Part shown: piece by piece, positions 1-64,000 of the stretch | How positions within the stretch are numbered: the first letter of the stretch is position 1 | Layout: the number at the start of each line of letters is the position of its first letter | Assembly: GCA_030264375.1 (NCBI GenBank) | Contig: JASCQW010000119.1 | Location: 9,334,685-9,398,684 of the forward strand | Reading direction: 5' to 3' | DNA length: 64,000 bases | DNA from: Carcharhinus longimanus | Taxonomy: Eukaryota | The notes under the pieces: generated by a model | The model's database searches: none | What the model was told of the DNA's origin: nothing | Seen by the model: only the letters and a program-made list of their open reading frames with translations | Translations under genes and position numbers: made by a program

Positions 1-290
1 TTCAGGCATTTTTATTTTGGCAAGGCGCAAAGTTTAATGAAATGTACGAGGCATTTTTATTTGCACGGTGAGGGTGATTTCTGTCTCGAACTTGCTGCCA
101 GAGGTGTTGCAGCGACAGATAGTTTTGCCCTTAAAGCTGTGTCTTTACATCTAAGTGAATGGGATGCGGTTAGAGGCATCTGGCCCCGGGAACTAAGGGG
201 TTACAATTAAATTTGGCAGCCTGGTTGCTGCAGGCTTGGGGGACAAAGGGTCGTGTTCCTGTGATGTAATCTTCATAGTGCTCTGCTTGA
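1..290 (+). mobile_element. Decayed CR1 (HER1-like) LINE 3' end
   Basis: Resembles the 3' ends of the other CR1 copies (gagggtg...gaacttgctgccagagg...aagggtcgtgttcctgtgatgtaa). Confidence 0.7.
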
Positions 291-399
291 TGTTCGCTGG
301 TGAATGACAACTCTCTTTTTTTGCATTGTGGACACCTTTCAACCCCTTGCACTTTAACTTTTGTCCCGTGTCGTAAGAACAGATCAGAACACCCTGGGG

Positions 400-3300
400 C
401 TATATTCCATTTCGACCCTGACTGGCTGCCACCCATCGTGCTCCAGACAACTCAGGCAATCCTTCAGTAGAAGCGGGAGAAGGGACCCCTTTGGGACGCA
501 CATTTCTGGCGTCAGCATTCAGTTTGCTCTTGACCATCCCAAATATTGATCCGTTGGAGGTTCCAGTTAGTGGTGAGACTTCTGGGTCACCCTCTGAAGA
601 GCAGAGAACGTCTGATAGTTTACATCGGGTGGGGCAGGGAACATCTGAGGTCTCTGGCATGCAGGAATCTGCCGGTGGTGGGGTCTCAGCTAGGTCCAGC
701 CTACATACTGGACCTTTGTGGTCACTTCTCCCTCAGCTATTGAAGACACAACAATAGAGACAGGGAATGTAGGAGAGGCTAACAGCCAAACTGGACTAAC
801 TGTGACGCTAATGGGAGGAGTCCCAAAAATTTCAGCCAAACCTGCAATTATCCCTCTTGCGTGATTTCTTGGCCAGGTCTACAAGGGTGGAGTCTGCAGT
901 GGAAAGGCAAGGGCAGGGAACCCTCATGAAGAGTGATGAGATCCAAAAGAAGACCAGTCACAGCAGGCCATTGCAGAGTTCCAGAGGTCAGCGGCCGAGT
1001 CACAGAGGTCCACAGCTGACGGGCTGATCATGCTCATGGAGGTCCTGCTGTCCATGTCTCAGAGGTTCAAGAACTTGTAGGAGTCCCGGGGAATAGTACT
1101 GAGACTTAGCGGTCTACAGCACTACCCCTTGAGAGTGTGGCCTAATCACAGAGGTTCATGTCTGTGGGGCAGGAGAGTGTGGCCCAGTCTCAGACTTCAC
1201 TTGCTGCGGCCATTAACAAGTGCCTCCAGACTGAGGTTGCCATCGCAAAACCCTCATCCAGCAGAAGTAGAACACAAATCTTCCTCCATGATTAGCAAGG
1301 CCAGATTACATCCGAGCGTCTGGAGCTCACTGTAAAAGTACCACTGATCCAAGGAGAGACCCACGGGACTTCTGCACCTGCAAGGGAGAAGGAAGGGCTT
1401 GAGAGCATGTCAGGACAGTCCACCCAAGAGATGGTAGCTACAGCTATACATCATGACTCCCCTCTTCCTGACACCAGACATCTCAGCGGCTTCGGGATGA
1501 AAAAGTATGACATGAAGAAGTCCGAGGCAGATGGAAGCCAGCCAGGACTCCCAAGTTCCAGGGCCACTTGCAGTACAGGCAACGGGACGAAATAGGCAGC
1601 AAGCCACCTCCACCTCCGATGACAGTTGTGTGCAGACACTGAGACGCAGTGTGAGCCCACATAAGGTAAGACATTTGTGGTTCCACTAAGATGGCATACA
1701 TGACGGGCTCTTTGAATTAGACAGATCTTCTAGCACCTTAACATTTTCCGTTCACATGTTTTTAATGATCCAACTTATTATTAAAACACCTTTATTGCCA
1801 TTATTATTTGTGTTTTCATCACCCATCGTACCGAGTCTCATATTTGTGTCGAATATAATTCACTTCCATTGACTATCGCTGAAGGGATGCTTCCTCTTGA
1901 TGTCAGTTGGCGAGCCCACTCAATTCTATGTCACTTCAAAAAAAAGAAACAATTGATTCCCCCGAGTCCAACGGCGATTCCCTCGCGTCCCCGAAGCCAC
2001 GGCTCCAGAGTTGTGTACGGGTGTTTCAGATCCCTGTTCCACTTTATGGTTGTGGGCCTTAGTACCAGAGCACATGCAGAGCTGTGGTAGGAGTCGGCCT
2101 AGATTGAAGCAGTACGTTATCATAATTGCACTTTGACAATTATCATCATTTTGTTGCCTGCAAAATGAACTTGCTATCACATAGTATCCAGGCCCACAAC
2201 TCTGGGGTGACGACATTGCAGGAATTGGAAGGATCTTGGCGATGTTGGAGTCTTAACAGAACCCATAGTAACAAGTTCCTAGCGACAGAACTGCCTGATG
2301 ATCATGGCCTCCCTCACATGCCTCATTTAAACTGCCAGAACTCAACCACCTTGGTGGTATTGCTTGGCGTTGTCCTCCCTTTCTTCCTCCTTCTCTTCCT
2401 GCTCGTCCTGCTGGGCGGTCTCCTCCAGCAACGCCATGTTGGTCTGCATCCATGACTTCTTCCTCCTCCTCCCGTGATAGGCCAAGTGTTAACCACTCCC
2501 GCAGGGCCCTCCAATATAGCTTCCTGATAGTGTCTGGTGTTTTGATGCCGGGCTGTGTTATTCACAGCCTGGCACAGAAGCGAGGTGACCTTCTCGGGAA
2601 GGAGGGCGACAGGGAGACGAACCAGCGAGGTACCGCTGGGGAGGGGGGACGCCAAGTAGAAGTAGTATGAGGAAGAGGAGGAGGAAGAGAGTAAGACGGA
2701 GGATGGCGATTCAGACATACGTTAATTGCAGGGAGATTTATCATCACGAACATTCGTGGCACGTATTGCGGACACGTTTTCTAGCCAGGATATACGAAAC
2801 ATTTGCGACGACCACCTGAGTCGGGATCAACTACAATGGCAGCAGCAACCGTGCTCTGAAACAAGGCAACTCATGAAAATAATCAAGCATGCTCCATTGG
2901 AACTGAGCCACATTCGCAAAGTCTAAAGCCAAAGCCCAATGGGTGTCAGCATTGCCCTTTCAAGGAGTGCAGAGTCTGGAGGAGCCTATTAAGGTCATGA
3001 GAATTGACCTGTGTTGAGTGGGCAATTGGGTTCTAGCATATGCTACGCCTGCTGTGACTCGGCTGTCGCTTGTAACTTTCCACTCATGGTGTGGCTCTCC
3101 TTCCGGAGGCTTTCCACTGTGGATGCCAACCTTGGAGCGTTGGCTTCGGAACCACGCAACGCAGGCAATAGCTGGCCCACCTGTAAACTTTTGGACATCT
3201 CCAAACTTCTTGTCCAGTGTTGGTAACATGCCCCCCCCNNNNNNNNNNNNNNNNNNNNNNNNNNNNNNNNNNNNNNNNNNNNNNNNNNNNNNNNNNNNNN

Positions 3301-4130
3301 NNNNNNNNNNNNNNNNNNNNNNNNNNNNNNNNNNNNNNCCCGCCGGCCCCCGAATTCCTACTTCTTTTACCTCCAGCAATTGCGGGATAAGTCATCACAA
3401 AGGTACAGCATACAACATGGCGCCCGCTGCGGGGCAGGCCCCCGTGCACCTGTGGCCTCGGACGATCTGTCATCCGCCCGATATACATTTGTACATTTGT
3501 TGTGCACACCAGCGCATAACCAAGATTCATCATCACGAACGTAAGCCAGCAATGTGTGGGTCTCTGTGATGGCGAGTTTCAAAATGAAAGCTAAGACAAA
3601 AATGGTGTCAGCCTCGAAGGTCCCTTCATCCACAACCTCTGCGGAATCCAGTGATCTGCCTGGAGCAGAATAGTGTGGAGCGCCGTGGAGTCCACCTGCC
3701 AGATGGCGGAGACCTGTTGTGGTTCCTTAATGCAACACAGCACATGAGGTTAAGTGAAGAGCATGGGAAGGAATCTGAGCTGCATGCGACTTAGTTGAGG
3801 TTCCTCCAAAAGGAGTCGGATTCACATCTGCTCAGCGCTATGCTCTACATTGAACATCATGTAAGTGAAGATCACAATGCCCTCGTCTACAAAAATTCCA
3901 GTGCCTGTGCTCAAACTGAGTTAGAACTCGAATATCAGGCGCACCACCCAGTGCCTTTGCACTGAGCCCGCGATTATGTCCATTAATCCCCTGTGGGGAC
4001 AACATGAACCATGTAAATCTGGTGGCATAAGACGTGCAGTGTTTCAGATTGTGGCCTTCAGTTGTCACCGGTTGTGATAGTCTTGGATCGGAGAAACGAG
4101 GTTGTTGGACGTCAGGTGTTGACGTCATTC
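400..4130. mobile_element. Decayed, rearranged PIF/Harbinger DNA transposon remnants
   Basis: Plus-strand ORF 2452-2670 reads HSRRALQYS...GCVIHSLAQKRGDLL, like the HARBI1-type transposase C-terminus (DRSGGALQYSP...CCxLHNLA). Minus 2960-3230 weakly resembles the Myb/SANT partner protein. Minus 3840-4120 has YAT-containing transposase N-terminal-like sequence. Confidence 0.6.
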
Positions 4131-4149
4131 AGGTCCTCATGGTGGGGGA

Positions 4150-5745
4150 CATCACAGGTCATTTGGCAGACAGATATGAGCTGAAGGAAAACAAAATCGC
4201 ATGTTTCCTTGATGATGTTATTCAAGTTCTTGCAGCAGTGTGGGAGGTTAGGGAGGAAATTACGTGTCCCCTACAGAGATAATTGTGTCTTCAATAGTCA
4301 GAGGTGAAATACCTGACTTTTGGAAGATGGCAAATGTGATGCCTTTGTTTAAGGGTTGCAAGGAAAAGTCCAGGAACTACATGCCAATGATCCACACATC
4401 TTTTCTGATTAAGTTGATTGAAAGTGTTTGTGAGAGAGGATCTACAGACTTTTAGACATGCAAGGACTGATTAGGCAAAGCCAGCATGCATTTGTGATTC
4501 GAAAATAATGTCTCACAAATTTGATTGAGGTTTCTTTTCAGGGGGAACCAAGAAGGTAGATGAGGGCAATGCAGTTGATTGTGTGCACATGGATTTTAGC
4601 AAGACGTTTGGCAAGGAAGCGCATGGTAGTTTGTTGCATGGCATTAAATCTCAAGTGATCATGGCGACGTAGCCAAATTAATACCAAATTGGCTTGTTGA
4701 CAGAAGACAGAGGGCGGTTGTAGAGGGTTATTTTTCAAACCGGAGGTCTGTAACCACAAGTGTGCCTCAGGAGTCGGTGCTGCGTCCACTTTTATTTGGC
4801 ATTTATCTTAATGAGTTGTATGTCTATTTTGCAAGTACCGTTCGTAAGTTTGTAGAAGGCATCAAGATTAGTGGCATAGTGGACAGTTAAGGACGTTATT
4901 TAGGATTGCAACAGGATTTTAACCAATTGGGCAAGTGGCTGACGAATGGCAGATGGAGTTTCACTTGGATAAATGCGAGGTGATTTGTTTGATTGGACAA
5001 ATGCAAGGCTTTCTGTGTTGATAATAGGACGTTGGCACGAGTTATTGAAGTAACATATCTAGGGTTAGAGATTCATAACTCCTTGAAAATGGAGTCACAG
5101 TTGAACAGAATGGTGAAGAAGACATCCATTGGTCAGAACATTGAATAAAGGAGTTGGTACGTTTTCTTGAAGTTGTATGAGACATTGGTGAGACCCACAC
5201 TTGGAATGGAATGTACAGTTCTGGTCACCCTATTATAGGAAGGATATTTCAAACTAGAAACAGCACAGAAAATATTTACTGGGGTGCACCAGGACTTGAT
5301 GGTTTTATTCAAAAGAGAGGCTGCATATACTGGGACATAATCTCTCGAGCTGATGAGGCTCAGAGATGATCTTATAGCGAGCTACAAAATAATAACCGAT
5401 ATAGATCATGAGGTAGTCAAGCTATTTTCCCAAATGTAGGGGACACTAAAAGTAGAACACATGGTTTAAAGGTGAGAGAGGAGGAAACAAAATGGTCCAG
5501 AAGGGCAATTGATTCACATCGAGGGAAATGTGTTTCTGGAGCAAACTGCCAGAGGTAGTAGCGGAGCCAGTAGCATTTTTACTTTAAAAACGCGTTTGGA
5601 CAGTTACATGGGCAAGGTGGGTGTAGACTGATGTGCAGCAAACACAAATATTTGGGTCTAACGTATGGGTTAACAAAGGCGCAGCCTGTACAAGGTGGAC
5701 CGAAGGACCAGTTTCCAAGCCGTAAATCACGACCGCTCTATGGCA
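4150..5745 (+). mobile_element. 5'-truncated CR1 (HER1-like) LINE, decayed RT and 3' UTR
   Basis: PDFWKMANVMPLFKGCKEKSRNY, then MDFSKxF-like and VPQxSVL-like RT motifs with many stops, and a CR1-type 3' tail. Confidence 0.9.
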
Positions 5746-5989
5746 CTGCCTCCCGGTTCACCTGTCCAGTTCTCTGGCAGTAACTCCCGTGTTGCACCGA
5801 CTCCCAAGCTACTATTCCATTCCTTCATCTTGGACGGCGTCCTGCTAGGGGGAAGAATATCACTCTTGTGCACCCTCCAGCAACCTGGTCAGGTCTACAT
5901 CCTGAAGAATAGGATTTGTCTTCCTGGTGACAATTTATTTCCACACTGCAGGCCTGTCTTATCAGGGCAGATCATCTGGAAGAACGTTG

Positions 5990-6607
5990 ATCGAGCTTAG
6001 CGTCCGTTGGAGCATTCTAGCGGGTTAAATGATTTTGCTTTGTTGTTATTAAAGAAAAGCCAAGCAGTAATTTGCAGGTGCGCTTATGGATTTAGTATGG
6101 AGGTGGGGGGTGGGTATTTTTCGTCTGTGGCAATTGGTGGCAAGGGAGTCAGGGGGCATGTCCATAAGCCATCAGAGCCTGGGCGGGGAGGGGTGGCGGG
6201 GTACGGAAGGGGGCTGTGAAGATGGGGTCGTCTGCCAGAGGGTTTAGGGGGCGCCATTGGGGTTGGCTTGTATGGGAGTTGCGTGGGGCAGGAATGTTCA
6301 GATCTCCGGTGTCTGTGGAGGAGAGCGTGGAATATTTTTGGCCCTCAGTTGTTTATTTTTGCAGCTAAGCTGCATTTTTGTGCTGCCTCGATGCATGCGC
6401 GGTTCTATGCTCCTGCGATATGATCTGCACGCTCTCCGGCTCATTAGGCTATACCCCCAGTCTCTCCAGTCTAGACACAGATTAGCTTTTATTTTCTCAA
6501 AGTAAGTTCATAAAGTTGGGCATTAGAACTCGCCGGAGAAACGGACCAACTCTATTTTTTTTTCAAGCTAACTGGAGACTGGGGCAAAATCTCGTAAATT
6601 TCCGCCA
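5990..6607. mobile_element. Probable non-autonomous DNA-transposon (Harbinger/MITE-like) end
   Basis: G-rich tract ending in TIR-like gtaaatttccgcc at an abrupt switch to AT-rich DNA. Family recognised from memory only. Confidence 0.35.
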
Positions 6608-6753
6608 GATATTTTATTGCATTTTGTGTGTACCATTGCAAGCATGAGTGGTGCACAGTTACAGACATGTTAAACTCTATCTGAAACTAAACAGATTTAG
6701 ACATAAAAAAAAAGTTTGCAAAAATGTGTGTTTCAGTCACGTTCCATACTCAC

Positions 6754-6789
6754 CTAATTGTTGCACCAATGTTTTGCATTCCCATAGTT
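6754..6789 (-). CDS. Microexon 19 (36 nt): [12 protein letters not shown]
   Basis: gtctgcactgcag|AACTATGGGAATGCAAAACATTGGTGCAACAATTAG|gtgagt. The donor shows the gene continues downstream. Confidence 0.92.
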   Translation of the reverse strand, partial: NYGNAKHWCNN

Positions 6790-9700
6790 CTGCAGTGCAG
6801 ACATATTTGTTTATTTTATAATTGAAGAGTCTTTGTTTATCGAAGTTGACAATTGATTCATCCATAAATGTTACCTAATATTTGGCCATCACAAAGTAGC
6901 GTCAGACAATGTGCTCCAATTTTGCGCTTGTTTTGCACATATCGAATTATATTTATCCAAAATAGCCCAAGACAATCCAGTGGCCAAACTACTTCGTTGT
7001 GTATGAGGCATAAACTTCCTCTCAGAGAATATCAATAGGTCCTTCATAAGATTGCAACGTTGTTGCTATCGGTAGGATTGCAGTTTATATTTAGGTTACC
7101 TTTTTCTTTGTCTGCCAACTTGTCCTCTATTAGGAGGCAAACAATATATAAATAATGCAATGAAATACAAGTTCCAAAGTACACATTTATTTCACTGTGC
7201 CGCGATTTGAGTTGTCAAGTGTCTTCTCAAGTGTTCTCTTTCGAGGAAACTTTGCCGATTATTAGAACAGCATGACGTTATATATTCACATTTTACTGAA
7301 ATATGTAAGTTAGTAACTTATTTGTTTGTTCACAAAAAAACAAGCAGCCAAACATTAGAGATGCTCGCAGTCACATCAAACGGTTTCTATTTCTGAGATA
7401 AAATGTGTCAACAGAACACATGTCTGCAATTGAGAAAGTTATAGACATTGGCATTTCAAATGACTCACCACATTCCATCAATGATTTTTCACATTGGGCA
7501 ATTTCTGGATCAAATTTAATATAACGTTTATTTTTTTTTCTAAGTTCAATAGATACTGTTCAATGATTCACGGATACGAAAGTTATCAAATGCTATAAAA
7601 TCTATTCGAAAAAAAATAAAACAAAGAAACACGAACATGGACGGCTGATGCAGCTGCCTAGAACTTGAATAAAAGAGACAACTGAGCAGAATAAATAACT
7701 CACTTATCAAAGGCAAAGCTACATTTTATGGTACAGTGAGTAGTGTCACAAAATCAAATTAAATTCCAGCAGGTTTATTTGGCAGCACGAGCTTTTGGAA
7801 CACATCTTTTTCATCAGATGTATGCAGGATTTGTTTCAACACCTGAGGAAAAAAAAATGTGCACTCAAATGATGAAGGAACCGTGCTCCAAATGCTCGTG
7901 CTACCAAATCAACGTGTTGGATTTTAATCTGGTGATGTGAGATTGCTTACTGTGCCTCCACCAGTCCAACGCCGGCCGCTTCATTTCCTGGCATTTCATG
8001 GTGGCCGCACAGCTGCATATTATCTAGGGTAATGAGCAATTTGCAATGCAAGGCGACCTAGTCACGGACACTTACATCTCAAGAATATGAAAAATAAGTT
8101 ATATAAAGCAAAAGCACTGGGCTGAAAGTCAAAATGGAGTGCCAATATGACAGCAATATTTTTCAATCAGCTCAATTCTAAGAATGGTGGGCGAAGGGCA
8201 CTTTGTCAATCGTTAGCAGAAACTTCCGACTGCAACAACCATAAACAGATTATTTTCATATTAAGCTGAACCTATATGCTATGTACTATGTTTTCAGCGT
8301 TCTGAGAGAGGTCAGACTGTATGCTTGAAATCATCAATTCCCTGCGCATCAAGGCTAATGGTAACGCAGTCCAGCACAGTCTGTTAAAGAGGGAATTATT
8401 GATTTAAGCTGCAAAAGCAAAAACATACGTATTTGCACTGTTGAATGTCTTCAAATTTCTTTCGGAGCTGAGCGCATTCACAATCCGTTCATGTACCCAA
8501 AATGCTGGAAAAGGCAGGGGATGAAATTGTTGGGGCATTGAGAGAAATATTTGAATCCTTACTGGCTGTAGGGGAGGTCCCAGATGACAGGGGAATAGTC
8601 AGTGTGGTTCCTTTGTATCAAAAGGGTAGCAAACTTTATCCAAGTTACCCAGTGTCCAGTTAACTCGAAAAAAAAGGCCAGTGAGCCTTTGGTCAGTGGT
8701 AAGGAAATTATTGGAGATGATTCTTCGAGACAGGTTTTACTCATGCATGGAAATAAGTGGAAATACATGTTAGATAGAGGTGAGGGTGATGTCCTGCCTC
8801 AATACTTTCTTCATTTTTTTGAGGAACTGTCGAAGATATTTGATGAGGGTAAGGCAGCGGACGTGGGCCCCATGGGCTTAGGTAAGGTGTTTAGAAGGTT
8901 CCTCATGGCAGACGGATACAGAAGGTGAAGTCGTGGGCTTATTAGTAAACTTGAAGCCGACACAAAGGTTGTTGGAATTGTGAATGGTACTGAGGGCCGT
9001 CGGAGGACAGTGCCGGATATAAATCAGTGGAGAATGGAGCGCAGAGATGGAGATGGAGTTTTATCCGGGAAAATGCGAGTGAATGTATTTTGAATTCCTA
9101 ATTGAGATGTTGAATACACAGTAAATGACTGAACCCTGAAGAGCATTGATAAACATAGGGATCTCAGTGTGCAGGTCACAAGTCGCTAAAAGTGACAATA
9201 ATGGTTGGGAAGGTCGTACAGAAAGCATCCGACATTCAGGCCTTCATTGGCCGGGATATTGAATTCAAAAAATGGCGATTCATGTTTCAAGTTTATAGAA
9301 CCACGGGCCGCGCTTGGAATGCAGTGTTCAATTCTAGTCGTCACGCTACCAGAATAATTTTAAGGGTTGGAAAAGAGAACAAGAGTTTGTTTAGTCGGGA
9401 AGGATTTACTATGAGAAGAGAGGGTGAACTTGTTTATTTCTTATTGGAACGGTGGAAGTTGAGGGCGGCCCAATAGAAGTCTACAAGGCCGTGAGGGATG
9501 GGGGCAGAGTCGACATTCAGAAGAATGGAAGAGCAGTTTACGGGAGCGGGGGGCGGTGGGGAGTGGGGCAGAAGTTTGTGTTACAAGGGGTAAGGCGATA
9601 AGATATTCACTAAGTCGTATTTTTTTTACATAGACGGTGAGGGTGTCTGAAACTTGAGGCTGTTGGAGAACGTGGGAACAGGTACCATAGTAACTTATAA

Positions 9701-12700
9701 GGGGCATCTTGAGAACTACATGGATAGGATGGCAGTAGAGAGATAATGTCAGCGGAAGGGCAGGGGTTTTAGCTCAGTCAGGCAACATGGTCGGCACAGG
9801 CTTGGATGGCCGAAGGGCTAGTTCCCGTGTCTTAATTTTCTTCTTTATTACTTGCATTGCTACTGTGGTACGCTAGAATTCAACGTACGATTTTTCTGAT
9901 TTTTTTTGGTACGGTTGTTTGGCATTGCGTTAGCTATTTGGTGTTTGCCGAATATTGTGCCGTTGTAAGGGTGACACTGAAGGCCTTCTGTGATGCTTCC
10001 TTGATTTGATTTTTTGTTGTCACAAGCAATAGTACACCGTGAAATGTTTTTTTTTGCATGCTGTACAGACAAAGCATATCGTTAATAAAGAAGGAAAGCG
10101 GAGACTATGGAGTGGCTACACTCACGGCTAGGTTGTGGAGAAATATCAAATTAATCCTCGAAAGGTCCAATTAAAAGTCTGATGGGAGGAGGGAAGAAAC
10201 TGTTCTTGAGTTGGTTGGTCCGTGACCTGAGACTTTTGCATCATTTTTTCCTCCTGACTGAAAAAGGTGGAAGAGCATATGTCGACGGATTATTAATTGT
10301 GCTGGCTGTTTTGTTTTCGAAGCAGTGGAAATTGTATACAGAATCAATGGGTGAGAGGTTGTTTTGCGTAATGGAATGGGTTTCATAGATTTTACACATT
10401 TTCTTTAAGCATTTTGAAGTTATACGTCGTCCGCATGAGCATTTGTTTGTTGCTTTAATTTTCCGTTGTGCCTTACAAAATCACGGATTATCGCGTGAAT
10501 TCATGCATTTTTCACGAACGCTGACATTAACCAGCTCAGAATTTCGAAATTCATAATATTGAATGGTTTACTTGTCATACCTTCGGTTTTGGCATCCAAC
10601 CTTGATTCTGATTGAAAGTAAAAAAAAACACATTTCCAAAGAATGTGAATTGAACGCAAGGCACGGGGAAGTTGGGGGGAGGGTGGGGTGGTTTAATTCC
10701 CTTATAAATGCATAAATTTGCCGAAGCATTGCATTTTTTTTTCATGGAAGAATACGTTTTGACAACGGCACGACAACACATTGACTGCACTGCTGAAATA
10801 CCATTTTTTGTTTCGGAACCGAAGCTTCTGAGATCCTTGTGATGGATCTCCAGATTATCGACACATAAGTTTGTAACATTTTTGTCTACAAAATTGCTAA
10901 CATACACTTAATAAGCTTAGTGGTATGTCAAAATGTTCCCGTAGCTTTGTAAAGGTAGTTGGAACATCAGCACGTTCGCCTGCGAAAGATGATCTTTTTA
11001 AGTAGAAGTGTTAGTTGATACTCGCCTAATTCGTTCATCAACTGTTTGCAGATGGCGATTTCTGTGTCCAGGCAAACCAATGGTATGATTAATTTCAACA
11101 GTCATTCGTTTAATTAGTTCATTAGCAGCATAATGTTTCAATGTGCTGAATTATTTACAACACATATAACTGTTAAAGTGTTTGTCATGCATATATTTAG
11201 GACTTGAATGGCACTGAACCAAAATGAGAGAATCTGTGGTTCAGTTAGCCGAAAACATAAAAAAAAATAGATTTTTGTTATAGACCATATGAAATAGAAA
11301 AGGGAAATCCTGAAATAGCAAACCGTCGACGAGGCTGAATTAGGTAAATAAACATTTTGCACATTGGGTGCAGTGTTTAGGTGGGCCGCATAAAGGCCTT
11401 TTCTTGAGGGCTACGGTGAGATCAAATGTCTCGAAGCCGTGAATCATACATTCGACAGATGCTATGTCTATACCATAAAACAATCAGTAACAAATTATAT
11501 TTCTGTTAAACGATTTGAGACAATGGGAAACACCAAACCCATGAATGTCCATGGACTAGGTAAGCAGTTGAGGATGGACTTCTCAAGGGCAATTAGGGAT
11601 TGGTAGGAGAACCTGACCCAAGAAATTATCATCGTCTGATCAGACAAATAATATGAAGCAGCAAGGCTGACATTCAGAATTGACTGAGCATATGGCATCA
11701 AAGTGTGGAAGCAAATCAAAACCAGTAATCGATGGCAATGGACATTTTGTCAGCAGCGCAGTCGCAGAGTAAGAACACCTTGCGAATTAATTATTTTTGC
11801 AACGACTCCACTGTGGGAAAAATCTGTTTCTATTATATCAGGTTCTTGGAGAAGTCCGCTTTGGAATCATCCCAATAAACGAACATCGTGTATTCACTGT
11901 CCACATGAGAACGGAGGGGAACTCGAATAACAATGCCGTGGTTGTTTTCTAGTTGGTTTCAGTAACGCATATAAAGTGTGTTAGATAATACAACAGTATA
12001 TAGGTAGATTGGAAAATTGGGCAGAGTAATGGCANNNNNNNNNNNNNNNNNNNNNNNNNNNNNNNNNNNNNNNNNNNNNNNNNNNNNNNNNNNNNNNNNN
12101 NNNNNNNNNNNNNNNNNNNNNNNNNNNNNNNNNNGATGAAATTAAATAGGAACAAACGCAAGATGATGCAATTTGGTAGATCCAGTTGAGGGTTGGAGCT
12201 AAATAAAAAATAACTATCAGAGCAATCAGGAGCATAGACACACAGGGGACCGGGAATACAGGTCTACAGATCCTTAAATGTGGCAGCACAGGTGGAAACA
12301 TCGTGAAAAACACATATGGCATGTTGATATTTATCGATGGGGCATGGAGTATAAAAGTTGGCAAATTATGTTATAGTTGTATCAAATATTGGTTCGGCCA
12401 CATTTGGAATACTGCATTCATTTCTGGTCACGATACTGGGATTGGTCTCCCTGGAAAGACGGGGACTTCGGGGCAACCTGATTGAAGTTTATAAAGTCGT
12501 GAGCTGTATAGTTAGGACAAGGAGATGGAAGATTTTTGTTTGTTTTCCCGGAGCTTAAATGACAAGCACAGGGAAGCATAATTTCAAGCTAAAGACTGAA
12601 TGGCTCAGTTGACATCTGCAGTTTTTTTTAACACAGAGGATGATGGCGCCTCAGAATGCACTGCCATGTGACGTGGTTGAGGCAGTTAAGGTAGTCACAT

Positions 12701-15700
12701 TTATGGCTTACCTTGATAGGCATATGAATAAACTGGGAAAAGAGGGATGCACGTTGCTTGTTTAGATAGTTAAACGTGGTCGGTACAAGTTTCGAGGGTC
12801 GAAGGGTCTGTTCCTGTGCTGTACTGTTTGCTGTTATGTGTTAGTTACGCTTTTCATTCCTTAAAGATGGGGACTCTGTGCAGAAGAGGTCCCAAATTTA
12901 TTGTGCTGGAATAAAGATCTATTGCTCCATGAGTTAATTTGATATAGTTTAATTGTTTTATCGGAAATTTTTGCCTACAGACCTTAACGTTTCCACGTAA
13001 ATAATTGCAAATCTAAATAGTACCGCGAGGTCAATCGATCAGTGCTCAAGACTATTTTTTGTTTTCACAGTTGAATCCTAGTTATATTATGATAGGCGCA
13101 AATTGCTTACATTCGCTGACAGACATCGAATTTACCCTTCATTTCAGGATCGGAACTCTAACACTCAAATTGCAATTAATCAGTTTTAAATGTTTTGAAG
13201 GGGCAACATGGAGAGACGCATCAAATGCTTGCTTCAGTTATAGATAAAGGAGACATTTATGCCTTTGTGCAAGTGGTGGCTGAAAGTGGTTTGCAAAATC
13301 ATTGATGAAACATATTGAGTAAGAATGGGTTAGCAGTTCAATTTTACCTAATTCATACCATTGCATATTTTACTTTGTTACCTTTTTCGCGTTCTTCCAG
13401 TTTTTCTTCTGTTGGCAAAGAAACATTTTCAAACAATCTCCACTTTCTCGTGAATTTCACTTTAATTTTACACTTAGAGTAAAAGCTATTATTTTCGTAC
13501 GTAAAGTTAATCTCAATAATTTCATTTTGATTCGGAGACAAAGAGAAAAAAATCGACTTGTTCGCCTCACTAATATCAGACGTCATAAAAATCATAGTAT
13601 GAATTTTGGTATTTCGAATCAGAGTTTATTCCGAACATTCACTATTGGTTACTGCACCTTAAGTGCAATATCTGCTGTGCTGCGACAATGTCCAGANNNN
13701 NNNNNNTCCAGAATTTATATTGGCATCGCACAGCAACACACTGAGTTGTGCACACACAATACTTGTATGATTGAACGTGGTAAAAGATGGATGAAACACT
13801 TGTGGTCCAAGAAGCCAATGACAACTAATTCAATGTACGTATTGGCACGAACGCTGGTCGGTAAAACACAACTGCCTTACAAGGAACTTCACACCGACCT
13901 TCACAACTGACAAGGATCCTGGCACTATTGTTCAGGGACAAAGTTGCGAAACCTTCACCGCATCCTAAACTCGTTCCAAAACGTAGCCAAGACCATCTGT
14001 TTCTTGTCAATTGGATAGAAGCAGGTCTTCGGATTCAATGTACAATTGCCGTACTGATGGATATTAATGTCTCTGTGATTTTTCAGTCACATTTGAAAGC
14101 CAATGTTGAATAAAATTCCTGAGAGTGTAAATGTTGTTTTGTTAAAACTAGAAATATATTTGTTCCGTGCTACTGTGGCCACATAATAACGGATCGCTTG
14201 TTCGAAAGCTTTCCACATATGTTTACGTTTGATCCTAAGAGACAGTGTGCACCTTTGAGTACGGATCCCTCATTTTTTTTCTGAAGAATAATGATAGTCA
14301 CATTTCTGAGTATTGGACAGTTGTAGTATTCCGCATATATTGACTTCCTTCCTACTCCACACGACCTTAATTGAACAATATGGATATGACCGGCTTGACT
14401 TTTTCACCAGATTAAAAGAAAACAAATCTCACCAGTGTTCAGAAGTTCATACTTTGTAAAGTAATTTAACAATGTAATGCATTCCACTAATGTTGTTAAT
14501 TTGTATAACATCTGGGAAACGCATAATAGAGTAATGTTCATTGCACGTGCCTCCAGCGAATGTTGACGGGAAAGTATGGATGTGGTGTACTCTGCTGGAA
14601 AAAAAAATGACGCTGATAAGAATTCTACTCCAAATGCCAGCCATGTTTTGTGGTTGTCCGGTTTTGCATTGTCTAGGTGAATTACAAATATTTCAGTTTG
14701 GCCACGCGGTCGGGGAATGTGTGCAATTATGCATTGCAATTGTTGGCGCTCCTGTCTCTACCAGTCATTGGAACTAGGCAAATTAGTGCATTTTTGAAGA
14801 GGCATTTGTAGAAGATCTTTAGGTTCCCGTGGTCATACACCGTTTGCTTTGGTGGCTGCCTTGTTTCGTCTAGGTCAACCTAAGGAAATGTCGATTCTTG
14901 ATCCGAAAGTGGGCAGAACGCGAAAAAGAAAATGTTTTCATGCGCATTTTTTCCTCACTAGAAATAATTTGCACCATAACTGAACTCAAAGTCTGGGAAA
15001 TACATGGACACTCCGACTGTCCGCCTTACTTTCGCCATCTTTCATTACCATGACCATTTTCTGGAAACAACACTATTCCATATATGCGGTCCTGGTGCCT
15101 GTAAAACCTATTATATTAAAGAATTCAGTGCGTTTTTTTTTACATTCAGGTTTACCCAAGGCTAGTTTGTTGTCTCAAACTTGGCAAATAACTCCATATG
15201 TTCATGAGGTTGTCTGGGCAGCGTCAGAAGACAAGCATTGCCTTTGCAAATACTGGTGCGGATTCTGCTGCCGGGTTGCCTGATTAGTTTTAAACGTTCA
15301 CATATTTTTACCGCTTGTTTCACTTAGAGTTTGATATAACTTGCCTATTTTGAAGAACACTTCGGTTTGGTATTTGCCCAATGAATTGCAGGGACATATT
15401 GACATTGTTTCCACAAATGAATAGCAGACAGAGTCCAAAACGGCACGTTGTTGAGGACCTAAAATTAACGAATATCTACTGCATCTTGATTAATTGCTCC
15501 ATTATCAGTGATGATCGTGCAATGGATACAGCTTTTAAAACGGCATTTTAAATCATGATGTATTTCTCTGATTAACTCAGTCGGAACTGGAGATGGTTTT
15601 GTAACGCTCTGCACGATTATACACGAGAGGTTCGATGGATTGCCTCTGAAATGCAATTTACCCCAATCTCGTGCAAAAACTGGCTCCCCGCCCAACAAGC

Positions 15701-18700
15701 AAGAAGTTGGATTAACAACGTTTTTTTCCTTCTGTTTCCCATTTCTTTCAAATGTGCTGCTCACGGGAGAAAGTCATTTCTTTTCCAATGTATGGGAAGG
15801 AATTAGAGCTATAAGTCTTCAAAAGTAGGAAACATATATTTTGGATTTTTGTACAAGGAAAGCTTTCCAGACTCGATAATACTTGCATGAGTACATAATT
15901 TTATGGCACAACTAATGCAACTTATGTCAAGGCAAAATTGGCATTGCGAGAAATTATATTGGAAATACAGAATTTGTTCTAATTCAGGTGACGACAAGCT
16001 AAAATGTCATGATTGCGGTGCACTTAAAGCGCAAGATGACGTGATGCTAGTCCATGGTTACGGAATTGTAATTGTATTGAATGCAACACCAGTATTTTAT
16101 CAATGCAGTGACGTCAAGATCCATTAACGGCTACAAAAGGCTCAGGCAGACATGACAAACACTTATGGTCTTCTTAAAAAAAAAATAATCCAAGTGTTAC
16201 CAGAACAGGACACAAGTAATTTCAGCAAGTTTTTTTTTAAAGAAACATCACAATTCTACAGAGTCAGCGATCTGGGTGAATCCAATTCTAGGCATTGAAG
16301 AAGCAGAAAGTTAAGGGGCAGCACGTTAATAGTAGGTTGTGACAAAAGTTGTGATTAATTGCGCAAACATGCCGCAAATGAATTGTTTTGTTTTTCACCC
16401 TCACTGCTTGTATCCCCTCCTTTTATGGCACATTCTTACAGCAAACGTATTCCCCCTGTTTACTGAAGCTGGAAAACTGGGGTCAATAATTTAAAATAAT
16501 ATGCGGCTTTGGATTATCAGGACTTAGTACGTTTTGTTTCAATGAGAAAATGCTTCATAACTGATCGGAGAAGCACTCGAACCTTTAGGGTGTTTTTTTC
16601 ATTATTTTCGCCCGAAGGACTTGTTGACTAAGTTTAGGATAATTGATATCTGAGTTCTAATCAGAATCCTGGAATTCCAACGGTGCGGAAGTGAACCATT
16701 TGCCTCATCTAGATGGTACCAATTCTCCAACGGAATATCTGGTGCAGCTCCATCCCAACACTAATCAAGAACTTTCTCATGTTTTCTATAACAATCCATT
16801 AACCTGTAAATTTTTAAGCTGTGGGAGGAAACTGCAGTACCGAGACAGAACGCAGGCAGACACGTGAAGCCCTATAAAGGCAGGGCTGGAATAAAAGATA
16901 GAACCCGAGCGCCAATCGTGCGACCCACGTTGATATTGTGACATCCTCATCAAGCTGCTCCCGATCTGTCTTTTATTTCAACCTTTCAATTGATCGAACA
17001 ACACTGTTGTCCGAATTTAATACTAATATATTTTATTCCATTTTTTAAGGATCAATTTAGCAATCTTGAATTAGTGCAAGTAACACTCATATTAATTTAT
17101 GTCCATTATTGTCCATCAGCCGTTATGCTGCCGCTTTGGCCAACGCTGTCTGAAACCTGTTAAGTCTGTTTGGCGCCAGTTCTATGCCTACGCTTCCTCC
17201 TTTGTACAAACATTTCCGATTTCGATATGTTTTCCTCATCTGATGACCAACTACAAATATGTAGCATTAGCGAGCTCATTGACTCAAAGATCGAGGTCAA
17301 AACTGATTTAGGTGAAATTGTGCAGAAAAATCGCTGAAAATTTCAGACATGTAGAGATGTACAAGTTACTACCATAATTTGAGCAGGTAGATATCACCAT
17401 ACGTACCCGTTTCTTTTAAAATAGCTTTACATGTGGTTAAATCTAGATGGCAGACACAGAAATAAGATTATATATTGATTAATTGTCTTGCGATTATGTT
17501 ATGCACATTAAGCCATGCATTTCCATTCCGCATTTGCCTGATTGATGTTTGCGAAATGATGACTTCTCTCTATCTCAATTGCATATATCAGGGCACCTGC
17601 CACCCTCTTCCTCTCAAAAGAGTTCAGGACAATCCGTGCCGTGCCATTCAGCAGACAGACCACCAAGTTTATTATTATTTTTAATATCTGCAGTTACGGC
17701 TCAGAATTCGACAATACTTACCNNNNNNNNNNTACCCCCCCCCCCCCCCCCCCCCCCCATTTCCTATTTATTTGAGGAAACAGAAAAATGTGGCATCATT
17801 TTGCAGTCAGGACTAGGAACGAATGTCTTACATTGCATTCACATCCTCAAAGATGTAGGAGCCCAGAACATCAGTTGAAAATATCAGGCTGACGTAGTGG
17901 CAGCAACGTTCAGTCGGGAGTGACGAGTGCCTGATCCACCTCGCCCTCTTGCAGTGGTCCCCAGCATCTCAGATGCCAGCCTCCAACCAGTTCGATTCAC
18001 TCCACGTGATATCAAGAAACGTATGCTGTGACTGGATACTGCAAAGTTATGGGCCCTGATAACTTCCTGGCAATATTACTTAAGACATGTGCTCCAGGAC
18101 ATGCCACTCCCCTAACCAAAGTTTTGCAGGACAGAGTATTGGGTTAATGGAAGGACTCTTGGTAGTGTGGATGAGCAGAGAGATCTCGGTGTACAAATGC
18201 ATAGATTCCTGAAAGTTGACACCCAGGTTGATAAGTTTGTTAAGAAGGAGTACTGTGTGTTAGCATTTATTGGGAGAAGGTTTGAATTTCGGAGCCGTGA
18301 GATCATGTTGCAGCTGTACAAAACCCTGGTGCGGCCGCACTTGGAGTATTGCGGGCAGTTCTGGTCGCCACGTTATAAGAAATATGTGGAAGCATTGGAA
18401 AGGCTGCAGAGGAGGTTTACCAGGATGTTGCCTGGTATGGTGGGAAGGTATTATGAGGAAAGGCTGAAGGTTTGAGGTTCTTTTCGTTAGAGAGAAGAAG
18501 GTTAAGTGGTGACCTAATTGAGGCATACAAGATGATCAGAGGATTCAATAGGGTGGACAGTGATAGTGTTTTCCCTCGGATGGTGACAGCTAACACGAGG
18601 GGACATAGCATTATATTGAGGGGTGAAAAATATAGGACGGATCTCAGAGGTAGTTTTTTTACTCAGTAGGTAGTAAGAGAGTGTAATGCCCTGCCTGCAG

Positions 18701-21700
18701 CAGTTGTGGACTCGCCACACTTTAAGGGCATTCAAATGGTCATTGGATACTTTTATGGATAATATTGGAATAGTTTAGGTTAGAGGGTCATTAGATTGGC
18801 TCCACTGGTCTGCGCAACAACGAGGGCCGAAGGGCCTGTACTGCGCTGCAATGCTCTATGTTGTATGTTGTATGTTCTAGGACATGTAAAACACTAGCAT
18901 CTATCCAACAATGTGGAAAAGTATCCCGATATTTTCTATACACCAACAACAGGACAAATCCAACCCAACCAATCTATCTATTTGCGTTCAACAGGTCAAC
19001 GGGGATGGAATGGATCATCGGCTTTGCTATGAAACGGCACATGCTCAGCAATAACTTGTTCAATGATGCTCAGTTTTGTTTTCGTCACTCAATCAGCTTC
19101 TGACCTCATTACAGCCTTGTTTCAAAATTGGAGAACGAGCTGAATTACAGAGCAGACGTGAGAGTGGGTGCCCTTGAATTCAGGTCGCCTTTTAATTGAG
19201 TGTGGCAACAAGGGGCCCGTGCTAAAGTGCAATTCATGGGTATCAGGTGGCAAATACTCCACTGATTCGACTCACACCTGATACATAGTAAGATGGCTGT
19301 GGTTGTGGAGAGTTAGTCATCCCAGCTCCAGAGTATCTCTGCATCTCTGCAGTCCCCTCAGGTAGTGTCCTAGACCGAACAATCACCAGCTGCTTCATCA
19401 ATGAGTTTTCCACTTCATAAGGTCAGAAGTGGGGATGTTCGACGATGATTGCAAAATGGTCAGCACGTTCATTAGTCCTGAGATACTGAAGAAATCCATG
19501 TTCAAATCCAACAATACCTGAACAATATTAAGGCTTGTGCTAACAAGTGGCAGGTAACATTCATGCCAAGCAAATGGGAGGAAAATACAATCACCAACAA
19601 GAGGCATTCTAACCACCGTCTCCTGACATTCAATTGTGCAAATATCACTACATAGTGTCAACATCCTTGGGGTCATCATTCAGTCAGAATTCAACTGGAC
19701 TCACATAACCACAGTGGCTACAAGAGCAGACCAGTGGCAAGCAATACGGTGGCAAGTAACTCAATTCCGGACTCCCCAGAGCCTATCCATCACCGACATG
19801 TCACAAGTCAGTAGAGTGAAGGAATGCTGCACTCTTGCCTTGATGCGTCCAACTCCAACAACACACGACAATTTTGACGCCATCCATGACAATACAGCCC
19901 GTTTTCTTGGCACTGCACCTACAAATAGTGAACGTCTCCACCTCTGATGCTCAGTAGCTGCAGTGCGTACTATCTGAAGGATTAACTGCATAAATTAAGA
20001 TCATTAGGCAACACCTTCCAAGACCACAATTATTTCCATCCAGAAAGACAAGGGCTGCAGATACAGGGGAACGGCGCAACCTGCAAGATCCCTCCAAGCC
20101 ACTCACCATCCTGTCTTGGAAATATATCGCGTTCCTTCGTAGTCACAGGATCAAAATCCTGGTATTAACTCCCTAACAAAAATGTGGGTCAACTCACAGC
20201 ACATGGACTGCAGCGTTTCAAGAACCTACCTCGCAACCAACTTCTCAAAAACAACTCGGGGCGGTTAATACATTCTTGCCAGACATGGATGCCTGTGCCG
20301 CACAAATTAATAGAATAAATATTGCAACTCGAGCATTTCAAGCAATTTCATCAATGTGACACGACTGCTATCAACAATATTTTATGTATATTCAACTGCA
20401 TTTAACCGCTGCCCTCGAATATTCTTCACACTTGTCGTTCATTTTGGAGGAAAACGAATCTTCATTTGTTACCCAGGCTTTTGACTGCAAAGGCGCGAAG
20501 GTGGTCTGTGCATTCAATTTGATACAATATACTCCATTGAAAATGAGACAAGATATTCGACTCGTATGTGTGGGCATGGCCCTGCATGTTCGCACACATT
20601 ACATTTATAATGAGCTGACACTATCCATTGTTTATTGAATGCCGGTAAACCTTTGTGAATTGCACTTTATCAAGCTGAACGATGAAAGTCAAATATTTCC
20701 AATGAAGCAGTTTTATTTTCATTGTGCTTGAGGGAATAATTCTGCACATCATTGAAGTTTTCTTACTGTCAGCCCTGGGTGCTTATACAATTCCGCATTT
20801 CAGCAGATGGTTTGCAAAGGGATCTGATTGTCCAGCAGTTTTGGTAACTTAGACAGCCGAATGATTTTTAGTTTACTTGTGTTATGTCGTGGCATTGAGA
20901 ATGTCTTGAGAAATCTGTCTTTCCTGGGGACCTTTTTATCTGTGGCATAGTCTTGCCAATCAATGAGTATGAGTTTGTTCAGCTTCAATATCGGAACGTT
21001 TTGAATATCTTTGCATTTCACTGGCGGACTGTCCGTATGCCGTTCATATAGAATAAAAAAGTGGACTTAATGACACTCTGTAGATATCGAGTTGGTTTAT
21101 TCTGCTAACGTATCTATGTTGCCTACTGAAAAGGAAATCCTTCTGAAGGACATACAGGCCTTGACGATTCTGAGATTGGTTCGATCAGTGATATGAAGAC
21201 AGTGTGACAGACTGCTGAATGGTTCGTTGAATTTGAGAACAACGGTTAGGTTCAGACATTCAGGCTCACGGTTGGCACTTGATAAATTGCCTTGATGCCT
21301 GTTGAAAAGAGTCTTATCCATCCTTCTTGCAAAGAGTGTGACCAAGCTGTCACAGGACGTTTAAAACAGGTCTATTGTATGTTGCATGTCTGCTTAATTT
21401 TCATTAGATTATTCGCCGTCATATTACATGAAAGCCATGTAAATTAAAATGATGGTCATCATGTTGGTCTGTCAGCATCAAAGGTTGAAGAGTGTATCAC
21501 CTATTTTGTACTTCATGTATAAAGTTGCTTCCCCATCCTATAAGATACCAGGAAACAGTGCTGACACTATTATTTTCCCTTGGAGCTCGTGCCAATAATG
21601 GGGTTTTCATTCAATTTGAGACAGCAAAGGGGAAGGATGACCATTGTCCTCAGCACGCGGATCTGCATGCCATTATGAAACTGCCATAGCATCTGAATGA

Positions 21701-24700
21701 GATTGCCTGGACATGGAAATGTCATCATAATCTTTCAGAGCCCTTCAGTAGCGCTGACAGGGTCGAGGATTTTTATAGGATCAGCAAAATGGGTGCAGGT
21801 CAACATTTTCTCTTTGGCACTTCTGTGCAACTAGCAAGCTGCTGCATCATGTCAATCGCTGTCCTTTTTTTTCTCTGAAACAATAACTGTTCTTCAGAAA
21901 AGACGAAATCCTGACCAGCAAGTATTGTCAACTGGTTCAGAAGGATTCTGGCAAGCTGAAATGCAGTCTGTTCCATGGCATTGCTGAATGATAATTTTCC
22001 TATAGTTTTCACTGATATAAGCAGTGTGATTGAAGTTCATTGAAGCTGGTCGGTGTTGATTTGGAGCAGCCGATCTTTTGACTTTTGAATGGTATGAGCA
22101 AGTGACACCTTCATTGAAATACGGAGACAAACTTTTTGGACCTGAGATTTCACTCGTAGTAATATGGTTCAAGAATCCGTGAGTAGCTACTGGTTAGTTC
22201 AGGACAGAAGGCAACTCTGACAGATCTGTAGCCGTGCTTATGATCATGTTGGTTGTTGTGGGTTAAGATTTGATGTGACCTGTAACTCGGGCACTTTCCT
22301 GGGCCCCATCAAACTGTAGTGCATTTAATATTGTTTTCGACTGTGTGTGTATCACTTAGGTTGTTTTTTTATGTAACTTGCATTATTCTTTAAGAAGGCG
22401 CTCGGTCTCAGCGTCCACTTATCAAATCCTTCTGGTGCTTCCTGTAAGCTACGGCGCACGCTGCATTCCATGGTGGTGTACAGATGTCGTCGAAAGTTTC
22501 TAAGTGGGAATAGTCACTACTCAGCCTGTTGTTCGGATCATCAATGCGCTGTTTTAAGGTATTCAGGAGATTAAGGATTTTCTTACCCCGAGGAGGTCAA
22601 TTTGGCTGACTGTCAATACACATTTTAGAGACAAATAGTCAGTAAGTTCAGTGGTCAGCTCATCATATGTCATCGGATATCCAGACATCCTATTTGCTGT
22701 TCCTCTTGATAATAATAAAGATGTAGAAAAAAGATAATTATGAGGTATAGCAACATTAATTGTCCGTATGTTCGATGCTCTCTCACCCTTCAAACCCATG
22801 ACGATCCAACAGAACGGAGAATTACGTCACCCTTGAGGGAGTTGGCTCAGTACAATCTAAAAACACCACGCTCAAAGAAGGATGCACTGCAGAGGAAAAT
22901 GTGTTTCGGGAAAACATGACAGGACATACATTCTTTTGGAATTTTCAAGCCAACGATGACGGCCACGAGTGTCGTGTGTGATTCACTGCCTCAAACTAAC
23001 TTCCGAAAGGGTCTAAAAAACGCTTTCGTTCCTTCAAGACAATAAAAACGTTACACTGTTCAGGACATACCAATGTTGGTTTAAAGATTCGGATGACCTT
23101 CTATGGGGTTGCTTGTAGTCAGTGGACTGGGCAGAATTACTCTGCATTCAGCCTGAACATGCATTCAACGACAGTAATTAACTTCATCAGTCAGTATGCA
23201 GGAGACTGTTGCAAAAAGAAGCAAATCCGTGTGTTCTCCAAGCGGAAGCGAAGAATATACAGGGATAGCAACCGCTTGCTAAAGTCCAGATCTGAGGCTT
23301 TCAAGCCAGACAACACTGACTGATACGAGATATCCAGATTCGACCTAAGGAGATCCATCAACGTTCCACCCTCTCCACGCCGAACCCCACCGAATGGAGC
23401 AAGGTCTGCAAGACATAACTGGCTACAACATGAAGGCATGAAAAAAAAGTTGGCCGGCTCGGACACACCGCTCTCTGAAGAGTTCAATGCATTAATATAC
23501 GCCTGTTTTGTAGCAAGACGTCAGCCAGAACACGCCCTCCATCCTGGAAGCTGTAGGTGACCTTATATCTGAGGTCACCATAGCAGATTTCAGAGCAGCT
23601 TTCTCGAAAGTCAACCCACGGAATGCGACTGGCCTGGAAAGGGGTTCCAGGGCGACAACTCAGATCCTGCATGGATCAGTTAGCGAGGTTTTTCACAGAC
23701 ACCTTCCATCTTTCTTTACAACAATCTGAGATCCCTATCTGGTTCAAGATCATAATCCGTGTACCTAAAAGAAACCAAGCTCTGTGACTTAATGACGATT
23801 GACCCGTGTCTATTACATCCACCATTATGAAGTTCTTCGAAAGCTCAGTCATGGCATAAATCAATTCCAGTCTCCCAGACTACCTCGATCCGCTGCAGTT
23901 TGTCTACTGCCGCAATAGGTCCACAGCAAACGCCATCTCCCTGGCCATGCACTCAAGCCCGGAACATTAGATAACAAAGAAACCTATGTCAGACTCCGAT
24001 TTATGAACTACAGCTCAGCCTCCAACACCATTATTCCCAGAAACTAATCTACAATCCCCATGGCCTAGACCTTGGCACCTCCCTCTGTGACTGAATCCTT
24101 AACTTCATAACTTACAGACCACAATCAACAAGGATAGACAACGACACCTCCTCCACGATCATCTTCAACACCCGTGTTCTCAGATCCCGACTATACACCT
24201 TATACACCGATAACTCAATCCAATTTGATTTTCAAGTTTGTTGTCGACAACACCGTAATGGGTCGGATCTCAATCAGTGAGGAGACAGAGTACAGGAATG
24301 AGGTAGATAATCTGGCGAACTGGTGCAATAACCTCTCCCTCAATGTGATCAAAACGACAGAGACTATCATCGACTTCAGGAAGTAAAGGAAAACATGTCC
24401 CTGTCTACATCAACAGGGATAAAGTGGAAAGGGTCCACAGCTTCAAAGATTTAAATGACTCGATCACTAACTATCCGTCCTGTCCTCCCATGTTGATACT
24501 ATAACTAAGAAAGCCTAACAGCGTCTTTATATTCTCAGGAGTCTAAGGACATTTGGCAAGTCAGCTACGACACTCATCAATTTTTACAGTGCATCATATG
24601 GAACATTTTTTTTCGGTAATACCACAGCTTGTTATGGCTCCTGTCCTTCCCAAGATCGAAAGATATCAGCTTGTCCCTTGCTGCCATCAGACTTTTGAAT

Positions 24701-27700
24701 AGACCTTTCTTGCATTTATTCGATCTTTCTCCATATCCTAGCCATTAATGTAGGACTACATTCTGCACTCTCTCGTTTCCTTCTCTTTGAACGTACGTTT
24801 GTTCTGTAGAGAGTACAAAAAAAAACTCCTCACTGCGTATTAATGCATGAAACAATAACAATCCAATCGAATCACACACAAACAATAATCCTTCGCATAC
24901 AAAGGCTAATTCCGTTGCAATCATTAAAAATTAGGCACATGGGATACAAGGACAGGTAGCTAGATGGATTGAAAACTGGCTAGGCAATAGGAGACAGAGA
25001 GTAGTAGTGGAAGGGTCCTTTTCTGGCTGGAGGTCTGTCACCAGTGGTGTGCCGCAGGGCTCAGTACTGGGACCTCTTCTCTTCGTAATATATATAAATG
25101 ACTTGGAAGAGGGCGTACGTGGTGTGATCAGCAAGTTTGCAGATGACACCAAGATGGCNNNNNNNNNNNNNNNNNNNNNNNNNNNNNNNNNNNNNNNNNN
25201 NNNNNNNNNNNNNNNNNNNNNNNNNNNNNNNNNNNNNNNNNNNNNNNNNNNNNNNNNNGATCCTATAGTATTCTCCCCTGAATCTGGCTACAAAAGGGGT
25301 ACCATTCGCATACACACGGGGCAAGCCAGGTGTAGGAAAATGCTTTAAAATGGCTGCGCGGGCTCGTTGGGCCGAAGGGCCTGTTTCCCGTGCCGGGTTG
25401 TTCTTTGTTCTTCTTTGTTCTTCTTTAAGTCGATCACATGTAATGACATTAATTTCACAGTCGTCAAAGAGCGTCAGATCTCGGGATATGTTATCAGAAA
25501 TAAAGTATTTTCCAATGAGAAAAGAAATGGAATTCTGCTCATGCAGTTGAACTCTGATTATTGACATCTTCGCAACAATAATTTGTTCGAGCTGCCAAAT
25601 ATGGAGTAATTCTCTCTTTGTCCATTGACACCTCATTGACTCATTCATTGTCAGGTCGGATTCCTGACACTAAGAGTAACCTGAATCCAATGAACGAAAA
25701 GTGGTTCAATACAATATACAAGTTGGCATAAAATAAGCATATTCAGATATACGTATAAGTTATGCAACAGTGAGGCAAAACGTAAGAGTGTTTACACTGG
25801 CATCACTGTAGAGAATAAGTGACAGAGAAATCTAAGATTTCAAACAAACAACGTATCACATAAAGTTTCTGTAGTTCTACGATATTCAGCCATGGTGCCC
25901 AATTCAACAACTCGCTGGAGGAGGAATATGAAAAAAGCACGCTCATACTCAATTACACTGGGTAGGGCGCGAAGGGGGTGAATGGTGGTTGGGGAGTGAT
26001 GAGGGGTACACATCACCGCAATGCATTAGCTAAAATAATTGTTGTCAAATGGATGTTCTATTCCGAGCCATTCCATCTGTTGCAGCGTCTCAGGTGTCAT
26101 TCTTCAGCCAGATCAGTAAAGCTCATGTGATGGAGAGCACGCAGATGGATGTCTCCCTCCCTCATAAGTATTCCTTTCTGAGTACTNNNNNNNNNNNNNN
26201 NNNNNNNNNNNNNNNNNNNNNNNNNNNNNNNNNNNNNNNNNNNNNNNNNNNNNNNNNNNNNNNNNNNNNNNNNNNNNNNNNNNNNNACGGGGAGAACGTG
26301 CAAACTCCACACAGACAGTGACCCAAGCTGGGAATCGAACCCGGGTCCCTGGTGCTGTGAGGCTGCAGTGCTAACCACTGTGCCACCAGGAATAGGGCTA
26401 GTTCTATAGGCAGTGCCTGATTTGAATTGGATTTTAAATTAGCGTGGAAGATTGCGAAGGAGACAAATACGCGTCAGTTGAGGAATAGCTTAATTTCAAA
26501 TAATTTCAGAATCAGTTAAAATTCCCCAGTTTCGGAAGCTGCTTTGACCAATTTCGCCCCCACTCTGTCAGAATCATAGATTCACTCGTGCAGAAAGAGG
26601 CCATTCAGCCCATCGAGCTGCAATTGGGGTGGGGCCCCTGTGAAATGGCGAGAGGGTCGGGGAGGAAGGTGGGGCGAAAGACACTTTCTCATCAAACTCC
26701 GGGAAAGATCGATGCAACCTGAGATTAACAGCGAACTCTCACACTGTATGAAGAAGAAACAAGCCTGTTACCTCAGTAAAACACCCAATTAATTGGTCTT
26801 TCAAACAAAGCAGTTTAGTGCCTCATTATTGACCGATCTTGCTCATTCCAGGATATACGACTTTCAGGCATTTTAAAGTGCTCCATTATTGCCAATATAC
26901 ATTTGTAATTTTTCAAAGGGAGACAGATTGTTTAACACGGGATAGTTAATGGGATGTCTTTTAGTTGGATGTTGGACAGTAGCTAATGGCCTGGTGTTCA
27001 GGGGAGTGATTGTACATTGTTGGTTTCGGAACATTATCCGTACTTGATAACATCAGCAAGTTCGCTGTGGCTGGATCAAAATTCTGAACTCCTCGAAACA
27101 TGGAAACTGGGAGCAGGAATAGTGTTGTACAAGGGAGCCTGGGTCCCTGGCTGCCTGACAGGGATGACGTGGAGATGCTGGTGTTGGACTGGGGTAAACA
27201 CAGTAAGAAGTCTCACATCACCAGATTTAAAGTCCAACATGTTTATTTGTAGCTACCGCCACTAGCTTCCGGAACAGCCAGTTTCAAAAGCTAGTCGCAT
27301 TTGTTATAAATAAACCTGTTGGACTTTAACCTGGTGTTGTGAGTCTCCTTACTGTGCCTCACAGGGACCCAGGTTCAATTCCAGCCTTGGATCACTGTCT
27401 GTGTGGAGTTTGCACATTCTCTCCGAGTCTGCGTGGGTTTCCTCCGGGTGCTCCGGTTTCCTCCCACACTCCAAAGACGTGCAGGTTAGGTTGATTGGCC
27501 TTGCTAAATTGCAGTGTCCCAGGATGTGTCGATTAGAGGGATTAGCTGGGTAAATATGTGGAGTTACGGCGATAGGGCCTGGATGGGATTGCAGAATTGA
27601 TGGGCTGAATGGCTTCCTTCTGCACTATAGACTTCCTATTGCGGAGGCCATTTGGCCCCTCAAGACTGCTCTGCTGTTCATCCTGGGCATCAAATTCAAC

Positions 27701-30700
27701 ATTCTGATCCCCCCTTCCCTTCATATCCCTTCAGTCCCAAGAGCTATATCTAATTTCTTCATGAAATCAGGCAATATTCATTCATCGGACATGCCACTGG
27801 CCAGCATTTATTGCATCTCTAGTTTCCCAAGGGTAGTTAAGAGGTAGCCACATTGCTGTGGCTCTGGAGTCACATGTGGGCCAGACCGGGTAAGGATGGC
27901 AGATTTCCTTCCCTAAAGGGACATCAGTGAACCAGATGGGTTTTTCCAACAATCGACAATGGTTTCATGGTCATCAGTGGATTCTTAATTCCAGATTTTT
28001 TTTTACTGAATTCAAATTCCACCTTCTGCAGTGTTGGGATTCAAACCCAGGTCCCCAGAACATTAGCTGAGTTTGTAGATTAATAGTCTAATGATGATAC
28101 CACTAGGTGGTGGCATAGCAGTATTGTCACTGAACTAGTAATCCAGAGACCCTTTGTGGTCTTGGTCAGAGCAGGAGCCATACAAAGCTGTGACACAACC
28201 AGAAGGATACTTTCTATGGTGCACCAGTAAAAAAACATTCTAAGTATACAGGAGATGGAGTAGGCCATTTGGCCCCTCAAGCCTGTTCTATCAATTCTGA
28301 GTTAAAGTCAAGCGTAACTACTATCCTTAATGTACACAACAAATTGTTTAACCCAGGTTCTGTATCTTTGATCATCTTAATAGAAACCCTACAGTGCAGA
28401 AGGAGGCCATTTGGCCCATCGATTCTGCACTGACAACAATCCCATCTAGGCCCTATTCTCATAACCCCAAATATTTACCCCGCTAACCTATGCAACTTGA
28501 GGCACTAGGAATCAATTTAGCTCGGCCAATACACCTAACCTAAGCCTTTGGACTGTGAGAGGAAACCGGAGCACCCGGAGGAAACCTATACAGACACAGG
28601 AAGAGCGTGTAGGCTCCACGCAGACGGTGACCCAAGCCAGGAATCGAACCCGGGCCTCTGGCACTGTGAAGCGGCAGTGCTAACCACTATGCCACCGTGC
28701 CACCCCGACATCTCTTTTAATTATTGTCTGAAGCCAATGTGTAAATTGAGACTGGCTTTCCGTAGCTGTGCTTCTGCGTAGAAGGTTCCGGCTATTTCAG
28801 CCCGTTATCCAGCTGGGAGGTCTTTGCACTGACTCTTCACCATTTTCTAATTGCCCTCATTCTGTCCTCCCTCGCTATCTCTCTCTCCTCTGTGCTTTAC
28901 CGTTGAGGAAACTCAAACTCCCCAGATCCGTGGCAGAACTGTCAAAACCCTGCCTTCAATAATTACGTATCCGCGGCTCCCGCGGAAAGATGAGGCTGAA
29001 TTCTCCAGGATAATTACTTTTCCATGTTTTCCCCTGCATTCGGATTTTTATCTGCGCTGACAGGTGTAAAGGGCTGGCCTTCGCCTTCTCCGCGCTTGCC
29101 ATTGCTTAGTCATCCATTAACTTTTCTAATCAGGCCTGTCAAAAAATCTGATGAATCCTGCGGCTTCCTGGCCAAAATCAATTTGGGGCCTCGTCACCGA
29201 GGGAAAGGAGGAAACAACTCAAGATAGGAGCATCCCTCCTGCTGCCTGCTCCGGCTGGCTCAATACTCAGAAATGCGGTGAAAAATATTACACCAAATGC
29301 TCAGCAGAACTGGCAGACAATGATGCTTAACTTCATGGAATGGAGGACGTGGTCAAGAAGGCGTGTGGTGTACTAGCCTTCATTAATCAAGGGATTGAGT
29401 TTAGGAGTCGGGAGATAATGCTGCAGCTTTATAAAACTCTTGTCAGACCCCACTTGGAGTACTGTGCGCAGTTCTGGTCGCCTCACTACAAGAAGGATGT
29501 ATTGAGAGGGTGCAGAGGAGGTTTACAAGGATGTTGCCTGGATTGGGAGGCATGCCTTATGAAGATAGGTTGAGGGAGCTAGGCCTCTTCTCCCTGCAGA
29601 GACGAAGGTTGAAAGGCAACCTGATAGCGGTTCATAAAATGTTGAGAGGCATAGATAAGGTGGATTCTCGGAGGCTATTTCCCAGGGCTGAAATGGTCGC
29701 TACGAGAGGACAGAGGTTTAAGGTGCTGGGAAGAAAGTACAGAGGAGATGTTATGGGCACGTTTATCACTCAGAGTGCGGTCAGTGAATGGAATCGCCTG
29801 CCGTCGGTGGTGGTGGCGGCGAACTCGCTGGGGACTTTTAAGGCTTCTGGATGAGTACAAGGGTCTTAAAGGGATTGGCAGTTAAAGGTAGTTCTACGGC
29901 ATGGCAAGTATGGATATGATCGGCACAAATTGTGGACCCAAAGGGCTGTTTGTGCTGTAATGTTCTAAGTTCTACGAAACATCCTGGGAACGTTTTAAAA
30001 CTGAAGGTAAAACAAAACGAATGACATTACTGAACTGCTGTGACATCATATGCGGAAATGAAATCTAAAAGATCTTTCCGAGTGTGAATTAAACATCTTT
30101 TCCCCTCTGAGTTATTCCATCGTTTGGAATTTCGTTCCACTCTTGAGCCAATTTGAATCACTCAAACTCATAGCAACAAACGGTTGAATTATTTGAAAAC
30201 TTAATTGCGCAGAGGCAATTAAGCCCGACAGAATTGATTAGTTAAAGTATTGTGCTGTAGAGTTTGCGGTTCTTTTCGCCAGACATTTTTACAACATCTA
30301 AAATACTAGCATCTTCCAGGCAATTTGGAACATTTCCAAGACATGTACTGCACTCAGCATAAAAGAGTAGCGAGTACTTTTACGAGCCTGATATATTTAA
30401 ATTGACACCCAAAATTTGACTTCCTGTAATTATTGGTACAATTTGGATAGTTCAGCAAATGTTGTCATATGACAGGATAAAAACACTTTCCGAACAATGA
30501 AACGTGATTTTACTCAGATTAGTCTCCGGAAGTTGCCTAAACATGTACAAGTTCTTATTCATACCAACACTCGAGAAATATATGTGGAAAATATCTATGC
30601 AGACAACTGGAATTTGACAACTAGAGATTTATGAAAAGGTATTACCATTTTCTTTGTCTTTCAGTTTTTCTTCTGAAGACATATTTGCAAACAATATCGA

Positions 30701-33700
30701 ATGTTATTTGTGCTTTTGTTCCTGAGAGCATATGCTCGCCAGTTAGTTGCAAAGATGATACATGTAAAAACATGTGGCTGTGAAATTATTTGTTTTCAAA
30801 AAACATCACAACATTTCTTCATCATTAGCTGTTGCTAATAACATAATATAACGCCAGATGCGGTATAGTCACAGACAAGAATGTCAAACTAATGATATAC
30901 CATATGCAATAAAATTTCAATCTCGCTTTACTGAGTCTGAAATCTCTTTTTAATTTTACAATTTCCTCGTTGGTTTGTAGTTGGAATTGCGGAATCTACA
31001 GATTCGTGACTGAGGGTTTTCAAGAACGTCATACAATTTGACTCACCTAAATCTTTTGACAAGTTTTGGCAACAGGCTAAATCTGGATCACATAGGGGTA
31101 AGAAACAGTTTGCATTTGAAATGAATTATTCGAAGCGAAAAAGAAATGTCGAAACAAGCTTTGATTTTTTTGTTCTAGTTTGTTGTGGATACTTGAACAC
31201 AATTACAGCAAGCCCGGGATTATTTTTTTTCCAATTGTGTGCTGACAATTAACAAGTAGCATTCATCCCTCGCGATTCCAGTCAACCACACTTTTCCAGC
31301 GTTAAACATATGCCTTTCAATATAGCTAATTATATTGTATTTCCATTTGGCCATTTCTATCGACTAGAAATGGAACTGGACGTGTCATATCAATTACTTG
31401 GCTGCAAAAACGAATTAGCACGAAAGAATATTTTATAGTTAATTCACTTTCAAGGTCGTATAAATGGCACGAACCATGTGTGTGACGAAAAAAACCCGGC
31501 AATTTGCTATCAGTGTATCTGATATGTTATGTCGGCATAATCTTCTTACGTCAATGTCACGAAATACACATTTTACTTTCGGGTATGATGTCTGTAATCG
31601 TCACTTATTATGCAACTGACCTTACCTGGGTGACAATATCGGCAGCATAACTTAGGAGGTTTCACACCATGAATGCCAAAGCATCTTGCATCATTGGAAC
31701 CAAGTCAGCAATAATTTACTCCCTCCATAAAAAAAAACTGAAATTACAGTTGGCTGCAAAATGTACAAGAGGTGATATAGGAACACATCAAACCTATTCT
31801 GCTGCTGTAAGCACGACTTCAACCACACGCATACAAGAAGATAACAGTGGTAGACAAAATGGGGGAAAAAAAGAACAAATATTCCCTCCATAATACTTAC
31901 TGTCCCGAGTTATAATTATATCGTTCTTGCTTCATTATTGCAGAGGAGAAATCTTTTTTTTTCTTAGTTATGTGGAAGCTTTGGTGAGAGTGCAAAGGAG
32001 ATTTACCAGGATGCTCCCTGGTTCCGAGGCTAAGTCTTATGAGCAGAGTTTGAGGGAGCTCAGGTTTTTCTATTTAGAGCGGAAGAGGATGGGAGGCGGC
32101 TTAGCAGAGGATTGTATGATGATGAGGGGGATAGATAAAGTGGAAGTTCAGAGATAATTGCCCTCTGGTGCATGTAGCTGTTAATAGGAGACATAAATAC
32201 AAGGTTCATGGTGGGAGCTATTGCAATATGTCCGAGGTCGGTTCTTTACTTGGAGAATTTTTGGGGTGTGGAATGGACTGCCTGCTGTGATGTGGAGGCG
32301 GACATTTTATGAACTTTCAAAAGGCTATTGGATAGACACAGGTAGCACACCACAATGATAGGGAATGGGGTAGCTTGATCTTGGGTTCAGACAAAGCTCG
32401 GCACAACATCGAGGGCAGAAGGCCCTGTACTGTGCTGTAATGCTCTATGCTCTATATAAATGTTCTATACATGTTCTAAGTCCTGGCCTCATGTGGTTCA
32501 ATAAATAACTTAACATACCTTCTCAGGATCATTCAGGAATGGATAATACATCCGGAACAAAGCGCTGATCCCAAAATCACAATGAACAGAAAAAGCCCAC
32601 CAATATCCTGTCAATTTAGCATTGTGTATCTCTCACCTCTCAACTCAATATCACTGAATGCGAACTTTACTTAAGCGTATGATGTTTGCATTCCTCAAAT
32701 ATAATGCAAGTGTCATTCCGAAACGCTATCCATCAAATATTGTAATTTCTTTATTCTGATAGTATCCGTTCGATATATTCGAAAATAAGCATGCTATCGT
32801 AGTGTTTTTTTTTTATAGTTGGTTCTTGGTGTTCTAACGACATTAGATAGATGTGTTCTAGCACTTGCACACATGCAATGATCATGTCATTTCGTATTAC
32901 ATAATTTCGCAATTGATTCCGTAACTTGGTAGAAATGCTATTCGTTTACAAGAAGCTGACAATTTTATAAAATGAACGAGTATGCTGCAAAAAGTGTAAG
33001 AGCAGCAACGTACCCACAACAAATGTTGAGTCTCCACGCCCTCGCCCTCCCTCACTCATCATTTATTTCCTTCACTATAAATGTACAATTCCTGCAGCAT
33101 TTGTGATTCTGAACATTTCCTAGGACTCGTGACTAAAAGGGCATATCCGCTTTGTCTGAAATTAGGGTGCTTCCCCACAGATCTCTCCCATAAAAAAAAG
33201 TTCCTGAACACAAAATTATTTGTTTAAACTACCAAATACTGCTGTGAAATTGAAAACTTAGTGTCTTGTTTGATCACTCGTCATTCTTGGCATTTTCGCA
33301 CTCTGATGTTTGCTCTATCATAACAGTGAAAATTAATGAATTGATCCAAAGAAGAAGTTAAATTAATGTCATGATTTTAGGTTGCGTACAATAGGAAGTG
33401 GAGACGAGAGTCAGAAATAGATCATATGATGTACATACCGTCTTTAATTTCACCAATTTCTTCCTCTGTTGAAGTTGGTTGATGAATGTGTGAGTTGACA
33501 CCAGCATTTTTTTTATTCACTAAACTATGTTAATAATATATAACAAATGTGCCAGTAAAGATGATATTGCAGTGAGGCTCAACAACAGTCTTATCAATAT
33601 TTCCGTAATGATCATGTATGTTTAGCAATGGAATCGTAATACATTTCAGCTTTGTTTATTTTCTGATTATTTAGATAATATTTCAAGTTGAAGTTGAATA

Positions 33701-36700
33701 CATAAAATTGCCACGACACGTTCTCGTCAATTTATTGATTTTCTGTGTTTAAGGAACGCGAATTTAAAGATGCAGGGCCGCGCGTTATCAGGATATGTTA
33801 TCAAAATCAAAATATCCGTGTATTACTGGATTTAGGAAACTTCATAAGATAGTGCAGTTACATAAAAGTGTGATGCGAAAATGTATGCCATTAAAAGTGC
33901 ATGAACAAATAATACGAACTGGCAGGCGGTATTCAATTTTCAAAACAGAAGTTGTCTAAAATAGAGAGAATATTACATGCACGCTCGTATCCACCGTTTG
34001 GTCCTACAGTGGGAAACATCACAAAGCACAAATTTTGTCTCGGATTCTTCCTGCAGGCGTCCACGTCCTTCGCGTTCTCTGTTACAGCTTTAGATCTGTA
34101 GAGTCTACATTTTTTATTACTCTTATTCGTTATACCACTGCGTTGTCATATTTTGAAACAAACTGCCGTATGTTATGGAATAGTTTAGAGTTATTTCGAA
34201 GATCCACATTTCTATGATGAACGTATATGACTGTAGATGCTGCAATCAGGAGCAATAACTGAAAGTGCTGGAGAGTCTCGAAGAGTGGGTTAGCATCTGC
34301 GGGGAGAGAATAATGCGAAGTTTTCGAGTCTGGATAGCCCTTCCTCAGAATCTGGACGAAGTATCATCATGCTGCCGGAATTGATGAGATTTTCCAGAAT
34401 TTTCTATTACAGTCCGTTTCCTATGTCTGTTTCTGACGAAAACAATGTGTTCAACACTTTGAAACATGCAACTAAATTACGTTTTGGATAACATGCGAAT
34501 GAAGAAAACAGTAGTGAAATCACATGATTGTATATTCTTTGTACATGTGTTGCACGACAGCACAATAAGTCCCCAAGAGCATTTGCACATTAGTCATTTG
34601 GGCACCGCTGGCACACGCTGGAGAGAAGTGATTGGAGTGTTTTCCTCTGATAGATAAGTGAGGAACTTTCGGAAAACCCTCAGACGTATTATCGTAGCTG
34701 ATTGATTGGTTTAGTCGTAACGCCTTATACACAGTGCACTGCACTGTAAATTACACCATCAGAAATTTAAACAATATGTATTCAAATAGTAAAAAAAGTG
34801 TGTCGTCCTCCTCTAACACAATTCAAAAAATATATATGCCTGCCAAAAGCATTTGTCTTCATTAGAATGACAGACATGAACATCCACCAATTACAAGATA
34901 TAATGAATCCCAAGACCCAAATATAGTAGGAAAATCCGTAATTTAATCTTGATGCTTGTGGGCTTCGCTGCAATTCTATGGAGTCCAGGCCCTGCAGTAT
35001 ACCTCCTGGTTTCAGTGCTGGAGTCCTATTTAAGTGCTTCAAAATTTAGATAATCTGACATGCAGGTAAATTAACCTTGCACAAAGAAAACGTTTTCAAT
35101 GTTTTCTCTGGATCGAGCTCTCCTTTCCGAGCTGCAATGTCGTTCGAAATAAAGTTTGGCTTTTTGCTTGCTTCTTCCAGGATAATGCATTTCCTCGTGT
35201 CTTACAAATTTTACTATGGAATCGCCGTGCTGCGACCTGAGTTTCTTGCTATTTCTAGATGCAAAATGTTGTACACAAAAGGCCCCTTAAAACGGTGTAA
35301 TAAATTGATGGGGAATACAAAATTTAAGATATGATAACTCAGTTTCAAAATTACTCAGTTTTTCCACCCAGTTAGATAGTTCGCAAATATCTTGCGCTAA
35401 TATAACGTGCGAGAAACATACATCAAAACATAGTCACGAAATTCGTTTGTCAGAGAAAGTATAATTTTCTTGTTACCTAACTTCTTCAGTGAAGACTTGC
35501 AATCTGCCAACGCTTTAAGAGAACCAATATTTCAGATCATTACTGGAATGACAGCTACAACATTGGCAGTACAGCCCGTTAGTATTTCTGAAATGAACTC
35601 ATCAGGCCAGAACAAGATAGTACCGACTGAGAAGGGAGCAAAACAATGACGGCGCGTGAAGTGAATGATGGGGTGAAATCATGGCCGAACAGGGGACGAG
35701 ACGAGCCACTTGCACTTCGGATATCGTGATAGCTGTGATCGCGTTTACCGAAACTAGTTTGGATTAGAGGACGTGCATAGCAATCCCAAATAGATTAAAC
35801 GGAGGGTTTACCTGAAGACATTTTTCAACGTGATCTGGCGTTTTTTTTTTGGCGAATGTGCAGCGTTACGCCAAGCCCGAGATCTCAGTGCCTCATCATG
35901 GTCGCTTGGATATTGAGTGATCATGCCCAAGATGGACTGCAATGTTTTATCTTATCAGTTCCAATCGTGTTTGTCCCTCATGGGGAGATCATGAGTGAAC
36001 TGAATTTCACTTGGCTTACTTGATGAGAACAAAATTTCTGAAAGTTATCAAAACAAAAACGCTCATTAGGTGGAATAATGCTTCGAGAGCTAAATGCGTT
36101 GCCGTGATAAATGTGCCCAGGAACAGATAACTGCCAAGCTAATGCGTAAATTCATACCGCTCGTGCAAACTTTCATTTGTTCAGAATTTAGTGAAAGCTT
36201 GAAAACGTTACTTCAAAAAAATATGAATTGATCGTGATAAGAGAGATTTTTTTTTGTATGCTATGGGGTTTAGAGATATTTATTTAATTAGCGTTACATT
36301 ATTCTGAGAGTTAAAATATATATTTGAAGGATATTGGAATTTAAATTGAGACGATGGCAGAATAAATTTAAATTTCAAACTTCATCTTATATAACCGATA
36401 TGATCGAATATATCACTTTTGAGGAAGTTGCATGGGACATATCTACTGGACAGTGAGTTTGAATCAGTGACGAATGCAAGTGAAGCGACCACACCGTTCT
36501 TCAGGAATCCTGGAGCATCGTCACAGAGTGGCACCATGAAAAAACTGCTTGGAACAACACACCACCACCCCGACTTTTCCCACAGCTTCAAAAGACATTT
36601 ACTGCCGAGAGGTTTCACAACAATTACCCGGGTAGGTTAAAACTTATTTTGTTCAGTTTCCTTACAATTTGGAATAGGAAAAAAAAAATGAATTTCAATC

Positions 36701-39700
36701 ACAGATTTCGAATTGGGAGAACTTGTTCATCACTATTTATTCATGGAACGAGGGAAAAATAAACGAACCAACTCTAAATTAACGAGTAAGCCATTGAGTC
36801 ACGAACCACTCCTCAGTCTACACGATGCTGACCGTGTAGCCAGGCACCGCACTGAAGTGAAATTCCGCCCCTTGAGTAGAACCCTCACCAGTCACTAGTG
36901 CTGAATCCAATCAGAGCACCCGACGCCTACACTCCTAAAACACGAGGCCCTATTGACACCATGTCCCTTTAACCACACTGAGCAATGGTGCAAGTGACAA
37001 ATTGTAATCAGCTCAACTGTCCAGTACCAGCTACAATAACTATCAGACTTCCACACTGCCACTGCGCACCTTCATGGACCAGCATAGGAACGGCAATTGT
37101 GCTCACCATTGAAAGCGCAAAGCGAACATATTATGCTATCAATGAAACACTCCAGTGAAACTAGTCTCCAACGAACAAAGCATCTACCAAACATCACCCT
37201 TCTCGATCAGCATGTTAACAGACTTCATCGATTAACCCACTTCAACAACGGTGGCAGCACCCAAAGCACAGACCTAATCAATTCTTCAGGCCCAGCCAAC
37301 TAATTAACTGAGCCCCACCTTACAGAGAGAGAGAAAAAAGTTGCACTCTCCATTCCCTCACACGTACGTTGAAATACTTCCTGCTCCCTTCGATCTCATA
37401 GTTCCTGAATCACTAAACCCAACTTTTTCATCGCAGCTGCAGTTTCATCACTGTGGCCCTGCTTTTCAGCATCACCATTTTCCTGATCTGGACTAATCGC
37501 TTTAGGATTTCATCCTGCTGAGTTGAAATTTAGGGCAAAAATTGCTGGTCGGAAGTCCAACTAAGTGACTAAGAAAAGACTAATTGGATTGATACTCCAA
37601 TTTTTCAACATTCCAACAGATTTCCAATGCATTTCCTTCCAGATTAAGTTCAAATCTTGACCTGGAAATAGTCACAATGAAGCTCAACAATTTGTAGGTC
37701 ATATTGCCGTTTGCTAATATGCATGCAGTTATTTTCTAATGCTTAAGTACATCCCGGAAACCGATGTATTGACGTATGTGTGTTCTGTTGAAGAACTCAG
37801 CCTGCTGTAGTTCAGCACATGTACCTAAAGCATGTGCACGAGTTGCATCGTATACCTTCTGATTAGCATGTTTTATTTATGTGTTGCACAAACATTACAT
37901 CTATTCTCATGTGCTTCGTTTACTTTGTTTATTTTTCTTCTACGTTGTAACTACAAATATTGATTCTTCCGGTACAATTAATTAAGGGCCGAAGTAGATT
38001 CGTGGTCATCCGGATCTCCCGCACAAATTTAACAAAATAAAAACTCAAGAATAAAGCCAATTACAAACTTCAGCTCATCGCCACGTCAAGCATGAACGAT
38101 CTCTATGTTCCACTGCACTGACTTCGGGTTCGTTATTTCAATATTCGAGTCTCACATCGTGAGTGCCTCCATATGTTTCGCTGCAATGCTTCTTGTGAAG
38201 TTTTCGTGATGTGATTGAATGAAAAAATGCACCATGAAAATCCATGTCTATGGTTTTCACTTCGAGTTTTGCATCTGGTCAATGATTCAAATATTCTACA
38301 GCTGCTGGTCCGTTCAACAAATGTGTTGCGACAAGCATGTTAATTGCTGAAACTTCAGGGTTATCAATACGCAATTGCTTGAGTTCTAAGGGCCAATCGA
38401 AGATTATAAATTTCTAGTTTGAAAAAGAAGTGGCACTGCACAAAACAAACTGTGCTTTTATCGAGCTGCAGAAATCAGCTTGCTTAGAGGGTTTACAATG
38501 GAAGTTGCGAAATATTGATAGAATCCGACTGTGCAGAAGGAGGTCATTCGGTCTAATCACTCTGTCCCAACCACAAATGCACCCATACCCTATCTCCAGA
38601 ACCCTTGGCATTTAACCTAGCTAGTTCACCTGACACGAAGACAATTTTAGTGTCGCCAAATAACTTTTGGACTGCAGGAGGAAACTAGAGCCCCCTGAGG
38701 AAACCCACACAGACACAGGGAGAATGTGCAGGCTCCACACAGACAATGACCCGGACCGTGAATGAAACACGGTCCCTGAAACTGTGAGGCATAGTGATTA
38801 CACTATGGGGCCCCTTTGTATTGTCCATGAAGTGCTTAGTGAAAAAAAAAAACACGATTCTTGTGTTTCCTATACTTTCACAGCATGTGTTCACTCAGTA
38901 GGAGGTGCATAGCTCATATTAATAGTAACTGGGAAATTTCAGGAAACACCAGATAGCCATGAAGTATATCTTCTTCTAATTCTCCACACAGTCGTCAGTG
39001 TTGACCACCTGTTGCCCCGTCGTACAATGGTATCACTTGTTGCTTGACAGGGATTGAACTGCCATGTTGTGCATACAACCAAAATGGAATGCTGTTCGAT
39101 CAGATTCATAACAGCATTTTAATATAAATGCAGCTCAACTGATATCGCATCAGTGCTGAAATATTGTGCCATCTTAGCGGTATGCGTATAATCCCTATTG
39201 GTTGGACTGCCACATCCAGTTAGCTGACAGTGTGATGCAAATCAGACATTTCGTCCTGAAATGTCCAGTAGGTCATATTCAAACGTTGCTCTTCTGGGTG
39301 AAATAATCTTGTCTTGGGATCTCAGGATCAATTTATAATTCTCATTTCTCTTATCTACATTGCGGTGATCTTGGAGACTGCACTTTTATGTGTTTCCTAC
39401 AATGATCCCAACACAATGGAACCACAACACATTAAGCAAGATTGCTTAATCATGACACCGTTTTGTAGTTTTTTTTTTGCATGGTTTTTATCCTCCCGGT
39501 TACAGCGATGATTTTGCAGAAACATGGACTGAATGCAAATCTTATTTTGTTTCACGCATAAACGAGTAACAAAAATCCTGAATGAATGTCATGAAAAAAT
39601 ATGTCCTCTAGATCCAATAATAATGCAACCCAATTTATGTTTAAATTTCATTTCTCAGTGTCGACATTTATGAATAGCGTTATGGTGGTGTCAAAGACAT

Positions 39701-41731
39701 TCATGGTAATCCAACGAAGATATGCACAATTACCATGGCAGACCCAGGAAGTGAAGGTTCGATTTCACAACCCGAATGACATTTTATTCATTCGAGTGGC
39801 ATGGGCGTCTCTGGCTGGCCAACATTTTTCAACAATCACGAGAGGACAGGGTCGAGAGAAGTTGGTGATCAGCTATTCCCTTGAATCTTTGCACGTCATG
39901 TTCTATGGGTTGATTCACTCTGCCGTTAGGGAGGATAGTCCGAGCGTCTGACTCAGCGACGGTCAAGGAACACAATATATTTCCAAGTCAAGGTGTTCAT
40001 TCGTTTGGAGGGGAGCTGGCAGCTGGTGGTGTTCATATGTATCTGTTAATCTTGTCCCTATAAATGGAAGTGTATTTGGTTTTGGAATGTGCTGTCCAAG
40101 CCTCTTTGCTGAATTGAAGCTTTACATTTTTAGATAGTAAATAAGAACATAAGAACATAAGAAATAGGAGCAGGAGTAGGCCAACTAGCCCTTCGAGCCT
40201 GCCCCGCCATTCAANNNNNNNNNNNNNNNNNNNNNNNNNNNNNNNNNNNNNNNNNNNNNNNNNNNNNNNNNNNNNNNNNNNNNNNNNNNNNNNNNNNNNN
40301 NNNNNNNNNNNNNNGGCAGACTTGTTAAAAATACGTTCAGTACGCATTTCCGTTTTGTCATTTCCGCTGTCACCTGCTGCAGGCTTAGCATAGTAGCATA
40401 TCCTTTTGGACTCAAATAAGTTCGATTCGTAATGTTGCTGCCCAGACACTGTTGGTGCTGGATATTTAAGTCCCCCACCCCTCCCACTCACCCTACATTT
40501 TGTGCTGTGCCAACAGCAGTGTTGTTCGACCTACAGCAGAACTGATTCATCAGACGAAGGAGGACGGTGCGTGGCAAGTAGTGAGATGTTTCCTTGCCTA
40601 CCTTTAACCTGAAACCATGAGGCTTCATGGGGTCTGGAGTCAATGTGAAGGAGCCCCACGGCAATTGCTTTAAACTGTTTAACACGGTGCCGCAAACTCT
40701 TCCAGGCTACTTCTGTGGGTGGGATAGGACATATCCATGAATGGTAGTGGTGTTTATATGATAATATTTACAAGTTATGATTCCGTGAGAATGATTGTGT
40801 CATCTTGATGAACCATTTCCAAAATCATTATAGGGTGAAATCATTGGAAATATTGAGGTAAAATTGTATACGCGTACTCCTAACCTGAGTGTCAGCCTGG
40901 TGAAGCTTCAAAACAGTGTTACTTATAAGCCAAAAAAAAACATAAACTACAAGTGATAGACAGAGATAAGCGATCTCCAATAAACTGACAAGTATAGTCT
41001 CTGCAGCCCTGCCATATCAAGTTGGACAATGAAGGTGGACATTAACACATTTCACAGGAGGATGAGGCTCCACAGATATCACCACCCTTAATGACGAAGG
41101 AACCCACCCAACAGTGCAAGATGTTTTTTACAATCTACAGCCAGAAGTGCCCAGTGGATGATATATCTCCACCTCACAGTGGTTCCCAGGATCTCAGTGC
41201 AAAGTCTCCAGCAAAATCGGTTCAATCCACGGGATTTCACAAAACGGTTGGAGGCATATGTTCTTGCGAAGAGATTTGTCGCTGAAAAAAAAATCCGTTA
41301 ACAGCACAGAAAAAAAAATCTTTTGAACTTCCGTTCCACCAGCCAAGTTTTTTTTTTCAATACAGTTGATATTATCGAATTTGTCTATCAATGTGAAAAA
41401 AAACCCAGACATTCGGTGCCCAGAAAACAGGACAAATCCTACCCAACCAATTATCACACAAGCGTCCGACTCCCAAATGATTAGGAAAATCTTCCTAATC
41501 ACAAACAAAGGTCACAAACAGTTCTATCAAGCAGCACTTGACAGTAATAACTTACTCAGAGGCACCCTAATAAATGAGTATACATATGCAACGGTGTAAC
41601 TGCTCAAAACATGTCAGTGAAGAATTCGTGTCTATAACGGACCATATTTATCAAGAATTCTGGAACACAAATTTTATTCAATCTTTTTTTTCTTATAGGC
41701 GGTTGTGATGGCGTTGTGTGTGTGTGTGTGT

Positions 41732-41764
<33 letters not shown>

Positions 41765-44700
41765 TGTGTGTGTTGTCTTCACCCACGCCATTAATCATTA
41801 TTAACTTATTTCCTTAACAACTGTTTTGGCGTCTGTGAGCAAAGCGTTGGCATGCACGCAAGTCAAGATAAACAGACGAGGTTCAAATAAAATTTGCTAA
41901 AAATCATAACCAAACCTATCTCCTTTACACCAGTATTTCTGGTGAAACCGATTGTTCACTAATTTATCATACCTACTAAATACTGTCCATTACTTATGAA
42001 CATCTGTCCCAAGTACCTTCGTCTTTTTCCCTTAACTTTCCGTCTGTTGAAAATAAAGTTTTATCCATTGATTAACCAATAAAGATGCACCTTTGTATCG
42101 ATAACTAATGATCGTAATTTCTTACATGTATCAAAATAATTTACCGGGAAGGTCAGAAAAAAAATCATGATTTATTCATTCGTAAAATCCACAGCAATAG
42201 AGACTGAAAGCTGAGCGGTCGGAGAGCAGGATAGACGCTGACTTAAGCGAAAGTGGAGCAAGTATGGATACCGATAAATAAACCCAATGACTGGACAACA
42301 GCAGCAGTGGAGACGGATCAGGCTGGAGATGGAATGATCCTTCACGCTGCAAAAATGTAACCTAATTTGTTATAAGGACATTACGGCATTTCATTTTGTA
42401 ACATGGTTTGTCAGAAAGCGTGATTTATTGCATCACCATTGTGCGCTGCTAAGTTTGAATTCCTTTGCTCGAGTACCATACAGTAATATTTTTAGGAAGT
42501 CACATCATACGGGTTAAAAATACGTTCAGCTGTTATTATTTTCTTCGTCAGTGTGCAATTATACGTCTGTATGCAAGACCAAATGAGAGATTTTCAATCG
42601 GTTCCCATAGCGTTACTCACCTAAATCGGCAACCAATTCCTTGCACATGTTCAATTCTGCACCGGGTGAAAGCCAAAAAAAGAAATATTGGTTACTCATT
42701 TAATCATTCATTGTGCAAGTCATTGGAGGTGGGACAACTATTCCAATATTATATCTGTACTTCCAATTCACAATGCAGAAGCACAACAATATTTGAACGA
42801 TATTACCTGCAACTACTGATGCCTCCACATATATGCTACCTTGATTTTTTTAACTCTGAAAATGCACTGGTCTTGACTTACAAATGTCCTGTCTAAAGAG
42901 TATGACATAGTTCCTTTTGTTTGTCTTGTTAATGACCCTCACTTATGCTAGCGGGAATTGATGACTAAAAGTGTCATTCTTTGTGGTAGGATTGCCAGCT
43001 ATGGACTTCGTTGTTTCTTGAATAATGAAAATAGATTTTAATTGTTCAGGAATCTCACTGATCTAGTGATCGGGAGGGCATGCCCACGCACGTCGATTGT
43101 CCGTCAGAAGTTCTTGGACTGTCATTGAATAAAGTGGATGTGAATGACTTGCAACATAGTTCATAGGCTTGAACTGATTTGTTGCGATCAGAAGTATCTT
43201 GCCATTTCAGTTATAGATCACAGCTAATAGCACAGAAAGTTACTTCTGAGGAATTCAGCACTGCCACTGCCATTGACTATCAAGACAATTGGCTACATGT
43301 TTTTTCTTCTTGGTGATGGTCATTGAACGGCATTGCTTGTGTGAATGTTGTTTGCCAATTAGGTAACATGACATGGTTATTTTCCAGCTCCAAACAGAGA
43401 GAGACGTTGTTTGAGTATCACGGACGTTGTGCGTTCTGCTGATCATTGTCTAATCATCAGCGAAAATTCAATTTCTCCATTTATTCTAGCAGAAAACATG
43501 TTGATGCTGATGCTGGACATTCCGAGGTTGCTACTCTGAAGACCATTTTCCAGACTTGTGTGGGCTTCAATTGTTCTACCTCCCACAAACGTTGCGTTCA
43601 ACCTTCACGCTTTGAGAAGATGTTGATAATGAACGCCATTGCTTTAATATGAGGAATTTTATTAGTTGAAATGTTGCCTTTTTTGCTCCCCTTTTCTTCA
43701 TCCATCTAACATGACGGAATTATGGATACACATTAGTTCTTTATTACCAAATATTCATAATGATTTTTTATCTTGCGATCCCGCACACGCTCTAAAACAC
43801 ACACACGCACACACACACACACACACACGCACACACACTCACACAATGTTGAATCACATTTTCACACAAGGCATTAATAAGCAATGCAATCAACATGTAC
43901 ATGTACCAATGTGCTAAAGAAGCTGAGCATACATTGGACCAAGTAGGCAATTCTAAATCTCTAGATTGATTTGGGCTTAACTGTATCGACAACGAAAAAT
44001 GGTCGTTAATATGATAAAGGTTACCAAACTTGATCCATCACCTGTGTCTACCTTCCAGTCTTATTTTCCATTTCTCCCAGCGAAAGGTAGCTTTTTTACT
44101 ACTGAAATTTTAACACAATTTTCCAACCAGAATGTCCCTATGATGCAACAATGCCAATATGCTGAATTATATTTAATATCTTCGCATAGTAACAGGGAAA
44201 ATAAGCTCGAAAATAGGTGTACGAAAAGGCTATTCTGCCTTCGAGAGTGCACTAATTTCATCATGTCTGATCATGCACATTCAGTACCCCACTCCTACTT
44301 TCTCTCCATGCACCTTGACCATTTACTTGTGAGGGCCACCAAAAGCTCCCCCTTGAACATTTCTAACAAACTGCTCCCAACAGTTCACTGTGATAGAAAA
44401 GACATAGATTCATAACTCATTGTGTGAAGATATTCTTCGGCATGGCAGTCCTGGACATCTTACTCTTATTCTTGGACTGTGACACTTAGTTCTGGACTTA
44501 ACCAATATCAGCAACACTCTTCCCACATCGAGGCTTACCATCCCGATTCTACATCTTTCTATGAGATTCTCCCCTCAGCCTCCTAAATTACAGTGCGTAG
44601 AAGACACATAGATCCCGATTTTTGTGCATTTATCAGTGCCTGCATTTCGGGAATCAGTCTGGAGATCATTGGCTGTACTTTTCAATAGCAGGAATGTCCT

Positions 44701-47700
44701 TTCTCAGATTAGAACAGAACTGAAGGCCATACTCAAAGTACGACTTCATCAACTCCCTGCATACATTCAGAAATGCACCACAACTCATACACTCAACTAT
44801 TCGTGTTATTAAAGGCAGCATACCACGAGCCTGCATGCCACAGAATGTTGTGTAAACCGGGTCATTGAGTACCTTTAAGACAGAGATACAGATGTTTTTG
44901 ATTAAGACGAAGATCAGGGTTATGGAAAGGGCAGGGGAATGTGGATAAGAAAAATATCAGCCAAGAGTGAATGGTGGGTCAGATCCGAAGGGCGGAGTGG
45001 CCTGATTCTGCTTCTAAGTCTTGTTCTTTTTATCGTCACATAGCTTTCCTCACCATCTGTTGTGCTTGCGTGCGAATCCTCAGCGAGTGTTCTACTTACA
45101 CTCTGATCATTTTTCTGTTCCATTTTTTCCTAAACTGCTACCATTCAGATAATAATCTTCTTTTATTCTTTCGCCCCAAATTGCATCACCATCCACTTTT
45201 ACATACGGTATTGCATTTGTGTAGTATTTGGCCATTTAGTGTGCCCTACAACCTTTTAAATTCCTCCTCACATCAGATTGCCAGCCAGCTTAGTGTTGCC
45301 TGCAATTGGAGTTATTGCATTCAATTTCTTCGTCCTAATCATTAATGTATATTGTGAACAGCTGGAGTCTGAGGACTTAAAACTGAAGAATCAAACTACT
45401 CATGCCTACCACTCTGAACATGACCTATTTATACTCAATATTTGTTTCAAGTCTGTCAAAAAGTCCTCTCGCCGCGTCTATCGATTAACTCCAACACCAT
45501 GAGAATTAATGTGCGCACATTCTGTGTTCACCAATATGTCCGCTAAGTCTTGCAAACTGAAGTTATAATCCGAAGTTAAAAAAAAAATCGACTCAAATGC
45601 TTATTTACCGCCATTATGTGGCCACTAGTACAGTTGTAAAAACAGCAACAATGCAGCAATACAGATTATCGTCCTGATAACGTTTACCACCTCGGAACAA
45701 CATTGATGTTTTATTTGATTTATTATTGTCACCTGTATTAGAATACACTGTGAAAGGTACTGTTTCTTGAAGCAATACTGCCAGACCATGCCACTCATAA
45801 AGCAGGAAAAGTGGAAACACTGAACATGGTGTTACAATCATAGCTTGAATGACCAACTTAATGTACACAATTCTGCACACAACTCTGGTGCGGCCACACT
45901 TGGAGTACTGTGTGCAGTTCTGGTCCCCACATTACAGGAAGGACGTGGAGGCTTTGGAGAGGGTGCAGAGGAGNNNNNNNNNNNNNNNNNNNNNNNNNNN
46001 NNNNNNNNNNNNNNNNNNNNNNNNNNNNNNNNNNNNNNNNNNNNNNNNNNNNNNNNNNNNNNNNNNNNNNNNNTCAGTGTTTTTTTTTAAAAACTGGTCG
46101 GCGCAACATCGTGGGCCGAAGGGCCTGTTCTGCGCTGTAATGTTCTATGTAATGCAACGTAGGTCTATTCAAAAAATCTGACGGCAGCAGGAAAGAAGCT
46201 GTTCTTGAAACATGACCTCAGAATTTTGCAGCTGTTTTTTTTCCGGCTGTAGAATTTGGTGGTGTCTGAGGTCCTTAATTATGTTGGTTGTTTTACAGAG
46301 GCAGCGAGAAATGAAGGCAGAATGTATGAATGGGAGGCTGTTTGCATGACGGATTGGAAAACGTTCACGACCTTTTGGTGATTCCCGCCGTCTTCGGCGG
46401 AGCAGGAGCCGTACCAAGCTGGAATACAACCAGAAAAAAAAACATGTTTTCTGTAAAATTTGGTGAGAACTAGCTGACATGACAAATTTCCTTAACCTTC
46501 TGAGAAAGTAGAGCAGTTGTGTATTGGTGAACACGAAGTTTACTTTTGGCTGAGACTTTCCTGTTCCTCGCTTTTACAGAATGCAAATTTATGAACGCTA
46601 TACCCACTATTTACTTTTGATTAACCCTTGCTTATATACGATGATTATGGCAACCTTTATTCTTCATTTTTGTGTACATCAACCAACGTATTACACATTG
46701 TGCGCTTTTAAATTTCCTGCCCATTTTCACAATGATGACAACATTTCGATCGATGGTTTTCTTTCTTAAATGGAATCCTGTGGAACAAGAAAAAGTCAGC
46801 ATTTTCTGCTGATGAAATAGAATGAAAGATTACACTTTACATCGATACAAGGTCGCAATAAAAATCATGCCAATTATAGAGCCTGCAAAAACCCATCTCC
46901 TTATTTTTGCTTTGGTTAGAAATATTTGCTGTATCATTTTTGTCGTCTATTAATGCTTGTAATATGTCGCTCTGTTGTAAATCTAGGTGCATTTCCAAAT
47001 TCTCGTCGAATTCTGCCATGTGATATCCCAAAAATTATGTTCTGTAGCTTCCAAGTCTCGCCCTTTCCTTGTAAATTTTCAAATACAAAGACTGCTGGAC
47101 CATTTTCCTCATATGTTATTTGTTAAATCTGTTCTGGAGTAGGGGCCCAACATCGATCGGTTTCGACATTTCCATTTTCCTGAACCATTACAAACTTTTT
47201 TTTTTCAATAATTATTTATTTTTTTAAGAAATTTTCTGTCACGGGGATCTGATCACATCGATGGATTGAAGTTGACGAACCAGTCAAGCAAATCCGTTAG
47301 TTGCCTACCTTCTCTTGTTTCGCGTTCTGTCTCAACTGTTGAAGGCAATCAAATCATAAATGACAGACTACGAAAGGCACAACTTGCTTGATTCAGCACA
47401 GTAATGGCGTCTTCTTAGCGCATACGAATCCACGTCTGACTTGTGTTCAAAGCTCCGTTCACGTGTTTTGAAAACCCCAATGAATGCTGTGCTTCTGAAT
47501 CCCATTTTTCTTTTGGCAATGACATTTGTATTCAATAATTCTTATTTTGATAAATATTGATACAATTTTTTACATGTTTCTACTAGGAAGAAAAATATAT
47601 TGAGGTGCAATGAAAACACCCTAAGAATATCGCACATTCTTCGGAAGATGTATTAATCTATTTGCATAAGTTACATGTGCAAAAATATGAGAATCAAGGT

Positions 47701-50700
47701 TAATAATTCCAAGGCACTAATTTTGGGGTAATGAAATAAAGAGTTTTGTTTTCGAAATTATTTAAAGTGAAGGCATATTAAATGATATATTTGTGCATTT
47801 CAAAAATGTGGGGCAGAAGTAACCGTGACCGAACTGAATCAATTCAATGAATGTATTTGTTTTCTAATAGTTAGCGCAATTGCTAGGAATGCAGATTGGG
47901 CTCATTTTTACCTCTACAAATTGCATCCGTTTTATAGTAACTGCATTAACAAAATCAAATATGACGCTAGCTTGAACTTACACTGTTCTAAAAGAACAAA
48001 TAAATGTGTTTATCTTCAGCTCGCCTGCGTCACATCAGAATTATTGTCCAATACCACCATCAAGGAGAGTCAACAGATAATGAAAAAAAACGTTTTCGTG
48101 ATATATTTGCAAAAATTATAATAAAAATTATCTTAACTAGATGCATTGTACCAAGATACATTCTTGCTTGAAAAAAGAGTCCCAGTTATCAGATATAACT
48201 GGATACTTCCAACTGTGCCAAAGAGCCCGACATCACAAAAGGAAGTCTCTAATTTCGACATGGTCATTATTTTTCCGCTCTTGGTGATAGCAGAATTATC
48301 GAAATTAAGCTACCTGTAGAAGATGGAGATTTCTAAACATTACTAGACTAGTTACAGCGTTAGAATTTTCGTCATATTGCCATTTTTAAGCGAGTGCAGC
48401 ATTTAGCTAAGCAGGAGAATCAACAATAACGAAAAACATCTCCCTCTTCGATGTTTTCAAATGCTGTGCTCTGACATCTTGGGGTCTGTGACAAAATTAA
48501 CAGAACATCGCCACAAAAGTGGGCATCAACAGCGGACATATCCGTATTCACATAATCGTAACAATGTCTCAGACAGCTGCATCACCATTCCTCGGAATGT
48601 CCACTTGCACTGGCAGGATATAAACTCCAGAGTCTGATGCGTAGATGTATATAATATATAATCACTTGCTTCTGGAGTCCGTATGAACAGTTCAGACCGC
48701 AGAAAGTTCCCGAAACAAGGCAATAACGGGGCAAGGAATCTGCACTAATTCTGACATGCCGTCCACCTTCAGCTGATGAATCCTGTTCCGAACACATAGT
48801 GGATGGAGCACTTGATTTGTAAGATTGGACAATGTACTCTGAGTGGGCTACCTCAGAGAGGATTCGCAAGAGTGGCTCGATGACAGTACCAAAAAACGAC
48901 TGTGTAGGTCATTAATGCGTAATTGCTTGGCAGGTACTGCAGGAGACAAAGAAAGAAACATATTTGAACTAAGCCTCATGAACCTACGTGGTTCGTGCAG
49001 ATGCACCTGCCGATGACAACATCGATAGGATTGAGAAGTATATAGTCGTTTTACAGATGGAGTGCCAAATTAACATTGAGAATCCCCTCCTTACTTTGTA
49101 GAGCACCATCATGGTGCGAAATTGATGTTCTTATGAGAAGTAGCTCCGAAGTAGGCATACATATGTCGCAGTGGGGCAGTGGCGTAAGTGCACCGAAAGG
49201 CAATTTGTAACCTCATGGATCGATTAATCCGCCACTCTACCATTCCTGCCAAGCCACGCGATCAACTCTGGTTCAATTACATATGCTGGAAGGCGTGCCA
49301 CGAGCAACACGAGGCAGAGATACAAACATGTCTAGTCTTAATTATTGTCAGCTTGTTTAAGCGACAATGGAGTTCGTCTTTTGCACCAGACAGCATATGT
49401 AACTATCAACAGACAGACGTAAGTGAGTGCACAACAAACAGGCCAGATGAAACCTGTCACATTCCGCCGTGAATGGTCGTTGACAAAAAGAAGACTGAAT
49501 AAGAAAGCTCGTGCTCCACAAATATAAAAACATAAGAACATAAGAAATAGGAGCAGGAGTAGGCCATCTAGCCCTTGGAGTCTNNNNNNNNNNNNNNNNN
49601 NNNNNNNNNNNNNNNNNNNNNNNNNNNNNNNNNNNNNNNNNNNNNNNNNNNNNNNNNNNNNNNNNNNNNNNNNNNNNNNNNNNNNNCAGGAAATGGGCGA
49701 AGCGACTGGATAATTCAAAACATGTAGAACCTGACTTATTTTACAAATTATGCTGAACATCAAGTCCACATGGTTGCTACTGTCATGCCAGCTTCTCAAA
49801 TACTGTTCCAACACTTGGGTACAGTCCGTAGTGTGGCAAAATGTCGAAATATTCTCGACACAAGCATCAGACAAATGCAATCCACAAAATGTCGGCCCAG
49901 CCCATGAATCTACCCTCGATAATCAGCAAATTTTTTAAAAAGTGCCAATCGCAGTGAAAATAATGACATGCTCGAGGATTTTTTTTTTTACTTCAAAAGG
50001 TTGAAGCGATGTTACTACTGTTAAAATCGATGTTTCAGATTTATTGAGTTTACCATTGTTTTGAATTTGATTGTAGTTTGAACCAAAAAAAGAAACGTGA
50101 AGGTGACTGTCAAATATTTTCATTACTTTATTTCATTTCAATGTTTTATTTTCATCCCGTCTAGATGTTAAGTTTTATGAAAGAGACAATATTGTAGATT
50201 GAATGTTAGAAGCTTCCATTTGTGTCTGTGTTTTATAAACTATTTGTGTCGATATCGTTTTTATGTGGTTTTCTTTGGTGTTTTAATGCTTTTCTCCTAG
50301 TTGTGATTTTGAAATAATGTGGTTGAAAGAGTTTAAATAAAATTATGGAAATTTGATTGGATTTGTTTTTTAATTACTTGACCTTTTGAACCATGATTAC
50401 GCTTAAGAGATGTAGGATATAAAGACACACGAAGGAAATGTAGAGTAAACAGAAAGTAGAAAACAAAATAAGCAATGGGCAAGAATAGCTTCATGGGGGT
50501 CACGAAAAGTCATTGATTCGCAGTGTTGAGGAAAATACCATTGATTTTATGCACATGTAAAGAAGAAAGGGTAGCGAGGGAGATGGCAGGCCGACTCAAG
50601 GACAGGGGAGGAAATCTTGGCGTGGCGCCAGAGGAAATGGTCATGGAATTCGATGAATTCACCAAAGAGATGGACTTGGTGATTGATGAACTGCGGAAGG

Positions 50701-53700
50701 GTGTTCAGATACTTTGAGTCATGTTGTGATCAAAAACAAGGAGGTATTGGGTGTATTGAGAAACATTAAGATCGACAAGGCACAGAGCCTCATGAGATGC
50801 AACCCAGAACACTGACAGAGCAAGAGAGGAACTTGGTGAGGCCTTGAGAGAATCGTTTTATCCTCACTGGCTACATGGAGGATTTCTGGGAATTGGAGAA
50901 TAGCCAATGTTGTTCTTTTGTTCCATAAGGGCAGCAAGAAAAAATCCAGGCTGGCGAGCCTCACTCCAGTAGCAGGAGAATTATTGGAGTCTGCAGCAAG
51001 AGTTTTGGCAATGTCCCTCACAGCAGACTGGTGCAGAAGGTGAAATCACACGGGGATCAGAGTTGAGCTGACAAAATGGATACAGAACTGGACCGGACAT
51101 ATGAGGCAGAGAGTAACAGTGGGAGGTACCTTTCTTTATGGAGGGATTTGACACGATCAGTGCTGAAACGTTTGTTGTTTGTAATAAATATAAATGATTT
51201 GGAGGAAAATCTCACATGGTTGATTAGTAATTCTGCGGATGACACAATGCTTGGTGGATTTGCTTATAATGATGAGGAGCGTCAGAAAATGCAGCAGGAT
51301 ATATATATCATTCAGAAATATGAGCAGAGGGATGAAGGCGCCATTTAATCTGGACAAATGAGGTAATTCATTTTGGAAGGTGTCATAAAATCGGAAATAA
51401 ACAGTGAATGACAGACCCTTAAGATATTGATAGGCAGTGGGAAATGGGTGTACAGGCACTGAAATCATTGACGGTGGCAACACAGTTGTAGAATCTAGTC
51501 AAGGAGACATTTGGNNNNNNNNNNNNNNNNNNNNNNNNNNNNNNNNNNNNNNNNNNNNNNNNNNNNNNNNNNNNNNNNNNNNNNNNNNNNNNNNNNNNNN
51601 NNNNNNNNNNNNNNNNNNNNNNNNNNNNNNNNNNNNNNNNNNNNNNNNNNNNNNNNNNNNNNNNNNNNNNNNNNNNCCGAAACTCGCGACTTAGTACTAG
51701 AAATAAAAAGTTAAACGGAATAAACAGAAAAATATACCTTGTTTTGCCTCCTCACACGCCCAAAAATCGCTGCCTCTCGACTCTGCTCCACAGGAACAAT
51801 GAGCAGACCCTATTTCCCAGCGTGCAAGAGTGAATTACTGGCGAGGGGGGAGGGGGTAGACGAGGGACGGCGGGGCGGGGAGATGCGTGGTCTCGTGTGC
51901 TGGGCAGGAAAGGGGACAGATTTAAGGTGTAACGGGCAAGATGCAGAAGAGATGTACAAGGCAATTTCTTTTTTCAGAGTGGCTGGTGGATGCCTGGAAC
52001 CCACTACCAATCGAGGTACTGGAAGCAGATGCAATAGTGACTCAGAAATGGCGACTGGAAAAAAAATACAAAGCATGGGAATGGGGGGATATGGTCCCCA
52101 GAAGTGTAGAGTCGTTTAACTTAGTAGGGCAGCATGTTCGGTGCAGGTTTGGAGGGCCGAAGGACATGTCCCGTATTGTATCATTTTCTGTTTTTTTTTT
52201 GTCCTTTGCCCATATATTTGTGCGAAGTTGTCTGAAAACATTGTTTATGGAAAGTAAATTGAAATTTTAAAATCAAAGTACATAAACTGGTCTCTGAATT
52301 AACCAATTTAGATTTTGAATAACCTCTGGTTCAAATTGTGGTATACGATTTCAGGCTGGGACCGGAACCATCTGCTCTTTAATTTGCCTTGTATAATTCG
52401 TGATATCAACACACTGGAACCGGTTTTATAGCTTTTAATTTCTTAAATGACAGAGGTATCAACGTCATCTGTTCCTAATTTGGCAACTAAGAATGCATAT
52501 ACATTGGTGATTATGAATTTTATTTTTTGTGTTTTTTTTTAATTGACAGAGATTTCGAGACAAAATTAATTCATTGTGACCGAAACCGAATGTTTTTTTT
52601 TGGGGGGGATGTTTTGTTTTAAATAGGTGGCTCCTAATTAACAAGTCTAGCAGACTGAAGAGTTCAAGACCTTTTTTTTCCAAACCTAGTACTATTTGAG
52701 ACCTGCAGAGTTTCACGCAGTCAGACATTCTCACTGTTATCTTTGAATGAAAGTGAATGATTATACTTAAGGATTACCGTTTCTGAGATTTATTAAATTG
52801 AATACATTGAATGCATAGAATAGCCGACTGATATAAATTGACGTTACCTAAAATCTAAAGGTGTAAATACGTTTACATTTTATTGACAAATTATGGGTCC
52901 GAGAAAGGGAGTTGCTGTGGCTTTTGCATTTCAGAGAGGAACACCTTGAAACATATTCCCAGTTCATGACGCTACTCTTTGAATCTGGGATAATCTTACA
53001 AAGTAATGTTTGTTTATTTTGTGAGTTCTCCATTTTGAATGAGTGTCATCTACGGTAATGCACATGTTCACATGCAATGTATTTGATTCAATATAAATAC
53101 ATGCCAATAAGTTGGGAGCTAATTTTGTGTGACAATGTAAAAACGCTGCAGCATGCCAATGACATTACAACAAATACCAGGATTATCCAAGTATTTAATT
53201 GTGCAATTTGGCATTAGTTAAACAAGGCTTAGAAGAGGGACAAATACACCATTTATGCAAATCACTCTATTCAGAAATACAATTCTGCTAAAACTGCTGA
53301 AATGATGGATGATTTTTCTCTACAATTTGCTCAACTGATTGACAATCATTTGAATTAGTTCTGACCTGTACTTTGGGTACACTGTGTTAATTGTATCATA
53401 AATCAACATAGCGAATGCATGTTTGTAGGTGAGAAATGTTGAAATCTGACTGTGGAGGTTTAATTTTAGGATCATTTTGAAACATCACGGACGTTGGAGA
53501 TTTATACCTCCGACTTCAGCACTTCGGGTGCATAACGCTCCTAAATCCAAATTTAAACTTTATTTCCCTTTTTTGTCAGTACCAAGGATTTATGATTATC
53601 CAGTACATAAGACTGAACCTAAAATGTTGTAAACATTACAAACTTGAACAAGGTTTTAACTGGCAAAGTTTGCAATGAATGTGCACTAGTTGTATTGGAT

Positions 53701-56700
53701 TTCACTGAAATACATTTCCCTAATTGGTATCCCTCTCACATTCGGGAGTTTTATATCTTTTTCATTTAACATAGAGGTAGTTAAATCAAGAAGTGGCAAT
53801 TGTGGCACAATAATTATTTTCTGATTTCATGTGAACAGAAGAAGTAGTTAACTAATGATATAGCAACTGCTGTAGTGTAGGTGTGTTCATGGTTAATACT
53901 GCTGACTTATGAAACTGGACATTTATATTCAAATAGTACCCAGGTTAGTTAAGACAGTTTGAATTTTACAATGTTAAGTAGGCATCCAGATATAGACATT
54001 ACAAAAGTAGATACTGCTTACATTTCAAATTGTGAAATGAAAACGGAAAACAATGCAACAATTGCATTTGAAAATGTTGTTACAGCACAAAAAAATGGTA
54101 ATTGCAAACATTATATTTCCTATATGTTAATACCTTGTTGTGACTGGGTTCTGATACAAACTGCATGGGAAAGAGTTTAGCCATTGTCTGTGATCCATTT
54201 CACTGTACGCTACAGGATCAAAAGGAGTATCTGTGGAGAGAGAAATAATGCCTACAACAATCATTTAAGAAAAACCATGGCAATAGTTGTGTTTAAATGC
54301 CTAGTTTTGCTGACTGTGATCATGCTGGAAATTTCGGTCAAATTATGCATCGAAAACAGTTGCAGGTTGTAAATAAGCTCTGATCTGGGAGCTGAGATCT
54401 GAAGCGTTCTGTCTTGGTCAGATCAGGNNNNNNNNNNNNNNNNNNNNNNNNNNNNNNNNNNNNNNNNNNNNNNNNNNNNNNNNNNNNNNNNNNNNNNNNN
54501 NNNNNNNNNNNNNNNNNNNNNNNNNNNNNNNNNNNNNNNNNNNNNNNNNNNNNNNNNNNNNNNNNNNNNNNNNNNNNNNNNNNNNNNNNNNNNNNNNNNN
54601 NNNNNNNNGGTGGAAAATTGTGGATAAAAAGGGAGGTGAATTATTTATTTGGCAGCAATAACTTTAAGAGAACAGCTATCACAACAAGAATTGTACCCTG
54701 AGAGACACTTAAGAAACAAAAAGATAAATTCTACATCGACAATATTTCTTGGTCAATGTGTTCCTAAAATCGGTAGTATCTATTTTTAATCAAGTTTATA
54801 GAGTTGATATACAGTTGAAGTTAAACGGTCGTTTGAGAGTTAAAGTTCAGTGGAGAGTTGGTGTGTTTCATGTGTGCATGCTTGAGTTTATACTATAATT
54901 GTTAAATAAATAAATAATTGATTTACTGTTCGTGTTTGTCTCGTTAAACTGGACTGCTTGAAAGCGTTTGAACTAAAGTTGTATTACAAAATCAATAATT
55001 ACAGATTCAAGACATCACTGCAGCATTTGCTCAATATTGTGTTGCTGGAACAAACATTTTCAGCTGTGTCATTATTTACATGTTTTCCAAAATAAAATTG
55101 GAAGTTGGGGTGTGCGCACATGACTGCACAATTTTCCGCACCTGTCGTAACTGCTCCGATATTGATGAAGCCTGTGTCCAAATGCTGGACGATCTGGACA
55201 AAATTCTGGCTTTGGCTGACAAAAAAAAACAAGTCACATTCTCACCAAACATGTGTCAGGTAAGCATAATTTCAAATCTTGGAGGATCTCCCCTAAGCGA
55301 TGATATTCACTGAAGTTGCCATTGCAGATTCCCGGCTGTCAAACTCCAGGTCGGTAACCACCATTCACCAGACACAAAACTAGATATTGCTCGTAATCAT
55401 CATAGTTACCACAAAAAATGTCCACAATCTGACAGACACATTTCAAGTGTTTAGTGGATCAATCTTCATTTGCCTGGTCGAGTCGGCTCCGTGTCCTCTC
55501 GGTTAGCTTGATAAAGCAGCTGACATGATTGCCACCACACCCACGATCCACTTACAATGTGCAATGGCAGCTGTTTGCAAGATGTACAAGATGTACTGAA
55601 ATAACTCACCATGGTTCAGCAGGGAACACATTCCAAGCCCGCAATCAAGAATATACGGAAATACAAAAGAAGCCGGTGCTTAAGGAAACCGACAGCTGTA
55701 GTTTCCCCTCCAAATTATTCATCAAGCTGACTGGAAATATGTAGTTTTTCATTCACTGCTGATATGTCAAAGTCCTTGATTTCCTCCGTAACATCATGGC
55801 TGGCTTACCTATACTTTGCTTTATGCACACGTTCTCAAATGCAATTGATCGTCACCAACTGATGGGTATCCAGTTGTGAGCAAAATGTTTGCCCATCCAG
55901 CGAAGCCCACGTCTCATAAGTAATATATACAATAATAATAAAAAAAGTATTTCATAGTGTACAGTTTAAATTGCTACTCTCTGAGGCGACGACGAATGAA
56001 GATCTTCGTGGCACACTACTGCTTCACATTGCCATGAACGCAGGTTATATTGTTTTCATGTCTGGCTAGATGTGCGACGGTATCATTTCCGTAAACGATA
56101 AAGAGCAAAAGTAAACATTTTGAGATAGAGACACATTATGGGTTTCTAACTAATTTAACGTGATGTCTTAGACAATACTTCAAATTTAGCCATTGCATTG
56201 GTTTACAGAGTACGCTGTAGCAAACTTTATGGCAGCATGAAATGGCCGACTGATCGTGTTTTCTTGAGCATAACAAACGAAACTTTATTTGAAAACGTTG
56301 TTACGAAATCATGGACTTTTTTTTGTGCAGAGAAATCGGACTGTAATTTGGGAAGAGCCTGATTTGTAATTGCCTTGAAGCAGTGCGCTCCCTTTATTAG
56401 AAGCTCCGTCCCATAACAACGTAACGCAAGTTAAATTTGACGCGCATCTCGCAGTATGCATTTCTAAATTGAAAATAAAACATTAAGTCCTCTCACTTAA
56501 TTTTCTGTTCGCAGCGTTGCAGTCTTCCAACTCTGCAAGTGAAGAAATTGCACACATGTTTTATGATTACAACTTTTTATTCACTGCAATATCTCATGTG
56601 TGCGAGTTCGAACGTTATATATTGTAATGCTGTTGTACCCAGATTACTGTTGGCAACAAATCATATTGATAAACCGCAGATGAAATAAAATGGCACAATT

Positions 56701-59700
56701 TGCTAAAACTTTGTCTGTTATTCCCAATTATTAACTGGAAGAAAAACGCTGGCGAAAATAAGGTTATTGAAACAAAGCCAAATAATATACACTACCATTT
56801 AAAATAAGAGAGAAAAAAAATGTCATGCATGCAGGTTCTTCACTACTGTATTTACGTCTGAATTTAAAGAGTGGTTGTTGAGTTGTGTTTTAGTCGACCA
56901 ATTTGCTGAAATGACAGACGAGGAACATGAGGTGTTGTCATTTACCCGTTTCTTTTTCTTTCAACTTCTCCTCTTTTGAAAGGAAAATGATATTCCATTT
57001 AAAATATTCTTAAATATGTTCATTTACTGTCATATATGACAATTCAAATTCCTCCAATCCCCAATATTTTATTGGCAATAGGTTGAAGCATAAGTCAGAA
57101 ATCTAAAGCATACTTTGTATAAATTCTGCCATTAGGACATTGTCAGTTTTTTTTTAACAATACTTCGAAAATCATGCAATGGATAGAATTCAGCAATGTT
57201 TTGCAAAATTCTCTTTAGCTAATGGATTATATGTATTGGGAAGAAATAGGTAAGTGGATTTAAGTTGACTATCAGGTATACTTGGATTTTCACAAGAATT
57301 GGTAAGATATTTTGTATATTGTATAATTGGATAAGAGAATTTTTCGTGTGGAATGTCATGATACTGTGGATACATGTTTATTTCTCCAGCAGGATGAATA
57401 AAGTCCGGCAACAATTCTCGTTCTGTTCGTATTATAAAGTTTTAATGAGAATAGTGCCACATAGCTCCCTGTCGAGGCCTGAATAACTTAAATATATTTT
57501 AATAGTTTGGATGAAGAGAACCAATGTATATCAGTTACTTTTGCCGTTTTCCTTAGGAAATACATAACCTAATTGATGAAGGGGATGGGGGGATCCGTAA
57601 AATAGATAACAGAAGGAAACTGAGTAAGCGTACATTCCAAAGATTAGGTGAAACGTCAGGAAATGTGAATATATCAAGGACGGCATGAAAGACAACAGAG
57701 AAATTTTCTTTTAATTAAGGGAGACTTGTAGAACTCTGTATTGTGAAGATGTACGGTACAGAATCACAAAACGTTGATATATACATGGCATTACTAATTG
57801 TATTTTAAAATTTCATTGAAGGAATGTTTGACTTACCGTCTAGGCCGCCATTAATAGTCGTTTCATACTCGCTTGAACATGTGATAATGAGCTCTTACTA
57901 TGATCAGCGGCATGACATATCATAGATTATCTGGGAGGATTTTTTTTTCCAGTGAATGCGGCTGAATGTTTTGTTTTCAAATTCGATTGTGAATTCCTTG
58001 GAGGGAGCAGTCATTTTGATACTACTGCCTTCTGCCGACTGCCCATATGATTTGAGGTTACAATAATCAGGCATTTGACATGTGCTACCGTACGATTACT
58101 GGCGAACTAACATAATGCTACTTGTAGAGGTTGCACACTATTGCCACCAATGGCTATTAATTGAGGGACTGGAAGTTTGCAGACTGGTTAGAAAACAAGC
58201 GTTTTTGATTTTTATTTGATGTTGCTAAGCCTGTCAAATGTTGCTGGTGTTCGACACTTCCATGAAAGAGCTGAGTATCACATCATGTGGATATTTAAGG
58301 CGGTTTTCTGACTTCTACAATCACGGGATTCAGGCAAGTTTTACCAATTTCTCTACCCAGTGTAAATATATTGCTTGGCCAGTTTGGATTTGTTTAATGC
58401 TAATCCAATGTTATTAATGCTGCGTGATTTACTTTTTGTAGCACCAGTAATTATCAATTGTGCTGATGTTCTCACTTATTATAAAAACGCAACACAAACG
58501 TCAGCTGCCGCGTACAATCCCAGGTCTGATTATCGTCCAGATTTTGATGACTTCAAGTGGCACTGAGATTATGTTGTGCCTTTGGACAAACATACGCTCT
58601 GATGGTCGAATTTAAGAAGTTTAGCGCTAGATAGGATGCTGTTCTGACTATATTGTATTGTTGCATGAACTACCTATTTCAGAGTGTCACCAATTTTTGC
58701 ACAAGCCTTCAAATGTTGATATGAAAACTCTTCAGGGTCCGTGGAACTGTAATTGTTTCTGTTCATTCCTGGTGCCATGTGGTGCACACAACTTTGTCCC
58801 ACAACCAGCTTTGCTTGCAGCATTTTTTGTTTCCTAATTGATAGGGCTTTTCAAAGCGTTATTTAAAATACAGCTCATGTCGTTTCGTCCTTTGAGGCAC
58901 ATATAGGCCAAACCTGGCAAGGGTGACTCATTTCTTTGTCTAAAGTGAAAGTGTGAGCCAGAGGGATTAAAACAAATGTTAACCTTTGACACAAATGTCA
59001 TTTGGGTTCCAAATGTATATATTTTTTAAATAACGCATCCTCTATATAATGTATCTCTTCAGCAATATCCAGATTTTTAACTCAATGACAATTCTTTTTT
59101 TTTCATCAATGAGATAAATTCATGTTGTTTTTGCTTGCAAGAAAATTGAAATGTGAAAATCAGTACGTTGCTCTTCAGGTGGTTATTAAGTGTGAAATCA
59201 AGGCTTCTTTTTTGTCTTATTAGCAAGTTTAAAGGCAGTGAATATGTGCATTTTTTTTTCAAGTTTCCGGGGTGGATAGCAAAAGGGAAGTTCCATTTTG
59301 GCAGGAGTTTATATGTAAACATAACTGCATAAATGATATTCTCTCTGAATGTCATTGAATCATATAAACCCCGCAGTGCAAAAATAGGCTATTCGGCTCT
59401 TTGACTCTGCACCAACCACAATTCCACCCAGCCCCTTTCCCCATATCTCCACATATTTACCCACTAATCCCTCTAATGTACGCAACCTGGAACACTAANN
59501 NNNNNNNNNNNNNNNNNNNNNNNNNNNNNNNNNNNNNNNNNNNNNNNNNNNNNNNNNNNNNNNNNNNNNNNNNNNNNNNNNNNNNNNNNNNNNNNNNNTT
59601 CCCCATATCTCCACATATTTACCCACTAATCCCTCTAATGTACTCAACCTGGAACACTAAGGGACAACCTAGTATGGCCAATTAACCAAACCCGCACATC

Positions 59701-62700
59701 ATTGGACTGTGGGAGGAACCTGGAGCACGGGTTAATATGCAATATGTGCTTGCTCCTCTGAGAAAGTAGTTAGTATGGGAAACTATCCTTCTCAATAGAA
59801 CTGAAGGCTGGGTCACTGAAATAACAGTTAGGCAGCTATTGATAACGAATGGTCAATGGAAACAGACAGGAACGTACAGTTGACACAAAATTTGTATCAG
59901 CCACAATTTCATTAAGGGACAGAGCTGAGGTTTCTCGGAAATTAAAGCTGAAACGGACGGAAACAATGGAGTGGTTTTATTGCAGCAAAGTATTACAACC
60001 ACATATGCTCAATAGAACACTTTGAAAAGCTTTCGAGACATCTATTTGGTTGAGATCTGGGACGTGATGGCTTGCATTTCTAAAATCTCTATGCAGACTT
60101 CGACATATCACATTACTTCTATTACACACAAAAAAAGATAAATTTCTTCCGAGGGAGGACATCTGTTTTCTCACCAAAATCGTTCACCGAAGCTTGGCAT
60201 GCGGATAAATCTGCTCAAGCAAAAAGCAAAATCACAGTTGTCGAACTTCAGTTGACATTATTTTATTGTGTTTGCTTATTAGAATTAGCCTTAAAAAGTT
60301 CGTATGTATATCGTGGTATGCAGCCCTCGTGCTGTCGAACAATTACTGAACATCTTTATTTGTTCTCAGGAGATGGTGTCAAACATCATTATTGACTGTT
60401 GTCTGTCAACTGCTTTTATAAATAGCCACAACACATGTTTAATGAAAATTGGGTTGCAGTCATTCGACACAGCGACAACGAACGATCTACAATATATTTC
60501 CGCCTCATAAGTGTGCACTAATTGATAAGGTATTCCCAGTTATGCAGTGTAATTGGTATCAGTTAAACGTGCTTCTGGAGGGACATTTAGGATGCACCAC
60601 AGCGTTTTTTCAGTGGGCATGAATTGAATTCCAATAGGTCTGATCTTCTCCTTCCCTACAAATCGCCCATGCCAGCAAGGAATCATCGAACAAAGTTTGC
60701 AGACTGCTAGACTTCTAATCCATTAACATATCCTTATTTAAACATTGCTGTCATCAGCAATTTCTGTTCTACTTGTCGAAGCGCTTACAATTGTGTTTGA
60801 TTAATTCAATTCGGACGAAAAAAGGAACATTTCACACTAACTACATTGTGTTCAGCGAACGATCAACCCTTCACCTCACTGAAGCCGGAATTTAATTTTA
60901 ATTGTGACAAATGCGTTACATTCTTGGAGGACACATGGATTTTATAGTCTTGCTACCAATGACTGCAGACCACATATTACTCAGACAAGGTTTACTGTAG
61001 TACGAGAGTTCTAAATGCTTTGTCATTCATTAACTTATTTCGTCTCATTACGAAACATGTAATGTTCACCAGTTGTCGAGCTGCACCATTTAAGTGCTGA
61101 TCAAATGAACAACATTTCCTTACAACGTAGCCAGCGATGTCAGGAAAATGACCACCTTATGAAATCAGTGGTCCTACTAAAATGACATGTTCGGTTTGAA
61201 TCAAAGTGAAATCAATTATCCAGGTGGCATAATTACCCTAATACGTGAAACTTTCTCCAACCGTTCAACCAGGTAATTCATGGGCATCAGTTCGTAACAG
61301 TGCTACCTGCTGTCCAAGTGGATGTTTTAGTATGATTCTCTCTCCCTCTGCATTACCATCATTTGAAACATGATGCTGAAAACACATTTCATAGATCAGT
61401 CGTCAAACTTACGCGTGATAATTAGCGTCAGGTGTATTGTCAGATATTTTCCTTTACCATGTCATGTTATTTGAGCATTTCTGCAGTGTTATCATGAACG
61501 TATTTTTACCATGGATATTACTGTCATCAGTGTTGCCGACTGCATCTTCTTCGAAGTTATTTCAAATATTTTAATTTCAGCTTAATTCCTGAAATCAACA
61601 AAGAGAAAAGCACAAACCTTGTTTTAATTCATCTAATGCTTCAGCTGGTGGATTTAATTGAAAGGAGCGTGAGTTTTTAACAAGAACGCAATGTTTAACT
61701 GCATGATCGTCGTTAGTCATTAGATGAAAATGATGCACTCAGGAGGCACTATTCCAGTAAGTAAGTGAACGTTGTGTGAACTTATTTTTGCGAAAATCGC
61801 AAATGTATGCATCAGCAAACACCGAGAATGCATGTTGAACGTTACAATAACTAATCTTAAGTTTCCAAATTTTTCTTACAAAATGAACGTCCAAAATGAA
61901 GGATGCGCTTACATTGTCACATTCTGTTATTAAAGATTAGACGTTGCCAAGTTTGTTTTTATTACATATTATTCCAAGAAAAAAAAACTGAATTGTGAAT
62001 CTAAAATGCCGAGTACAAAGACGCTGGCACATGGCTATTCAGAACACATCGCCTGAATCTACAGAGTGAATACGATTAAGAGTGCGACAGACGTGATACA
62101 GAGTAAAGTACATCATCGCTTAAATAATTGGGAAAGTTCAATGACATGTTGCTTAACTCTGTTTCACTTTGCAGACGATGGTACGTGACCAAACATTGAT
62201 TGCGTTTGTGTTCAATCCCGAATGTTTTCTTTACACTTATTATTGCTTGCTCTTATGGATTGCAACATAAAAAAATGCTGTATATGAGGCAAGTGTACAG
62301 AGGCACTTAATAAATAAACATCAATGTCTCTTGAATTGTAAGCTTTAGAATTCCAGGAACTAGATGTACAATCTTTACTGACGCTAATTAGCACCGGTGC
62401 ATTCGGGAAAAAAAACAAGAAACGGATTGATGGACTGCAGTTAGATTGGGCAAAACATGAAGTACTTTCAAGTGAGGATGAAAAAAAAATGCTCCCAGAA
62501 TTTCAGGTCCGGGCACNNNNNNNNNNNNNNNNNNNNNNNNNNNNNNNNNNNNNNNNNNNNNNNNNNNNNNNNNNNNNNNNNNNNNNNNNNNNNNNNNNNN
62601 NNNNNNNNNNNNNNNNCACTTTATCTTTATATAATTTCTACTCGATTCCATGTACAATGTAGAATCAGGGCATAAGATAATATTTCGGATGGTTCTCGGT

Positions 62701-63576
62701 CTGTGTGGAATGCATTGCATGCAAACTAAAATTTGCCGACCATTCCACTGCTGCTTAATCGGTTCGGTCAGAGTTTCAAGTGTGAGCCAATAAATGAAAT
62801 GTGCGATATAATGTCACAACTTTAAAGATTTTTTTTGTTAATACATATCACAGCATGAACGCATTTCCAGACTTCAATTTAATCTCAAATCCGATTGCAA
62901 TATTTCATTTAGGTGTTGCCTGCACCGTGGATTTTCTTTGTTCAATCATTGTAAGTGTGTATTCTTCGTCGGTTTACATTCTCTCAGAGCTTTCCACGAA
63001 GCATTTTTGCCATCCTGCCTCCGCTCTTCCCCTTTTTTGGCAAATCTTGTCTCCCTTTCTCTCTCCATATCTCTATGACACTCAATGAGTTCAGCTAAGA
63101 TTCTCACGTAAGCTTTGCTCATTCCTGCCACAAAGGGACATAGGCACTCAACACAAAACAAAAACGGGACATACATAAGCTCCTTGGTTCCTCAAGACTG
63201 TTCTTCAATTCTATATTGCGCTGGCTTATCCAAAATCGCAACACCATACGTCCGAGATTTCCCCTTGCTCCCTAACATCTTTACAGTTGAGAAATCTATC
63301 TATTTCATGTTTTAAAATATTCAGGGTTGTTTCCTTCACAGCCTTCTGTGATATTTCATGACGCCGACTCCCCACCGCCCGAGTGACGAGCTTCCTCATC
63401 ATCCAATGACGTAATGGCCTGCCTCACATTCTGACAATAGCCACAGGCAAATGACACATCGTGCTAATAAGCAGTCCCAGCAATGATCTTTATGATTGAA
63501 CAATATAAAATATGAGGAAAACAATGCACAATCCTCTTACCACATTTTTTATTCGCGATGTTGCAATTCTCCAACT
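6754..63576 (-). CDS. Partial multi-exon gene: 19 alternating 36/27-nt phase-1 microexons encoding a 21-aa-repeat, Cys-containing coiled-coil rod (about 201 aa seen; N- and C-termini not found)
   Basis: Ten 36-nt and nine 27-nt segments flanked by AG and GT/GC, in unbroken alternation. The joined frame has no stops and no Pro, and all ten 36-nt exons have Leu/Ile at position 2 and Cys at position 5. Confidence 0.92.
7100..7126 (-). CDS. Microexon 18 (27 nt): EDKLADKEK
   Basis: tttgcctcctaatag|AGGACAAGTTGGCAGACAAAGAAAAAG|gtaacc. Confidence 0.9.
7469..7504 (-). CDS. Microexon 17 (36 nt): [12 protein letters not shown]
   Basis: aatttgatccag|AAATTGCCCAATGTGAAAAATCATTGATGGAATGTG|gtgagt. Confidence 0.92.
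7731..7990. mobile_element. Penelope-like terminal hairpin (inverted repeat) relic
   Basis: Arms at about 7731-7796 and 7890-7955 are imperfect reverse complements. Same family as 27165-27358. Confidence 0.65.
8500..9850 (+). mobile_element. Decayed CR1 LINE
   Basis: [17 protein letters not shown] (CR1 FFEEVTxxxDEGxAVDV), IGRDIEFK, and tail ggccgaagggctagttcccgtg. Confidence 0.85.
10130..10400 (-). mobile_element. Rex1/Babar-type LINE 3' fragment
   Basis: gggaagaaactgttcttgagt resembles the Rex1-like 3' fragment at about 46190-46240. Confidence 0.5.
10581..10607 (-). CDS. Microexon 16 (27 nt): ESRLDAKTE
   Basis: ttttactttcaatcag|AATCAAGGTTGGATGCCAAAACCGAAG|gtatga. Confidence 0.9.
11026..11061 (-). 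CDS. Microexon 15 (36 nt): [12 protein letters not shown], with non-canonical GC donor
   Basis: tgcctggacacag|AAATCGCCATCTGCAAACAGTTGATGAACGAATTAG|gcgagt. Confidence 0.85.
11975..12845 (+). mobile_element. Decayed CR1 LINE (contains a gap)
   Basis: [20 protein letters not shown] and tail gggtcgaagggtctgttcctgtgctgta. Confidence 0.88.
13382..13408 (-). CDS. Microexon 14 (27 nt): EEKLEEREK
   Basis: ttctttgccaacag|AAGAAAAACTGGAAGAACGCGAAAAAG|gtaaca. Confidence 0.92.
16780..16930 (-). mobile_element. HE1/V-SINE fragment
   Basis: ctgtgggaggaaactgcagtacc...aacgcaggcagacacg, the reverse of the V-domain seen in intact copies. Confidence 0.55.
17407..17442 (-). CDS. Microexon 13 (36 nt): [12 protein letters not shown]
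   Basis: gtctgccatctag|ATTTAACCACATGTAAAGCTATTTTAAAAGAAACGG|gtacgt. Confidence 0.9.
17735..17758. repeat. Poly-C tract next to a short gap
   Basis: Uninterrupted C run. Confidence 0.95.
17870..20310 (+). mobile_element. Second LINE family (CR1/L2-group RT), split by a younger CR1 insertion
   Basis: [16 protein letters not shown]...PLTK at about 18050-18120 resumes after 18880 with acaatgtggaaaa...caggacaaatccaaccc. Further RT-like pieces follow: [22 protein letters not shown]. Confidence 0.8.
18127..18880 (+). mobile_element. Relatively young 5'-truncated CR1 (HER1-like) LINE
   Basis: [43 protein letters not shown]; [16 protein letters not shown]; 3' tail repeats ctatgttgtatgttgtatgttcta. 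Confidence 0.95.
20770..22800 (-). mobile_element. Highly decayed RTE-clade LINE
   Basis: [10 protein letters not shown]...[18 protein letters not shown]...KC matches the RTE RT motif KILARILLNRL...ESQCGFR...TxDMIF...QEKC. Confidence 0.7.
22950..24880 (+). mobile_element. Rex1/Babar-clade LINE, decayed
   Basis: Recognisable WFKxIIxVPK, LND..PVxxTSTIMKxFE, [17 protein letters not shown], NYSSAxNTIIP, [28 protein letters not shown], and a tail ending aataacaatccaatcgaatc. Confidence 0.88.
24925..25425 (+). mobile_element. Young CR1 LINE (RT core plus 3' end, gap inside)
   Basis: [42 protein letters not shown] and tail gggccgaagggcctgtttccc. Confidence 0.95.
26287..26388 (-). mobile_element. 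HE1/V-SINE 5' (tRNA-derived) head; rest lies in the gap
   Basis: Reverse strand has an A-box-like ggtggcacagtggttagca and B-box ggttcgattccc, followed by ctgtgtggagtttgcac. Confidence 0.88.
27165..27358. mobile_element. Penelope-like terminal hairpin
   Basis: Near-perfect inverted arms of about 50 bp at 27199-27248 and 27308-27356. Confidence 0.7.
27352..27632 (+). mobile_element. HE1/V-SINE
   Basis: B-box ggttcaattcc, V-domain ctgtgtggagtttgcacattctc...gggtttcctccgggtgctccggtttcctcccaca, and CR1-like tail gatgggctgaatggc...tctgcact. Confidence 0.9.
27640..27775 (-). mobile_element. CR1 3' tail fragment
   Basis: ggaggccatttggcccctcaagactgctctgc...ctatatctaatttcttc. Confidence 0.6.
27780..28110 (-). 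mobile_element. tRNA-derived SINE of a second family (possibly SacSINE1/DeuSINE-like)
   Basis: Reverse B-box (gggattcaaacccagg on +) and core ggaaggaaatctgccatccttacccggtctggcc. Family name from memory. Confidence 0.6.
28378..28705 (-). mobile_element. Near full-length HE1/V-SINE
   Basis: tagaaaccctacagtgcagaaggaggcc ... ggaaaccggagcacccggaggaaacc ... ggaatcgaacccggg ... gtgctaaccactatgccaccgtgcc. Confidence 0.92.
29335..29975 (+). mobile_element. 5'-truncated CR1 LINE
   Basis: [26 protein letters not shown]; [11 protein letters not shown]...[16 protein letters not shown]; tail tgtaatgttctaagttcta. Confidence 0.95.
30646..30672 (-). CDS. Microexon 12 (27 nt): EEKLKDKEN
   Basis: atatgtcttcag|AAGAAAAACTGAAAGACAAAGAAAATG|gtaata. 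Confidence 0.9.
31047..31082 (-). CDS. Microexon 11 (36 nt): [12 protein letters not shown]
   Basis: cctatgtgatccag|ATTTAGCCTGTTGCCAAAACTTGTCAAAAGATTTAG|gtgagt. Confidence 0.92.
31968..32480 (+). mobile_element. 5'-truncated CR1 LINE
   Basis: [17 protein letters not shown]...; tail gctctatgctctat. Confidence 0.92.
33439..33465 (-). CDS. Microexon 10 (27 nt): EEEIGEIKD
   Basis: ccaacttcaacag|AGGAAGAAATTGGTGAAATTAAAGACG|gtatgt. Confidence 0.88.
34230..34410. mobile_element. Penelope-like hairpin relic (second subfamily)
   Basis: aaagtgctggagagtctc ... gagattttccagaattt inverted arms around ttcgagtctggatagcccttcctcagaatctggacgaag. Confidence 0.5.
35477..35512 (-). CDS. Microexon 9 (36 nt): [12 protein letters not shown]
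   Basis: ggttctcttaaag|CGTTGGCAGATTGCAAGTCTTCACTGAAGAAGTTAG|gtaaca. Confidence 0.9.
38518..38810 (-). mobile_element. HE1/V-SINE, decayed
   Basis: gtgcagaaggaggtcattcgg ... ggaaacccacacagacacagggagaatgtgcaggctccacacagac. Confidence 0.85.
39790..40800 (-). mobile_element. Decayed copy of the second LINE family, with a CR1 tail inserted at about 40140
   Basis: Reverse similarity to the 3' end at 20000-20310 (aatatatttccaagtcaagg, ggagctggcagctggtggtgttc). Confidence 0.55.
40141..40214 (-). mobile_element. Young CR1 3' terminus with (aagaacat)n tail, running into a gap
   Basis: ataagaacataagaacataagaaataggagcaggagtaggcca; the same sequence recurs at about 49525-49583. Confidence 0.85.
41080..41600 (+). 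mobile_element. Decayed fragment of the second LINE family
   Basis: cagccagaagtgcccagtggatgat... and aacaggacaaatcctacccaaccaatta resemble 17900-18980. Confidence 0.65.
41716..41773. repeat. Compound (GT)n(GC)n(GT)n microsatellite
   Basis: tgtgtgtg...tgtgcgcgcgcgcgcgcgtgtgtg... Confidence 0.97.
42017..42043 (-). CDS. Microexon 8 (27 nt): DGKLREKDE
   Basis: ttattttcaacag|ACGGAAAGTTAAGGGAAAAAGACGAAG|gtactt. Confidence 0.88.
42621..42656 (-). CDS. Microexon 7 (36 nt): [12 protein letters not shown]
   Basis: ttcacccggtgcag|AATTGAACATGTGCAAGGAATTGGTTGCCGATTTAG|gtgagt. Confidence 0.92.
43797..43845. repeat. Imperfect (CA)n microsatellite
   Basis: acacacacacgcacacacacac... Confidence 0.95.
44400..45030. 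mobile_element. Two decayed CR1 fragments (minus about 44400-44830, plus 3' end about 44850-45030)
   Basis: cagaactgaaggccatactc is the reverse of an EYxxQFW-like motif; tail gaagggcggagtggcctgattctgcttc. Confidence 0.55.
45705..46540 (-). mobile_element. Rex1/Babar LINE 3' end, interrupted by a CR1
   Basis: [27 protein letters not shown], and the tail ttgatttattattgtcac on the far side of the CR1. Confidence 0.8.
45880..46152 (+). mobile_element. Young CR1 LINE fragment spanning a gap
   Basis: [30 protein letters not shown]; tail gggccgaagggcctgttctgcgctgtaatgttctatg. Confidence 0.93.
47309..47335 (-). CDS. Microexon 6 (27 nt): IETERETRE
   Basis: attgccttcaacag|TTGAGACAGAACGCGAAACAAGAGAAG|gtaggc. 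Confidence 0.82.
49525..49583 (-). mobile_element. CR1 3' terminus running into a gap
   Basis: aacataagaacataagaaataggagcaggagtaggccatctagcccttggag. Confidence 0.85.
50380..52200 (+). mobile_element. Long decayed CR1 LINE (gap and unrelated insert at about 51515-51870)
   Basis: [39 protein letters not shown], and a 3' UTR ending ggagggccgaaggacatgtccc. Confidence 0.85.
55050..55930 (+). mobile_element. Decayed copy of the second LINE family
   Basis: [12 protein letters not shown]...[22 protein letters not shown] parallels 19430-19570 ([10 protein letters not shown]...ANKWQVTF). Confidence 0.75.
56497..56532 (-). CDS. Microexon 5 (36 nt): [12 protein letters not shown]
   Basis: ttcttcacttgcag|AGTTGGAAGACTGCAACGCTGCGAACAGAAAATTAA|gtgaga. 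Clear paralog of exon 1. Confidence 0.9.
   Translation of the reverse strand, partial: SWKTATLRTEN
56946..56972 (-). CDS. Microexon 4 (27 nt): EEKLKEKET
   Basis: tttcctttcaaaag|AGGAGAAGTTGAAAGAAAAAGAAACGG|gtaaat. Confidence 0.9.
57220..57800 (+). mobile_element. Very old CR1 fragment
   Basis: YLDF-like tacttggattttc and WI-like aattggataagag motifs. Confidence 0.4.
59355..59730 (-). mobile_element. HE1/V-SINE spanning a gap
   Basis: catatttacccactaatccctctaat ... cacatcattggactgtgggaggaacctggagcac. Confidence 0.85.
60175..60210 (-). CDS. Microexon 3 (36 nt): [12 protein letters not shown]
   Basis: tttgcttgagcag|ATTTATCCGCATGCCAAGCTTCGGTGAACGATTTTG|gtgaga. Confidence 0.9.
61618..61644 (-). 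CDS. Microexon 2 (27 nt): AEALDELKQ
   Basis: aaatccaccag|CTGAAGCATTAGATGAATTAAAACAAG|gtttgt. Weaker splice sites, but size and position fit the array. Confidence 0.78.
63541..63576 (-). CDS. Microexon 1 (36 nt): (E)[11 protein letters not shown]
   Basis: gattcattacag|AGTTGGAGAATTGCAACATCGCGAATAAAAAATGTG|gtaaga. First residue assumes an upstream exon ending in G. Confidence 0.9.
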
Positions 63577-64000
63577 CTGTAATGAATCAACGTGTGCATC
63601 AGAAGCCATCACTCAATCTATGACATCTGTCATACTTGAACAGCTCGTTTTCTGACACACAATATTAGGTTAGTATAATAATTCTCGGCTGTTTTTCGAA
63701 CTTCAAAACGTATGAAAATCTGGGAAACCAACAGCCCTTCAGCGCCTGTAGTACCCACCACAATTCTTGGCAATAGAGAGACAATGTCCATGATACAGTG
63801 GTACAAATGTATAACGCTGAACAACATTTTTGTGAAACTAAAATGAAACATTATTTGGTCAATGTAACAATTATGAGAGTGGAGGCATCAATGCCTGATT
63901 TTTAACAGACACCCGGATATTGACAGAAGGTAAACAGTTCACATGATAAAGGGGGTCAAAACACTGCAAGAAAGAACATAAAAATGGCAATAAATACATT

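Follow-up and report, generated by a model that had tools for sequence, protein, structure and literature searches.

The window, a stretch of 64,000 nucleotides from Carcharhinus longimanus (C119:9334685-9398684, in a 2.68-Gb genome), carries part of a long array of microexons, and the exons of the window encode a predicted coiled coil with a cysteine at one heptad d position in every repeat of 21 residues. The array passes both window ends and is followed on the same strand by an intact B30.2 exon. We tentatively favour the reading that a giant gene gives rise to a cytosolic rod of two parallel, in-register chains, in which the core cysteines would normally be reduced and would cross-link only when oxidised.

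A splice-site and profile scan detected 19 phase-1 microexons on the minus strand between positions 6754 and 63576 of the window, ten of 36 nt (long type) and nine of 27 nt (short type), which alternate strictly throughout. From the high to the low coordinates, the long exons are found at 63541..63576, 60175..60210, 56497..56532, 42621..42656, 35477..35512, 31047..31082, 17407..17442, 11026..11061, 7469..7504 and 6754..6789. Each encodes a cysteine at repeat position 5; the exons at 63541..63576 and 7469..7504 have a second one at position 12 and that at 31047..31082 has a second one at position 4, and the exon at 56497..56532 is the only one with a final A. The short exons are found at 61618..61644, 56946..56972, 47309..47335 (the weakest match, with Glu at position 16), 42017..42043, 33439..33465, 30646..30672, 13382..13408, 10581..10607 and 7100..7126. 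All 19 exons are flanked by AG and 18 of them by a GT donor; the exon at 11026..11061 has a GC donor and borders the one GC-AG intron among the GT-AG introns of the array. The introns between the exons measure 310 to 13,203 nt. When read as spliced, the 19 exons give 201 codons free of stops, composed of 42 Glu, 29 Leu, 29 Lys, 13 Cys, 2 Gly and other residues but no Pro, so that the original prediction of no Pro and only two Gly was right.

The window also contains 13 N-runs and, in its introns, dispersed repeat families (e.g. at 18239-18470, 29352-29576 and 45873-46150), which we take to be LINE-like. DNA contigs of two other organisms were about 96% identical to window 6400-18000, with difference tables dominated by repeats. 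No exon-exon joint was seen among the displayed alignments of four sequencing runs to the same interval, and no RNA runs were listed as matching window 6400-8000, a query that is mostly intronic.

The residues that the original prediction had assigned to the repeat were found as described. Cys occupies position 5 in all ten long exons, Leu or Ile occupies position 2 in 10/10 and position 16 in 8/9, and position 12 is mostly Leu (6/10, with Cys in exons 1 and 17, one Phe and one Thr). The proposed register of six core positions, with a at 2, 9 and 16 and d at 5, 12 and 19, also holds, but the core is less regular than it implied, as positions 9 and 19 are often polar or charged: d-position 19 is Lys or Arg in 6 of the 9 repeats and a-position 9 is Asn or Ser in 3 of the 10 long exons. 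Hydrophobicity has its maximum at a period of 3.5 (power 257, against 83 for the top of 5000 shuffles), and 12 of the 13 cysteines of the window are at d, where they had been placed.

The cysteine pattern was controlled with a Cys-blind ranking, in which position 5 was unscored and each exon was excluded from its own profile. Among 224 open 36-nt candidates the ten window exons took ranks 1 to 10 with scores of 12.2-18.9; the next candidate scored 5.4 and the best of 219 candidates on the opposite strand 2.1. In the remaining 214 candidates, Cys was present at position 5 in just 11. Because this leave-one-out scan ranks the same ten exons at the top without seeing the cysteine, the pattern is neither chance nor circular. 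The naive p of ~1e-13 for the enrichment of Cys in the top ten is overstated, since the exons have a common ancestry. The microexon array with its periodic cysteines at d is confirmed as a real feature of the DNA.

The extent of the array was followed through 280 kb to the left and 520 kb to the right of the window, with the window numbering extended so that negative values lie left of base 1. An iterated, Cys-blind scan, with the top score on the opposite strand as the threshold, kept 34 of 1699 candidates of 36 nt and 46 of 1939 candidates of 27 nt between -249 kb and +345 kb. The count of about 80 is approximate, as hits feed their own profile, a few are possibly false, at least one known exon was missed and exons of 21, 24 and 30 nt are left out of it. 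The array spans 584,072 bases, of which 73,226 are N, at about 9.09-9.67 Mb of C119, and the window holds about one tenth of it. Outside the window the strict alternation of long and short exons is interrupted in places, at gaps or missed exons. The 80 exons encode 822 residues (at least about 820), which corresponds to ~122 nm with cysteine layers 3.1 nm apart. The coiled coil that had been predicted is supported, but the 30 nm estimated for the rod is the share of the window alone and the full length is at least four times greater.

Within the array a cysteine zone, whose bounds were picked after the data were seen, extends over about 9.19-9.50 Mb of C119 (+162 to -147 kb). Here 22 of the 25 detected long exons have Cys at position 5; the exceptions are Tyr, Trp and Ser, and neither Ala nor Leu occurs (0/25). 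In the flanking zones the same position is Leu in 8 of 9 long exons. The d-position 19 in the short exons of the zone is Lys or Arg in about half of the cases (15 Lys, 2 Arg).

Downstream of the array, an intact B30.2 (PRY/SPRY) frame is located on the same strand at C119:9085612-9086157 (-249072 to -248527; SPRY E 1.8e-15). The SPRY domain is followed by a stop and forms the C-terminus, and it is the single SPRY exon on the array's strand within the span (145/145 candidates scored). The named close relatives of this exon are all from cartilaginous fish, the nearest being that of the catshark (Scyliorhinus canicula) with 76% identity. In the catshark RefSeq model XP_038668997.1, the SPRY exon is joined to four of the microexons at the end of the array, three of which are 88-89% identical. 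The cysteine zone is absent from this ortholog model, whose N-terminal part is unlike the array and looks mispredicted. Searches with the SPRY exon returned one ortholog (4 matches among 321 candidates; 1 of 21 in a second search), and the homolog searches gave no database protein containing the cysteine zone. No first coding exon was detected when the interval from +333 to +352 kb was scanned for donors and ORFs. The array and the SPRY exon likely constitute one giant gene with a single predicted transcript.

Longer open frames were also observed in the introns. A GC-rich frame of 187 codons on the minus strand at L009:5986-6546, beside a 1.7-kb gap, had no Pfam match; its start resembles an RNA-binding protein of the MEX3 type, and it could be a nested gene, a retrocopy or misplaced sequence. 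Three others are at L051:7947-8630 (minus, 228 codons), L042:3972-4688 (minus, 239 codons) and L031:2304-3362 (plus, 353 codons). Two of the three are near assembly gaps, and the frame at L031:2304-3362 had no Pfam match.

The age of the exon copies was estimated from their flanks and silent sites. Homologous intron flanks (72-87%) were found for the pairs -68315/-130060, -103791/-106249 and 156705/134655, and judged by these flanks the pairs are recent internal duplications that would have lengthened the rod. Since flank homology was detected in just these 3 pairs among the 25 zone exons, most of the exons are old copies. Their third codon positions are 36% identical, compared to 29% expected from composition, against 84% for the first two bases of the cysteine codon (17 TGC, 5 TGT); other core columns are 21-23% identical. 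As silent sites are near saturation, the cysteine has been kept by selection, and the saturated third positions together with the few flank-homologous pairs show that its presence is not explained by recent copying from a founder exon. The 36+27 unit recurs in the neighbouring paralog on the plus strand (160 kb), where Cys was present in 16 of the top 19 long exons of a Cys-blind ranking (2 Arg, 1 Val in the others), in 1 of the next 7 and in 32 of 413 overall.

The cysteine might be retained for packing, since the Leu at position 2 is about equally conserved (residue identity 0.71, against 0.77 at position 5 and 0.13-0.25 elsewhere). In the same cytosolic rod, Cys would then serve as a hydrophobic core residue of small size by which packing and flexibility are tuned, without a special role of the thiol. 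The Leu at position 5 of the flanking zones would agree with this, as would Cys249 of Hv1, which is reduced in cells (PMC2990768). We consider this explanation unlikely, although it survives best among the alternatives, because core columns 9 and 12 swap Leu, Val, Ala, Ser and Thr whereas position 5 of the zone never takes Ala or Leu, and the cysteine recurs in paralogs although their SPRY exons are only ~30-43% identical.

The pairing of the chains was analysed by counting attractive and repulsive g-e' pairs. Parallel and in register, each side had 10 attractive pairs and 1 repulsive pair, a balance with p=0.0009 when compared to shuffled e positions, and the sum over both sides was 20/2. The summed values were 10/15 at a stagger of 7, 8/15 at 14, 12/9 at 21 and 16/3 at 42. 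Parallel registers are thus favourable only in register or at multiples of 21 residues, where Cys is opposite Cys, and this geometry can bring the core cysteines to face each other as the original prediction assumed. The best of 41 antiparallel registers reached 9/3, not far under the parallel 10/1. On these charges, a parallel in-register dimer with Cys facing Cys is the predicted arrangement. A dimer is favoured because Lys occurs at every third d layer: according to PMC13580157, such extended polar residues in the core can be solvated in a dimer, which is often not so in a trimer. For the preference of disulfides for a over d or the reverse, no statement was found in the portions of the literature that were searched.

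The lysines also weaken the metal site in a trimer that had been suggested for the cysteines. Zn, Cu or Cd could be bound by three thiolates in a trimer, or by two with neighbouring groups in a dimer, and the rod would store or sense the metal or be stabilised by it. Thiols in the cytosol would be available for this, and the in-register charges are compatible with a parallel trimer too. Designed trimeric peptides have Leu at a and d and core Cys sites, and the Leu residues at both positions in the array resemble this design. Metal binding is nevertheless improbable in our view, since Lys or Arg at d-position 19 (6/9 in the window, about half of the short exons in the zone) disfavours trimers (PMC13580157), and a site in a dimer would lack further ligands, as neither a His nor a second Cys is conserved in the vicinity.

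To locate the rod in the cell, accompanying domains were searched with our own profiles for IgV, IgC, RING and B-box, each of which finds 12-34 untrained stored proteins. In 864 kb, a region that includes assembly gaps, none of the 20,714 open frames matched with a better value than E 0.04. The best values were E 0.5 for IgV and 1.8 for IgC (13 and 12 untrained proteins found as controls), 0.04 for RING, on the other strand, and 0.098 for B-box. PF22705 had no match on C119 at 6-11.5 Mb (57/57 candidates scored) and PF00643 none near the cluster among the 150 of 277 candidates that were scored. A convincing membrane or Ig exon was not found on the strand of the gene, and the 17 kb to its head-to-head neighbour, with one 100-N gap, had no Pfam match over the cut-off in 42 of the longer frames among 86. 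Among the relatives with a coiled-coil N-terminus, three of four have no hydrophobic leader and start polar or directly with the coiled coil; the Leucoraja (skate) model P0155 has a hydrophobic N-terminus (KD 2.93). A membrane-like segment, defined as a 19-residue stretch above KD 1.53, was found in none of 11 relative models. In butyrophilins the B30.2 domain is cytoplasmic and comes after the membrane segment (PMC8813856, PMC4046983), and the heptad tails of butyrophilins and BG proteins are cytoplasmic as well (PMC8813856, PMC4046983, PMC5938342). Given these locations, the negative searches for Ig and membrane exons and the leaderless relatives, the rod is likely cytosolic, and the B30.2 end together with the same observations places its cysteines probably in a reducing environment.

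These findings speak against the analogy to the tetherin ectodomain that had been drawn for the cysteines. If the rod were secreted or exposed at the cell surface, a permanent, tetherin-like ladder of interchain disulfides would fit the geometry and the hydrophobic leader of the Leucoraja model, and a short signal-peptide exon may be hidden at the 5' end of the array or in N gaps. With no Ig or membrane exon found and most annotated relatives without a signal peptide, such a ladder is unlikely, and we rate it as quite improbable given a B30.2 end of the kind that is cytoplasmic in butyrophilins (PMC8813856, PMC4046983), the polar or coiled-coil start of 3/4 relatives, the 0/11 models with a membrane-like segment and the 17 kb between the head-to-head genes, where a single 100-N gap is present and 42 frames had no Pfam match over the cut-off. 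Very improbable is the absence of a single live gene, with the array divided among several genes, or the locus in decay and its exons not spliced to each other any more: the cysteine zone has no database protein and gaps could conceal another terminal exon, but splice sites, phase and open frame are preserved in 19/19 exons of the window, the intact SPRY frame has 76% identity to that of the catshark, and a single SPRY exon is on the strand in the span (145/145 candidates scored).

In the reading that we favour, the cytosolic two-chain rod with conditional cross-links, two chains would zip together parallel and in register to a coiled coil of at least 120 nm. Every third d layer in the middle part of the rod, i.e. 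every 21 residues, would be a cysteine pair that is kept reduced in the cytosol. Oxidation, for example in oxidative stress or terminal differentiation, could then introduce interchain disulfides about every 3 nm, which would make the rod stiffer or lock it. Ligands would be bound by the two B30.2 domains paired at its C-terminal end, whose distance would be set by the number of exon pairs. In Hv1, Cys249 is described as a cytosolic coiled-coil cysteine that can be cross-linked yet is reduced in cells, with no redox change during the respiratory burst (PMC2990768). A lockable ladder therefore need not be used.

Related genes were found in the same genome. Five close paralogs of the SPRY exon are on C119 at 6.3-11.3 Mb and one is on C81, and at least five of the six related SPRY exons on C119 have Cys-type microexons upstream. 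Further members were noted at C81:92-94.3 Mb, inside a large TRIM/butyrophilin cluster. Genome-wide, the Cys-exon pattern had 70 matches (17 in the reverse control); 29 of them are in C119:6.5-10.5 Mb, each followed on its own strand by a family SPRY exon, and C81 has 4 at 92-94 Mb. The 5' end of the array approaches +335 kb, and a second gene of this type starts on the opposite strand near +350 kb. This head-to-head neighbour (L037:6362 onward, plus strand, +350 kb to beyond +577 kb) has 36- and 27-nt exons and, between +462 and +492 kb, nine consecutive exons of 21 nt. Its probable terminal exon is the SPRY exon at C119:10.68 Mb, which would give it a length of about 1 Mb. With the rod of a paralog as a query, homology was detected in its own cluster only (1 of 6381 candidates), and for such a rod the ESM Atlas gave no feature match but generic long helices. 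The AlphaFold model of the catshark paralog P0164, which has a low confidence (pLDDT 54, pTM 0.32), showed long helices and a beta domain. Between the two 5' ends there is a 380-nt inverted repeat (L036:5975-6354 / 6560-6939, 84% complementary, 205 nt apart); its interpretation as duplicated first exons was dropped since it overlaps a common repeat.

A midpoint-rooted tree was calculated from 45 B30.2 domains (7 from this genome, 7 top single-domain matches, 11 Ig-bearing and 20 RING/B-box-bearing), leaving out 21 of 49 scanned rows without Ig, RING or B-box and the other SPRY exons of the genome. The 14 family rows formed a separate clade with a support of 100/100, outside the butyrophilin B30.2 group, and the domain of the gene was sister to that of XP_038668997.1, also at 100/100. 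The named members are from catshark, little skate, electric ray, basking shark and chimaera, and RefSeq calls them TRIM39-like, TRIM69-like, TRIM58 and A33-like. Pfam detected SPRY/PRY only and neither RING nor B-box in five relatives, and these names are misnomers. The shark gene belongs to this cartilaginous-fish clade with its microexon rod, and no RING, B-box or Ig was found for it. RefSeq isoforms of the relatives are distinguished by short blocks inside the chain; several of these blocks are exactly 9 residues long, which fits the skipping of 27-nt exons. In the freely accessible literature that was searched, the family is not described: heptad microexons (BG genes) and B30.2 tips are known separately but not in combination, and the main text of two shark genome papers does not contain 'B30.2' or 'SPRY'.

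Taken together, the array, the SPRY exon, the cysteine zone and the cluster are linked in one genome, and a multi-megabase gene cluster is exposed in which annotation sees only short 'TRIM-like' fragments. A free, very long rod would be a third B30.2 architecture beside those of TRIMs and butyrophilins. As a natural coiled coil with a selected cysteine at every third d layer over ~25 repeats, it could serve as a model for redox- or metal-switched rods. A wider proposal, which we regard as doubtful, is that cartilaginous fish have a cluster of giant genes (~0.3-1 Mb each) for 100-nm-scale rods built from microexon pairs, with a thiol ladder zipped by oxidation or metal and a B30.2 pair at the tip; they would form a family of length-tunable, redox-switched fibres or sensors that annotation has missed because of the exon size.

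Among known systems, butyrophilins (BTN/BTNL) likewise end in a B30.2 domain that comes after heptad repeats (PMC8813856, PMC4046983). They have Ig domains, a membrane segment and few heptads, whereas in the shark array neither Ig nor membrane segment was found and there are more than 100 heptads. Chicken BG proteins have a long coiled-coil tail that is encoded by small split-codon exons (27-37 exons of 21 nt), varies in length with the exon number and contains a conserved cysteine (PMC5938342). This tail cysteine is described there as outside the core, in contrast to the periodic d-layer cysteines of the shark array. The BG proteins have IgV and a membrane segment but no B30.2 domain, whereas the shark array has a B30.2 domain and no Ig was found. 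The exon unit is 21 nt in BG and 36+27 nt in the array, and a run of 21-nt exons of BG-like size is present in the neighbouring paralog; this BG-like exon design in sharks bears on the origin of the heptad-exon tails of butyrophilins and BG.

TRIM proteins with B30.2 share with the shark array a coiled coil and the C-terminal position of the domain, but they have RING and B-box, of which none was found in five relatives or in 864 kb around the gene. The coiled coils of TRIMs are short and antiparallel. The ectodomain of tetherin (BST2) is a parallel coiled coil with core cysteines that are able to pair, as is proposed for the shark rod. Tetherin is short and extracellular, with an N-terminal membrane anchor, a GPI anchor and three irregular cysteines, whereas the array has at least 22 periodic cysteines and a B30.2 end, and no anchor was found. 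The C-terminal coiled coil of Hv1 resembles the proposed rod as a cytosolic dimer with a cysteine placed for cross-linking and reduced in cells, but it is a short channel segment of an unrelated family with one such cysteine (PMC2990768), compared to the ladder of the shark rod.

What the first reader, a model, noticed from the sequence alone, without database searches (positions are those of the whole stretch)
6754..63576. Hidden gene made of strictly alternating 36-nt and 27-nt microexons spread over 57 kb
Seen: 19 minus-strand segments with proper splice sites alternate 36/27 without exception. All are phase 1-1 and join into 603 nt without a stop. Each pair encodes 21 aa, consensus [ED]LxxCxxxxxxL + EEKLxEKEx. 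Several exons (3, 5, 8, 17) turned up exactly where the alternation predicted a missing one. Coding DNA is only about 1% of the span and the exons are far below ORF-finder size. Inference: a real gene that automated annotation could miss or fragment. I do not recognise this 12+9-codon architecture from any named gene.
Basis: partly seen in the sequence, partly recalled or inferred. Interest (0 to 1): 0.96.

Follow-up and report, generated by a model that had tools for sequence, protein, structure and literature searches.

The report
Coiled-coil rod gene built from microexons
Nineteen tiny exons of 36 and 27 bases, strictly alternating over 57 kb, look like real coding exons of a cartilaginous-fish-type gene and would spell a long, cysteine-studded alpha-helical rod, but which gene it is and whether it is expressed could not be checked here.

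Summary
All 19 minus-strand segments are at the stated places. They have 19 AG acceptors, 18 GT donors and 1 GC donor, and alternate 36/27 without exception. Only phase 1-1 is free of stops: 0, against 20 and 11 in the other two phases. With leave-one-out matrices, each exon outscores every other AG..GY window on both strands. Exons are about 50% alike, introns are at random level, and third codon positions are least conserved. All 12 gaps inside the span lie in introns, so the frame does not depend on them.

Each 36+27 pair gives 21 residues, which is three heptads. Five of the six core positions are hydrophobic, Cys is invariant at one d position, and there is no proline in 201 residues.

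My reading: this is the internal part of one real gene. It encodes a coiled-coil rod of about 30 nm, built by repeated duplication of an exon pair. It is probably an extracellular, disulfide-linked stalk.

Not shown:
- Expression. No RNA run exists.
- Conservation in other species.
- The gene's ends and its name.

The closest architectures are tropoelastin's replicated exon pairs in phase 1:1 and the CD23 neck. I rate it a new variant of a known kind, of moderate to high interest.

The parts
63541..63576 (-). exon 1, 36 nt, phase 1-1
   Evidence: leave-one-out score 30.2 against a best other window of 2.8
61618..61644 (-). exon 2, 27 nt
   Evidence: leave-one-out score 18.8 against 10.2; exon-only score 10.5 is within background
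60175..60210 (-). exon 3, 36 nt
   Evidence: leave-one-out score 37.1
56946..56972 (-). exon 4, 27 nt
   Evidence: leave-one-out score 32.1
56497..56532 (-). exon 5, 36 nt; the only exon that ends in A
   Evidence: leave-one-out score 29.5
47309..47335 (-). exon 6, 27 nt; the weakest member
   Evidence: leave-one-out score 14.0 against 9.8; exon-only score 0.7; it lies between introns that hold 4 gaps
42621..42656 (-). exon 7, 36 nt
   Evidence: leave-one-out score 33.7
42017..42043 (-). exon 8, 27 nt
   Evidence: leave-one-out score 31.7
35477..35512 (-). exon 9, 36 nt
   Evidence: leave-one-out score 22.5
33439..33465 (-). exon 10, 27 nt
   Evidence: leave-one-out score 23.5
31047..31082 (-). 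exon 11, 36 nt
   Evidence: leave-one-out score 32.2
30646..30672 (-). exon 12, 27 nt
   Evidence: leave-one-out score 25.0
17407..17442 (-). exon 13, 36 nt
   Evidence: leave-one-out score 17.8 against 5.2; exon-only score 8.0
13382..13408 (-). exon 14, 27 nt
   Evidence: leave-one-out score 32.6
11026..11061 (-). exon 15, 36 nt, with a GC donor in an otherwise consensus site
   Evidence: leave-one-out score 30.2
10581..10607 (-). exon 16, 27 nt
   Evidence: leave-one-out score 19.4 against 6.7
7469..7504 (-). exon 17, 36 nt
   Evidence: leave-one-out score 23.7
7100..7126 (-). exon 18, 27 nt
   Evidence: leave-one-out score 27.1
6754..6789 (-). exon 19, 36 nt; the last repeat exon in the window
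   Evidence: leave-one-out score 33.9; no further copy downstream

Best explanation
The 19 segments are real, spliced coding exons. They form the internal repeat region of one protein-coding gene on the minus strand, whose first and last exons lie outside the window.

The region arose by repeated tandem duplication of a two-exon cassette of 36 nt plus 27 nt, possibly later in four-exon blocks. The copies then diverged for a long time and the introns grew by transposon insertion.

Each cassette encodes 21 residues, exactly three heptads. The array would therefore spell an unbroken alpha-helical coiled coil of at least 201 residues. That is about 30 nm, using a recalled rise of about 0.15 nm per residue.

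An invariant Cys sits at one core d position of every unit. Glu/Lys pairs occupy g and e positions. Both fit a parallel, in-register strand arrangement in which the cysteines of partner chains face each other.

I infer a disulfide-laddered stalk or rod of a secreted or membrane-anchored protein. This is inference, not shown.

Every exon is symmetric in phase, so any exon can be skipped without a frameshift. Only skipping a 36+27 pair keeps the heptad register, so rod length could be set in steps of 21 residues. This too is inference.
For: Shown by calls:
- All 19 exons have AG acceptors and GT or GC donors and alternate strictly. One particular order of ten and nine items is 1 of 92,378.
- Only phase 1-1 is open.
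- Each exon beats all other candidate windows on both strands in leave-one-out scoring. No hit on the plus strand reaches 12 bits.
- Exon identity is 0.504 and 0.534, against 0.27-0.32 in flanking introns. Identity by codon position for the 36-nt exons is 0.517, 0.643 and 0.354.
- Conserved Leu and Cys use synonymous codons: TTG, TTA and CTA; TGC and TGT.
- The most alike exons share only 25 of 36 and 21 of 27 bases. No intron is duplicated. So the copies are old, yet they keep exact length, frame and splice sites.
- Heptad table: L/I 10 of 10 at position a2, C 10 of 10 at d5, hydrophobic 7 of 10 at a9, 9 of 10 at d12, and 8 of 9 at a16.
- Position g1 is E/D in 8 of 10 and e6 is K in 5 of 10. 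Position g15 is K in 5 of 9 and e20 is E in 4 of 9.
- There are 0 Pro and 2 Gly in 201 residues.
- DNA contigs of run X1 agree with the assembly over exons 15-19, with 0-1 differences.

From papers:
- A parallel dimeric extracellular coiled coil held by Cys-Cys bonds, with destabilising core residues, is documented for BST-2/tetherin (PMC3235769, passages).
- Genes with all exons in phase 1:1, built from replicated alternating exon pairs that allow cassette-like splicing, are documented for tropoelastin (PMC12554196, passages).
Against: - There is no expression evidence. The only run that holds the stretch is DNA-like and shows no joints.
- No comparison with other species was possible.
- No signal peptide, membrane anchor or terminal domain was found. 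The ten longest minus-strand open stretches in 1-4807 gave no Pfam family at its cut-off.
- The sixth core position (d19) is Lys in 5 of 9 units and hydrophobic in only 2 of 9.
- Exon 6 is weak: exon-only score 0.7, and 14.0 against 9.8 with flanks.
- Six exons are not distinguishable from background by exon sequence alone.
- Disulfide formation, strand number and cellular location are inferred from the residue pattern only.
- The coiled coil was not tested with a predictor or a fold, because that needs the joined model.
Confidence: 0.78

Rival explanations
1. The exons are real and encode the same coiled coil, but the protein is intracellular, for example a cytoskeletal, centrosomal or Golgi-tether protein. 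The cysteines then serve only as small hydrophobic core residues and form no disulfides.
For: The E/K/L-rich, proline-free heptad pattern is also typical of cytoplasmic coiled coils. No signal peptide, membrane anchor or extracellular domain was found in the window.
Against: Cys is invariant in 10 of 10 units, while the neighbouring core positions vary. This is unusual for a purely hydrophobic role. Uniform phase 1-1 is, from recalled general knowledge, more typical of extracellular modules. Tropoelastin is a documented case.
Confidence: 0.25
2. The array is a decaying relic: pseudo-exons of a dead gene that are no longer spliced into an mRNA.
For: There is no RNA evidence. Exon 6 is divergent. 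One donor is GC and one exon ends in A.
Against: The copies have diverged to about 50% identity. Even so, all 19 keep exact length, the open phase, an AG acceptor and a usable donor, and 18 of 19 keep an AG-free zone. Third codon positions are freer than the first two. Neutral decay would have produced stops and indels.
Confidence: 0.05
3. The 19 exons belong to two or more tandem genes of one family rather than to a single transcript.
For: The long introns of 9.2 and 13.2 kb contain gaps and could hide terminal exons. There is a hint of a four-exon super-repeat.
Against: No other exon type, domain or long open stretch was found between the exons. Alternation and strand are unbroken across all 18 adjacencies.
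Confidence: 0.07
4. The pattern is a chance set of AG..GT segments picked out by eye.
For: There are many AG-N27/36-GT windows without stops: 130 and 154 on the minus strand. Exon sequence alone does not separate 6 of the exons from background.
Against: The motif counts are 9 and 6 on minus and 0 and 0 on plus, with shuffle means of 0.785 and 0.085. None of more than 700 other windows of each type reaches any exon's leave-one-out score. There is a single open phase.
Confidence: 0.01

Closest known systems
Tropoelastin (ELN) gene architecture
   Same: All exon borders are in phase 1:1. Two exon types alternate, and the region was generated by replication of exon pairs followed by divergence. 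Exons are small and the coding fraction is low, about 6% there against 1.06% here. Cassette-like skipping is possible without a frameshift (PMC12554196, passages).
   Different: Elastin exons encode Gly/Val/Pro-rich hydrophobic domains and Lys-Ala cross-linking domains. Here the exons encode a proline-free heptad pattern with Cys. Exon lengths here are fixed at 36 and 27 nt. This is not a family member.
CD23 (FCER2) and related type II C-type lectin necks
   Same: The stalk is an alpha-helical coiled coil with a heptad pattern (PMC6791321, passages). I recall, but did not confirm in any call, that the CD23 neck is built of 21-residue repeats, each encoded by one 63-bp exon. That is the same unit length as here.
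   Different: Here each 21-residue unit is split into two exons of 12 and 9 codons. There are at least 9.5 units rather than 3-4. Cys is invariant in the core. No lectin-domain exon was seen within 6.7 kb downstream. CD23 is described as a trimer. The Asn at an a position and Leu at d here suggest a dimer instead, by a recalled rule.
BST-2/tetherin ectodomain
   Same: It is a parallel dimeric extracellular coiled coil. It is stabilised by in-register Cys-Cys disulfides and contains destabilising core residues (PMC3235769, passages). This is the mechanism I propose for the Cys at d5 and the Lys at d19.
   Different: Tetherin has 3 cysteines in a coiled coil of about 70 residues. It has no 21-residue periodicity and no microexon array. 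No membrane anchors were found here.
Schistosome micro-exon genes (MEGs)
   Same: [quoted passage not shown]
   Different: MEGs are a flatworm-specific family whose exons are not periodic heptad units. There is no sequence relation, and the host here is a vertebrate-type genome.
Non-fibrillar collagen genes with 27/36/45/54-nt exons (recalled, not checked in a call)
   Same: They have long runs of very small exons whose lengths are multiples of 9.
   Different: There is no Gly-X-Y pattern: only 2 Gly in 201 residues.

Membership tests
Spliced protein-coding exons of a functional gene | One reading phase is open through all exons | tested here: met
   Phase 1-1 has 0 stops; phases 0 and 2 have 20 and 11
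Spliced protein-coding exons of a functional gene | Splice-site signals are above background | tested here: met
   19 of 19 have AG and 18 GT plus 1 GC. C at -3 in 15 of 19. The AG-free zone is 27 nt or more in 18 of 19. G[TC]RAG donors number 8 of 19, against 95 of 3480 GT sites
Spliced protein-coding exons of a functional gene | Coding-type conservation: exons more alike than introns, third codon position freest | tested here: met
   Exon identity 0.50-0.53 against 0.27-0.32 in introns; third-position identity 0.354 and 0.423. This is among paralogous exons only
Spliced protein-coding exons of a functional gene | Junction-spanning RNA reads | not testable with these tools
   No RNA run holds the stretch; the one DNA-like run shows no joints
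Spliced protein-coding exons of a functional gene | Conservation in related species | not testable with these tools
   No vertebrate genome or transcriptome collection was available, and the joined model was not to be searched
Alpha-helical coiled coil | Heptad a/d positions are hydrophobic | tested here: met
   a/d positions are LIVMFC in 46 of 58 cells; other positions in 11 of 143 (summed). Position d19 is the exception, at 2 of 9
Alpha-helical coiled coil | No helix breakers | tested here: met
   0 Pro and 2 Gly in 201 residues
Alpha-helical coiled coil | Predicted or measured helical, oligomeric structure | not tested
CD23-like type II C-type lectin receptor | C-type lectin domain exons 3' of the neck | tested here: inconclusive
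   No lectin-like family appeared in the ten longest minus-strand open stretches of 1-4807. The next intron may exceed the 6.7 kb available
CD23-like type II C-type lectin receptor | One exon per 21-residue repeat (recalled feature) | tested here: not met
   There are two exons per unit
Tropoelastin | All exons in phase 1:1, with alternating replicated exon pairs | tested here: met
   feature taken from PMC12554196
Tropoelastin | Hydrophobic Gly/Val/Pro-rich domains and Lys cross-linking domains | tested here: not met
   Composition is E 41, L 29, K 29, P 0, G 2, V 3
Schistosome micro-exon gene family | Short symmetric exons separated by long introns | tested here: met
   feature taken from the abstract of PMC10526429
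Schistosome micro-exon gene family | Flatworm gene family with a signal peptide in a flanking normal exon | not testable with these tools
   The flanking exons lie outside the window. The interspersed repeats look like shark or ray elements to me, but this is recalled, not tested
Collagen | Gly at every third residue | tested here: not met
   2 Gly in 201 residues

The most novel reading that the evidence does not exclude
This is a vertebrate 'micro-exon gene' with no named family. It has at least 19 consecutive symmetric exons of 27 or 36 nt, each pair encoding exactly three heptads. Together they build a disulfide-laddered coiled-coil rod. The rod's length would be tuned in steps of 21 residues (about 3 nm) by skipping exon pairs. 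The gene is missed or fragmented by standard annotation.
Probability: 0.25. Interest if true: 0.8.

Novelty: new variant of a known kind. Interest (0 to 1): 0.62.

Why it matters
If the array is transcribed as read, it would be an extreme case of exon definition in a vertebrate-type genome. Nineteen consecutive exons at or just above the microexon size are separated by introns of 0.3 to 13 kb, and only 1% of the span is coding.

It would also be a clean natural example of a repetitive protein in which the exon-pair boundary coincides with the structural period of three heptads. The geometry of the protein and the arithmetic of splicing would then be coupled.

Practically, such genes are the kind that ab initio and ORF-based annotation lose. 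Microexons are reported as hard to detect and often misannotated (start of abstracts only: 10.1101/2020.02.12.945683 and PMC8831610). A profile of the two exon types could recover the gene and its relatives in other genomes.

If the gene turns out to be a known, annotated coiled-coil receptor or matrix protein, the finding reduces to a neat description of its exon structure.

Tried and rejected
Gene identity by homology. Single exons give 8-12 residues, below the length limits of the family, atlas, representative and homologue searches. The joined model was left out, so no coiled-coil predictor, fold or search was run on the joined peptide. As an exon-by-exon substitute I aligned the ten 36-nt exons (A1) and the nine 27-nt exons (A2) as separate rows. 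I searched the A1 profile against PDB sequences and got 0 matches at E up to 10. An 11-column profile has little power. The aligner also turned an initial TTG into M in 4 rows, an artefact of table 11. A2 was not searched.

Further exons of the gene.
- Nucleotide matrices found no extra copy on either strand. The best other windows scored 16.2 with flanks and 15.0 to 16.3 without.
- The ten longest of the 51 minus-strand open stretches of 40 aa or more in 1-6753 were scanned against Pfam. Nothing reached a curated cut-off.

Other checks.
- Rfam gave 0 matches.
- Tandem repeats were only microsatellites and a 10-mer.
- Intron duplication was rejected. The direct repeats are interspersed-element pieces.

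Expression. One run was listed. It is DNA-like, with share 0.91 and depth about 10. Laid on 5401-11400, it gave no joints and 0-1 differences. It may be the source sample, so it is not independent support.

Literature. I ran ten searches. Searches looked for a described gene with alternating 36/27-bp exons, 21-residue exon repeats or runs of microexons. They found none. This is a blank in an open-access library, not proof that nothing is in print. Searches did not confirm my recalled statement that each CD23 repeat is one exon. Supplementary files were not opened. Those of PMC12554196 may list exon sizes that bear on the elastin comparison.

The collagen, elastin and MEG readings were rejected as memberships on composition or taxon.

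The four-exon super-repeat is only a hint. Identity at lag 2 is 0.556 and 0.571, against 0.488 and 0.519 at lag 1, from 7-9 pairs.

Full report
WHAT IS THERE

Ten are 36 nt and nine are 27 nt, and they alternate without exception.
- All 19 follow an AG.
- 18 are followed by GT and one by GC. That one is exon 15 (11026-11061), in an otherwise consensus donor.
- 18 of 19 end in G; exon 5 ends in A.
- Read in phase 1-1, the split codons give Glu or Asp at 15 of 18 junctions.
- The exons sum to 603 nt in a span of 56,823 nt, or 1.06%.

GAPS, TESTED FIRST AS ASKED

Twelve of the 13 gaps lie inside the span. All are in introns, and the nearest is 281 nt from an exon. Every exon is a multiple of three and symmetric in phase, so the reading frame does not depend on any gap length.

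Ten of the 18 exon-to-exon adjacencies lie in gap-free sequence and eight cross gaps. All 18 alternate, and all exons are on one strand. That argues against misordered or flipped contigs.

Gaps cluster in the two longest introns, 9.2 kb with three gaps and 13.2 kb with three gaps. Further exon pairs may be hidden there. I did not try to fill any gap.

IS IT MORE THAN CHANCE?

- AG-N36-GT without a stop, with L/I at residue 2 and C at residue 5: 9 on the minus strand and 0 on the plus strand. 200 dinucleotide-preserving shuffles gave a mean of 0.785 and a maximum of 4.
- A matching criterion for the 27-nt type: 6 on minus and 0 on plus. Shuffles gave a mean of 0.085 and a maximum of 2.

Other tests:
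- Only phase 1-1 is open. It has 0 stops, against 20 in phase 0 and 11 in phase 2.
- With leave-one-out matrices that include 14 nt of acceptor and 6 nt of donor, every exon outscores every other AG..GY window. There are 356 minus and 399 plus windows for 36 nt, and 342 and 376 for 27 nt, and none reaches any exon.
- The margin is smallest for exon 6, at 14.0 against 9.8.

One result goes the other way. On exon sequence alone, six exons have leave-one-out scores inside the background range. They are exons 13, 17, 2, 6, 10 and 16. These depend on their splice flanks, length and position in the series.

One strict alternation of ten and nine items is one order out of 92,378.

SIGNS OF SELECTION

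- Paralogous exons are 0.504 (36-nt type) and 0.534 (27-nt type) identical on average. Introns 21-60 nt upstream and 7-60 nt downstream are 0.27-0.32 identical.
- Identity by codon position is 0.517, 0.643 and 0.354 for the 36-nt type, and 0.602, 0.577 and 0.423 for the 27-nt type.
- Conserved Leu and Cys are written with synonymous codons.
- The most alike exons share only 25 of 36 and 21 of 27 bases.
- No intron is duplicated. The direct repeats found are pieces of interspersed elements.

So the copies are old, yet all keep length, frame and splice sites.

The splice signals look real:
- C at -3 in 15 of 19, and never G.
- Pyrimidine fraction 0.658 against a background of 0.498 (sd 0.141).
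- G[TC]RAG donors in 8 of 19, against 95 of 3480 GT sites.
- No AG within 27 nt upstream of the acceptor in 18 of 19.

WHAT IT ENCODES

I tabulated residues exon by exon, without building a joined string. Each 36+27 pair gives 21 residues, which is three heptads.

Core positions:
- a2 is L/I in 10 of 10.
- d5 is Cys in 10 of 10.
- a9 is hydrophobic in 7 of 10, with Asn twice.
- d12 is hydrophobic in 9 of 10.
- a16 is hydrophobic in 8 of 9.
- d19 is the exception: Lys in 5 of 9 and hydrophobic in 2 of 9.

Summed, a/d positions are LIVMFC in 46 of 58 cells and all other positions in 11 of 143. There is no proline and there are two glycines in 201 residues. Glu (41), Leu (29) and Lys (29) dominate.

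Acidic g1 with basic e6, and basic g15 with acidic e20, are the pairings expected for a parallel in-register coiled coil. That rule is established knowledge, recalled.

At a recalled rise of about 0.15 nm per residue, the 201 residues would span about 30 nm.

SURROUNDINGS

- No other gene is evident. ORFs of 110 aa or more are reading-frame noise or element remnants.
- One piece at 25007-25156(+) matches reverse transcriptase RVT_1 at E 3.9e-08.
- Rfam gave nothing.
- Downstream of exon 19 (1-6753) there is no further repeat exon.
- No Pfam family reached its cut-off in the ten longest of the 51 minus-strand open stretches.
- Only 424 nt lie upstream of exon 1.

The gene's ends are therefore outside the window.

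EXPRESSION

The one run that holds the stretch is DNA-like. Its contigs cover 5401-11400 at depth about 10 with 0-1 differences and no joints. It may be the source sample. There is no RNA evidence for or against.

MECHANISM

Shown:
- A two-exon unit repeated at least 9.5 times.
- Uniform phase 1-1.
- Heptad periodicity that coincides with the exon-pair period.
- An invariant core Cys.

Inferred:
- Tandem duplication of an exon pair created a rod. Even lags are slightly more alike than odd lags, 0.556 and 0.571 against 0.488 and 0.519. This hints at later duplication in four-exon blocks.
- Partner chains pair in parallel and the d5 cysteines form a disulfide every 21 residues.
- The Lys at d19 keeps the coil locally weak. 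This is the same combination described for the tetherin ectodomain (PMC3235769, passages).
- Skipping a pair would preserve the heptad register. Skipping a single exon, of 12 or 9 residues, would not.
- The purine-rich 27-nt exons may act as their own splicing enhancers.

COMPARISON WITH KNOWN SYSTEMS

The gene architecture works like tropoelastin. There, all borders are in phase 1:1, alternating exon pairs have been replicated and have then diverged, about 6% of the gene is coding, and cassette-like splicing occurs (PMC12554196, passages). The composition here excludes membership.

The protein resembles the heptad necks of type II lectin receptors such as CD23 (PMC6791321, passages). I recall that CD23 repeats are 21 residues, each in one exon, but two searches did not confirm this. 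Here the unit is split into two exons, and no lectin exon was seen.

Schistosome micro-exon genes share the design of tiny symmetric exons with long introns (PMC10526429, start of abstract only). They are unrelated.

Collagen is excluded by the lack of Gly.

Five literature searches for this exact architecture found nothing. That is a blank in an open-access library, not proof of novelty.

WHAT WAS LEFT OUT

Single exons of 8-12 residues are below the length limits of the homology tools. The only exon-by-exon search possible was a profile of the ten 36-nt exons against PDB sequences, and it found nothing. The notes of earlier scans never opened. So the gene's name, its presence in annotations and its conservation in other species remain unchecked.

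VERDICT

The segments are very probably real coding exons of the repeat region of a coiled-coil protein (0.78). The extracellular disulfide-linked stalk is my preferred but unproven reading, at about half of that. Novelty: a new variant of a known kind, namely exon-pair replication in uniform phase 1-1, applied here to a three-heptad unit made only of microexons. Interest 0.62.

Noticed in passing
window 59437-59498 and 59599-59660: Two 62-nt copies, 98% identical, lie directly on either side of the 100-N gap at 59499-59598 (family D6). This looks like overlapping contig ends that were not merged, so the gap may be spurious.
   Followed up: no
window 40141-40200 and 49524-49583; also 26287-26387 and 28596-28696: Copies of interspersed repeats abut the N gaps at 40215, 49584 and 26286 (families D4 and D5). 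The assembly seems to break at repeats.
   Followed up: no
window 25007-25156 (+): A reverse-transcriptase fragment (Pfam RVT_1, E 3.9e-08) is cut off by the gap at 25159. Related element tails recur at 18239-18470, 29352-29576, 31984-32056 and 45881-45946 (families D1-D3). To me they look like shark or ray LINE tails; this is recalled, not tested.
   Followed up: partly
window 7601-7800, 8601-8800, 9601-10400: Contig word depth in run X1 is very high in these places, up to about 29,000, against about 10 elsewhere. These are high-copy repeats inside the intron between exons 16 and 17.
   Followed up: no
acceptors of the 27-nt exons at 47336-47343, 42044-42051 and 33466-33473 (minus strand): Three of the nine 27-nt exons are preceded by the same 8-mer, TTCAACAG, and three more by near copies. 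Identity at -20..-3 is 0.42, against 0.28 further upstream. This may be a retained splicing signal of the ancestral cassette.
   Followed up: partly
donors of the 36-nt versus 27-nt exons: The two exon types have different donor styles. Seven of the ten 36-nt exons have G[TC]GAG. The nine 27-nt exons mostly have GTAA or other weaker forms. This fits duplication of the whole pair together with its splice sites.
   Followed up: no
window 35477-35503 (minus strand): An internal CAG inside exon 9 would give an alternative 27-nt exon in the same phase. It may be coincidence.
   Followed up: no
window 1-4000: G+C is 0.49 here, against 0.35-0.43 in the rest of the window. GC skew is strongly positive at 4001-12000, at 0.14-0.21. 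No Pfam family reached its cut-off in the minus-strand open stretches here.
   Followed up: partly
window 41715-41773 and 43797-43845: There are (TG)n and (AC)n microsatellites in the introns flanking exons 7-8.
   Followed up: no
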